A stretch of DNA of 63,946 nucleotides, the filler included, from Lenisia limosa (lineage: Eukaryota; Protista; Breviatea), in NCBI GenBank assembly GCA_001655205.1. It is 13 parts of 13 records of this genome, joined end to end, with 100 filler letters (N's around TTAATTAATTAA, not from the genome) between each part and the next. Parts side by side here need not be neighbours in the genome. Positions count along the whole stretch, not along the records: positions 1 to 8,542 come from LPNZ01000834.1; positions 8,643 to 15,612 come from LPNZ01002682.1; positions 15,713 to 25,976 come from LPNZ01011341.1; positions 26,077 to 28,495 come from LPNZ01011516.1; positions 28,596 to 41,250 come from LPNZ01002758.1; positions 41,351 to 42,672 come from LPNZ01004838.1; positions 42,773 to 44,624 come from LPNZ01005091.1; positions 44,725 to 46,517 come from LPNZ01005497.1; 5 more parts are not named here. One strand, 5' to 3'. Under the pieces are notes generated by a model. It worked only from the letters and a program-made list of their open reading frames with translations, had not been told where the DNA came from and did no database searches. Position 1 is the first letter of the stretch; the number at the start of each line of letters is the position of its first letter. Position numbers and translations under genes: made by a program. Shown one piece after another: positions 1 to 63,946 of this stretch.

Positions 1-1
1 A

Positions 2-82
2 CCCACTGTTGAAGCTTTCCGCAATGTCACGAACGGTTATTCTCAGGGTGTTTCTCATATCAAGTGCATGTCCCACGTCTAA
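2..82 (+). CDS. 3' terminal exon fragment of an unidentified gene
   Basis: Open frame PTVEAFRNVTNGYSQGVSHIKCMSHV* from the window edge to TAA at 80-82, followed by a G-run and AT-rich 3' sequence. Confidence 0.4.
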   Translation, partial: PTVEAFRNVTNGYSQGVSHIKCMSHV

Positions 83-834
83 GGCTGAAAGGGTAAAGGG
101 GGAGGGGGGGGGGTAATATATATTTTTATGAAACATTCCGGGTTATTATTTAACGTTAAATTAAACATTTATGGATTATGAAGTGCTTTATTCGATAGAG
201 GTTTTGTAATATAAAGTGTGTTATTAAAAATGTTTTTATGGTTTAACGTGTGTCTTCACATACAGGTCTTCAAAAATCAATGACATATCGATATGTTTCA
301 ATACAAAACACATAATACATATCCTGGATTGTATTTACTGCATTTTCTTTTTCAAAAACAAAACAGCAGAAAGCCCAAACCCCCTTTACAGTAGTTGCGC
401 AGTGACATCAGTAGGTCTAAGAAAAGGTGAAATGGAAACAAATACTGGATGTATTTTAATCCCCTCAGGATATTTAATACAATTTTATTTTAATCAATAA
501 AAATATTTATTTTTATCTTTAAGATTGCTTATGCTAAACTGATTTTTTTTAAAAAATTTGAGTGGCCTTGGGGTGAGGGAGTACAAAGAATGAACGGGTG
601 GGGACATGAAACATAAAACCTCATAGTCAACGCTGTTGGTGGGACCATCGCCTACCGGAAGTGAGGGTGTGGATTGATGTTGATGAAGGGTCCATTGGGG
701 GGTGGTGGCTAGAGTGTCATTCGACAAAACAGTGGTCACTTGAAAAGAAAGACCTTATTGATACTTGTACTATTTCACAACATCTTGTTTCTGAGAAATA
801 TTGGGTACAGTCACCCAATCATTGGCCATACAAC

Positions 835-929
835 TAGGGCTTCACTTCAGTTCGAAACAATCCAGTGAAATATCGATAGTTTTCGAAAATTTATCGATAA
901 ATTCAGTTTTCGAACCGAAGTGAAGCCTT
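835..929. mobile_element. MITE family A (hAT-type) copy
   Basis: Terminal inverted repeats tagggcttcacttcagttcgaa ... ttcgaaccgaagtgaagcc; same internal sequence as the copies at 9212, 45343 and 49320. Confidence 0.85.
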
Positions 930-1374
930 TCGTTACAACTCCTCACGGCTTTCTGCGTGCCTCCCTTATTATTGTCAAAGATGAGGATATTATATTCTTA
1001 TTACCGTCAGGTTTCACCTGAAAAGTGCCAAAAAATGCTGTCAGTCTATGCAATCTTTTTTGAGACCGAAGAGAAACCAAGGCCATTCACCGCTTACAGT
1101 GGGGCTGCGTTCTGGGAAGTAAGAGCAAGAAAGGAATTGGTTAGTAAGGAACAGTAACCGGATATCTAAAAAACATATTAACATAGACAATAGTTGAAGT
1201 ACCTCAAGAAAAAAAGAAACCCGAAAATTAACCCCTTGGGTGAGAAGATAAACCCCTTGGGTGAGAAAAAGTCCAATAAAATGTTTCGAGGTTTTATCGA
1301 GTCATTTTTCTTGTTTGGCACAAATGGGGCGGTGCATTATTGATGAAATGATGGCTGAATAATAAAAGTCTCAC

Positions 1375-3051
1375 CTTCTTCTTTGGCTTAGGCCTTTGAG
1401 CATTCCTTCTTTCCTTCTTGATTGCTTTCTCGGCCTTCTTCCTCTCAAGGTCGACAACTGCAGCTTCTTCTTCTTCATTATCTTCGCTCTTTTCAACCTT
1501 TTCTTCTTCCTTCATTTCTTTCATTACTTCTTGTTTCTCTTCTTTCACTTCTTCCTTCTTCTCCTCCTTCTTTTCTGTGATCCATTCTTCTTGTGGTGGT
1601 CCTATAAAGTGAATTTAAAACTACTAAAATAGTAGAATTTTAACGACTCAATATGAGTCCAAAAAGAGTGTTCTAATTCGTATCAAATTCCACCTACTAT
1701 TTTTTTCTTCAATCTTCTGCCTTCCAATCCAGACGGGAATGGCGTTCTCCACGGCCTTCATGATACTGTCACTATCGACGTCATCGTACTCATCATCGGA
1801 CGAGCGTGCGGCCCGTTGTGAGCGTCCTGTGTATTCCGGCTTGAGAGTCTTCTTCGTTGTCCTACACGATGGGGCTGTTAGCGCAGGAAGAAGGGAAGAA
1901 GGGAAGAAGGGAAGAAGGGAAGAAGGGAAGAAGGGAAGAAGAGAAGAAGGAAAGAAGGGAAGAAGGAAGAAGAAAACTTGAGCAAAAAAAACCCGTCAAG
2001 AACACGTGATAAAGCGCTTTTTGACTGAGGTAATTTGTATATGGTCTCCCTATGTATATATTTATTTGTTTCCCAAGATTAATAATGTATATTATTTCTC
2101 TTTTATTATTTCTTTGCACCCCCCACCTAGCGTTGGTGAACTTGCCACGGCCCCTATAAGAAGGTCGGGACGGCTTTGGACGGTCCTCTGCTGGCTTCTT
2201 TTTCTTGCCTTTGTGCACCACCTGGATTGGAGTCAGGACTGTCAAGATCCGGTGTGAAGCAGGCTTCTTTATGTTTCAAAACAAGACAGGGAAAATACAG
2301 AAATTTATCAAGGATTGAGAAATTCAGTATTGTTTGAGGATTGAAAGATGATTATGAAAAGTTAGGACTATTATACATAAACACACATACACACAAATAG
2401 TAGCCCACCCCCACCTGCCACTCAGGGTCGGCCTCTTTTGGGTAAAACGGCTCGGCAAAAAGGTTCATACCCGGCGCGGGGTTGTACTTCACTGGCTCTG
2501 TAATGTCAAAAATGTGAAGATAATCCTTATCCGATGTCTTGCTCTTCTATTCTGAAGGTCCAAACAAAGACTGAAGTCCTTAATGAATCCTCGAAATGGT
2601 CAATATTTTACGGGTCTACTTCGGACCGAAGTGAAGCCCAAACAATATTGCGTTTTTCATTTTTTTTATCTGGAAAGCCAAAAGCCTTTGTTGAATATGT
2701 ATTAAAGGGGATAAAGCATGTGGAATGTTAAAGTGCGTTAAGGTTGAAGATCATGAGAGGACCAACCCGTGCTGCCCACCTGGGATGGGTTCTTCGGGCT
2801 TAGGGTCTGTGCAGTCGGAATGCTTGGCTATCTTCTTCTTACGGCGCTGGGGGGTAAAATGGGAAAATTTATGAAACAAAAAAAACCTAAATCAACTCTG
2901 TTGGCTGAACAATACACGAGGTTTCCCCCTCCACCCCATCTTATCAATACCAACCTTGAGGGCTACAGCTCCTAGAAGGTCGAGTTTCTCTGTCTCTATT
3001 TTGGCTAACCCGTCTTCCCTGACTTGCTCCAAGATGGCTTTCATGGATTTG
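1375..3051 (-). CDS. Multi-exon Lys/Glu-rich low-complexity protein (partial model)
   Basis: GT-AG bounded minus-strand exons: KSMKAILEQVREDGLAKIETEKLDLLGAVALK, RRKKKIAKHSDCTDPKPEEPIP, HKGKKKKPAEDRPKPSRPSYRGRGKFTNAR, TTKKTLKPEYTGRSQRAARSSDDEYDDV and KKEEKKEEVKEE...KERRNAQRPKPKKK. Ends not determined. Confidence 0.55.
2845..2920 (-). repeat. Intronic element family C, 3' half, forming the intron acceptor
   Basis: Minus strand reads cagccaacagagttgatttaggttttttttgtttcataaattttcccattttacccccAG directly into an exon. Confidence 0.8.
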
Positions 3052-3249
3052 CTGGGGGATGAGAGCGTAATGCCAGAAAGACGATTATGAAAATACTATT
3101 TAAATATTGACATTCATAATGATAGCGTAGTGGATCTGAAAAAAAAAAACGAATTACGGAAGAGGTGGGATGGGGGGGGGGGAGANNNNNNNNNNNNNNN
3201 NNNNNNNNNNNNNNNNNNNNNNNNNNNNNNNNNNNNNNNNNNNNNNNNN

Positions 3250-3824
3250 TTGGAAGTCATTTCATCAGACAAGACGAATGTGATTGGACGCCTTAAGGTA
3301 GTGGTCAAAGTCTGTAGACGGCTTAGTCAGGCACTATACCCATTCTGTGTTCTTCTCGAATATCGTTCTTTACCTAATTCCACCCTATAAAGGTGCTGCC
3401 CTGGATCAGACAGGCATTATTTTAATCACCGTCAGTTTGAATCAAGAATGATGATTGAGCGTGCTTTTGGTGCACTTCAAGGGCGCTTCATGCACCTTAC
3501 CACTCCCGTTCGCTATGAACTATCGATGACTGAAGCCTTTATTTTGCTCTGTTTTCTTCTCCACAACTTTGTCCTTCGAAGCGATGACCGATTTACCATT
3601 GCATCATATGATCCTGATGACTCAACTGATGTAAGTGTTATCCCCTTCCCCCTTTGTTATTTGATTTAGGGCAATGCTGGTGGTGACCACTTTGATGAAT
3701 CCAACAGTGGGAATTCCGTGATACCTTGTTTAATAGCTTGACGGAACACTAGGGTGATGCTCCTGACATCCAAGAGCGGTTGCTGTCGCTTACCGACCAT
3801 CTCTGCGGTTTGAGCTGTGACTGA
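3250..3824 (+). mobile_element. PIF/Harbinger (DDE_Tnp_4-like) transposase, C-terminal part, intron-containing, possibly degenerate
   Basis: Reads RHYFNHRQFESRMMIERAFGALQGRFMHL...FILLCFLLHNFVL, matching the Harbinger FN..HS..R..VERAFG.LK.RF..L and C..LHN motifs. Donor gat|gtaagt near 3630, then short downstream exons. Frame upstream of RHYFN is disrupted or spliced; 5' part lost at an N gap. Confidence 0.75.
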
Positions 3825-3919
3825 TTATTTAGTGTTACCATTGATGTATGGCTAATGCAATAGTCGTAATTTGATCTTTGATGATTTGTTAATGCCTGTC
3901 AGATACTTGTTGACCACTT

Positions 3920-5064
3920 GCAAGAGCAGAGGCTGCATTGGCTGCTGTTGCTGCTGTCCAGGGTGAAGAAGCAAACGTAAACGTCTAAGATCAACAATAG
4001 GAATTCACGAGCCTCACTAAAAGCTTTGCTAAGATCATGGCTGCTTATCAAGAGATCACAGCAATACCTTCCTGAGAACTGTCATTCTCACTGAAGTCTG
4101 CAATTGAAGTATGCTATACTTGCAAGTATAGAATAATTCAGCGTAAATAAAAATGATCATATTGTGATTATTCAGGGCTGGGCCAAAGACGCGACTATTG
4201 CCAAGATCCAGTATGCATCCACTACCAACATCAACGTTGAAAGGCATGGTTTGAAGTACCAAAATCACTTTCCCATCTCCTTCTCCACCATAAAACTGCT
4301 TTCACCTTGATCGACTTAATAGAAACAGATTCCAGTGTAGAAATGAACACACCATTTCCAAATAAAGTAGAATCTTCTGTTGCTATCGCCGCTGCTGCCG
4401 CCGTTGGAAGCCTGCGCAAGCGCTGCCCTGATAACAACGGTAAGCTTATCACAAAAGCTTCCATTGTAAGCTGGTCTATCAACTAAAGGGAAAAGGATTT
4501 TCTTGGTGACCGGAGTGGGTCTCCACCCTTTCTATATTTTGATAAAGGTCAATGCCAGTCTTTATTCTCAACGCCATCCTCTGCTTTTGGTTATATTCTT
4601 GACAATTGTCAGGGTCCAGAAATCCTAGTTGACCAACCAGCGTTTGACCTCAGTAAGAAATGGTATTTTGCTCATTGCAGACACTGTGCATACGGAGGCA
4701 TCCAGTTCGAAGACCCCGACAGCTGCACCGATACCTCCGTCGAGTACGACCCGGTTGCAGGATGTATGAGTGATGGGAAGAACTTTCTGGCAAGGACCTC
4801 GACGTCTCAAGTGGCCCGATCCGAGCCAAGCTGCCTGCTGTTAACGGTGGCCGCACTTACATACCCGTTTGGGGGCAGTATTATTGAGGGACTGCGACTG
4901 ATTTTCGTATTAAATGGCAAGAGAGGGCTGATTGTAATAGGAACCTCACCGATGGCCGAAAAGGCGGGGTCCGCCAGGAATGGCAGCACCCCAGCCCCCA
5001 CTTAAACGTTGCTGGATGCGTTGCCAGCCTCCCATCGGATCAAGTCGTACCCGGCCGTTATTGA
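3920..5064 (+). CDS. Hypothetical multi-exon protein with short introns
   Basis: Exons with C-ending codon bias: ARAEAALAAVAAVQGEEAN | EFTSLTKSFAKIMAAYQEI | GWAKDATIAKIQYASTTNINVERH | SSVAIAAAAAVGSLRKRCPDNN | VDQPAFDLSKKWYFAHCRHCAYGGIQFEDPDSCTDTSVEYDP | DLDVSSGPIRAKLPAVNGGRTYIPVWGQ | NLTDGRKGG...VVPGRY*. One junction unresolved; may be two genes. Confidence 0.45.
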
Positions 5065-5669
5065 GCCTTTGAAAGGTAATCCCACAGTTTGCGACTGAGT
5101 GTGACTTTCCCATTGAAACCGCCCAGTGAAGCAGTCAGGCGAAAGAGGACCCTGTTTTTTAGACAAGTGTATGAGGCTTCTCGTTCTGTCCTGTCAGCTC
5201 CTCTGATGGTTTGTGCTTTGTTGCAGCTTTGCTGTACATTTGTTTGATCCATTGGCAGCTTTGGATAACATTTTGATCCAAAAATCAAAGATCCAGATCC
5301 GATAATAAGGGTGTATTTAGAAGTAATCCCTTTTATGATCGATAAATAAAATTAAGTTGAGCAATATTTGTTATTTGAGAGTTATTCTCGCATGTACGAC
5401 ATGTCAGACGCTTTCAATCTAAAGCAAAACTCTGTGCCTTATACTTTCCAGAGTACTTTCAAAGTATCTTTTGTTCAAATAGGAATGTCTCTAATAGGCA
5501 CACTTCGATATTTTGACAAGAAAAAAGAAAACTTGAGAGCTAATAAACACAACACACCATCTCAGAAAACAAAACAAAAATATGAATAAACACGAAGATA
5601 GAAATCCATTTCTGACCAAAAAGAAGGGAGTATCTTCATATTTTCAAATAGTATTTTTGATATCCTCTA

Positions 5670-6435
5670 AAACTGGTCTTTCAATCCCTCACCCTTACCC
5701 ACCTCAGTGTGGTTACTGCTGGGCAAAACTACAAAAATTAGATGATGCTTGAGAGCAGAGGGGGGAGTAAAGTAAAGGAAGTGCGATGAGTGATAGTGGC
5801 GCAACAATAGTACTCTAATCGAATAATTGCGATCGTTTTCATCCAAAAATATGCAATGTTCCCAGTGCACTGGCCCCTAATACGGGTCTGATAAAGCACA
5901 AAAGAAAAAAATAGATACACATGACACATTAGGCGCTTATCGACTAATTCACGACACATATAAAAAAGCTCTTTGACTTGTTTATTTTAAGACCTTTGGG
6001 AAAACGGACACTTCTCTCGCCCAACGCTTACGTCAGCAATTTGGTTGAATAAATCATATGCCTTCACAGTTTCCTCCAGAATTGGCTGGGGGAGGGATGA
6101 GAAATTTGGTGCCTTATCATAACTAGTACAAAGAGTATCGTTGAAATGTATCGACCAATAGGTGAAGCAGAACTATCAACCCACATTGAGCTAGCTCCTC
6201 AAATATAGAAATCACACTGTATGACAAGTAAGCTTCAGCCCCTTTCTACGGGTCAGCAAACCATTGCATCCTCAGCCGAGAGGTTTTCATAAACAAGGTC
6301 ACAGAGCTTCAGGAAGACAGAGTGAGTAAGTCGAACTGCGAAAGCTCCACTGCAATGTGAGGTGGTGCGTGGTAATGCGTGGTAAATATGAACAGCAATG
6401 GTTTTAAACTCATATAAGCGCACTTTATTTGCCAT
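5670..6435 (-). CDS. Hypothetical multi-exon protein
   Basis: Candidate GT-AG exons VRLTHSVFLKLCDLVYENLSAEDAM and PILEETVKAYDLFNQIAD; no family recognised. Confidence 0.3.
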
Positions 6436-6660
6436 TAAGCAGAATTACAAGACCTATGCTAATATTAATGGGAGTACTGAATTGCATTCCTGCTCTGCAA
6501 TATTAATTATTCTTCATATGCTTTATATAATATGATAGTGTGAGGTATGTCATGTATGCTATATTATTTGTACAATAATATCATGTGATAGCAATATTCT
6601 GCAATACACCAAATATTATGTGGCATTAAAGTTCACAATTAACCCTCTCTCTCTCCCGAA

Positions 6661-7900
6661 TTATGCAGTCCAATATCCAGCCACCAACTCGAGAAGAAGT
6701 TTGGACTTCTTGAGTTCATCACCGGACAAGGTCAGGTAAAAATCGGGATAGTTGAAGGGGTCCTGAAAAGGTAAGCGAAAGCACTGGAAACTCGTTTTAA
6801 TATGACATAATACAAGTCCTTCGATGGATGAGAAGACGGAAAAAATTCCAATTCGGAGCAATTGCATCTTACACACCCATTCCGCATATTTTTGTTCTCA
6901 AAAAGTAACATCTAAACGAGCTGCCAATGCCCCATCCGGTTCTTGGTCGCTGAGGGTTCAACTATTTCGACACAAATTCGACGACTTTTCTTCATAAATC
7001 CCCAAAAATCCGTTCAATTAGCCTAGCCCCCTACGGCCAAGTGCTCCCCATCCCACCTCGGGATGGAAGGTGGCCAAAGAGAGTTCAATGGCTGCGGCAG
7101 CCACGGTCAAGGAGTTAGAGATGTTCCTGTAGAAGTCTGAAAGATGAGCTTATTTCTGAGCCAGGGCTTGAGCATCGAAACCTTTGGCGAAAGTAATTGT
7201 GAATTTTAGCTCAATGATTTACCACAAAAAAAAATGCTTCATGAACTTCAATTTGGAGAAATGAGCCGTTCACACCATCGCGCTTTTGGATATAAGTATT
7301 CATCTACCCAACCATTTCAACATCACCATACCTTTTGGGAATTGATGAACTTCTCTATCCTGAACCCCGAGAAGAAGACTGCAGTGATGTTTCATGGTTT
7401 TCACCTGCATGCAGTTAATCATTCAACCAGACTGGCTTAGATCATGTTATCATGCCGTGGCCTCACCAGTTGCTTTAACTTCTGGGAATACACCAGACCT
7501 TGCATTACATTCTCGAGGAGCTTGTCCTGGAAGGTTAAACTCCACAATGATAGACTCGATTTAGGATTGGGGCTGATAAGTGTGGAGTGGAAAAGGGAAA
7601 TGTACATACCTCTGGCGCTTCAAGCATACCCACACAGAATGGCATTTTTACAGGGCAGCAATAAAGAAAAGAGTCTAAAAAAGCAGAAAACCAATACTTA
7701 AATACTGACGCAGACGTGGCGTGACTATAAATAAAAAAATTGGGGGAAATTTTTAGCACAATTCTGAAGCATCTATAGGGATATTTATTGGTTTTATAGC
7801 TATAACAGTTATTAGAATACCAGATTGCGGAGTAACTCTTCAAGGATGGAGATTGGAGATATCCCAGAGCGCTTCGCATCGCCTGGCATCGAGGTTCTTG
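6661..7900 (-). CDS. Hypothetical multi-exon protein
   Basis: Exons CPVKMPFCVGMLEAPE, DKLLENVMQGLVYSQKLKQL, VKTMKHHCSLLLGVQDREVHQFPK, DFYRNISNSLTVAAAAIELSLATFHPE and terminal DPFNYPDFYLTLSGDELKKSKLLLELVAGYWTA*, with canonical splice sites. Confidence 0.5.
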
Positions 7901-8820
7901 TCCTCAGGTGAGACACGGAAACTATCTGAGACTACTTCCCACACCATTGCCACCTCCCCTTCTCGACTTCCTATATGTGCTTGCCTCTCCCCCTAATATT
8001 CCAATCCCCCCTTTTCTCGATTGATATCACATAGTAAACCATTTGGCCTGAATTAATGCTGGTGTTAGATGCTGACTTGCGCCATCCATACCATTGTGTA
8101 AATGCCCTCTCTTCTTCTTGTATAGTATTTGTGTTGTTTTTGTATATGTTTACATGTCTTTTTTTTTAGAGGTTAATCTGTTTTTCTTGAAAGACCTTTC
8201 TCAAATGTCACAAGCTCAGTAATTCACTTCATCACTTTGCCTTATTGGGATTTAACTACTCTGAAAGCGCTTCCAAACCTAACTCCTCTTACTATGGGGA
8301 AGACAATATGCATCACTGAATATCATAATCTCAAATATACGTTTTACACCTACCTCCACGCTTTTCGCAAATCATTACCCTCTCTTTATTGTGGCCACCA
8401 TCCCTCAACTGACAGTGTTGATTTGGAATTTTTTGTTTCATAATTTTGCAATTTTACTCATCAGAGTTGATTCTGGGGTTTTTTTTTTGTTTCATAATTT
8501 TCCATTTCATCGAAATGTCCTTTGCTTACCCCCCCCCCCCCCNNNNNNNNNNNNNNNNNNNNNNNNNNNNNNNNNNNNNNNNNNNNTTAATTAATTAANN
8601 NNNNNNNNNNNNNNNNNNNNNNNNNNNNNNNNNNNNNNNNNNAATGGGGTTTGTGGCCGCGTTTTCTTAAGGTTTGGGGGTTTGAGAGAGGAGGGTAGGG
8701 TAAAGTAAAGCTTTCGTCACCTTGACTGTTTTTGGATGATTCGTAGGACTCTATACAATGAATTTTATGAGGAAATTGAAATTAAATTGCCTGAAATGAC
8801 ATAATTACATTTCTTCCTAG

Positions 8821-11284
8821 GAATACTCACAAAAGCAGTGTGCAGTCTTCATTTATCGCTCGAATGGCACGAAACTTGGCGAGTTCAAGAAGGACGTTTC
8901 TTCCCTCGGGATCAGAGTAAGTGTCGTCGCCGTATAGTAGTATATTACATTTAATAAAACTGACTATATGAACGTATTCTTTTTATATTTTTCATTAACA
9001 TAATGATTGTTGAAATAATATTATACTATAATTCAATATCTATACACAATCTTGTTTTTTATTTCTCATTGCTAAATATTATTACTTGTAGTCAATGGCT
9101 TTCTCCCCCACGGGGCAACACCTCGCTATCGGACTGTTTTCCGGCACCGTATGGGGGTAATGGTTTTTTGGGCATTAGAGTTGATTTTGGGCTTTTTTTG
9201 AGTGTAATAAACAGGGCTTCACTTCGGTTCGAAAAAGAACACTAAAATATCGATAGTTTTCGAGGATGTATCGAGAAATTCAGTCTTTTTTTGAACGGAA
9301 GTGAAGCCCTAGTCATAAATTTTCAATTTTACCCCCCTCCCCCCTCTCCAGACTCTAGTTCTCAACCATCTAACCTGGGGGGTGTCGGCAAAGATGGCAC
9401 CAACCATCCTCAATACTCGCGCGGTACGTGGGGGATTATTTCGAGTAGGACTTTGGGAGTAGGACTTTTAGAGTGGGACTTTGACTTCTTTTTTTTTGAG
9501 TTTTTCTGAAGCGAAGATATGTTATGATCGGGCTTGTTCGTTATGTTGTCAAAATGTATGTTGGGAGGGAGGGACTTTTCTTTTGAGTTTATCTTCAGTA
9601 TATTTTGTTCGGATGCTGGAACTTTGAATGAATTGGGTGTTTTTCTAACTTATTATGTTATCTCAGGGGTGAGTTGATTCTCGGTTTTGTTTCATAATTT
9701 TCCATTTTTACTCCTCGCCTCACTCCACCATTCTGTTCAGATAATTCTACCTTTAACTCACCCTGCAGGTTTGCTATCAGGAAGTGTCATCTACATACGA
9801 ATCCAAATGTAAGGATATAGAGATAAAAAATATAAAAAGGTTGTATCTGACCGGAGTGGTCCACAGCATCACTCTTATGACAGTTATTGGATCATAGTAT
9901 AAAAGAAATAATATCATATGTTCATGAAAAATCTAGGGAAATAAATAAATACATAGGGATACTAGAACGATAAATCACCATGCTCTCCGGTGCCCCCCCC
10001 CCTTCCTAAGCATGACATGATCCCTCCAATATGCTTCAAAGACAAGCATCCTGACTTTTCAGATGCTGTCTCCACTAGTATGGAGCTTGAGGAATGCCAG
10101 GCGGTATGCGGGGGTTGTTTTGGTTTACACCAAACCATTCGTTCTTTTTCCGTTTTGCTTCTTGTTTTTTTATGTCTCACAACGCAGGTTGACCCGAAGA
10201 AGCCGAACCCAAAAAGAGGAGTTTCCCTCATTACGTGGTCGCCATGCAATCGCTACTTGTCCTGTAAAATCGGTCGGTTGTAACCCCCTCCGTAGACCCC
10301 CACGTCAATTCTGGGCTTCTTTTTTTTTTTTTCATAATTTTCTATTTTACTCCCCACATCATAACCCTCCTTGGGGTTTTTTTCTTTTAAAAATGTCTTT
10401 TTGGAGCTCTCTGATTCAAGCAAGCTTATCTAATCACAGCAATACAAAACCATTTCATTCCGTCTTTAACTTTTAAATTGGATTCTTTTTTTGTCTTTTC
10501 AAAAACGCTTATCATCCAGAGCACCACCCTCGAACAGTGTACGTATTTGACGTGCAAGCGTTTTCGTTGTGCTCGATCATACGTCAAGTTAACCCAGTCA
10601 CTGTTTGTGGGCGTTTGAGTGTCCTGAGATATACTGTTCTTGCTTCATTGAAATCGAGAGATATTAATGAGGATCATTGCATTTGCACAGATCAGTGAGC
10701 GTTACATTGTATTACGTACAGACAGTGACCGAATAAATCTTGACCTCTTTTACATAGCAAATTGGTCAGGTCTTATCCTTTAGGAATGTATTATTTGAAA
10801 CCTTTCTTTTTCGGTCAACTTTAATGTATCTGAAAACTTCCTTTTTCTTTTTCATAGAGAGATTACAACTGAATAGTAGAAAGTCAACTTCATCGTATTA
10901 CGGGTTATCTTGAAACCTTCCTTTATCAATCGAACTAACTCCCCAGTGTCTGGACTGGAATCCAAAAACCTCACTCCTGTGTATCTCCACTGACTCATGC
11001 AAGGTATAGCGGATTGCATTTTATCTCTTGTGTTCTACTGTCTCAATATCATGCTTGTCAACTCGCGAGCCACTCCTTATACGAAATCATCACCCCCATA
11101 AATCCATATTTTCACCCCTTCACAATCTTCTATTTGTTTTGCTGTGCTCAACCCTCTTGTGTTGTAAGCCAACAGAGTTGATTTGGGAGTTTCTTTTTAT
11201 GTTTCCTTTTTCCAATTTTTCTCGCCTCACAATCCAGATTTTCTTCTGGTCACCGGAGTCAGTTTCGGCCGTTTCAATTCCGAT
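8821..11284 (+). CDS. WRAP73: WD repeat protein WRAP73/WDR8 homolog (5' truncated at scaffold edge)
   Basis: Spliced exons give ...CAVFIYRSNGTKLGEFKKDVSSLGIR|SMAFSPTGQHLAIGLFSGT|..LNHLTW..|VCYQEV..|VDPKKPNPKRGVSLITWSPCNRYLSCKI|EHHPRTVYVFDVQAFSLCSIIRQVNPVT|CLDWNPKTSLLCISTDSCK|IFFWSPESVSAVSIP. This is colinear with WRAP73 motifs (SLGIKSVAWSP, LNHVTW, NPKIGI, FQWDP, LYLWSP). Confidence 0.85.
9212..9311. mobile_element. MITE family A copy nested in a family C element
   Basis: TIRs cagggcttcacttcggttcgaa / gaacggaagtgaagcccta; flanking 8-mers gtaataaa (9204-9211) and gtcataaa (9312-9319) match at 7/8. Confidence 0.9.
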
Positions 11285-12029
11285 GAGTTGGCGCGGGGGT
11301 GACTATTCAATTTGAAACCGATAATAACGATAGTTTGCCTGTCGGAAAACTAGGCCCAGTCCAAATAATATATATAAATAGCGGATTCACTTCGGTTCGA
11401 AAAAGACTGAATTCTTGAGAAACCATCGATATATGATACACATATATTTCGATAATGCAGATTCATACCTTTGTGAAGTCTCAAGTATAGATACACTCTA
11501 GGATGGTCCATTTACAACCCCCATTTAAAGATTTTACNNNNNNNNNNNNNNNNNNNNNNNNNNNNNNNNNNNNNNNNNNNNNNNNNNNNNNNNNNNNNNN
11601 NNNNNNNNNNNNNNNNNNNNNNNNNNNNNNNNNNNNNNNNNNNNNCTGTGTTGGACTTGAAAGCGGTGCTGGTCGCATACTACAGCGAATTGGAGGCTTC
11701 CTTGTTTGGGGGCTTGTCGTTAACATTTTGACACATAATGTGGCCTTTTTTTATTTTGACAAATCATATCTACTATATGCATATGTCAGTTTTGTTTTTG
11801 ACATTATCATTTTGGGGGGTACACCTAACCACCACGGCTCATCGATATGGGGACTCCATGTAGTATGTGGGGCTCATCTAAAAAGAGGGTGGCAACATCT
11901 GGATTTAAAAAATAAAAAGTGATAAAAGTGGTATTTTATGAACAAAATTAATAAATAAAAGGTTAATTTTTGCAACTGCAGACGTTTTTTCAAAGAGCCA
12001 CCCCATTTTTAGACAAGCCAGAAGTCGAA

Positions 12030-15000
12030 TAAATTTCTTTGGATTTCCATAAAAAAACATGGGGGTTCCCGTGAAAGAATGGGAATTCCAACTGTTTCAT
12101 AAGAATCTCAAGTCGATGCGCCGTCGTGGGCAGTTTGGTTTTGGCAAAGATTTGATTGAATCGATGAAATCTTATAATATACGCAATTTCTTTGTAATTT
12201 ATCGGTATTTAACTTGATTCTTGTCAGTGTATCTAATCTCACAGACAAGAATCTTCATGACAAGATTTCACACAGAAGTTATGTTGTTTTCTCGGTAGTG
12301 TAGTGTACTTTTAGGTTTTGTAGGTTTGAATGGTTTGTTGTATTTATTGCTTTCGGCTATCATGTTTAGTTGAAATGGTCTTAATTCGAACCTCTATTAC
12401 GAAAAGTATCGATATTCTGGCTTTTTGTGACCGGAGTAAAGCCCCAAATAACTGACAGGTAAACTTCTTGCCACCCCCACCCCCCCACCCCCAAAGTTAT
12501 TGCATAAGTGTATCATTTAGATACTCCTTGAGCCCCAGAAATATTTTGAAAGTTACATCCCACATAGTCAAGCATTTCACAACAAGTCACTATGAAGGAG
12601 GAGTCATCATCATGTACTCAAGGGACATGGCTAGAAAGATTAGTATAAATGTCAGCTCCAGGATATTCTCGAACTAATGGAATCACGTCCTCACAAAGAT
12701 TTCTCGACAAATTCTCGAACACTGATAATTAATCGGGCTCTTTCGAACCGAAGTGAAGTTCTACTTTCACCATTTTCACTCGTTTGTTTTTTCCTTCTAT
12801 ACATATGTATATATACTGTAGAGCTATACATGTAGCCCGCAAGAACCAAGAATGACAGTGGTTTCCCATTATCATATTAAAAATACTATTACCCACCATC
12901 AAGCTTGGGGCTATCTCGCATGGATGTTCGCAAATGGGCAAAGTGACGGGAAGCCGTCATCTCTGTCCAATAAAACAACAAGGTTTCCGTGCAATTTATT
13001 GATATAATTTGAAAAGTCAGAAATGGAACTTTCGTTAGAATATTCCACTTCAAATTTGAATTTTTCAAAAAATTGCACAGATTCCTGAAACCAATGAAAC
13101 TCTGACGAAAAGGTCTGGTCCTTTTCAACGTGGAAATAGTTATGAAACTGGGTCAGACCTTATCTTGACACAGTCTCTTTCTTCTATTTTGTTATTTGAT
13201 ACGGGACTAGCGATATTGATTAAACCCCCCAACCGTCTGAAAGACAGTTTGACATTTTTGAACTCGTTGTTCTTGACTTCTTTTGGCCGACAATACTCGA
13301 GTTGCCCCCATGTCTTGCGAAGTGCGGCACCTGGCAATTGAAATGTGTTAATGAGTATTTCCAAAGATAAATTGAATTCGTAGAGCTTTATTGCAATGAA
13401 ACATTTATACCTTCAAGAAAATTATCCCTTTGTAGAGGTATTAGTGTGTGGAATTGGAGCTATATAAGTTCACACCTGTTTTTGTTGCCCCTTGAATCAG
13501 CCATGAGTTCAATTCTCTTGATTATTCTTAATCCGTATATCTGGTGGAATATATGATATTGGTCATACAATAGTAACTAAAATACACCCATAATTACCTC
13601 CGTATATCATAGTATGTATGTTTAGATCATATTTTTAATAAAATTGTACAAAAACTCAATACTGATGCTGTCCCCATCCTACATGAGTTGCACATATCAC
13701 GCTATTTGACGTGACTAGAGTGTCAGAGTAGTAGCAAATCAATAAGGAAGGTTATACTGAGGATACTGAGATACAGGACAATACGACATAGAAATTTACG
13801 TGTGACAATTTGTAACGCTAATCTAAGATGCATTCGTGAGGTTAGTGTTATAAGACTACATTGTCAGACATCATTTTTATAATAATACATGATAATAAGA
13901 ATATGACCAGAAATCGTGTTAACCATGTACCATTATTAACGGTCACTTTATCGGTACATTATTACGTCAAAGGAGTCAATCTGCCTATTCTTACATTCTA
14001 TGTATGTGTATGAAGGAAGATTCATCATGCATTTCGAAAGACAAAAAACTGAATCAGAGCTCCTCATAATCTATACAATGTTGCTTAACCATGGTACTAA
14101 CCTTTTTTTGAGTAGTGTGCCGATGACGGAATTGGGAGGGGGCTGGTTCCGAGAGTTAGTCTGGATGCTTAGAACGGCCTGCTTTCATACAGTGACCGCG
14201 ATAAGTCCTGACATAAGCAACTTTATTCAATCTTGGCAAAACTTATCGCAGTCAGTATATACACCAATAATATATCTATTATTATAATTGTAACTACTTA
14301 AAGTTATGTATTTTACTGTGTGCCAAAATGGTAAGAACTGGGACATATCAAATTTCACTACTATAATCTCGGTTGAATATACCTATAACAATGTGTAATT
14401 AATTGAAAAATGATTTTCAACATTTGATCATGATAATGAGAACCCTACACCAAACATTTAAATTTCTATTTTGTCGATTAATTTCAAAAAATTTATTCCA
14501 AGGGGCCCTCAAAACACAAGCGCCACCTACTGGGCCATCTCAGGAAGTTGGGACATAGACTGCGTTAGATCATTGAATTGCATTTCGAGGGTGTGTATGG
14601 GGCTACTCGGTCAATAACCATGTATAAGACAAAGCCAAAGGCTCATTTTATGTGAATTTTCACGTTTAAAGCGGCAATTTGTTAACATCTAGTTCGTATA
14701 TGTAAAAAGGATCCAAATAAATTCCAAATTACTGCTGCGCACCTGATGATTTCATCATCATCGGAGTCATCAAGACAGAGGTCTGGAAGGGACTGTGTGA
14801 TCAGTGCTAAAATGGTTAGTGACAATTTTATTAGTACTAAAACTGTCACTATCAGACGACAGCACTAAAATAATGTTGAAAGCTGATTGTGATAATCGTC
14901 ACCCACAGTTCAGTTGTGCAAGGCTCGGAGGCTCAGACTCTGCTGATGTCTTTAGCACCTGGGATGTTAAGATATTTTAATGGTATGATTGAATATTTTA

Positions 15001-15570
15001 ATGGTATGTTGAATATTTTAATGTGATGTTCGAATAAATTATTTATGTTCAAACAAAATGAGATGTTATAACAATTCAGTTTGGTCAACTGCTCGTAAGA
15101 AACAGAAATTCAATGGATTATCTGTGACAATCAAATTAGGTGACTGCGTACAAAATGGACAAATTCAAATGCAATTATAAATATATCCTTCAAGCATGGT
15201 ATAAGATATTTCCAATAATTTTGACCTCACCTCTTCCATGAAGTTGAGATCTGGATCCGAACGAGTAAGCGAGTGTCGACTAAGAGGTGCGCTGAAATAA
15301 GTGAAAACGAAGAAAACATATTCTGAGTTTAAGTTGAGCTGTGGAAAAGAAACAAATTTATGAGAAATAAAAGAAAGCTGAATCTTAGGTTGCACTTCCG
15401 TTCGAAAAAACTGAATTTTTTGATAAATCCTTGAAAACTTTCACTGTTTTACAGATCTTTTTTGAACCAAATTGAATCCCTTCTTATCCCTCCTACTTCA
15501 CCATCCCAGTGAAAGGCATGCTTGCTGGTTCGTCAGGTGCTCTGAAATTGTGATATATATGCTGCTGCAC
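12030..15570 (-). CDS. Hypothetical multi-exon gene with long AT-rich introns
   Basis: Scattered GT-AG exons: QHIYHNFRAPDEPASMPFTGM, APLSRHSLTRSDPDLNFMEE, VLKTSAESEPPSLAQLN, DLCLDDSDDDEII, GAALRKTWGQLEYCRPKEVKNNEFKNVKLSFR and RHFAHLRTSMRDSPKLD. Connectivity not established. Confidence 0.35.
14190..14255. mobile_element. MITE family B (Tc1/mariner-type), diverged copy
   Basis: ta-cagtgaccgcgataagt ... acttatcgcagtcag-ta, a degenerate version of the 50413 element. Confidence 0.6.
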
Positions 15571-15712
15571 CAAAACCGTGTCATTAATTCAGAAACCGTG
15601 TCATTAATTCAGNNNNNNNNNNNNNNNNNNNNNNNNNNNNNNNNNNNNNNNNNNNNTTAATTAATTAANNNNNNNNNNNNNNNNNNNNNNNNNNNNNNNN
15701 NNNNNNNNNNNN

Positions 15713-18700
15713 AGGACAATCGCAAAACCAATCCCCGTCACTCTATGTATGCAATGTAAGTGAAGAAACACAACAGCTGATTTCGATGTCCGTGACATTT
15801 TGATTTACTCCACTCGTCATAAAAGAGAAACTAAAAAAGGTAATCCCTTCCCCCCCTATGATACCAACAGGAGGAGCCCAATTCCCACCATTTGAAGGCC
15901 GGGATGTTGGAGTTGTGGATTGGTCCGCCAACAGCGAACATCTGAAAAGTCACAATAACATATCATACAATACCATATCCCTAAATGTCAAATATGATAA
16001 ACCATATACCCAGGGCTTCCCTTCGGTCCCATAATTTCACGAAAAATCCTCGATAAATATCGATATTTTGTTGGTCTTTTTCAGAGCGTAGGGAAGCCTA
16101 TTACGTGGCAAACATCTGAAATAATTCAAAATACCCTCCCCCACGGTCTGATCCCTCATAAAGCTCTCATAATCAGTGACCTTGGCGTCGTAGGTTCCGG
16201 CCAGGCGCGGGCGCTCGGTGTCGAGGTCAAAACGGGATGCAATCTGGTTTCCTAATAGGGTAAGTATGATTCTGGTTTCCTAGCTCCACTCAGTAACATA
16301 CCAGGGTGACCAAGAGCGAGAGGGTCGTTTTTGTAATCATTTTGGCTACAGAGTTAGTGAAAGTGGCAATTTAGCTCTGAAATTCTAGTAACCTTGAGTG
16401 CCCCCACCCACACACCCCGAATCACCCCCATTATCAATATTCTTCATCGAAATTTCCTACACCATTCTATTTCCTTACACCACCCCGCACCGAATAACCT
16501 CCATCATGTCCTTGACGTTCATGACACTCTGCGCGTCACGTCGGAAGATGGTGGCGCGCGGGCACTGGGAAGGGAGGGAATAACATGAGGAGGGCTGTAT
16601 ATGCCTGGCTACATCATCCACACATATCATTTGATAAAAGTCTTGGAAGGGTGCACGAGTTTCCACTCCTTTTGTGATAGTTGACCCCCTGCCACAATTT
16701 TAAAACCACGTCACACCCCTTCCCACCATTTGGTAGGTGAAATAGTTGCCATGAACCTCAGTGTACTTCTTGTAGCCGAGATAGTCGAAAATCTCGTCAA
16801 AGTAGGGGATATTGAAAGAGGGCCAGAATCTGGGGGGAGGTGAAATAAGAATGGCACAAACCCTGTATCACTAGACTGAATTTCTCGATAAATCCTCGAT
16901 AAATATATATTTGACCGGTCTTTTTTGGAAGCCCTACTTATCACTACGACAGAAGTCTCGTTGTTTCCAATGAGACCTTGTTCCATGCTAATTACACAAC
17001 TATACAACTCATCCATATGTTCCCTATTAGTGCTTCCCATCGGTCCGAAAGTGAAAGTCAAATCGGTATTTATCGAGGATTTATCGAGAAATTCGGTCTA
17101 TTTTGGAAACATAGGGAAGCCCTACTCCCAATCTCTCAAAAAAAAGAAAGAATTTCCCTCAAAGCCTCCATGAATCTGCTACAGTCTTCTTCGGNNNNNN
17201 NNNNNNNNNNNNNNNNNNNNNNNNNNNNNNNNNNNNNNNNNNNNNNNNNNNNNNNNNNNNNNNGTCGGTCATATCCCTATCAACTATAAGGCCAGGAGCT
17301 TGCTCCAAAACGCTGAAGGAGTCAAAAAACGGTTCAGGAAGGAAAAAAGCAAAGCTGTTATTTTGTCAAAAAAAACTTGAGAAGAGGTTTATCAATACTA
17401 TACAAGTTATCAACCAAGTAAAATTCCAACAGGGGGGGGGGGGCGGGGGGCTTACCGGAANNNNNNNNNNNNNNNNNNNNNNNNNNNNNNNNNNNNNNNN
17501 NNNNNNNNNNNNNNNNNNNNNNNNNNNNNNNNNNNNNNNNNNNNNNNNNNNNNNNNNNNNNNNNNNNNNNNNNNNNNNNNNNNNNNNNNNNNNNNNNNNN
17601 NNNNNNNNNNNNNNNNNNNNNNNNNNNNNNNNNNNNNNNNNNNNNNNNNNNNNNNNNNNNNNNNNNNNNNNNNNNNNNNNNNNNNNATTTGTTGTCCCAA
17701 AAAAAGATTGCTTTTCGATAAATTAGCTCCAAAATTAATCATTTTCCCGTCTCTTCATAATTTGCCACATTCTCGCCCGCAATTCAGCGAAAAAAAAAAA
17801 TCGCTAATTGTTTCCTCCTACTTATAAGCCGCATCCCATTGTCANNNNNNNNNNNNNNNNNNNNNNNNNNNNNNNNNNNNNNNNNNNNNNNNNNNNNNNN
17901 NNNNNNNNNNNNNNNNNNNNNNNNNNNNNNNNNNNNNNNNNNNNNNNNNNNNCATTGCTCGGGGGTTTTAGCAAGGCGGTTAGCCACCATCACGCGCTCC
18001 CAATACAGCAGGGATTCGGGGATAACTATTGTGTTAACAAAGGTTTATTTTTATTCTTTTGTCATTTGCAATTACGTATAACTTTCCCCCCCCCCCACTA
18101 ATATCGTATAACTTGGGTTCCAGAACGTTAAGAGAAGTCTCAATCACCTAGAAAGTTAATAAAGGGGAATATCACCAAGAAAGTTAATAAAGGGGAAAAT
18201 CACCTAGAAAGTTAATAAAGGGATAATATCTGGGGCCTCTAGCTCAAAAACTGCTAGGGTGGATAGCACCCCCCTACCTGGAGCCCTTGGGATGTGAGGT
18301 AAAAGTCATCATTTGAGGACACCGCACCAGTGTAAGACGACATATGAACCTGGGATGTGAACATGAACCTGGGGGGGGGGGGGGNNNNNNNNNNNNNNNN
18401 NNNNNNNNNNNNNNNNNNNNNNNNNNNNNNNNNNNNNNNNNNNNNNNNNNNNNNNNNNNNNNNNNNNNNNNNNNNNNNNNNNNNNNNNNNNNNNNGGAAC
18501 TCCACACACACAAAAAAACAACATGAACGGAGCCGGGCAAATAAATCGGGAGGGGGGTAAAGTTGAAATGATGAAAGAAGCTATCACGAGGATTCATCCC
18601 GAGTGTATCAGAGTTATCAATTATTGCGCGAGTTGAATAACAGTTTACCCGTGCGAAAATGTCCCCACATACGCGAACAAAGTCGCCGTTAGCATTGGGG

Positions 18701-21139
18701 AAGTTGGTCTTTTTGATGACACGGGCGGCTGACGCGGCGTATGTGAACCATCTNNNNNNNNNNNNNNNNNNNNNNNNNNNNNNNNNNNNNNNNNNNNNNN
18801 NNNNNNNNNNNNNNNNNNNNNNNNNNNNNNNNNNNNNNNNNNNNNNNNNNNNNNNNNNNNNNNNNNNNNNNNNNNNNNNNNNNNNNNNNNNNNCAGGGTG
18901 AAGCAAAACACTACTGCATACACGGGGTGAAGCAAAACACTACTGCACACACGGGGTGATTCGATGGAGGGATATCTCCCATCGAAAAATGAAAGACTCT
19001 CGAGATATTCTGTGCAACGAACAGATTCGCTTACGAGTTATGGGCAGCGATTAAATTCTCCATATCTGGGGTAACGCGGATGAGAGCGGAGCAATGTCCC
19101 TAAAATTTGTCACAACTGCTCCCAATGAAATCGATCTGACAATCTGAATAATCTCCATACACCCACCTGGATGAGGAGTTCAATGTTAGCCTCGGGGGTT
19201 GGGATGTTGTCCCAGTCCTAAGCGGTCAAACTGACGTTGAGCAAGATCATTACTCCCTGCGGTGAAAAAATAACATCATATCGACTGATCCTCGATAAAT
19301 AGAATTTACCCCCCTACAGTACGAGAAGAAGGCTTGAACTTGGCAACAATTTCAAAGAAGTCGCCAAAAGAGGTGGCAAGCATAAAATGGGCAGCGGAGG
19401 ACTTACTAAAAAGGGTAAGTATCAAGGCTTAATTATAGTTCTCATTTCTACATATAAAGGGTAATTACGAGAAAGTAGCAAATAGATGAGGTGGGTTGAT
19501 ACACAGTTAACTACACAACCCACAAAGAGCCTATATATCCGTCTGTCAATTGTGAAACTATGTTTACAAAGAATGTGGCAGATGTGCGACATATAAACAC
19601 ACAAAAAATGGAAATTGAAACCATCCCATATTAAACATGTAGCCCCCCCCCCCCGCGCGCGCGTGCAAAGTAGCATCATTATCCTCCCACAAGGAGGCTA
19701 CTCCCGCATCATTGAAGCCGTCAAGGAGACCGTCAAACTGGTTCAGAGCAAACATGACCTGCAGTTATTATTTGAGGACGGTATTAGGCTTTATTGGAAT
19801 ACAACGAGCGTAGAGCCCCCACCTCATCCCAGAAAGGCTCGCCAGCCCTATCCTGTGCGAAACTCTGCGAAGTTAGAGAAAGGGTGATACACTGTCTACA
19901 AGGATGCCGTTTTACTAGAGATCATTTTCAGTGAGAAAAAAAATGTTCATCTGTCAAATGCACTACATTATCATGTATGTGACGCTCTAAAGGTTACCCA
20001 CACACCTTTGCCCATGTGCGGTGCTTCTCAACAAAGTCGTGGATTTCTGGGAAGTAAACATGACTCGAAAAAGCAGAGCAACAGTACTAAGAAATCGTAA
20101 CGGGACAAAGTCCTCCCCGAATCACCACCCCCAATAGGATACTAATAAGCAACATGAGGTCACCACCCCCAATAGGATACAAATAAGCAACATGAGGTCA
20201 TCACCCCCAATAGGATACAAATATAAGCAACATGAGGTCACCACCCCCCAANNNNNNNNNNNNNNNNNNNNNNNNNNNNNNNNNNNNNNNNNNNNNNNNN
20301 NNNNNNNNNNNNNNNNNNNATCACCCCCATAGGATACAAATAAGCAACATGAGGTCATCACTCCCTCCCAACCTTGAGGAAGATAATCCACATCAGTGTC
20401 GGGGAAGGAGAAGTAGTGGAGGTTCTGATACTGGTTCCAGATACTGCAGCAGTGTGAGGAGTGGAAAATAAGGACTTGGAGCAAAAATAAACCATCTTGC
20501 TTTACATTTCAAAAATATCATCTTAACATGTGAATGTTGGAATTTTCAAGATTGTCTCCACACTTAAGAGTCAAGGTTGAAGATGTACATCACATGTATG
20601 TCTTATCAAAGTGACAGATTTGTGAATCTTTTTTACCCTTAAAATTGATTCCGACACCTTGCCATTGTGATAAAGCAATAGATTAAGACATCTTGCCTCA
20701 GAAATCTAATCAATGTCTTATACATCTTGACAGACACCTGGTCCGCTACAAACGTTCCCGACTGAAATGACAACAGAAGTGATAGAGTTGAGCGTTACGT
20801 GGGACAAAAAAATCCCATCCCACGATTCAGCGGTGACTTTGCCCTCAAGATAGCCTGCTGCGTAGAACTGCACAGCTCGAGAAGAACCATCATTCGGGTT
20901 GATGATCACGTCCATGTCTCCGAAACCATGCTTGGCAATGGTGTTGTTCCAGACCATTTGAGCCTGCCATTCCCCGGATGTTCCTGAATATGATATGACC
21001 TAGCCCTAGAATACTGCAGGAACATACCTCCAGTGATGGAACAGTCCAAGGCTTTGTTGCACTGGACATTATATATTTCTGCGGCTCCCAGGCCAACATA
21101 AATTGCTAATAAAGCAATTAATACACTCTTAATTTTCAT
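15713..21139 (-). CDS. Phospholipase B-like protein (PLBD/laminin A family, secreted or lysosomal Ntn hydrolase); 3' end at scaffold edge
   Basis: Signal peptide MKIKSVLIALLAIYVGLGAA, then exons FYAAGYLEGKVTA, EPFWDE|VMFALNQFDGLLDGFN, GHCSALIRVTPDMENL, RWFTYAASAARVIK, SSYTGAVSSNDDFYLTSQGL, VLEQAPGLIV, PRATIFRRD, QNDYKNDPL, IASRFDL...GTYDAKVT and MFAVGGP...PAFKW. All are characteristic PLB-like motifs in the correct order. Confidence 0.92.
16011..17124. mobile_element. Cluster of MITE family A variant copies (cttccc/gggaag TIR subfamily) at 16011-16100, ~16866-16935 and 17028-17124
   Basis: Same internal ttctcgataaatcctcga core. TIRs read agggcttccc...gggaagcccta; all lie in PLB introns. Confidence 0.7.
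18563..18606 (+). repeat. Dispersed repeat family D (also 57559-57600 on minus and 59544-59588 on plus)
   Basis: Core gtcgaaatgatgaacgaagataacacgagggtt is identical over 33 nt between the 57.6 and 59.5 kb copies and diverged at 18.6 kb. Confidence 0.7.
20122..20360. repeat. Intronic minisatellite, ~37-39 bp unit
   Basis: ccccaataggatacaaataagcaacatgaggtcacca repeated at least 4 times around an N gap. Confidence 0.85.
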
Positions 21140-21268
21140 TTTGAGGCGACAAAAAAGAAATACGATTTTATTTTATAGTCTTCTAATATCGTAACTACTA
21201 TAAAAACTCAAAAAAGTGAAAAAAAGGTCCTCTTAATACTACGTATAAGTGTATTATAACTTTGCACA
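21140..21268. promoter_or_regulatory. Putative bidirectional promoter between divergent PLB-like and PCNA start codons
   Basis: Only 129 bp of AT-rich sequence separates the two ATGs (21139 minus, 21269 plus) on one gap-free stretch. Confidence 0.6.
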
Positions 21269-23058
21269 ATGTTTGAAGCTCGTTTCTCTACTGCTGCTCT
21301 TCTCAAGAAGATTACCGCTTCTCTCTCTGTTGGTTTCCCGTGCTTCAATACGTTGATTTGAATGAAAAGTATATTCTCTTATGCTTCCAGGACCTTTTGA
21401 CCGAGATTTGCATTGATGTTGCCCCTGCTGGAATCTCCATTCAGTCCATGGATTCCTCTATGATCGCTCTTGTGTCTCTTCTTCTTCGGTTGGAAACTTC
21501 TCTGAAAAAATTTGATTTTGGCGCCTTTTTTTTTCTCTTCGTCTTTTACTTTCCAGTGCCGACGGATTCGAGCATTACCGCTGCGATCACAACGCTAGCC
21601 TTGGATTGAACCTTGCTAACCTCAACAAGATCCTAAAGTGCGCCTCCAACGACGACGTTCTTACTCTTAAGGTTGGTTATCTTCCTTCACGCCACCAATT
21701 GACTCTTCTTAGACTGATGATGCTGCTGAGGCCAACTCTCTCACCATCACCTTCGAGAACGACCAGAAGACCCGCACTTCCGAGTTCGAGCTCAAGCTCA
21801 TCGACATTGAGAACGAGAAGCTCGGTAAGCCCTCATGTGGAGATGTTTTGCCGAGTTTTAGGCTACGCGCCATTTTCTCAATTTTTCCCGCCAAAACTCT
21901 TCTCCCCCTCTCTTCCCCTCTTTTGTACACTTTTCACCTTATTAAGCATCTTACGAACATTCTTCATGTCTTCTTCTTCCTGATCTGTGTTTCTTCTATC
22001 CCCTGTTTTCCTTGAAATGATGTGGTCCATGAATCCCGTTGTGTTGTATATTTCCCATTCATCATCACCTTTCAAGTTTTCTTGACTCCCCCCATTCCCC
22101 TCTTTTCAAACCTTAATGCATTTTGCAATAATAGGTTTTTGTTGTTTCATTCTCATACCCCTCGCCAGGCATCCCCGACCAGCAATACCAGAGCAAGGTG
22201 ACCTGCAGCGCCACCCGCACTCAGAACATCTTCCGCGATCTTGCCGTCCTCGGTGAGAGGGGTCTTTGTTTGGTTTTGTTTGCTTGTTGGGGGGGGGGGT
22301 GCTGTTGGTATAGGGTTTAGCATCTATTTGAAACAGGAATGCCAGGTTCGATTATCCCCATTAACCCATTTTGCGACCCTTTTTCCTACATTGACCACCC
22401 CAGGCGAGACCGTTAAGATCACCACCAGCAAGGAAGGCGTCAAGTTCTCTGTCCAAGGTGAGCTTTTTCATAAGTTTTCCTCCCTTTCACCATCCCACCC
22501 CGCCCTCTTCATCCTCATTTCTCACCCGCCGCAGGTGACGTTTCCAACGGCCACATTCTGCTGAAGCAGCACGAGGAGGCTGAGGAAGGCAAGGCCAACG
22601 AAAACGTTCTTATTGAGGTGCGTCTTCTCCTCAAACGTCTTTTGTCTTTGTTTCATGCCATTCAAGCGTTGATTTTGGGCTTCTTTTTTTCTTTTCTGCT
22701 TCTTAAATTTTCCAATTTCACCACCCCCCCTTATTCGTTAACCCTGCAGATGCACGAGGCTCTCAGTCTTGACTTTGCTCTTCGCTACCTTAACTACTTT
22801 GCCAAGGCTTCTTCTCTCTCAGCCAACTGCACCCTTGCTCTTTCCAAGTGGGGAAGCGACTGGCCTGGACTTGATTGGTTTTGTTGCTTTCTTCAACTCT
22901 TGCATTTATGTCAATGTGGCCAAGTTGATTTTGGTGTTTATGTTTCATCAATTTTTCTTTACTCCCCTAGGGACGTGCCTCTTGTCTGCGAGTACACTAT
23001 TGAGGATTTCGGATACATCCGCTTCTACCTTGCCCCCAAGATTGACGAGGACGAGTAG
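21269..23058 (+). CDS. PCNA: Proliferating cell nuclear antigen (DNA sliding clamp), complete, 9 exons
   Basis: Exons 21269-21328, 21391-21488, 21557-21671, 21713-21824, 22169-22252, 22404-22457, 22535-22617, 22750-22847 and 22971-23058. Protein: [91 protein letters not shown]. Confidence 0.98.
22848..22970 (+). repeat. Family C element occupying PCNA intron 8 (intron 7 also carries the 3' motif)
   Basis: GTgggaagcgactggcctggacttgattggttttgttg...gttgattttggtgtttatgtttcatcaatttttctttactcccctAG shares both blocks with 50589-50732. Confidence 0.75.
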
Positions 23059-23549
23059 ATCTCTGATCGCTTCTGCACATTTCGCCGCGTATGCTCCGTG
23101 GTCCCAGGTTCTTTAGTTATGTAGTCGTGTCTTGCCTGTATTTTTTTCTGTAATTTAATGCAATTCGTTGTAAATAGTTATATGTGACAATGGGGGGGGG
23201 GGGCTAATAAAGAAGATTTTGTACTCGTATTACTGGACTGAATTTCATCGTTATAACTTAATACTGTAAAACCTATTATTGACAACAGTTTTGTTTTTCA
23301 TCAACTGCAAAATCCTAGTTGACAGACGCGTCGGTCTGAGCCCCACGAGAGTTCAAAAAATGGCTTCTGCTGACCTTAAAATCTCAAAAATAGACGTTCC
23401 ATCATATACATAAATAACTCAAACCACTACTCTAAGATCTCGACAGTTAGCTTGATGTTTTCGTAGTCTGCCTCCTAAGAGGGGGTGAAACAAAGGAAAC
23501 AAAACCGACGGAAACTTACATGTATCCATATCTCTATCATGATAATATA

Positions 23550-25480
23550 CTATAACACAATACCATCATATGATTTGAATAATACACCATAATACTCTAC
23601 CATATGAGCCAAAGCAGCTGCCGCCGATTTCAAATATTCCTGACCCGTCCACCATCTGGTAGCTGTCATTTCCCCATGCGTCTCGGAAGCGGAACCCAAG
23701 GGCGAAGAACTTATACTGGGGCTAAAGATGAGATGAGTAGCTGTTAATTGAGGGAAGGGGCTTAGCCGGTTTTGATGAATTGGGTTGTCTGATGGGAAGA
23801 ACATAAAGGTTGTCTGATGGGAAGAACATAAAGGTTGTCTGATGGGAAGGGGCGATAATATAAGGGTGGAAGGGTCAAATGATGAGAGGAGAAGTGTCTG
23901 ACTATACATACATGTATGTGGGGGAGGCAGCACCCTTACCCAACATACAGAAAACGTGAGGGAAACAAAGGGGTTATGGAACCCAGTATCTCCAACCTGA
24001 AGAGTTATGCCAAGTCCTAGTCAGAATTTCTTGGGTAACACTTGAAAAAACTGACATTTTCAGAATGTAACACCTCCTTTGTTTTTGTTTATTAAAAAAT
24101 AAGTTCGTAAATGATGTGAAGGTATTGTACCTCTACCCCATTATTATCACTTTTTTTGACTCCTCCCCCCATCTACCACAGAGTTGCAGTAAGACGCTAT
24201 CGACAAGAGCGCCCCCGATAGATGCTTAGCATTGAACGCGGACTGATACTCACTTCGAGGGCTTGCTACATGCTCAGTTTCTTGACATTGATTGGTGGGC
24301 TCCAAAGTACGAGCACATGATATACTTCGAGAATGGCACAGGATAATAAAAGGCGATTGTAATTGATTGTGAATTGAATTGAATGTTCCAATAGTACCCA
24401 CATGTAATATATCCAAAAACACACACATGTAGTAGTATATCCAAATAAGCATTGAATCTCCATGCAACGCTGATGTGAGGTGTGTTTGGGGGGTAGAGGG
24501 TGATGGACATAAATGATAAAAACCCACCTGCATAGTTAACGCAACGCACGCTGCCAGTGGCGTTAACGCGAATGGCGCTCGCACTTTCAAGTCCAACATA
24601 TTCACTTAGATCGAAGGGGTGAAGTATTTCTGGGAGGGGAAGAAATATCAAAGGACGGCAAAGAAAATTCATCTCAATTCAAAGCAGCAATGAAACTTCA
24701 TCTCAATTCAATCTTAAAGCAGCAATGAAACTTCATCCCAATTCAATCTTAAAGCAGTAATGATAATGCATCTCAATTGAAATGAAGAGACACCGTAGTG
24801 AAAATGAAAGAAAATTCCACCCCCTCCCCCCGCCACTCCCCCATNNNNNNNNNNNNNNNNNNNNNNNNNNNNNNNNNNNNNNNNNNNNNNNNNNNNNNNN
24901 NNCCAGAAATTCGGGCAACCGCCCTTCCAAGAGCAGTTGCTTCGTCGAACTAGAGAAGGTTGGGGAGATGGGCGGAAAATTTAATTTTTGTGACTATACT
25001 GGTAGTGAAAGGAAGCCCATCAATATCAATATTATTCTGGAGCCGTAAGGAGCCACCAACCACCAAGCTTCCACTAGCGTCTTTTACATTGTAGCCTGAA
25101 ACAAAGAAGTCAAGGATCTCCCTGGATACGTGAATGGTAGGCACAGTCACTATTCCCTGCTTATCGCATAACTGACGGTGGTCTTGACCGATTATAAAGA
25201 TGGAAAACAAGTATATGGTCAAGACTGGCTTATCATAGTGACTATGTTGTGCCCAGCTTACCGTGGAGTATTTAACGTAACACTGAATACCGTACCTGCG
25301 AACATAAGCAGAAGTAGACTGTAATAATTCAATTTATGACTGAGACTACTACCAAATAACAAATAAGGAACAATGTGGTGGTTTGATTACCATATAAGGA
25401 ACAAATTGGTTCGGACCAGCCATCACTGTCACAACTGGTTGGACCAGTACTAATGTATCCTTTAGGACAGGGCTCCTGAA
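23550..25480 (-). CDS. Hypothetical multi-exon protein, 3' end at 23550
   Basis: Exons PVLKDTLVLVQPVVTVMAGPNQFVPY, QDHRQLCDKQGIVTVPTIHVSREILDFFVSGYNVKD, FDEATALGRAVARISG, EYVGLESASAIRVNATGSVRCVNYA, SEYQSAFNAKHLSGALLSIASYCNS and GSASETHGEMTATRWWTGQEYLKSAAAALAHMVEYYGVLFKSYDGIVL*. Confidence 0.55.
23783..23847. repeat. Intronic tandem repeat, 25 bp unit
   Basis: ggttgtctgatgggaagaacataaa, about 2.7 copies. Confidence 0.85.
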
Positions 25481-25846
25481 GTGTGAGCAAGTACAAACAT
25501 AGTTAGTTACATATACTACACAGAAGGGGGGTAACAAGAAGGAAATTTGGATGAAGCATAGTGGCGTAAAGATACTAATCACGAACCAAATAATCTCAAA
25601 CTCCAAGCTGTATCATATGTAATTATGAGAATTTCTAAGGGGTATCTAACTGAAGCAATGACACCATGATTTGTAGGCAGCATACTATTTACCAGGTACA
25701 ATCTAACGTATTAACTCATGCAAAATAACCCCACGCTATTTGTGCCATTTCCAAAAGTGGGTGAATACTCCGCGTTTTTCAAATGCTCAATTGGAGGGCT
25801 GCGGCACCGTGTGGCTAAATGTATTAAAAAAACCCACTATCGTTTG

Positions 25847-25976
25847 ATATGGACAATGGTCTCAAAAACTACTATCGTTTGATATGGACAATGGTCTCAA
25901 AAACTACTATCGTTTAATATGGACAATGGTCTCAAAAACTACTATCGTTTGATATCAAAACCCACTATCGTTTGAT
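25847..25976. repeat. Tandem repeat, 35 bp unit
   Basis: actatcgtttgatatggacaatggtctcaaaaact, about 3.5 copies, ending at the scaffold edge. Confidence 0.9.
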
Positions 25977-26076
25977 NNNNNNNNNNNNNNNNNNNNNNNN
26001 NNNNNNNNNNNNNNNNNNNNTTAATTAATTAANNNNNNNNNNNNNNNNNNNNNNNNNNNNNNNNNNNNNNNNNNNN

Positions 26077-28495
26077 GGCGCTCCGGTCACGGGGGTTGCA
26101 GCTACTGCAATCAAGGGAGAAAACAAGGGTTTATACCCCATCGATAAAAATAAACAGAAATATATCGATAATTGTTGGGTTCTTTTCGACGATAAATCAG
26201 AAACCGCATTCCTCCACATACCGGCAGCGGGGGCGGCGGCAGGGGTGGCTCCGAAGAGTCCGCCGGCAGCAGGGGCNNNNNNNNNNGGTGTAAATCATAT
26301 TGTCATATACTAATATATCATATATAATACTTTAGCTACTCCTTCTGCCACGACATGCACTCAAGATTGTGTTTGATTAGAGAGATAATTATTTTAAAAA
26401 ACATGAATCATAGTGAATAGAAAAACAAGCATATTCTAATAAACCCGTATTCCTCCACATACCGGCAGCGGGCGCGGCGGCAGGGGTGGCACCGAAGAGT
26501 CCGCCGGCAGCAGGAGCTGCGGCCTTGGCGTCTGGGGGGGGNNNNNNNNNNNNNNNNNNNNNNNNNNNNNNNNNNNNNNNNNNNNNNNNNNNNNNNNNNN
26601 NNNNNNNNNNNNNNNNNNNNNNNNNNNNNNNNNNNNNNNNNNNNNNNNNNNNNNNNGTGTTGAGCTCATCAACAAAACAAACAAAGTCCAGGCCAGTCGC
26701 TTCTGTAGTTCTCATCATTCCAGCGTGTGATAAAAAAGGAAACGGAGCTGAACTTCCAACAGAAAAATAGTATGGGCACAAGTATGTTTGAAAAAACCAA
26801 AATTCACACACACAAAAAAAGAGTATTGTTTCACAGAAACTTGAGTATCCAAAAGAATGGTGAAAAGACTTGACAAGACCCATTCAGAAATGAAGCAAAG
26901 ACGTACCGGCAGCAGGTGCCACTCCAAAGAGTCCGCCAGCTGGGGTGGCTGCTTTGGTGTCTCAAAACATTAGAAGCCTTTTTTATATGTATGCAAATTA
27001 AACATTATTGTCATTTTGGACCAAAGTGATTTTTAAGCCCTCCGCATACCGGCAGCGGGGGCGGCGGCAGGGGTGGCTCCGAAGAGTCCGCCGGCAGCAG
27101 GGGCTGCGGCCTTGGCGTCTGGGGGGGGGGGTATAAAATTGGAAAATTTATGAAACAAAAAAAAAGCCCGTAATACATTGGATTGAGTCACCGATTAGAA
27201 CAACTAGCTACATCATGCAAACAACCAGGTGGGGCTGAAGAAAGGTCCAGCCTAACATCACCTTATAAGATTGATTATTGTAGTTCGAGAAAAGCATGAG
27301 AAAAAAGACCGAAGAACAAGTCTTGAGAATGACGGGAGGGGGGTTGTTTCAATTATACCCTGTTAGACAAAATGCTGTCATTAGTAACGAAAAAAAGAGC
27401 GTAATATGGCCTTTATCATGCATTAATTGTATTCTGAATAAATAATATGGTATTATCTCAATTGAATACCGGCAGCGGGAGCGGCGGCAGGGGTGGCTCC
27501 GAAGAGTCCGCCGGCAACAGGAGNNNNNNNNNNATATTACACGCAGTAATATGTATTGCGTGTAATATTATGATACTCTGGTACACCCAAGATGAACCCT
27601 CGTATCTCGGCTCAGAAAGTCGGTCATGTGATCATATCACTAATGTATACGGGTCGAAATATGATGACAATTATACACTATCAAAGATGCAGGCGTCCTC
27701 CAACCAGTTGCAGTGGTAGCAGGCGCCGCAGCTGGTGTGGCTGTTATGTTAATATAGAACACATTAGAGCAGTATTAACATTACACTGTCTGAAGCTGGG
27801 GTCCCACCTCCAAATGAGAAACCTCCAGCAGCAGGGGCGGCAGCCTTGGTATCTGCGACATAAGCGTAACAATCCCACATGCAACAGACACCCTGGAAAG
27901 AAAAACAATTTAACAGTAGCGTTTATTCCTCCGCATACCGGCAGCGGGGGCGGCGGCAGGGGTAGCTCCGAAGAGTCCGCCGGCATCAGGGGCTGCGGCC
28001 TTGGTGTCTNNNNNNNNNNNNNNNNNNNNNNNNNNNNNNNNNNNNNNNNNNNNNNNNNNNNNNNNNNNNNNNNNNNNNNNNNNNNNNNNNNNNNNNNNNN
28101 NNNNNNNNTATTGCCAACAAAAAAAAGGATCTCAACGAAGTTAGAACGCCAGAAAATTAAATACACCATCAATGCTGGATCCGGCAAACAAATCGCTTTT
28201 GAATAAGAAGAAAATGAAAAAACCTAAATCTCCCTTCAAAGATAAACCCTATTAGCTTGCTATTAGATAGCCCCTTCACCTCCAAATGTAAATCCACCAG
28301 CAGCAGGGGCTGCAGCCTTGGCGTCTGTGGTGTGTGACAAAAAAGTATCCAACAACAGCAACAGCAAAACCGAATGGAGAAATGTGTTATGAGGTAGACG
28401 TTTCAGCGGTAATATAATTGACATTCTCTCACATACCGGCAGCGGGGGCGGCGGCAGGAGTAGCTCCGAAGAGTCCGCCAGCAGCAGGGGCTGCG
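26077..28495 (-). CDS. FG-repeat (GLFG/FxFG) nucleoporin, internal fragment
   Basis: Six copies of a 69-nt exon encoding DAKAAAPAAGGLFGATPAAAPAA (complete at 26463-26531, 27050-27118, 27939-28007; gap-truncated near 26222, 27470, 28437). Also a 54-nt GLFG variant near 26.9 kb and two 45-nt exons (GGFSFG, GGFTFG). Which nucleoporin cannot be determined. Confidence 0.8.
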
Positions 28496-28739
28496 NNNNN
28501 NNNNNNNNNNNNNNNNNNNNNNNNNNNNNNNNNNNNNNNTTAATTAATTAANNNNNNNNNNNNNNNNNNNNNNNNNNNNNNNNNNNNNNNNNNNNTCCAT
28601 CAAACTAACCAAAGGATATCACATAATATATTTGCGGTCTACCAGACACAGACTCATGATAAACAGCGTCTTTTTATCGCCTCAGTCTGATGCTCCCACC
28701 GTGACTTTCCCCATTTGGTTATCGTTCGGGTTTCCTGTT

Positions 28740-31086
28740 TTGGCCATTTTTATCCTGGTCAGTTTCGCGGTGTTAGTTATCAGGTGAGCTGGATGAAGGC
28801 CTTAATAAGCGTGATTTGCCCCGACTTCACTTCGTTTTGGCTATAGTGTTCGAGGATTTATCGAGAAATTCAGTCTTTTTTCTAACTGAAATGAAGCCCA
28901 AGTAGAAACCCTATGGATCCTAACCCGCGCCCCTCAGGTTTGTACCGTCCAATGAGCTGGATATCGATATGAGCGCGTTCCACAAACAAAAAGCTGCTTT
29001 AGGCCCTCTCAAGTGGGGGGGGGGGGNNNNNNNNNNNNNNNNNNNNNNNNNNNNNNNNNNNNNNNNNNNNNNNNNNNNNNNNNNNNNNNNNNNNNNNNNN
29101 NNNNNNNNNNNNNNNNNNNNNNNNNNNNNTTGGAAGTGGACTGAGCAATGAACATTAGGGGCTGGTGCATTTTTCAGATAATCTGGCGTGACGTTCAATG
29201 ACATCTCAGATCAGCGGAGAAGATCATTTTAGGAACCCTTGGCTTCATGATTTTCCTTTGGTTCTTCAGACAAGACATTGTGTTTTCAGGGAGCACTTGC
29301 ACGGCCTGGACAACATGCATCCCCGGCTGGTCCGGCGGCCTCGTTGTGGGCGGCGGCGCTTTGATACTTTTTGTTCCAATTTCCTTAATTAATGACAGTG
29401 TACTTCGGGCTGATGCGACATTTTTAATTCCCAGAATTACATATTTTGAGTTACAATTTGATGACTCTACTTGATAAGTACGATGACCCCTTTTTTAATT
29501 GGGTTGATGAAGCTCTAATCTTTTAGTCTGATCCTAGTTATATTAGTGACGGTGTTGTTGCTCTTCTGGGCGCCATTTTATTGTTTATGCTTGAAGACGG
29601 ACACAGTGAGCGGAATATTGAGTTGTCATTATGTAATTTGATTCAATTTCACAAAGTATTAAACCAAAATACCATGCGCTTACTGTTCAGATAAGAAGAT
29701 AATGGATTGGAAAGAGGCGACGGCCGAGTTTCCCTGGTTCATGGTCTTTCTCCTGGGCGGTTTGCCGGGGTAAATATGGCTTTCCAAACAACCTCGCATT
29801 GGAAATATTTATGGCAACTTCATCAACTAACAATTGTCATTTTTCTCTCCAACTTCATCAACTAACAATTTACATTGGCATTTTTCTCACCAACTTCATC
29901 AATTTTCATTGGCATTGTCTCACCTACTTCATCAACTAACACTTTTCATTGACATTTTTCTCACCAACTTCATCAAGTAATAATTTTCATTGGGTGTCTG
30001 TTTCGATTATTTCGTATGATTTTGCTTGTGTTGTGTTGTATGGTGATTTTGTTTGGTGTTTCAGTGTGTTTATTTTGTCATCACTACATTTTCGCTCTAA
30101 TTTCATCAACAAACTGTCCTTAGTTACCCCCCCCCCCTCCAGGGGGCTTTGCCCTTGCCAAAGCCATGGATGAAACGGGTTTATCGGCCTACATTGGAAG
30201 CCAGTTGGAGCACCTGTCGAGTGTTCCGCCTATTTGGATCGTCTTGATCGCAATTACTCTTGTGTAGGAGGGAGTGATACTGGTCTGGACTCTTATGCTG
30301 TTGTTTTTTGAAGACTCCTTGCAGTCACCACACACATAGTGGGAGTATTCATTAACGGAATGGAGTATTAAAGATAATAAATAGTTAAGTTCTTCCATAA
30401 CCATCCAGTATCTTCATGACGGAAGTGATTAGTAATACGGCGGCTGCGGCTGTGACTCTTCCGATTGTGGTGGGTACTGAGTATCAACACCCACAATACT
30501 ATCATCACTATGGGCCGCTATTGGGCTTCTCTATAGTCCCGTANNNNNNNNNNNNNNNNNNNNNNNNNNNNNNNNNNNNNNNNNNNNNNNNNNNNNNNNN
30601 NNNNNNNNNNNNCTTAGTTTATCTATAACATCGCTTTACGCTGTAGGCGCGACTGGCAAATAACATCGGCTTCAACCCCATGTACATTATGATCCCCATC
30701 ACATTTGCCTGCTCATTCGGTTTGCCCATTACAATTCCTATTTCGTTACAAAAGGGGTTCATGATCTTCAAACTCGACCAGCCGTCGTGTTCACCCTCCT
30801 CTCAGCCTTCATGCTGCCTACTGCCACAAGTCCGAATGCAATTGCGTTTGGTACCAATCGACTGAAAGGTACCCCCAGATAGTTCTTCATAATATCAATT
30901 ATATTGAGACGTGTTACTGCTTTATTTGAATAATTGCTGCACAATGTGTTCATTAATTACTTCAAATGAAAAGGTTCTCCGCAGGGAGTATTTCATTATC
31001 TTTTTTTTTTGCTCACACCGCCAGTGTCCGAAATGGTTATACATGGCTTCTTGCTGAACATTCTCTCAATTTTCCTGATATGGACT
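28740..31086 (+). CDS. SLC13/DASS family Na+/dicarboxylate or sulfate symporter (C-terminal half; 5' truncated)
   Basis: Exons EKIILGTLGFMIFLWFFR..PGW, YISDGVVALLGAILLFML, MDWKEATAEFPWFMVFLLGG|GFALAKAMDETGLSAYIG, FMTEVISNTAAAAVTLPIV, NPMYIMIPITFACSF|AFMLPTATSPNAIAFG and MVIHGFLLN match SLC13 signature motifs. Confidence 0.92.
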
Positions 31087-31536
31087 ACGTGGTAGGGAGG
31101 GGGGATACTGTGAATACCTCTCATTTTTAAGGATACCACGAATGGGGGCTGCCATTATTAGAATATTCTTGTCATACTGAGAGTGAGTCACAGTTCAGGG
31201 TCACGTTTGGATATCAACTTTTCGGAATTGACCCTCACAACAATCCTTCTTGGAATGTAATGGACTAGGCATTCATATGGTAGAATTGTCATGGTTTTAA
31301 CGTTCTGGTGGAATGGAATATTATAGTTTTTCTTGAACTTGTCAGATTTGGAGCCTTTTGGACATAAATAACTGTCAAATCTAAAACAAAATAATACTAA
31401 CAGGAAAACTATCTCACGAAGACCTAGATGGTGAATTACCTCAAGACAAAACCCTTTTACCGACTCTATTTTGATGGTGAATTACCTAAAGACAAAACCC
31501 TTTTACCGAGACTCTATTTTGATGGGGAACGAAGAA

Positions 31537-33610
31537 TTACATGGTATAATAAATATGATATGATGATGTCAAATAATGACAAGAAAGAATTACGGTACTG
31601 TCGTAATACATCGATCTGACTGCCAGCCCCCTCACCATGAAGTGCATATTTCCGTCATACGTGCCGTGAAGCGTATTGCACGCGTAGAAATACGACACCA
31701 TATCATTGTGCACGCCGACTTGGTAATGTCTCGATCCACTATGAAGGTAAGATTGAAACCACCATGACCGAAGCCCATGCCACAAGGACAGCTAACTCAT
31801 AAAAGGGGAAGTTTGAAACGGATAGGTTGCCTTGGTTTGAATAGCCGTTTGACTTTGTACCAGGGAGAAGGCTTTGGTAGTGTCCAGTCAAAGCAGTGTA
31901 GCTCTGGGGGATAAGACAAGACAACAAACAAGCAATGAACACATCTGTTGGAGGATGAGCGCACCGATGCCATTGAGGAGAAGCTGCCAAGTCCAGTTTT
32001 GGCGTAACTGACGTCCGGGGTACTGAAGTGGATACTCTCGACCGCAGTTGTCCCCTAAAGAGTGAGCTGTAGGTTTAAGAGGCTGTGGAATTAGATGTAC
32101 TAAGAAGCTTTCCATTAATCTCTAGACCATCAGAGCACGCTCTGATAGTCTATCATATGATACATCTGCAACAATCGAGCAACCAAAATGCCCCCGAACC
32201 TTGCAGTAGAACCGCAGCTCCTTGAAGTCAATTTTGCTGAGCATACTCGTGGTTGCCTGCCCCCATTCGCTGCCCACTGTACTCCCATCGAAGCCTGTGT
32301 AGTGAGGGGCGTCTATGGAGATTGGCACATTGTGTAATGAGTTGTGAGAAACCCCAAGTGGGGCTAGGCGAACGAGAATAAAGAAAAGGTCCATGTGAAT
32401 GAAGCAAGGTTTATCAAGAAATCAGAAATATAAATGGAAAACACTCGTTCGTCTTGCCGGCCTGAAAAGTCCTAAAAAACATCCGCTCCAAAAAATACGC
32501 CAACTCACCCAAAGAACGGTGACTAAAGAGGGGAAGAGAAGCATTGTGGAACTACACAGTAAGTGACAGTGTGTATTTGGCTGAAACTATCAAATTTGAC
32601 ATGAATATAAAACAAAACAGTACAAACAGCACATAGACCTACAGTACTCGGGGGGCTTGTACCTGATTTGTGCCAATAGTTGAGGATCAAAGTCCAGCCA
32701 GATTCCTCACTCGCATCGCAGTAGGCTTGAATATAGGGCTATTGACTGTCAGACAGAGAATATCAACACAACCATAGATGTATGTGAGCCATATTGATAA
32801 GCAGGTTGGTAATCAGTAGTAGAAGCTCGGAAAAAACCGGGAATTATTACGACTCGCAATCAAGAACTTCGCTTCACTCAATATGATACAATTACGTCAG
32901 GACGCTCCACAAACCTCCGAAGCATTGGGTCGGATATAGTAAACACCAGAGGTTGGAACTTCTAGCACATGAGACAACAGAATTAGGAATATAACCACTA
33001 CGCAATAAGTCCTCTTGCAAGAGCGGAGTAGTGGATGGCCTTACAGTCCTCACCTCCTCTTGCAAGAGCGGAGTAGTGGATGGCCTTACAGTTCAAACCC
33101 GGGTTTGTGATTGACCCAGGGGAGGACAATTTATCTGCAATCTATGCGGTCAATAGTCAATAAAGACGTTCTGGGTGTTGAAATATAACATAATACCCTT
33201 CATAGCTACGAACCACCCTCAGCAAACTTCATCGATTCGGAGGAGCAGGCTGTCAATTTGTGCTTGCATCTACGATGTAAAACAATATGGCTCAATCTGT
33301 TACACACACCACTCCCCCTCATATTATCCACATTATTCACATTATCCACATTATCCACATTATTCACATTATCCACATTATTCACATTATCCACATTATC
33401 CACATTATTCACATTATTCACATTATCCACATTATCCACATTAACCACATTATTCACATTATCCACATTATCCACATTATCCACATTATCCACATTATTC
33501 ACATTATCCACATTATCCACATTAGGACCCACCCACAGTGTCTACCATAGACCTAGGAACAACTCCTTCAGCATTGGTTGGCTCACTGCATACTACACCC
33601 TCGGGTAGCC
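31537..33610 (-). CDS. Fibrinogen-like YCDxxxxGGGW-type domain protein
   Basis: Spliced: SITNPGLNCKAIHYSALARG|EVPTSGVYYIRPNASE|AYCDASEESGWTLILNYWHKS|..EWGQATTSMLSKIDFKELRFYCK|GTTAVESIHFSTPDVSYAKTGLGSFSS..|SYTALTGHYQSLLPG..SNQGNLSVSNFPFYE|SGSRHYQVG. The N-terminus probably continues to ~35 kb. Confidence 0.7.
33320..33522. repeat. Intronic 9-bp tandem array (cacattatc/cacattatt)n
   Basis: About 22 consecutive units; source of the repetitive HYP/VDN/TLS/HII ORFs in the track. Confidence 0.95.
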
Positions 33611-35296
33611 TAATGGGAGGATGGAATAAGACAAAAACCTGTTCAGATCTAACAACTGCCTCTTTCATTCCTCCAGACCCCCACTCCCAACAATGTGCTA
33701 GTTTTTGAGAGGGGAAAGGTGTAAAGCAAGGAGTTTAGAAGAATACCACATACTTTAGTTTTGAACCAGCAATCAGATGAACAGTTAAGAGGAACAGGAA
33801 AACCTGCCACAAGTAAAACAGATAAGATTATTTTGGTTGCTGTCTTCTTCACTTCATATCAAATACAACAATGGTGTGAGGCATTTTTTGCAATTTACAA
33901 AATACAAAACTATGGCAATACGCGACTATTTGCATCGAGATAAGAAACAGATGTGCAAACCATTTGCGATACTCTTCCGGTCATTGTCATTGCCATTGTC
34001 CTTGATACAATCTTGATATCTGTGATTAGTCTGTGATATAGTCTTCTCCTGAGATTATCAGTTTGTGCCTGCTCAACTTTGGATCTTCACAGGCGATAAA
34101 GCAGATAAAGAGAAGCGCCCGGGCTACCCTTCGGTAAAAAAGTAACACGGGCCGGATTAGCCCAGAGCTATTCTTGTTTCCACCATCATCAAAAGAGGTC
34201 CCTCCGTCCCGTGTGCTCCTGCGTCCAAGCGGGGGTCTGGTTGATAAAAGTGGAGGTGCACGGTGTACCAACATATCTTCATATCCAGAAAAAAAAAAAA
34301 AACCAAAATAGCAACAGTCCATCTCCCTCAGACAGCCCCCAGGAGGGTTCCGAAAAACAGTGGCGGTGTACAGTTTTCGTGTTTTCTATAGTGGCGGTGT
34401 ATACGGTGTATGGTGATGAAAATTTTGGGGAGTGACCCCCCTTGCCTGCGTCCAGGGTTAAAACGGGAATGATGGATTTTGGAAATATGGCTTGAATTTG
34501 GCCACGGGACCCGGTTGATTGGCAGGATTTGGATGGAATAGATTGTGTGCTCCTGAGGTCATGAGGTGTCAAAATAATACATGTCAAAAGACTTAGGCTT
34601 GTGCTGGGTACCCAGGCGNNNNNNNNNNNNNNNNNNNNNNNNNNNNNNNNNNNNNNNNNNNNNNNNNNNNNNNNNNNNNNNNNNNNNNNNNNNNNNNNNN
34701 NNNNNNNNNNNNNNNNNNNNNNNNNNNNNNNNNNNNNNNNNNNNNNNNNNNNNNNNNNNNNNNNNNNNNNNNNNNNNNNNNNNNNNNNNNNNNNNNNNNN
34801 NNNNNNNNNNNNNNNNNNNNNNNNNNNNNNNNTGGTGGTGAATGAAGGTGCGGTGAGGAAGGGGGACACACTGGAAATAGACACTGTAATGAGTTATGTG
34901 CATGAGAGATTGTAACAGTCTTGCAAGGTCGAAAATCGCATGTATTAAGATATTACTCCTCCCTCCCCCTCTTACAGGATAGGCCATGGGGACAACAACA
35001 ACCTAGGGGGGCATTAGATGAAAATGGAGTAAATTCTCGAACGAATCATTCAAGTAATAACCTAGAACATGCATGTTATACATTGCCAACCTGGGGGTGC
35101 GCCTGGTTGTATGGACCATATCCCGGCTGATATCCAGGCTGGTTGTATCCAGGGGGAGGAAGGTTCGGGTTGCCTTATTGGGTAAATCAGAACAGCAATT
35201 CAAACAGTGGAGGTTCACATCAGTTAATTAAAGAATCCAACAGCTAACCATCCAAATGAGAAATGGCCATAGCGCGGGCCGCACGGACTTGCTGCA

Positions 35297-37214
35297 CTAA
35301 ATTGAAGAATTCCACCGGGTTCTCGGGGGACAGCATGTAGCTCTGGGGGGGGGGGTAAATGTAGCCGTCAATACAATTCAAAAAAATCCCGTGCTTGATG
35401 TGTGATATTAAGCAGTCTATTCCCTCAATCCTTGATGCCTTATTTGTAAAGCCACGTTGCCACCTTAAAGCAACTATTTAGTTCCAAAACCTGGTTCGAT
35501 TGAAGAACATAAAGAATCATTGAGCGTGACTGCGCAATTTAGATTGCGTGGGGAAAATTAATTATGATATTAAAATAAGAGAACAACAGTTATGATTATC
35601 ATATTGACCAAAATCTTTGTTTAATAATTCTAGTAAAAAGTAGTAAAAAAGAATACGCCGTAAGTAAATGTTTATCCGTTCGAAGTTTAACCTGCTCTAA
35701 GGAAGCTGGTGGCAGGTTCACCAAAGGAAACAGAACCGCATAATCCCCCCACTGCCACGAGGCAGCCGCCTCGGAGGGTGACTTTCACAATCGTGGCGCT
35801 GTTCGTCATGGCCCACTAAGCGGTAACTGGGGCAAACGACAAGAGAGAAAAAACCCCTCAACCACACCCCTACTTTACAACCTCAACCTCAACCCTCCCT
35901 ACCACGCCCATATGGAGGATTCCATTGGTCATGTAGACCTGCTCAACTTCGCCAAATGAAATAGTGATCTGAAGGATACGAATAAGTACATAAAAAAAAA
36001 TACGAGGTGATTCAATAATCATGGTAAAGTCCAAGCATGTAATCTACATGTTGCCCTAGCCCACCTCCCTGTCGTGGTACTTCCTCTTGATGTTGATCCC
36101 ATTGGGGGTGACGCGGAAGCTCTCAGGTGTCTCATTATACCACTACACGGTCATATAAAGGGACAATCATTGTTGTTGTATATTGCTCCGGTCATATAAA
36201 GGGACAATCATTGTTGTTTATTGCTACCTCCGAGTTCTTTTCCAGTGTGCTGGGGATGCCTGTTTACACCCGCTAATATCATCATAAGACCTAAACAGAA
36301 TATCCTATCAGAGGGTATCAACGGGGGGGGGGGGGGGNNNNNNNNNNNNNNNNNNNNNNNNNNNNNNNNNNNNNNNNNNNNNNNNNNNNNNNNNNNNNNN
36401 NNNNNNNNNNNNNNNNNNNNNNAGAAACCCATAACGGTTGCAGTCGCTTCTGAACTGGGGAGTATGATGATTGATGCCCTCAAACATTGACGATTCTCAG
36501 GATAAGGAAAAGAAAGAAGATGATGGATGCGAATACGCTGCCACTGGCCATGTTCATCGCCAGCATCAGAAACACCAGGCATATGATGAAGAAACGGAAG
36601 GCGTTCACATTGCCCGGGACGGTTTTGAAGACTCGGTTCTGGGGGGGGGGGGNNNNNNNNNNNNNNNNNNNNNNNNNNNNNNNNNNNNNNNNNNNNNNNN
36701 NNNNNNNNNNNNNNNNNNNNNNNNNNNNNNNACAAACAGAATAAACTGAAACTGCAAAACAAAAGCAAAATGCAATAAGCAATAATTAACATGGGTAGCA
36801 GTAATAAAACTAAACAACACCAGATGACATAAGCTAAACAACACCAGATAACATAAACACAACATTCAATAAACATACTTCACATGAGCACATAATGTTC
36901 TCACACAAAATTAATATGAAACAAACAACACAAATGGGAGCGGGTAAATTGAAGCATAAGTGACAAAAACCTAAGAACATGTAGGCTTAGTGTAAGAGGG
37001 GAGGGGGGGCAGTTGGACTTTCTCAAAAAATTCATGGTGAAGTACAGTAATTCCGTCAGCCTGGAACACCACTCTGGCCAAGGCCATTTCAACGAAATGG
37101 AAGCTCTCCTCTTACCATCTGCTCTTCTGAAGCGGGATCAATTGGAATGGCCGCAATGACCGCTGGTGGAGGCTGCATGGCTGGGGGCTGCCCGGCTCTG
37201 TTGCTATTGTACAT
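35297..37214 (-). CDS. Small membrane protein with two TM helices and a C-terminal bacterial-PH-like domain
   Basis: MYNSNRAGQPPAMQPP..|ADGITVLHHEFFEK|NRVFKTVPG..FFIICLVFLMLAMNMASGSVFASIIFFLFLILRIV|..SFRVTPNGINIKRKYHDRE|ITISFGEVEQVYMTNGILHMG|WAMTNSATIVKVTLRGGCL|SYMLSPENPVEFFN*. The PH-like call is my inference. Confidence 0.6.
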
Positions 37215-37766
37215 AATGAAGTCCAATAAGAGTGAAGAGCTTCGTTGTTGAATGGAACCGGTCGTTAACCTGTTCTCTAATGGATGTTCTTGGGAATATA
37301 ACGGGCACTGGGATGGAAGAGCCTTAAAAAGCGAACGGCTCCACTTTACTCCGAAAAAACAGCGCTTTTTTCTTTGCCTCTTTACTTAACTCTACAAAAA
37401 ATACCACCACACAACTACTCTGCAACCTGATTTATGCGCTTTTTTGCTTTTTTTTTTTTGCTTTTTTACTTTTGGCTGATCGGTGATCATCCTTGACAGA
37501 AACGAAAAGAAAGCTGGAAGATGTGGAAATGTGGAAGATGAATGAATATTATTTGGGATTTGGGAATATTTCCAGAGAATTCCAGGAGTTTTCTTACTTT
37601 GACGACTTCCATAAGAGGCAACGCAATCACGATATGTGAATGACTTTGATCTAATCATCAATGCATCAACCATATATACAAATATATATTAATGATAGTT
37701 GAATCTACTCAAAACATTGGCCCATACCTGACTCTATACCTGACAATACTGTATCATTTCCTGCAC

Positions 37767-40171
37767 CAACATGTTCATTTTGAGGAGCACTCTTCTGCTT
37801 CTTAGCATTTGGTTTATTGTGTAGGAGGGCTGATAGGTGATTGACAGATCTGTCACTGGTGGATTAACAATTCAGTGGTCTTTTTGATAGTGATCCCACC
37901 TCCTCGTCTGAGCCTGAAAACGGTTTGCCTGCTTCTTCATTTCATATTATCTACATGATAACATGTATTATTTTGTTGCAACAGTTTTATATGATCCTTC
38001 CCTTTTGCAATCCTCTTGTGCTGCTTTGAGATAGAGATGGAACTGGTTTTTTATTCAATCACTCTTCTGGCTCACAATTCAGACTCAGCTCTCAAGAAAC
38101 TTTGCACCGCACTTCTAAACAAGAAAGATGTTGGTTATTTTCTTGAAAATCTCCAGTGAATTGAATTATAGCTACTGTTTCACACCATTTCTAACTCTTT
38201 TTATCATCAAGAAATAAAATGGAGTTCAAAAACGATTCTTCCTAAATGTCCACTTTTTCCTTTTTAGACAAGATCTTGTTGATGTGGTATATCTATGTAG
38301 CACGCGATATCATTACGCTTTAGAAATATGCTCAAACCTTTTCCAGCTATTTCTTAGATCCCGAAGAATATGATACCACCAACTTCAGGCCTGAGGTAAA
38401 GAACTTGTTGTTTCCATAGTAGTTTCATATTTACCGTTTAAAGGTTTCGGTCACATTGCAAAATGATGCGACACTTCAAAACTTGAACTCTCTTGACTGT
38501 TCAAAAGAAGCTGAAGCCAAGGCTTCCCAAGGCGATATGCTCAGTCTTATGCAGTGTGTCACTGATAACGAAATAATCCATCGTGTAAGAGACATTCACC
38601 TTCCTCACCACCAGGTTTTGAGTCGCTCTCCAAATGACGTTGTTCTAAAGTACCTTAAAGTGTTACCAATCAATGCAGAATTCGTGGGACATTGATGTGA
38701 TTTTGCGTTGTTCTTATTTGGACACTCTTCTCATCTTCAGGTCAAATTAGTACACAATCCGCGAATCATGCAATTTTTGGTTTTGTTAGATCCACAATTT
38801 GCCAAAAACAAGAGTGTATGTTGTACTATTGATAAATAATTACAATGACTCATCCTATAGGTTGTGTCAGCAATCAAGTACTTTGCACTCCAAAATGTGT
38901 TATCAGACAACTCTTTGATTGTTCAAGCTATTAATCAACATTCACTTCAGGTATGGTGATTGGAAGTTTAAGGAAGTTAAGCTCACATTCACAGTACAAC
39001 CCTACACTAGCAAACATCACATTTGAGGCTCTGAAGTCAAACAATTATCGATTTGTTGTCGATGTTATGAACGCGGGTCTTCAAATGACAAATAAAAAGA
39101 TGGAGGTTTGTCATCACTGACACTTAGCTTACAATTTAGGATTACACGTTTTCACAGGAGTTCTGGAACACAGTTCAAGAAAAAGTTTTGCGATTTGAAG
39201 GTCTTGATGTGCACTTTCTATTTGAAGCTTTGGCCACAAGCTTGATACCTTTTGATTCAATGGTAAGTGTTACAATTTGTTATTGTGTAGTGGCTGATTT
39301 ATGAGGTAACTGAGAATGAAGAATTTGGCCGTAACATTATTTCGTGGACAGCAGGAAACTCACAAGTTGGTTAATTCTGGTCTTTATCCCTCAGAAAAAC
39401 ACGCGTCCTCTTCAGACTGCTTTAAATAATGGGCATTACAAACTGTTAACTGATTTAACGGAAGTGTTCAAATCTGAAGTCAAGAGGAGGGACCAAGTTT
39501 GCTGGTATCAGATATGATGTTGTTTATTCTCTAAATACATGCAGGAAGTATTTGAATATAAGATGATATAGTATTCCATTGCTGCACCTTACTACTACCA
39601 TTCCTTCTTTTTGACGCAAAAGAAAGGTCGTTCACTTCTTCAAACTGCTGTTGCAACAAGCTCCCTCAAGATAGTGAAGTTTATTCACCAATTAGGAATG
39701 GACATCAATGAGAAGACTTCCGTATGTTGATACCAACTTGTCAAAAAATTTGTCTCAAAATAATTCTTATGTCAATTAAGGATGGCGATTCTCTCCTGCA
39801 TCTTGCTGGGCACAATTCAAGAGAAGTTACAGAGTATCTTCTCAATTGTGGAGTGAACATCAACCATGCCAACCGTGTAGGATGACTATGTCCTATCCCG
39901 TTTTTAAAATGTCAAATTTGTGTATGGCATCTTTTTATGAATGACCAATCAAGAGGTATATGATATACATTTGGGCCAATCTCTTCAAGTTTCAAGTTTC
40001 CAGTGGAAGAGTACCGCGCTTCACTACGCTGCCAAAAATGGTCGCACAGACATTTGTCACCTTTTGATTGAGGCTGGAGCGAAGCAAGAACGACCACTTT
40101 CCTTTTGGGGACGGATAACGGTGAGAAATGACGTTTGGGATCGAATCACTCACCAAGTAGGGACACCATGA
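37767..40171 (+). CDS. Ankyrin-repeat protein (C-terminal ANK repeats), many exons
   Basis: GRSLLQTAVATSSLKIVKFIPQLGMDINEKT, DGDSLLHLAGHNSREVTEYLLNCGVNINHAN and STALHYAAKNGRTDICHLLIEAGAK are ANK consensus repeats; stop at 40171. Start position uncertain. Confidence 0.8.
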
Positions 40172-40448
40172 GTCCCCATCTGACTTAGCAAAAAGCAATG
40201 GACACACTGACACTTTCCGATATCTTCAGAGGCAGCTGGAAATAGTCCTCACTTCAATGTAACCGTTTGATGAATGTCAAGGGGCAATTGTTTTCTTCCT
40301 GCTTGACACATACAAGGACCAATAAGACAATAAACAGTCTCGGGGTGTTTCCGAGGTAATAGGAGGTTCTGTGGTATTCAAAACACACTTCTTACTCACA
40401 CAAAGAACGTTGATAACATATAGTAACTTAAAATCATAAAACATAAAA

Positions 40449-41184
40449 CTATTCAAGATCGGGGAAAAGTGGTACGTTGTTCTCTCTGTGTTTGCACTTC
40501 TCATACTGAACTTCAATAAGAGCAGTTTTTCAACTAAAACAGTACAACAATACAAATACTCTGATATGCTATTATGATCTACCATGATAGTAGGCGATAT
40601 ACACTGTATATACTATATGATATATCCTATATATCCTATATTATATATTATATCTAGATGATATTCACATACTATATGATAGATATAATCACATACTATT
40701 ATTGAAACCAACAGGTGTGTCTTGTCAATATTCTCTCTAATAAGTAGTGGGACTTGTACGATGTAGATTTGAATAAATACATTAACGTGTTTGTAGTCCC
40801 CCCCCCCCCACAGTTGACACAACATCTTTGTGGAGATCTTCGATAGATTGACAAGCATTGAGCATCTGAAAAGGGTTGGAGGCATAATAAAACACTAATG
40901 GTCCATATAAATTATCCAGTGCAACGCAGTGGTGCGTTGAAAAAAGAGAGAACGAAATGTCAAAACAATGCCAAAATGAAGAGACCGGAAACGGCCGATT
41001 CCTTACCTGCCAGTTTTCTGCTTTCATGGAGTGGAATGTATTCTGAAATGTGAGTCATATGATATCATACACATAGCACACAGAATTAAAGTCCGCAATA
41101 CGTATATGGTAGTCTGGAAGTCGATGTTCTCGTAGCGCTCAGCTCCATAGTCCCCTCTTTTGGCAGCCTCTTCTGGGGTAATTT
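40449..41184 (-). CDS. DTYMK: Thymidylate (dTMP) kinase, C-terminal exons (5' lost at scaffold edge)
   Basis: EITPEEAAKRGDYGAERYENIDFQTTIY|NTFHSMKAENWQ|MLNACQSIEDLHKDVVST matches the eukaryotic dTMP kinase lid and C-terminus (AAKRG.FG.ERYE..FQ, ..DA..SIE.VH). Last exon tentative. Confidence 0.85.
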
Positions 41185-41438
41185 CTGCGAACGTAGTAAG
41201 AAAAGCAGGTGGCCACATCAGTATACTCTAAAATAACACTACCATGTCAANNNNNNNNNNNNNNNNNNNNNNNNNNNNNNNNNNNNNNNNNNNNTTAATT
41301 AATTAANNNNNNNNNNNNNNNNNNNNNNNNNNNNNNNNNNNNNNNNNNNNAGCTTGAATCGACTTCTCTTTCTTCTCTTTCTCTTTCTTTTCTTTCTTTC
41401 TTTGAATTTTTTTAATTTTTTTTGTTTTTACTTCTGTA

Positions 41439-42672
41439 GAGGAAATTAACTCTGCCGTTATGAAGCTTGAATCGAAGCTTGACAGTCTCCCTTCAGTTAC
41501 CGAATTCCAAGTCATGCAGGACAATACGGTTTGAGGGTTGGGATGACGATGACGATGACGATGATGATGAGGTTGTCAAACATCGATCCAAAAAATCAAG
41601 ATAAAAAGCACATTAATCTCTGACGAGTGTAGATTGCCAGCTGTAAGAAGGAGTCCTCCGCCGCCGCCAAACGCGTCGTGGGTTTTGGGGAATTGTAGAA
41701 TTGTGTCTATTGAAACTTGGCTCATAAGGGCTTGTTTGTTGTTGTGGGTTTTGGGACAATGTTGTTGGAAGGATACACTGACCGCGATCTTGACCGATAT
41801 TGAGCTTTATAGATACTATAATTCAATATCTCTTATAAGCGTAATGTTATGTACGGTTTCGGTCAGATACAACCTTATCTTAATTCTCATCTCTCAGTAT
41901 CTATTAACCATTAACCACTGCAGTCGAAAGGCGTCAATGTGGCCAACAAGGAGATCTATAGCGCCCTTCAGAGTCTCATGGCTGAAATGGAAGACTTGAA
42001 ACAGGGACTGGTGCGGGGGGGGGGGGGNNNNNNNNNNNNNNNNNNNNNNNNNNNNNNNNNNNNNNNNNNNNNNNNNNNNNNNNNNNNNNNNNNNNNNNNN
42101 NNNNNNNNNNNNNNNNNNNNNNNNNNNNNNNNNNNNNNNNNNNNNNNNNNNNNNNNNNATCCTCACAATTTAGAACATGTCTGCCTCCCTGAAACTCCAA
42201 ACAGACCCGAAACCTTCGGTAAGCCCACACTCAAAATTGAGATATTTCAGTTGTTGTATAAGAGTTTATATTTCGCTTTCTGTAAAATAGAGCTTATATT
42301 TCGGTTTCTTTAAAATAGAACTTTAACTTCGTTTATTGTAAAATAGAGAGTTACTTTCAGTTCCAAAAAGACCAAACTGTCGATAAATCCTCATAAATAT
42401 GATCTGTGCGGATAAGTAAAACAAGGACCTTTTCCTTTCACTATTAATATCCCCCATAGATTTCAGCTGAGGAAGTAACCTCGATGATTGCCTCCAGAAT
42501 TCAGGAGCTCAAAGTGGGGATTGGAGGAAGGAGCTCAAATACAAGTCATTCCTTCTTTTTCATTTCTTCTTTTCCACCTCTTCTATTTCACCTCTTCTAT
42601 TTCACCGTTAAAGGCAACCCTCCCCACCCTTTCGGCTCCTCAGACCCCTTCCGAGCCTCGATACTACGATCA
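41439..42672 (+). CDS. Coiled-coil protein, internal fragment
   Basis: Exons EEINSAVMKLESKLDSLPSVTEFQVMQDNT, SKGVNVANKEIYSALQSLMAEMEDLKQGL, NMSASLKLQTDPKPS and AEEVTSMIASRIQELK. Confidence 0.5.
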
Positions 42673-42772
42673 NNNNNNNNNNNNNNNNNNNNNNNNNNNN
42701 NNNNNNNNNNNNNNNNTTAATTAATTAANNNNNNNNNNNNNNNNNNNNNNNNNNNNNNNNNNNNNNNNNNNN

Positions 42773-44597
42773 GAAGAATGGAGGTCCGGGTCAGGTCAAT
42801 GACAAATGCTTCGTTGTTGGAAGATCCGCAGAGCACGTGACCGGTTGGAGAGTAGTCGACAGCTCGGACCGAGGGGCGGAACACTGACGGCAACTACCAT
42901 ATTATAAAAGTGTTTTGAGGGGAATTACTATATAAGATAGTGCTATGAAGGTAACTACCATATAAGGAAGGGATTATGAAGTTAACTACCACATTAAGAA
43001 AGTGCTATCAAGGAAACTCAGATAACTACCATCAGGAAAGTGCTTTGAAGGAAACTACCAGATAAGGAAGTGCTGTGAATAAACGTAATATTATTTTAGG
43101 TCAATACATCGGCACAGAATTCGAATTGGGTCACGGGTTTTAACTTTAATATACTATATATTTTAACGACTTTCCCAGGCCTCAAATTGAGTCACAGGTT
43201 TGAACTTTCTGTCGAACATGGCATATTTCATATTTCATATCATATAGCTATGTATATTTTTAACGACTTGTCCCAGACCTCAAATTGAGTCACTGGTTTG
43301 AACTTTCTGTCGTATACGGCCACACGTCCGTCTCTTCTGCCCGTGATAACACCCTGTTGCCCGCTCCAAATGGAATGCACTGGGCTAGGGAGGGTAAGAG
43401 TGGAAATTGCGATGATGGGATGGGGTAGAGGTTAGGGGTAAAACGAAGGATGATATATGAAACAAAAAACCCAGAATCTCTGTTGGCTTGCATTTGTGAA
43501 ATATACAAGGATTGAGAACAGCAAAATCCCTCCTGCAAAACACATAAGTCATCATCATCTAACCCATTCTCTACCCCCATCCTTTCCCGTATATTTTATC
43601 ACCCCCCCCCCCCCANNNNNNNNNNNNNNNNNNNNNNNNNNNNNNNNNNNNNNNNNNNNNNNNNNNNNNNNNNNNNNNNNNNNNNNNNNNNNNNNNNNNN
43701 NNNNNNNNNNNNNNNNNNNNNNNNNNNNNNNNNNNNNNNNNNNNNNNNNNNNNNNNNNNNNNNNNNNNNNNNNNNNNNNNNNNNNNNNNNNNNNNNNNNN
43801 NNNNNNNNNNNNNNNNNNCTATTGGCTGACAAACACACACAAGTTAAAAACAACAAAAACAAAGCCCAGCATAGTTGCTTCTGCAACATCCCATTCCCGT
43901 GTGGGCATTTATTAGATACTATGCATACATATATCATATGCATATGAAAGGGGGTGAGATACAAAAGAAGAAAGGTTGTATCTGACCGAAGCCGTCCACA
44001 TCATCACGCTATATTGAATTATTGTCTCATATCAATTCACCCAATCATTTGCCCTCCTCCCAGAATAATAAAAAGGAAGCTTTCATGAACATTCACATTC
44101 ACAAAAAAAATATCACAAAATACAACAATACAACTAGACACAACCACATAGTGATTGATATATTTACATTCTTGTTCGCTAAACAGCCACATAGTGTATC
44201 CATTCCCCAATCATTTACCCTCCCCCCTCTCTTTCATAAGCTAATTGTGGCCTCCCTCCCACTTCTGAGAATGCGACGCATAGAATGGATTGAATCTCAG
44301 CTTTCTTGCCAAAGATGCCCTTCGAACTGAAATGTCAGAAATGGCCTTGATAGAAAATGTCTGGCCATTGGTATTATAAAATGCCCAAGCATTGGACTAA
44401 AATGGACCTGATAATGGAGTTGGACTTCACTTCGGTCCGAAAAAGACCAGTAAAATATCAATATTTATCGAGATTATTCCGTACTACCCCCCCCCCCACC
44501 CCTCCAGTGTGCTAGTTGACCACTTCCAGAATTTGACATGCTTGACACCCACAGTAACGACTTGAGGCTCGGAGGGATGGAAGGCCAGACCAAAGAT
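42773..44597 (-). CDS. Echinoderm microtubule-associated protein-like (EML5/6-type) WD40 protein, internal fragment
   Basis: IFGLAFHPSEPQVVTVGVKHVKFW, SKGIFGKKAEIQSILCVAFSE, VHSIWSGQQGVITGRRDGRVAVYD and PSVRAVDYSPTGHVLCGSSNNEAFVIDL follow the EML TAPE-domain motif order (GVKHIKFW, GIFGK, PSIRAI). Confidence 0.82.
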
Positions 44598-44734
44598 CTG
44601 AGGGTGTAAAGCACTATATAGCTANNNNNNNNNNNNNNNNNNNNNNNNNNNNNNNNNNNNNNNNNNNNTTAATTAATTAANNNNNNNNNNNNNNNNNNNN
44701 NNNNNNNNNNNNNNNNNNNNNNNNATTGTACACC

Positions 44735-45850
44735 TTAGGACGAAATATGGCTTGCGAAGATAGGGAGGAAATATGAATTGCGAAACAGATGCCATAATAT
44801 ACGACATGACATGCACTCTGACCGCAATAAGTCAAATAACAAGTGTTTCAGGATACTATACTGAATAATCATATGATACAGTATTGAAATAGTATATATA
44901 TGATATATAATTATATGTAACATGTATGTACACTACATACTTGTATTTTACTCTAGTAAATATGAGAAACTATATGATATACATTTCATATAAATACATA
45001 CCAAGTGGGAAGAAAGTCGGGACTTCCTTGGACTCTTCATTGTCGGAAACGGGGACATTTTCAGGCTGTTTGAAAACCTGAAAAATTTGAGTGTTTTGAA
45101 TCTTCGAAAGTTGCAGGATCACGTTTGGATCGTCAGTAAGCCCTAATTATTTTGTAATTGTTTTGATAATTGTGATAATACTATGACTATTTGAATACTT
45201 GGTCAATATTATGGACATTATGCTGGGAACCTTGAGCATATGTATAAGTGTTTCCTAGATTTCTAATGTATAGTATTTCCAAACAAAGACATTATGCCAG
45301 GCCAATAAGAGTGTTTTAAATCTTTGTTAAGGGGTGTATTATTAGGGCTTCACTTCGGTTCAAAAAAAGACTGAATTTCTCGATAAATCCTCAAAAACTA
45401 TCGATTCCAGTCTTTTTCGAACCGAAGTGAAGCCCTCAGTATTATTAATAAAATACCAAGCGGTAAATACTTGGAAAATATGAGTGATAAAAACCTGAAA
45501 CATTGAGAGTGACTACACGATCAAGTTACTCCCCCTATCCCACAACCACAAAATCAACACCCACTCTTCCCTCTCACTCCACAACTAATCAGCCCATCCC
45601 TAACCCAAAAAAAACAGCCATCCACTCCTCCAAACCTGGTCAGGGAAAATGGCCAGGGCTGTAAACTGAAAAAACCAAATACTATTCATTCCCCCCTCCT
45701 TTCCTCCAAACCTGGTCAAGTGGCTTTGGTGAGAGCATTTCCTTGCTATTGACTGAAATGGCTAGGTCTGTGGCTGCCCTATGAAGGGCCTGCTTACTTG
45801 GAGCCTGAGAACGCTGCGAGGCGCGCGAATCAATTATACGGCTAAAACGG
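44735..45850 (-). CDS. Hypothetical multi-exon fragment
   Basis: Candidate exons IIDSRASQRSQAPSKQALHRAATDLAISVNSKEML, GLTDDPNVILQLSKIQNTQIFQVFKQPENVPVSDNEESKEVPTFFPL and VHVMSYIMASVSQFIFPPYLRKPYFVL. Confidence 0.35.
45343..45437. mobile_element. MITE family A copy
   Basis: Near-perfect TIRs; flanking 8-mers tgtattat / agtattat (7/8). Confidence 0.92.
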
Positions 45851-46140
45851 GTCAATTTAAGTTGATTATTATGAATGACGCAATAGGTCAATTAAAGTTA
45901 ACTATTAGGCTAAAATGGGTCAATTTAAGTAACGGGTAAATTTAAGTTAATTATGAGGCAAAATTGTTCAATTTAAGTTGATAATGCGGCTAAAATGGTT
46001 CAATATAAAATTAATTATGACGTTAAAGTTGAGTTGAATCAATTATACAACCAGTGTTGCGTTCATAATGCGGTTAAAATTAGGTTAAATTAAGTAAATT
46101 AAATAAATACGAAAAACTGAACATTATACGGCCAAAATTT
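45840..46140. repeat. Imperfect AT-rich tandem repeat (~30 bp unit)
   Basis: ggctaaaa(c/t)gggtcaatttaagttgattatt and variants, repeated about 8 times. Confidence 0.7.
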
Positions 46141-46649
46141 TATATTATATGGCTAAAAAATGCAACGTGGGAGGAATCAATAATGTATAATGGGTCAAAT
46201 TGTGTTATACAACAAAAATAACAACAACAACAAAAATAACAACATTAACCCCCCATACTTCATAAAAGAAGGCAAGGGTGGCAACTCGGAACCAGCTGGG
46301 ACAACCAGGCCATCCTGGGAGGTTAATCTGAGTCAACCTTGCCCGGACTTATCCCGGTCACTGTGTATCCCCCCCTCTATTCACAAACATTACCCCCACA
46401 CCCTGGTTTGAATCGGGGTGGCAGAGCGCTTGGACGCCAGAATGATATTTGTCAGCTGAGTGGTGGTCTTATTGAGGCCTGTTTCTACCTGCGCGCTTTG
46501 CTGTTGGGGAGGGGGGGNNNNNNNNNNNNNNNNNNNNNNNNNNNNNNNNNNNNNNNNNNNNTTAATTAATTAANNNNNNNNNNNNNNNNNNNNNNNNNNN
46601 NNNNNNNNNNNNNNNNNTTACCCCCCCCCCCCCATCACTGTACGCTGGA

Positions 46650-49600
46650 GTGATGGGATGCGGTACTGCAGAAGCGATTGGCCTGGGCTTTGTTTTTTTG
46701 TTTTGTTTGATTTTAGGGTATTTTTGTTTCATCACTTTACAGTTTTACACACTCTCCTCTCACCCCTATGCTTTTTCTAAATTCTGACAACCTAGTCCGA
46801 GTCCACACACCCAACTCTACTGGTGATAGAAGGTAAACGCGCGTTAGGAACCTCTGCAGTTGCCAGCATTGTTCCAGATGTCATTAAGAACATTTGCTCC
46901 GATCAAATCTTCACTCCAATCGTGGGGGGGGGGGGGTNNNNNNNNNNNNNNNNNNNNNNNNNNNNNNNNNNNNNNNNNNNNNNNNNNNNNNNNNNNNNNN
47001 NNNNNNNNNNNNNNNNNNNNNNNNNNNNNNNCTCCAAGTGCATCCTTCGCGTTATTGCAGGTGTGGACAGGGGGGCGGCCCTTTTGTGCGCAATGGGTCA
47101 ATACCCCACGTTTTGGAACATTGATAACAGTATTCACACCTGCAGAAATCATCACCACTACCAAATTATCATCATCGTCACCGCCACCGCCACCACCATC
47201 GTCACAACCTTTAGGAAGTTTCTGTCATGTCATCTGCTTCTCGTCACCATAGCCTTGGCTTCCTAGGATGCATTATCCGCAACATATGCACACAGCTCAG
47301 GGTCATTGATAGTTCTTTGGTTGGCTTTTTTAACAGATTGAGGAATTTATTAATAATGTTAGCAAAAAATGTATTGAAGTTAAGGGGTTGAGGGGGATAA
47401 TGACTTAGTGATCAGATAACTGAACTTCTCAATAAATCTTGGTTATTTTTCGAAAGCTTGCCAATCTTTTGTGTACCAGTGCGAATCCATACACCTTACC
47501 TTTCAGGCGTTTTCGATTATTTGCCACATGGTTGAGAGAGTGGGCAGCAAAATCAAAGTTGGTGGAGGTTCTTTTTTTGTTTTTGTTGTTTTTGGTGTCT
47601 CGTTGTGCTTTTGATGTTTTCTTGCTGTCTCTTTCTGTTGAATATTTTCACTATCATCACCATCACCATTAACACCACTCGATCTTGACCCCTCAGACGC
47701 TTCTGCCGTCAATGCCTGACCTAAAGAACCTTCTACACAGTTTTGAGCACTTTGCCACCATTGATTCATCATGGGCTGCGTCCGTAGTAGGTGGAGAGTA
47801 CTACTTCACTCCAGTATGAAAATGATCGATAAATTATCGAAATATCTCGGTTTATCGAGAAAATGTACACATTTTCCGGCTCGGAGTGAAAACCTAGTGG
47901 ATAGTCAACAATTTTAACATGGTTTGCTTCTTATTTGCACCGCTATATAATTCTACCTCCCTCCCCAGATCACGGAGCTGATTGGAGTGACGAGTTCATC
48001 CGAGTCAACGGATGATGATGCTGAGTGGGTGGTTTTGAGAGCAATATTGTAAAACTTATCCAGTTGTACATAATTAAATTGTTTTTTTTACTTCATTGAG
48101 TTCATTTTATACTCTTTTTACAAGTCATGATATTAACTCTGTAGGCAAATCTACTTTGACTACGGAGGAAAAACTTCGTCAAATAAGGTAACTTTTTGAA
48201 ATGGCTCCATTAATAAGATGTATTACAACCTTGTCTTGTCTTGTTCTCGATCCAATAATAATATAATATTTAGCCAACAGAGTTTTTGCTCCATTATTAT
48301 TTTATTTTGTTTTTTGACTCATATATTGTCCATTTTGCCCCCCTCCCCTCATTATCGAAATTTGCTTTGTTTAACCTCTGAGATGGACCTTGTTGGTTTA
48401 GTTTTTTTATTTTCAATGTTTCCATTGTATTCCTTCCGACTTGGATTTCCTCTAGCCTTCCTCTACTTCCCTCAATGTTCCTTTCCTCTTGTAACTTCAA
48501 ATTGTAATAATATTCATAGTGACAAATAATAGTTTACTCGAATTATCTTGCCTGGACTAAGGAAGAGCCCCCCCCCCCTCAACTATTATCCACAGTTTTT
48601 CCTTCACCCCACCCCCAGGACACCTTCAACAATCTTGACCAATCAGTCGTTATCGGCGAATTATTGGCATCAATGGCCCAGGTTAGTTCAGGGTGCTACT
48701 GATATCCCAAGGCTTTCACTCCGGTCCGGGAAGGTCCGAGGAAATATCGATAGTTTTCGAGTTTTTTTCGAGACATGCAGTTTTTTTTTCTGACTGTTGA
48801 AGCCCTTGGGATATCTGTCAAAACAATATTGTTTTTACCTTCTGATAGTGTACCCCTGAACACGTCAAATTTTGGGAGAGTTGTTGGATTTCATAAATTG
48901 TCTATTTTTACCTCCTTAGAAGACTAATGGCCTTGTTTTGGTGGTGAAGGACCTGGATCATGCGCACACCGTGAGGGGGGGAGGGGGAGCGTTTAAACAG
49001 TAAATGATAAAATACAATGGTACTTTATGACGTAGTTTCCAATTGACGTTTCACTGCAAATTCACACAAAAACACTCTTACACACCTAGCTTTACATACA
49101 ATTTCACAAATACACATCATCGTGTTACATCATATATTACATTCAAACAAGCAATCTCACCAATCAGTCTCTTGCGCACTCCTTCGTGTCTTCCATAGCC
49201 TCCTACAACGCTGCGAGCCTCTTAGTTGTCGCCACCCATGCCAGCCTCAATAACAACGTAAGCAGGGGATATAAATGACCCCCCCCTAGGTTTGTATGTA
49301 CATGTACATGTGGTATATGTAGGGCTTCATTTCGGTTCGAAAAAGACCGGTAAAATATCGATTGTTTTCGAGGATATCGAGAAATTCAGTCTTTTTCGAA
49401 CCAAAGTGAAGCCCTAGGTATATGTACGATGTGGCACCAAGTCAATAGCAAAAATAGTTTTAAATGCAGCAGTGTGTTCAACAACTATTTTATTTCAGAA
49501 AAAGATGGTTAATTATTATAAACAACTAAATACAATAATTATGATGAAATATAAATAATACGGGAATCGAAAGTCACAACTATTAAGATTTTTTTTGAGT

Positions 49601-51850
49601 TGTGGAGCCTCTTTTCTAAGAATATAAGCTTTGTTAAAAAAAAAACAATCATCGAGCCGCCCCTCACGCATTGCAGGACATATTTGCTCTAGAAGCTAAG
49701 CATCGTGCCGAAACCAACATGCTGAGCCTCATCAGCACTATCCTCGAGCCCTTGAATGTTGACGTAAGCGTTGTCAAGACAAAAAAAATAATATTTTGCA
49801 TTTATTTCCTGAAATCATTATGTATTATGTGCCTTCATGCTGTTTTTTTATTTATGGAGGTTTCCTCTTTTGGTAGTTAGTTACCATATTAGGATGTGAA
49901 CATGTGGCTTTGCGATGTGTTCAAGTGTCCGATGTTGAGAGTAGCCAATTTGGGCCTGGCGGTGTGGGAAGCGTCACAGGGCATCCCGTCTGTGGTTCAT
50001 GCTTTCTTGACACATCTACAGGAGGTGGGGGAGGGGTAGCTCAAATTTTAAGCTAATAGATGCAGGATTTCAAAATTATTGATCACAAACCACATAAATT
50101 TCCTTTGACCCTCCCTCCCTGCAGAAAGGAGCTTTGGAATTCTCATCTGGCCGCATATGGACATGGGACATAGACGTTGTTAACGATCTTCGGATCAAGT
50201 GGTGCGCTGAAGGCACTGNNNNNNNNNNNNNNNNNNNNNNNNNNNNNNNNNNNNNNNNNNNNNNNNNNNNNNNNNNNNNNNNNNNNNNNNNNNNNNNNNN
50301 NNNNNNAAGGGGAATAGCTAATTTGGCGACTGGACATGATTTTGGACCTTGAGCATATAGCTACGCTTATTTGGAGTAGGTAGGGTAGGGTAGAGGCAAA
50401 ACCCAGTGTATACAGTGACCGGGATAAGTCTTGACCGGTTTGCTGTGTGTGTGATTTCCCAAGGAAAATGGTCAAGACTTATCCCGGTCCCTGTATAAAA
50501 TGTATATAAGGAGGTGTAGGGGGGTGGATGATTAGGAGTTGTCATGTCACCCTCTATTGGGACCCTATTAAACCTTCTGGAACCTGGTGTGATGGGATGC
50601 GGTGCTGCAATAAGTGACTGGCCTGGGCTTTGTTTGTTTTGTTATCAACCCTTGTGTGATGGCAGCCAACATAGTTGATTTGGGCTTTTTTTGTTTCATA
50701 AAATTTCCATCTTTACTCCCCCCACCCCTCAGATGACGCGTACGATCAGCAATCTTGACCCAGTGTCTATCTCCATTCTGGCGGCGTTGAGCGGGGCTGG
50801 CGTGGCTCTCCCAATGAAGACTTTGATGTACGTCTGCGGCGCGACTTTTGAGCAGGTTCAAACTGCTCTCTTTGTGGGCGGGGGATGATGTTCTTCAATA
50901 GCTCTAAGAATCTACATGTATATGTGGATAGTATTGACGAGTGACTTGTGATGTGATATGTAGTTAAAACAAAAACACAATTTAGCTGCAAAAGTGTGGT
51001 GAACATCGCTTTTATCGAGATATGGCACAAGAAATATTGAACAACCTCGGGTGTCAATGTAAATGACACCCATAAACAAAGAACTATCATATCCAAAAAA
51101 AATGGTGATACATTTCACCTTACCACAGTATCACACAGAAGGAAGATTATTTTTTGTGCAATGAAGAAGAATAAAAGTAGAAAAATTGTATTTTTATGAA
51201 CTGAATTCAATACGACAAGTTCGTATTTTGCAGCTACTTCCGGTTTCCAAAAAAATGATGCGTCACAATCCCTGTTAATTTACTGATGTTTAGAGTCTGC
51301 GAGTACAAGGCCTGATTATTACTGAGGGACACATGCCTGACAAGATCCTCGATAGTGCCGTAATAGGGGGGGTATTAAGAGGGTAAGAAAAAAGACTGAA
51401 TTTCTAGAAAAATCCTCGAAAGCTATCAATATTTTACTGGATTATTTCAAACCGAAGTGAAGCCCGAGGTATAACTAGGATTATCCCAGATTTTGGGTCA
51501 AAATTCCAATCATAATCGCCAGGTTTTTGCGATCACGGGGAGTGGGGGGTCCTGGCTGACGAATCCTAACTTGTATTTGTTGTACAGATTTTGGCAATTT
51601 TTGAAACAAATAAAACGGTATTATGTCATCGTGTTTGGAGACCTGCTTTAACGCGCCTAGTTTTCTTCAGTACCAATTTCGCGGGCAACATCATGTGTCA
51701 GCAGTTGCTCAAAGTAGGCATCCTGTTTATTTTTTGTTTTGGGAGGGAATTGGAGAGCGAAAACATTTCTGCTGTCAAACACCTTATGGGCTCTTTTGTT
51801 TCAGAGAGCCATTTCTATCTTTTCGCCAATATTCTTCAGCGAAATTTCTT
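46650..51850 (+). CDS. STAND-class predicted ATPase (COG3899/AAA_16 plus helical domains), internal fragment
   Basis: Exons KTNGLVLVVKDLDHAHT | ..LLVVATHASLNNN | ..STILEPLNVD|DVNMWLCDVFKC..LAVWEASQGIPSVVHAFLTHLQE|KGALEFSSGRIWTWDIDVVN | ..TISNLDPVSISILAALS..TLMYVCG | GLII | YQFRGQHH are colinear with the LVIFLDDLQWAD / LLIGAYRDNE / L.PL..DVN.LI / TQGNPFF / W.WD / KL...Q.L..AA / YKFLHD pattern of this family. Confidence 0.75.
49320..49416. mobile_element. MITE family A copy with perfect 8-bp TSD
   Basis: ggtatatg at both 49312-49319 and 49417-49424; TIRs tagggcttcatttcggttcgaaaaagac / gtctttttcgaaccaaagtgaagcccta. Confidence 0.95.
50413..50493. mobile_element. MITE family B (Tc1/mariner-type)
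   Basis: TA-cagtgaccgggataagtcttgacc ... ggtcaagacttatcccggtccctg-TA. Further copies at 52435-52512, 54607-54684 and 58800-58875; half copy near 46346-46364. Confidence 0.9.
50589..50732 (+). repeat. Full-length family C element equal to a whole 144-nt intron
   Basis: GTgatgggatgcggtgctgcaataagtgactggcctgggctttgtttgttttgtt...cagccaacatagttgatttgggcttttttgtttcataaaatttccatctttactcccccacccctcAG. Removing it joins ..LLEPG|MTRTISNLDP.. in frame. Similar copies at 46650-46795 (+) and 60291-60429 (-). Confidence 0.85.
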
Positions 51851-52947
51851 TCGATTTACTCCCCCAGTACTAACTTCATGCCAATGTTNNNNNNNNNNNN
51901 NNNNNNNNNNNNNNNNNNNNNNNNNNNNNNNNTTAATTAATTAANNNNNNNNNNNNNNNNNNNNNNNNNNNNNNNNNNNNNNNNNNNNAAAACAATATTG
52001 CTTCCTCTCGACTTGTTTCATCCTTCTTTACTCCAGCACACCTTCCGAGCCTCTTTATCCCCGCCTTTTTGGCTTTCTTTTCCTTTTCCTTTACCTTTAC
52101 CTTACCTTCCACCCCCACTCTTTATGTTGTGTTTGTTTTTTGTTTTTATAAATTCCCCATTTTCCATAAATGTTCCAATTTTANNNNNNNNNNNNNNNNN
52201 NNNNNNNNNNNNNNNNNNNNNNNNNNNNNNNNNNNNNNNNNNNNNNNNNNNNNNNNNNNNNNNNNNNNNNNNNNNNNNNNNNNNNNNNNNNNNNNNNNNN
52301 NNNNNNNNNNNNNNNNNNNNNNNNNNNNNNNNNNNNNNNNNNNNNNNNNNNNNNCCCCCCAGCAAGGTTGGGGAGGGGGTCCTAAACTCTCTGCTGACTC
52401 CTTAACTCCATAACCTTCATTTCCCTTTTGTATACAGTGACCAGGATAAGTTTTGACCGATTTTCCTTGGGAAATTAGTAAAAAAATTGGTCAAGACTTA
52501 TCCCGGTCGCTGTACATGTGATACATATACAGGACAGTATGTTACGTAGAAGGGTATTTTTACTTTTTGGGCTTCACTTCGGTGTGGTAAAATATTAATA
52601 GTCTTCGAAGATTCATCGAGAAATTCTGTTTTTTTTTAAACCAAAGTGAAACCCCAGTTACTATGGTTCAGACGGGTAGGTGTGAGGCTTCACGTCGGTT
52701 CAGAATTAGACTGAACTTTTCTATAAATTTCGATATTTTACTGGACTTTTTCTTATTGGAGACAAGGAAGGGGGCAGTTTTACGTCTGGCAGTGTAATTT
52801 ATTCTCAATTCTATACTTCTTAAACTTGTCATATTATTTCGAACCTCACCTTCCNNNNNNNNNNNNNNNNNNNNNNNNNNNNNNNNNNNNNNNNNNNNNN
52901 NNNNNNNNNNNNNNNNNNNNNNNNNNNNNNNNNNNNNNNNNNNNNNG

Positions 52948-53462
52948 GCCGTTGCAGCTACCTTAAGCGGGACCGACAAGGAGGACGTCATGAAGGTACG
53001 AATGACTCAATGGACAATACGCGACACAACATGAGAAAGTTGATTATTGAGCTTAAACTTAATAATGTAAACGGAGGCTCTTTTGGGGGTTCCTAGTTCC
53101 CGGTTGTGTTTAATGCACTCAATCTTATCCGATTTTTTACCCCGGTCACAGGTCTTCGACAGTTGACACATCTTTTTTATAACACCTGAGCGAAGCCCTA
53201 GTTGTATTTTTTAAACCTGAGCAAAGCCCAAGTTGTATTCATACTTATTTTCATGAGACCAAAAGCTCACACCCCCAGGAAGCTCAAAATGCCTCCAAGG
53301 CAACAGCCAACCTTGTTGCTGCTGCAAAGGTACGGATTTGGAAATTATTGTTTTCTACTCTCTCTCTTCTCTCTCTCTCTCTTTTACACAATTCACCTTT
53401 ACTCCTCCCTCCCCCCTAGTCCTTCCATGCCAACAAGACCAGTGAGCAGCACAAGGCCGATC
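52948..53462 (+). CDS. Helical-bundle protein fragment, possibly talin/vinculin-like
   Basis: Exons AVAATLSGTDKEDVMK, TKSSHPQEAQNASKATANLVAAAK and SFHANKTSEQHKAD; family assignment rests on the ATANLVAAAK pattern only. Confidence 0.4.
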
Positions 53463-53562
53463 NNNNNNNNNNNNNNNNNNNNNNNNNNNNNNNNNNNNNN
53501 NNNNNNTTAATTAATTAANNNNNNNNNNNNNNNNNNNNNNNNNNNNNNNNNNNNNNNNNNNN

Positions 53563-55851
53563 GAGTCGAGTAAATCAAGGACATGTCGGTGGTCTCTGAG
53601 CGCGTCCCTGAGTGCAGACTCGAAATCCACAGAACCTTCCCCTGCTTTGTTAGAGCATGAAAACCACAACAGTCAAACAAAATCATTGATCAAAAACAAA
53701 ATTCCCATAATTGCAAACAGTACCGCAATACTATTATTAGGGGTAGTAATTGCACAGCGTCCCAGTAATCACCAACATAATTCCCAGATAAACTTCCAGA
53801 GTTCATACCAAACAGGGGAGACAGCCAATGTAGGCGAATGTCACGCATAATAGCGAGGCGCAGACGCGAAACAATCCCAAGGCTGGCCTTGTTTCGACGA
53901 TTCAGTCTAAATGCGTTAATTTCGTAGATAATTCATAAAACAATATTATAATTAGGTATAACTAATATCACGTATGAAGGTAGCAAGATTGAAAGGTGGG
54001 TGGGTTATCATTCACCTATAAGATTATCGGGTGATGGTGATGAACAACATGATTATAAGGTGATGATGGCGAAGAACATGATTATTAGTAAGGAGGGCTT
54101 CACTTCGGTTCAAAAATACTCGGGGAAAATATTGAGAAACATTCAGTCTTTTTTCAAACCGAAGTGAAGCCCTAATTATGAGTAACAGTCAACCGCCGGA
54201 TCTCTATGATCCAGTTTCAATTGAGACTTCACTGCAAAAAAAAAAAACAACAATCATATATAAATGTCTCGTATTGGGTGGTTGGTTGAGGACTTTTCCC
54301 ATAAGATGGCAAATTTATGAAACAAAACAACCACACCAACCGATGAAGCGTCCGTTGTGATTCGTAGTTGTCCTTCTTGCCAACAGTGAGGAATTGAACG
54401 TAGTCAATTCGGAGCTCGTGGCAGAACGGCCGTCTTTTAATGGCTTCCTGGGGGGGGGGGGGNNNNNNNNNNNNNNNNNNNNNNNNNNNNNNNNNNNNNN
54501 NNNNNNNNNNNNNNNNNTGGAAAATATGGATATTAAGTAAAACGAAGGAAATGGGGTAGGAGGATATCAATAGAGGTTTTGAGTCAAAATATCACTAGTT
54601 GGTTTACAGTGACCGCGATAAGTTTTGACCGATTTGCCATTTGATTTCCAATGGAAAATCGGTCAAGACATATCCCGATCACTGCACATATGATATGATA
54701 CAGTATAATACTATATCGATTAATGATATGGTAATTTATACTGGTCAACATACCAAAATAACAACTTGTGGATATGAGTAATTAATTTGGTTCAAAATAT
54801 CGAGTGTTTGGTCAATATACCGAGTATTTGGCGGCGATATTTGACTGCATTGTAGGGGACGAGTCGATAAACCACACACGAAGTCCAACAAGGATGTCCT
54901 GGAATGGTCAAAAATGGATGGATGGTGATGACAATGGTGGTTGACGACGATGATGGTGATGACGATGATGATGATGTTGTTTTTGATGATGATAATGGTG
55001 GTGGTGATGACGATGATAGCTTTGATGATGATGGTGCTGGTTTTGATGATGGTGGTTATCATCATCAAAACCAACACCATCATCATCATCGTCATCACCA
55101 TCATCGTCGTCACCACCACCATTTTCATCACCATCCAATCATGACCATTATCATCACCATCCAATATATGATATCCTGTGCAGCCCCAGCATACGGAATT
55201 AAAGAAGGACTTTTTGACGAAATCTGCAGGGGAAACTGAAGGGTCCGCAGCCCGGGCTCTGAGGGTATTCTCCCGACTCCGTACCACTGTGAACAGCAAA
55301 ACGGAAGATCCAACCTGAATCTTGAGATCGAATCTGTTTTGACAGCAAGGAAATCTAATATAAAATGGAATCTGTCGAAATTTCCTCCGTTCCTCCCCAT
55401 CCCCTACCAAAGCCACAGGCATGAGCACAACGAGTGAGCCGAAGTCGTTGACTGCATAGCAGTAGAGCAAAAGAAGGCCCATTGAGGCTGGTAAACCGTA
55501 CACCCCAGCCGCGAAATGCTGGGGAGGGGGGTGCAATTGGACAATTTTTGGAATTAAAAAAAAAAAAAAAGTTCAGAAATTAAGGATCAAAATTGAGAAA
55601 ATGAAATTTCCAGAAAGTTCCAGAATTTTCCAAATAAAGAAATACAGTAATAATAAAGAAAAAACAATGCAATTATTGAAATTCCAAAAGATTTAATGGA
55701 AATTTCGTTACGCAGAGTCTAAATTTTAAATAAAAAAATTGGCCTACGTTCAGAAGTGGCGTATAATAAGGCAAGTGGATCGCCACCCGAACAACGAGGG
55801 ACAAACACGCGAGAGTCACGAAGACAACAAATGCAACCTGGAGTGTTAAGC
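53563..55851 (-). CDS. Multi-pass membrane protein with possible RGS-like C-terminal region (fragment)
   Basis: Hydrophobic exons VAFVVFVTLACLSLVVRVAIHLPYY and HFAAGVYGLPASMGLLLLYCYAVNDFGSLVVLMPVAL, followed by DILVGLRVWFIDSSPTMQSNI, RRPFCHELRIDYVQFL and IVSRLRLAIMRDIRLHWLSPLF, loosely RGS-like. Confidence 0.45.
54093..54174. mobile_element. MITE family A copy (internally shortened)
   Basis: gagggcttcacttcggttcaaaaa ... tttttcaaaccgaagtgaagcccta. Other partial or diverged copies near 2565, 11383, 12700, 15390, 28822, 44422, 47810, 48709, 51388, 52567, 58010, 59883, 61460 and 63150. Confidence 0.85.
54920..55160. repeat. Intronic (GAT)n/(CAT)n low-complexity tract
   Basis: Imperfect trinucleotide runs, first gat-rich then cat-rich; similar tracts near 41540, 47150, 59005 and 61250. 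Confidence 0.85.
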
Positions 55852-56529
55852 TTGGTAATTTGTCAAATGGTATCCCTATATTTTTGTTTTTAAACAAAAA
55901 GTGTTAATAAGGGGAGTGAGTGTCACTATCACAACGCTATTTGTCTATGGTATCCCAATGTATCTTTGTTTCCCTAAATGTCTAATAAAATTAGTGTTAA
56001 TACGGGGGTGGAAATGAATGATTAGGTAGAACACAGGGGTTGAAAACAACAAAACAAACAAATCCCAGGCCAGTCNNNNNNNNNNNNNNNNNNNNNNNNN
56101 NNNNNNNNNNNNNNNNNNNTTAATTAATTAANNNNNNNNNNNNNNNNNNNNNNNNNNNNNNNNNNNNNNNNNNNNTCAGATGTAGGTGCTTCAGCGCACC
56201 GCATCTCATCACTACAGCGTAGGGGGGGAGAGATTATGGACAACTTATCAAACAAAATAAAAACCCCCCAAGGGATAATGGTCAATTTATGAAACCTGGT
56301 GAAATAGAGACGCACCTTTTCCTTGTGATATTTAGCACCCAATTTTGACCCCCCCCCCCGTTCTTAATTTAATTAACTAAAACNNNNNNNNNNNNNNNNN
56401 NNNNNNNNNNNNNNNNNNNNNNNNNNNNNNNNNNNNNNNNNNNNNNNNNNNNNNNNNNNNNNNNNNNNNNNNNNNNNNNNNNNAAACCCCAAAAAAACCC
56501 TCAAAACCCACTCCCCCGAAATCCCTCAA

Positions 56530-59500
56530 ACTTTAAGGTCTTCGTCCAAGTAAGCTGAATACTAAAAAAAAGTTAGACAGGAAGAGCCCTGAGAAATAAT
56601 GATTTTGTGATTAAACAGAAAAAATCCGTTGAAAAGAGTTTCACAGTTCATCAAAAATAGCTGACGAAGGTTGGACGAGAAAATATGAGAGAGAGCCAAA
56701 CCTTATTTCTAGTATTTTGTAATTAATGTTATGAAGAAAGAAATTGATAAAATTTGAAAGTGTCTGAAATAATGCTATCGTTCTTCCCAAGCAAACCTTC
56801 CCGTCCATAACCTCATCAGCAAGGTCCCAGAACGACAGACCTTCATTTTCAACAACAGCGATGAGTTGGAAGAGGGCAGATTCTGAGGGGAAGAAGTAAA
56901 AAAAAACAAAAACAACAAGGGTGGTCATCCAATATATCATATGATATATACATGTATATACTATTAGTTATCCCATGGGGGGGGGGGGTNNNNNNNNNNN
57001 NNNNNNNNNNNNNNNNNNNNNNNNNNNNNNNNNNNNNNNNNNNNNNNNNNNNNNNNNNNNNNNNNNNNNNNNNNNNNNNNNNNNNNNNNNNNNNNNNGCA
57101 TATATCCAAGATTTTAATTCTGATGTCACCCGATTAAGTTTTAAAACTATCAGAAATTCCTGATATTACTGATTTCCCATCGGTTATGGACAATTATATC
57201 GAAAATACTAAGAAACAAGTTTGAATATATGTATACTATGATAAAATATGTTTGAATGGAAAAACAAAATTTGTAAGGGGTATTTGTTGACCCCAAATTT
57301 TGATAATAAATATAATACTATATATCTCCATTGGGTCATAGGGTCTGAGGCCTGAAATCACGCTTTTAATCACGCTTTTTCATGGGGTAATGGGGTCAGG
57401 CCAAAAAAACTACTGATGTATTGAGTGACCGCCCTAACAGATCTAATTATTTTATGAGTCATATCACTTTTATTAACATTTTATGATGTCATATCACTTA
57501 TATGGCACCTCATATCCCTCGTGTGATAATTGACCGACAAGTCCCAATGATACTCTGACTCGTGATAAACCCTCGTGTTATCTTCGTTCATCATTTCGAC
57601 TCGAAAGTATATCACCCTTTTAGTGAAAGATTGTCTGAAATAATACACACACATAATATAAACCACGAATTGTAGTCTCTCAAGAATGCCAGTCATTGCA
57701 TATTGCCACACTCTCTTGTCTCAAATTCAGCCAGCTTGCTGATCAAATCATCATATACCCCACGTCTCAATGAAGATACGGTCGTTTCATGGTCATACTC
57801 CTCTTCCTCCGATTGTGGCGAGTCTGAGAATGGTGACAATATACTAATTATATCATAAAATAATAATACTAATAATAAAAAATCAGGAAAAATATTTAAA
57901 TTATGGTGATAATAATGTCAAATTATTGAGAATGGAAAAAGTTCGCCGACACTATTCCCATTTCTCAAATTCTGGAGACTGATGATAATGGTTATTTGCA
58001 ATATGCAAGTAGGGCTTCACTTCGGTTCAAAAAAAGACGGAATTTCTCGATAAATCCTCGAAAAATATCGATATTCCCATCTTTCATTTTACTTGACCCC
58101 CCCCCCCCCCNNNNNNNNNNNNNNNNNNNNNNNNNNNNNNNNNNNNNTCGGCCATGGAGGGGCCAGACCCTGTGGGGGGGGGGGTAAAATTGGAAAATTT
58201 CTGAAACAAAAAAGCCCAAAACAACTCTGTTGGCTGACAACAGACAAGGGTTGATAACAACAAAACACACAAAAAATAACAAGATATTTATAAAAAAGTC
58301 GAAAAAAAAGTCTCGCACAATCCCTCCAAGATGTAACAAGGAGTTATATTAGAAAAAAGTCTCGCACAATCCTCACCAATATACAAGAAAAAAAGACCTT
58401 GCAATCCCCCCCACTATTTGACAAGGAAGTTATACCCGAAAGACGTGAGGACGGCAGAATGTGCGGGAAGGCTGCCATTGCAGGAAGGTGGTCGTCTTCT
58501 TCTGTTTCTAAAACTGCAGGGGAGTGAAACGAATCTTGATGTCATATCATATCAATAAACCCTCGATAAAAACTCGATAAAACCTCGATAATATAACAAA
58601 TACAATCTCACACAGACCTTCGAGTGACTCATTGTACTTCTGCACGACGTTTAAGAGGCGTAAACGCGTGTTATTGTGCTGGCGTATGAGACAGAACCTG
58701 AGGGAGTTATTCATATTTATAGATTATAACCAAGGGAGGGGAAAACAAAGAAAATTTCGATGAAGAAACTGGTGTAAAGGTACTAAGGGGGATTGTATAC
58801 AGTGACCGTGATAAGTCTTGACCAATTTAGCGTGATATCTCAGGTAAAGTCGGTCAAGACTTATCCCGGTCACTGCCCCCCCCCCCTTATTACACACCGC
58901 CCACTTGACGGGAGAGCTTTCCGCATCGAGTGCAAAAAGAGCCTGGATAATTCGGTCCTGGTCCCTCCTGACAACCGCGTTTTCAAGCTGGCCAAAGAGC
59001 TAGGGGTTGATGATGATGATGATGATGGTGACGGTGATGTTGATGTTGATGATTGTGATGATGGTAATGGTGTATGAAGAAGAAGAAGAAGAAGATGATG
59101 ATGGTGATGATTATGATAACACCCCCCCCCCCCAAACAGTTTCCGTATACGACTCAATAATTTTGTCAACTTCTGAGAAAATCTAAAAGGTAAATTCCCA
59201 AATATAAACACTGTTTTTGAGGAAACTAATTGCCAGAATGTAAACTGAAAATAGGTTCGTTCCCATTACAGTGTATATCCCATCATATTTCTAAAAAAGT
59301 ATTGTTTACTAATTAACAAAATTCGAAAGAAGCATATTTGAAATGTTCCTATCTCAATATGTCACACAGGACTTCACTTCAGAAAGATAGTAATTGTCCG
59401 TACCATTTTTTGAGACTTGTTGATCAATTATTACTGTGGTATCATGTCGAAACATTGAAAAATGTTCATATGTGTGAAAACGACCCAAAATTGATATGCT

Positions 59501-61130
59501 TACCCATATCCACTAGTGATATGATCATCTGACCGACTTTTAAGTCGAAATGATGAACGAAGATAACACGAGGGTTCATCCCGAGTGTANNNNNNNNNNG
59601 AGTACAGCGTGAAAAATGTTTACACTTGGGAAAATGACCCGAAAAGTGATATGATACCTCATATCCAATAATAGCTCTCAAAATAAATAAAAAAACATAT
59701 CAATTCCCACCGTTTGAAAGAAGGCAGCCTTGAGGCTTTTTTCCAAGGCTATTCTCTTCCGATAAATGCGAATTACTCCCTCGGTGTTTCCCTAATCAAG
59801 TAACATAGTGAAATGTTACTACTACACGTTAGTGAAATGATGACCCCTAGTGAAATAATATACATTAGTGAAAACCCAAATATAGGGCTTCACTTCGGTT
59901 CGAAAAAAGACAAAATTTCTCGATTGATATTTTAAAGATCCTTTTCGGACCGCAGTTGGCTTAGCAAAAACAACAGGAGAGAAGCCACGAACACTACCAA
60001 CAACCCCATCATCATCATCATCAATATCACTAACAACCCCATAATCATCATCATCAATATCACTAACAACCCCATCATCATCATCATCATTATCACTAAC
60101 AACCCCATAATCATCATCATCAATATCACTAACAACCCCATCGTCATCATCATCAATATCACCAACAACCCCATCATCATCATCATCAATATCACCAACA
60201 ACCCCAACCTCGTCAGCAAAAGCAGAGGCTGCAGAAGGTAAACCAAGCACATTCCGGAAGCGGTCCAACATTCGATACAGTCGTCTGTGTCTGAGGGGAA
60301 GAGAGTAAAATTGGAAAATTTATGATGCAAAAACAAAGAGCAAAAATCAACACTGTTGGCCACAAACACACAAGGGTTAAGAACAACAAAACAAAAAAGC
60401 CCAGTTGCATCTGTAGCACTGCATCCCACCCCTGCAGCGTATGGATCATTGTCACCCGTGTGAACTATTATTTCCACACACTGATATGATCGCCCCCCAG
60501 TGTTACACCCCTCGCCACGGACCGTTCAGCCCGGTTATCGCGTTCAATGTCGTCAAGCCATATTTTCCGGGCTAAATCAAAGGAACCTGGGGGGGGGGGG
60601 GGGNNNNNNNNNNNNNNNNNNNNNNNNNNNNNNNNNNNNNNNNNNNNNNNNNNNNNNNNNNNNNNNNNNNNNNNNNNNNNNNNNNNNNNNNNNNNNCAAA
60701 CAAAAAAAAGGCAGTTCTTACCCCCCTCTCCCCACCCTTAATATCCAAGCCAAGAGTGTCGAAAGCATCCTCAAAATCCTGGTTTAGTATCTGATCCTCG
60801 TGCATTCGAGTAGCCAATTCTACATTATTAAAAAGAATACTACACCCGATAAATGGCCATATCTATGCCCACTATCTAAGAAAATAAACAATAGAAATTT
60901 TAAAAACAATATAAATAATCAGAAAAATAATAATATCAACTTCATCAAAAGAAGAAGAAGAAAGCAACAACCGCAACATAAGAACAACAAGAACATGACA
61001 CCCTCCCACGAATAAGAGTATCGCGACAAGTAATAAACTCGTCTATGTGATCATTAACAAGAAGTTGCCTTTCATCGAGGTTGTCTTCAAGCCCCTAAAT
61101 TTAAGAAACAGCTGGGACATTCACCTCATC
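56530..61130 (-). CDS. Large hypothetical multi-exon gene (fragment)
   Basis: GT-AG exons GLEDNLDERQLLVNDHIDEFITC, ATRMHEDQILNQDFEDAFDTLGLDIK, GSFDLARKIWLDDIERDNRAE, DTDDCIECWTASGMCLVYLLQPLL, GNTEGVIRIYRKRIALEKSLKAAFLSN, LFGQLENAVVRRDQDRIIQALFALDAE, HNNTRLRLLNVVQKYNESLE and SALFQLIAVVENEGLSFWDLADEVMDGK. Confidence 0.45.
60001..60205. repeat. Intronic minisatellite, 33 bp unit
   Basis: caaccccatcatcatcatcatcaatatcactaa, about 6 copies. Confidence 0.9.
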
Positions 61131-62742
61131 AAAGAGAGTGACAGGATAAAAACTGTCATCTTTTTCAAAAGTTAATTCAAATAGTCCAACAAATAGGGCT
61201 TAGTATGTATATAACTCCTGTTCCAAGGTAATCAAGGACATGAATATGGTGGTGGTGGTGATAGTGATGATAATATTATGATGATAGTGATGCCAATGGT
61301 TATGTGTGCTATCAAATGCCTACCTGTTTCAAGGTAACCGACGCCACTTTCAGAGCTTTGTAAGACGTCTCTTTATGTCTGAAAAAAAGAGGTGAAAGTA
61401 AAAAGAGGAACTTTATGAAATGAAAGTTAGTTTCAAAAGTAGAAGTGTGACTATGACTGCTTTCGGTTCGAGAAAGACCAGTAAAGTATTGATGGTTTTG
61501 AAAATGTGTTGAGAAACCCAGTCTATTTTCTTTTCGAAGTGAAGCCCTAAGTGTGACATACTGAGATGTAAATTTCATTTCAAACACAATTTCAAATGTC
61601 CCTCCCCACTCTATCAACCCCCACCAGGTATTACTCACTATTCGCCCATCAATCTAGCAAGTCCCCCCCCCTCCAAATAAGAGTGCATTCTCACCNNNNN
61701 NNNNNNNNNNNNNNNNNNNNNNNNNNNNNNNNNNNNNNNTTAATTAATTAANNNNNNNNNNNNNNNNNNNNNNNNNNNNNNNNNNNNNNNNNNNNACATG
61801 GGGAGATTTGATGAGCTTGATGTAAAAAAAGACTGAAATTTCTCGTATTCTCACCTGTCTTTTTCAAATCGGAGTTGAATCGGAGCGTGGCAAAAATAAG
61901 TAAAGAAATAATGACGATTGCGAGAGCAAGCAAAAGAAAAAATTAATTTAAAGCGAGATGTACACCATTTGGAGATAATGCTACTTGCCTTTNNNNNNNN
62001 NNNNNNNNNNNNNNNNNNNNNNNNNNNNNNNNNNNNNNNNNNNNNNNNNNNNNNNNNNNNNNNNNNNNNNNNNNNNNNNNNNNNNNNNNNNNNNNNNNNN
62101 NNNNNNNNNNNNNNNNNNNNNNNNNNNNNNNNNGGATGGATCGGGATACTTTCTTCCTTTGATGGGGCAAATTCTTGATTTCTCAATGTTCAATACATCC
62201 CTTTCTCTTTTCAAATGACTGTATCTTTCAATAACAATCAATTCAGAGAGCAAATGGAAATAAGAGACTTCTTTTTTTTCTTTTCTTTTTTTTCTTCTTT
62301 GTTTTTTTAAAAATTAAAACTTGTGCAGGACTCGAACCCAAAGTTTTTTCTCTTTCCAGCTTTTTATGTGATAAATGTGGTAATATGANNNNNNNNNNNN
62401 NNNNNNNNNNNNNNNNNNNNNNNNNNNNNNNNNNNNNNNNNNNNNNNNNNNNNNNNNNNNNNNNNNNNNNNNNNNNNNNNNNNNNNNNNNNNNNNNNNNN
62501 NNNNNNNNNNNNNNNNNNNNNNNNNNNNNNNNNNNNNNTTGTTTGAGTGAAAGATCGCTGGATCCCACTGATATTAGGAAAATTTCCGCTCCTGAAGAAT
62601 TACCAACAGGGCCTGTAATCTTTGACATTGACAAAAGGTAAATCAACCATTCTCTTACACCCATACTACTAACACTCAAAACGGTGAGAAGTGTTAGCTC
62701 TTCAATTTTCCACAATTGCGGTTCCGAAAACAAATCACAATC

Positions 62743-63097
62743 TCAAGCCGCCTGATGTGGACAATAGAGCCAGAGTCGGATCAACGAGTTCATTGGAGAT
62801 GGCTTTCGGCAGAGAGGGCATTGCGGCTGGAAAAAAGGATATGAGAAATAAAACAAGGTTGTATGCTTATCAGAGATATTGCATTTTTGTATGGTATTAA
62901 TTTCCCAGTTAACTACAGGGAATACACCAATTTGTTTTTGTGAAAAAAAAATAAAAGGTCAATTTCTGCAACTACCCTATTTCGGCCTGAACCCACCTTC
63001 TGTGACACCCAATTTGCAATACAGTTCCAGCAGAAAATGTGTCCACACGGTACGGACGTAGGGTGCGCAGCGTTTTCCAAACACAGCATGCAAATAC
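62743..63097 (-). CDS. PEX10: C3HC4 RING finger C-terminus, PEX10-like peroxin (last two exons)
   Basis: [34 protein letters not shown]|[20 protein letters not shown] has C-x2-C-x11-C-x-H-x2-C-x2-C-x10-C-x2-C spacing at the extreme C-terminus, with the PEX10-typical PT..PCGH.FCW.CI..W pattern. RING call is certain, PEX10 probable. Confidence 0.7.
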
Positions 63098-63946
63098 CTG
63101 GTGTTTGGTTAGTTTAGTGATTTGTCCTGTGGAGTGTCATAAATCGAGCCTACGGTCCAATAAAAGACTGAATTTCTCGATAAATCCTCGATATGTTTTG
63201 ATATTTTATGGGTCTTTCTTGAGAAGATCAAGTCATATCGCAAGAGACGAGACTTGTGTTTTTTGTTTGGAGTGAAAGATCTCAGGGATCTTCTATTTGT
63301 GTGATGTGAATAGAAAGTAAATGGACAGGGGTTGTGCAATTTATGCTACCTCCCCCCCAAATGTACTATCTTGTACAAAGCAAAAAAAAAGCATCATCTC
63401 ACAATACCATAATTTCAACTACCCACCCCCTAGTAACTACAATAGTTAACTTGGACAGCAAACAACACTTTTGGAAGAAACATGGTTAGGGTGTCGTCCA
63501 AATATATACCTAAAAAGCCACAGCGCGGGGGGGGGGGGGGATNNNNNNNNNNNNNNNNNNNNNNNNNNNNNNNNNNNNNNNNNNNNNNNNNNNNNNNNNN
63601 NNNNNNNNNNNNNNNNNNNNNNNNNNNNNNNNNNNNNNNNNNNNNNNNNNNNNNNNNNNNNNNNNNNNNNNNNNNNNNNNNNNNNNNNNNNNNNNNNNNN
63701 NNNNNNNNNNNNNNNNNNNNNNNNNNNNNNNNNNNNNNNNNNNNNNNNNNNNGTCATTTGCTGAAAATAGTAAAGTCTGAACTATAACCTTGTTGTTCTT
63801 GGTAAAGAACTAAAAGAGGCATGGGATTAACTGTTTCTTGAAAAATAATTGAAAAAACAGCTTAATAAGAAATGTTGAATTTGTGTTTTTCAATAGTATA
63901 ATATACATGCTCACGGTCCTAAATGGTGTCATTAATTCCAAAATGG

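Follow-up and report, generated by a model that had tools for sequence, protein, structure and literature searches.

Repeated intronic elements of the kind considered here have their closest described counterparts in the IEs of Micromonas, which occur in the sense orientation only, leave remnants in canonical introns and form merged copies (PMC3879977), and for which, in the case of IE-A and IE-B, reverse splicing into RNA or R-loop DNA has been proposed (PMC3879977, PMC4540971), according to the sections of these papers drawn on here. In the corresponding sections of the literature, whether reverse splicing moves introners that lack terminal inverted repeats (TIRs) and TSDs is treated as an open question (PMC4540971, PMC10996645). 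The introner surveys of 2022 and 2025 both used annotated genomes, by those parts of their accounts cited here; in the portion of the 2022 data file covered here, Lenisia occurs only in the genome-list sheet, with 0 in the last numeric column, and the 14 supplementary files belonging to the 2025 survey do not contain the name. Elements remodelling old introns can escape end-to-end screens.

We analysed a stretch of 63,946 nt, referred to in its entirety as the window, from Lenisia limosa, an anaerobic breviate protist that we presume to be of aquatic habit; counts are based on the 59,471 non-N bases of the window and on two sets of reads aligned to it. A single copy (50589-50732) used as seed returned 12 window matches at E<0.002, and a profile trained on 17 copies, including 16 of the 19 strong loci (E≤0.01), detected 24 loci at E≤0.5 and 28 matches at E≤5; as background at E≤0.01, the reversed window yields 0 and a set of 10 shuffles 1. 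The repeat is non-coding and ~155 nt long (profile length 157), and its 24 loci are spread over ~11 genes, bearing out the earlier observation of a recurrent element shared by introns of unrelated genes. All 18 positions previously listed hold a piece, that at 52140 by pairwise alignment only and not by profile; loci at 640, 8405, 8459, 48242, 48889, 55552 and 56223, all sense, are additional. Summed DNA read depth leads to an estimate of ~5,000-10,000 related copies genome-wide, of the order of 10^4, with similar depth in the 5' half (~141,000 at 50615) and the 3' half (114,000-127,000 at 50659-50672). Exact motifs of the element had no match in JGI metagenomes or viral contigs, and its frames gave no credible Pfam match among the ORFs scanned, the credible matches among 238 window ORFs being phospholipase B, EML/beta-propeller and DDE_Tnp_4 only. 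Outside the PCNA gene, the copies are as follows (profile positions in brackets).

606..640, minus strand: piece (92-126), 15 nt past a predicted donor
2847..2924, minus strand: copy (73-151) that makes up the final 78 nt of predicted intron 2847-2954, after a 30-nt G-rich lead; possibly a decayed whole-intron copy
8405..8542, plus strand: two tandem 3'-half copies (8405, 8459), C-run end at the scaffold end
9171..9351, plus strand: copy split by a MITE (9213-9310), ending at acceptor 9351 of intron 9149-9351
9668..9719, plus strand: 3'-half copy in intron 9424-9768, 49 nt from the acceptor
10309..10356, plus strand: weak mid-intron 3' piece, with 163 nt between it and the acceptor
11132..11237, plus strand: copy (55-152) at the acceptor in a WD40-gene intron, flanked by an 8-nt direct repeat
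26656..26729, minus strand: 5'-intact copy in a repeat-gene intron, starting ~178 nt into it
27119..27170, minus strand: 3' piece, acceptor of repeat-gene intron 27119-27469
43433..43527, minus strand: copy (59-148) in the EML-type WD40 gene, acceptor ~48 nt further
43819..43905, minus strand: 5'-intact copy (2-99), cut by a gap
46640..46761, plus strand: 5'-intact copy, GTACGC start directly after a C-run, acceptor ~34 nt past the copy end
48242..48348, plus strand: copy (66-152) in mid-intron, next predicted acceptor far off
48889..48919, plus strand: 3' piece, acceptor 48919; the following exon is covered by an RNA contig that bridges to 49168
50580..50732, plus strand: near full-length copy ending at predicted acceptor 50732
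52114..52183, plus strand: degenerate 3' piece outside the count of 24, aligned pairwise to a strong copy only
54304..54331, minus strand: weak 3' piece, 9 nt past a predicted donor
55519..55552, minus strand: weak 3' piece at a predicted acceptor
56026..56075, minus strand: middle piece (39-88) beside a scaffold end
56184..56262, minus strand: head-to-tail pair, a weak 3' end with C-run (56224-56262), then a 5' end (56184-56223)
58170..58273, minus strand: copy (52-153) ending at a predicted acceptor
60291..60443, minus strand: full-length copy, acceptor of predicted intron 60291-60522, starting 79 nt inside the intron

The copy at 26656..26729 continues into a gap, at the far end of which stand a C-run and AG (26532); gaps in the assembly coincide with C/G runs. 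For the genes at 50733 and 46796, no protein of L. limosa itself was recovered, and Atlas offered weak leads only (among them WRAP73, rank 19, with a score of 0.84). In the WD40 gene, which we take to be WRAP73-like, three introns seem to match human WRAP73 intron positions, and two of the three bear the element.

All 24 profile loci are intronic and sense to their host gene, and the window holds no antisense or intergenic copy, so that the orientation first noticed by eye extends to the enlarged set. A MITE family of the same window provides an internal control: it has no strand bias (10:7, against 24:0 for the element; Fisher p=0.0009) and lies outside genes in 5 of 22 cases, against 0 of 24 (p=0.019). 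Restricting the element to strong matches with well-supported hosts leaves 15:0 (p=0.008). Host strand was taken from RNA for PCNA and likewise for the 48970/49168 junction, from the Pfam EML match for the EML-type gene (minus), and from a WD40 match with an open 9-exon chain for the WD40 gene at 8643-11537 (plus), which the first gene-model run had left unoriented (5.1 vs 6.0); elsewhere it comes from an element-masked gene model, with weak support for 640, 8405 and 8459 and moderate support for 2924. Among 77 curated introns, 63 of them hand or model predictions without RNA, 11 carry sense and none antisense matches (local-shuffle mean 0.55), and 66 are free of the element; two candidate introns with wrong ends had been dropped ahead of this count, and because gap-containing introns were left out, element-bearing introns are probably under-counted. 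Plain C-run targeting in DNA would yield antisense copies, given that sense-strand G-runs are at least as common as C-runs in the 66 element-free introns (42:42 at a length of at least 4, 25:13 at 5 or more); it was rejected, there being no antisense copies.

The element is anchored at its 3' end, which reads TTTAC, C-run, YAG: with the two whole-intron candidates left out, six of nine copies end ≤12 nt from an acceptor, against 0.83 expected (P ~1e-5), in keeping with the splice signals that had been attributed to it. Element-free introns show a YTNAY peak that places the A at -9/-10 (68 introns, 33 matches), and it is here that the element has TTTAC; from this positional agreement, TTTAC is the putative branch point. 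The preliminary description had assigned that role to GTTGATT, which lies ~45-55 nt from the AG and was rejected. Several copies, such as those at 10309 and 48242, are far from any acceptor.

Whether a copy can constitute an entire intron is answered by the PCNA gene.

21269..23058, plus strand: PCNA, the host gene, interrupted by 8 introns; once spliced, its product is identical to P0001, which identifies the host as L. limosa
22665..22730, plus strand: 3'-half copy in PCNA intron 7 (22618-22749), ending 19 nt before the acceptor
22848..22970, plus strand: PCNA intron 8, an element copy throughout (30-149), without most of the 5' segment

RNA run X2 contains the joint 22847/22971, so that this intron, proposed earlier to be wholly element, is in one case seen to be removed precisely from GT to AG. 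The profile match runs from +1 to -3 of the intron, leaving ~5 nt for an older one; because the copy is without most of its 5' segment, an old donor followed by deletion could also explain it. In intron 7, a second branch-like motif follows the copy. None of the eight PCNA intron positions, element-bearing or not, matches those of the 5 intron-bearing loci among 80 (the other 75 showed no intron), and the comparison is non-discriminating. The same whole-intron status had been claimed for 50589-50732, and there it was not supported: the acceptors of the only stop-free exons able to end at 50588 score -12.9 and -15.6, when none of 66 curated acceptors scores under -4.1, and these exons require phase 1 whereas the donors visible upstream have phase 2, with a gap at 50219-50306 that could hide an exon; RNA coverage is thin throughout 46618-51888 and absent from this intron.

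The 5' end of the element, placed earlier at GTGATGGG, lies ~10 nt further upstream, at a common YACGCTG. A match at both intron ends (within 10 intronic bases) occurs in one of 11 element-bearing curated introns, PCNA intron 8; in the remaining 10 the element starts 21-299 nt from the donor. As an introner family needs at least two such introns, the window is perhaps too small for this comparison. All six copies with an intact 5' end start within older introns and none at a visible donor, the three with a donor in view starting ~80-180 nt into the intron. GTACGC opens one of these six and one read contig, the others beginning CT, AT, AC, AC and GA, and the donor may on this account not be part of the element. 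An acceptor-like tract lies directly upstream of three of the six (null fractions 0.002, 0.003 and 0.048; combined p=2e-4), one being another copy's own tail and one also readable as a hairpin arm; the other three flanks are not clearly acceptor-like (0.14, 0.24, 0.80). In one read contig, CAG immediately precedes the TACG start. Insertion exactly at the host branch point was rejected, as the YTNAC pattern precedes the element body in none of the six. Two of eight same-position paralogous introns of one repeat gene carry the element, from which we argue that some intron positions would be older than the element.

The termini and fold bear on the class of element. The reported absence of TIRs and TSDs was upheld: no TIR was found in the four copies tested, and a flanking repeat >5 nt was present in one of nine (8 nt, at 11132), so that a MITE was rejected. 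Nine folds gave no stable structure (z +1.13 to -1.95, no better than shuffles), and a conserved 5' hairpin was rejected, a 9-bp hairpin being present at the 5' terminus of the 46640 copy alone among six (non-significant over the six; combined p 0.09-0.47). No copy had an Rfam match at E≤1 or any tRNA similarity; a snoRNA origin was rejected for want of Rfam support, despite a C-box-like TGATGA in two copies, and a SINE or snoRNA-derived retroposon fits neither this nor the C-rich end and sense-only placement. By eye, no consistent CTRR or TC terminus of a Helitron was seen on either strand. The family does share with IEs and ILEs a length <200 nt, non-coding sequence, sense-only placement in transcription units and the lack of TIRs and TSDs, and departs from ILEs in having no stable conserved RNA fold. 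Set against the introner definition in the relevant part of PMC9860276, unrelated introns share sequence and precise splicing is seen in one case, while similarity to both intron ends is seen in 1 of 11. The term introner-like thus fits the element's behaviour, by virtue of its sense-only intronic location, 3' splice signals and one whole-intron copy; what does not stand of an introner family is that copies generally span introns, for most do not. The preliminary description's alternative, an element retained where it supplies branch point, pyrimidine tract and AG, fits at least as well as mass intron creation.

Taken together, this is a repeat family with a sense-only genic location, 3' anchoring and one RNA-confirmed whole-intron copy. 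We regard the chances as evenly balanced that it is a mobile spliceosomal intron without TIR or TSD, of the Micromonas-IE/fungal-ILE type and likely transcript-coupled, which mainly lands at 3' splice sites already present and takes over their function. Its ancestral unit would have extended from a GTACGC-type donor to TTTTAC, C-run and YAG, with the branch A at the genome's -9 spacing, and would insert by a transcript-coupled route, most likely reverse splicing. A copy landing in an exon would produce a new intron, for which PCNA intron 8 is a candidate; one landing at an existing intron's 3' end, or close to it, would produce a merged intron using the outer donor with the element's branch point and acceptor, in which the inner donor would decay (GT is kept in one of six such window copies). 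The both-ends result, the six 5'-intact copies and the paralogous introns set the family apart from a textbook introner, and it likely settles for the most part where older introns end, instead of solely creating new introns. It is tempting, and no more than tentative, to go further and see a mobile intron that, via the spliceosome or coupled transposition, homes to 3' splice sites already in place and has rewritten branch point and acceptor in more than one-tenth of the introns in this breviate, new introns arising as a by-product.

It is possible, if rather doubtful, that a non-autonomous DNA-level element targets the pyrimidine-CAG of existing acceptors (e.g. through a short shared core, with CAG duplicated) and never creates intron positions, the whole-intron copies reflecting later deletion of the old intron body. 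Such targeting would accommodate the 5'-intact copies within older introns, the two of eight paralogous introns, the CAG before TACG and the apparent agreement of three WD40-gene introns with human WRAP73 positions, and because the motif is strand-specific a sense bias could arise without RNA; but PCNA intron 8 leaves little room for an older intron, introns 2847-2954, 9149-9351 and 9424-9768 look largely or collinearly element-derived, eight of nine copies tested lack a TSD, and neither recombinase nor autonomous partner was found. An ordinary non-autonomous transposon (SINE- or Helitron-like), inserting broadly, with selection purging antisense and exonic copies and keeping acceptor-strengthening ones, is unlikely: MITEs in the same window survive in both orientations and outside genes, 24:0 would demand near-complete purging, and the similar read depth of the two halves argues against steady 5' truncation, even though many window copies lack the 5' part. 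The high copy number, a few mid-intron and tandem copies, the single 8-nt repeat and the single hairpin would suit it; the lack of tRNA and Rfam similarity and the hairpin's non-significance would not. That the element created every element-bearing intron, with upstream sequence added by later insertion or drift, we consider very unlikely. PCNA intron 8 agrees with such an origin, intron 9424-9768 begins GTACGTGG, a close match to the element 5' end, and holds collinear pieces (a weak one at 9506-9553), and MITEs do insert into copies (9213-9310, and joints in reads at 50612); all six 5'-intact copies nevertheless lie inside introns away from any visible donor, and element-free paralogous introns share the same repeat position. 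Common splicing signals or gene conversion among intron ends, without mobility, seem scarcely credible and by the alignments are already largely refuted, for although the last 45 nt have the T/C-rich make-up of any acceptor and composition could account for the weakest matches, the 5' and middle blocks are of high complexity and common to unrelated genes over 100-150 nt at ~65-85% identity, and 66 of 77 curated introns have no element.

A family of thousands of copies, strictly sense in orientation, with a strong preference for existing acceptors and an unbiased MITE control in the same window, makes sharp predictions for a public genome and its RNA, and breviates would join the lineages with introner-like elements. 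An intron that homes to 3' splice sites would, if true, constitute a selfish element of a new kind, and no natural test set for intron transposition by the spliceosome would be larger. In Alu exonisation in primates, an intronic repeat likewise supplies pyrimidine tract and AG; Alu, however, supplies its acceptor in antisense, occurs everywhere in both orientations and creates exons, whereas in Lenisia the element is found in sense only and takes the place of the end that the intron had. Like MITE-derived introners, as described in the relevant parts of PMC9860276 and PMC12130899, the family combines high copy number, at least one supplied splice site and a free-living microbial eukaryote as host; unlike them, it has no TIR, no consistent TSD and no opposite-orientation copies, and 10 of 11 curated introns fail to match at both ends. 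With fungal ILEs, by the corresponding parts of PMC4457414 and PMC9860276, it shares the lack of TIR or TSD, GT-AG borders and decay into ordinary-looking introns, yet a genome has tens to ~500 of those, with a fold that is conserved (PMC3879977, in part), against an estimated thousands and no stable fold here. The Micromonas IEs, in the sections drawn on, likewise are repeated spliceosomal introns that are short and non-coding; within transcribed regions they occur in sense only, with nested or merged copies. They are, though, mostly whole introns at new positions, intra-intron remnants being a minority (of 463 IE-A-like repeats, 32 inside conserved introns), whereas the majority in Lenisia are partial or merged copies, ~65-85% alike, at the 3' end of older introns.

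The repeat noticed in the preliminary description is real: searching the window, which consists of 13 short scaffolds connected by N-linkers, with a single copy, 50589-50732, returned 12 matches at E<0.002, and a profile of 157 positions built from 17 copies matched 28 places at E<=5; tightening the cutoff to E<=0.5 left 24 loci, and to E<=0.01, 19. At E<=0.01 the profile found 0 matches in the reversed window and 1 in ten shuffles; because most strong loci had been in its training set, the single-copy search gives cleaner evidence. Among nine of the best copies, likeness is mostly 65-85%. Two public read runs from one study were used: X2 is poly(A) RNA, and X1, whose kind is unrecorded, behaves as genomic DNA. 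At 80% likeness, X1 depth was ~24 over single-copy DNA, 114,000-222,000 at element positions and 401,000 at one T-rich place. Summed X1 contig depth gives ~5,000-9,000 copies, good to an order of magnitude only, since such a sum does not measure copy number; window density extrapolated to 49 Mb, the listed assembly size of the breviate Lenisia limosa, gives 16,000-20,000 copies, decayed pieces included.

The 5' boundary of the element is a YACGCTG block, ~10 nt upstream of the start first proposed. At the 3' end, TTTTAC is followed by a C-run and then YAG. GTACGC stands at the element start in copy 46640 and in one X1 contig; in the other five window copies with a preserved 5' end, CT, AT, AC, AC or GA replaces GT. 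Across 68 element-free introns, the A of YTNAY peaks at -9/-10 (23 and 10 matches). TTTAC has this same spacing in copies 22970 and 2847 and is therefore the likely branch point; GTTGATT, earlier thought to fit that role, lies 45-55 nt away and was rejected. As first reported, terminal repeats are not evident: no terminal inverted repeat was found in 4 copies examined, and a flanking direct repeat >5 nt in only 1 of 9. Rfam and tRNA searches of the element gave no match, and RNA folding gave no fold surpassing shuffles; copy 46640 has a 9-bp hairpin at its 5' end, which is not general among copies. Splice signals across the window are unusual: most donors read GTGGG, GTTGG, GTATG or GTAGG and lead into G-runs, acceptors are C-rich with a branch-like A fixed at -9/-10, and many assembly gaps fall on intronic G and C runs. 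Spurious Rfam miRNA matches fell on CAT/GAT-rich arrays, which together with one 9-nt tandem array occupy 33320-33525, 54930-55150 and 59990-60210.

A Tourist/PIF-Harbinger-like MITE family of ~95 nt with terminal inverted repeats starting GGGC (22 window copies; read depth up to 242,000, ~10^4 copies) served as the orientation control. A second family of ~80 nt, with TA then CAGTG-type inverted repeats, is Tc1/mariner-like.

MITE copies in the window
836-928, GGGC family
9213-9310, GGGC family
45344-45436, GGGC family
49321-49415, GGGC family
54094-54173, GGGC family (and 17 more)
50412-50492, TA/CAGTG family
52435-52513, TA/CAGTG family
54606-54684, TA/CAGTG family
58799-58875, TA/CAGTG family

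The open reading frame 3391-3666 (+) matches DDE_Tnp_4 (E=4e-6) and also Plant_tran; this Harbinger-type transposase fragment is a possible partner of the GGGC MITEs. Several X1 contigs link MITE ends to element position 50612, which suggests that MITEs inserted more than once at a single site within the element.

All 24 element loci lie inside genes and in sense to the host, bearing out the orientation first claimed, while the control family is mixed: 5 copies lie outside genes, and of the 17 genic ones 10 share the strand of the gene and 7 oppose it (Fisher test: strand, p=0.0009; genic location, p=0.019). Host strand came from RNA for PCNA and the 48970/49168 junction, from Pfam for the EML gene, from a WD40 match with an open nine-exon GT-AG chain for 8821-11286, and elsewhere from a crude gene model with elements masked (107 vs 21, 30 vs 4, 27 vs 3, 31 vs 4 and 44 vs 23), its support being weak for 1-3185 (40 vs 33) and 7700-8542. 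Restricted to the 15 well-supported copies, the strand bias against the control persists (p=0.008). An attraction to C-runs does not by itself account for it, since intronic sense strands carry G-runs as often as C-runs.

The curated gap-free set comprises 77 introns (14 from RNA, 8 by hand, 55 predicted); at >=2 bits the profile detects a sense copy in 11 of them and an antisense copy in none.

Where the 3' ends of the 24 loci fall
10 loci: directly in the acceptor
4 loci: 19-50 nt before the acceptor
2 loci: mid-intron
1 locus: followed by a tandem copy
3 loci: entering gaps
4 loci: without a 3' end

Among these acceptors, RNA proves only those at 22970 and 22749. With the two whole-intron candidates left out, an acceptor lies within 12 nt of the element end in 6 of 9 cases, against 0.83 expected. 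At its 5' side the element does not coincide with donors: each of the six 5'-intact copies is located within an older intron, three directly 3' of an acceptor-like tract, one such tract being the tail of another copy and one readable also as a hairpin arm. The protein from spliced PCNA (21269-23058) is identical to P0001, whose EukProt accession names Lenisia limosa, and the gene's 8 introns, within 792 coding bases, are among 14 RNA-confirmed GT-AG introns in 20320-24844. In PCNA intron 8 (22848-22970) the element extends from +1 to -3, as had been proposed. The same claim for 50589-50732 fails on acceptor score and phase, and RNA cover is absent there. The surrounding exons, 49677-50873 (+), are split by spliceosomal introns and resemble a bacterial-type AAA ATPase/kinase module; a weak Atlas lead points to a cyanobacterial cluster. 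Introns 2847-2954, 9149-9351 and 9424-9768 could each be a whole-intron copy that has decayed, and a short old lead plus insertion fits also. Below the profile threshold, the RNA-confirmed phospholipase B intron 20444-20823 (-) opens like the element 5' block, and candidate donor 50199 (50199-50218, +) has 12 exact bases in common with copy 56223; both could be copies at donors in an advanced state of decay.

The gene at 26077-28495 (-), nucleoporin-like with AAPAAGGLFG units and a tandemly duplicated exon plus phase-1 intron, offers a natural set of paralogous introns. All eight lie behind the same repeat-unit codon, and five have a 5' sequence in common; the element is present in just two, in each case toward the acceptor. 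Most simply, these positions would predate the element. The WD40 gene is WRAP73-like (Atlas lead at rank 19), and three of its introns, two with the element, seem to sit where human WRAP73 has introns. None of the 8 PCNA intron positions matches introns of 5 intron-bearing loci (80 fetched), element-free introns being likewise unmatched.

Because the element has the marks of Micromonas introner elements (IEs) and fungal introner-like elements (ILEs), we favor, with evenly divided confidence, a mobile intron that mostly lands at old 3' splice sites or close to them. Every step of its mobility we infer. A transcript-coupled step would carry the element to old 3' splice sites or their vicinity and occasionally into exons; splicing would then use the outer donor and the element's acceptor, leaving the inner donor to decay. 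For IEs and ILEs, the proposed mechanism is reverse splicing into RNA or R-loop DNA (PMC3879977, PMC4540971, PMC10996645 and PMC9860276). The main rival, a DNA-level element aimed at a pyrimidine-CAG motif and never making new intron positions, is rather unlikely. Random insertion followed by selection fits less well and is distinctly improbable, a pure introner is more improbable still, and non-mobile origins are the least credible.

Our searches on introners, Lenisia introns, breviate repeats and merged or acceptor-replacing elements, within openly accessible papers, found no earlier report of the element. In the data seen from the 2022 introner survey, which filtered out unannotated genomes, Lenisia appears once, in a genome list; it is absent from the main text and 14 supplementary files of the 2025 survey. 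In 10 of 11 curated introns the element fails the both-ends membership test, and it lacks a stable fold; for these reasons we class it apart from IEs and ILEs. Nevertheless, it behaves as they do: strictly sense and genic, it carries all of a 3' splice signal and possibly starts with GT, but has neither TIR nor TSD.
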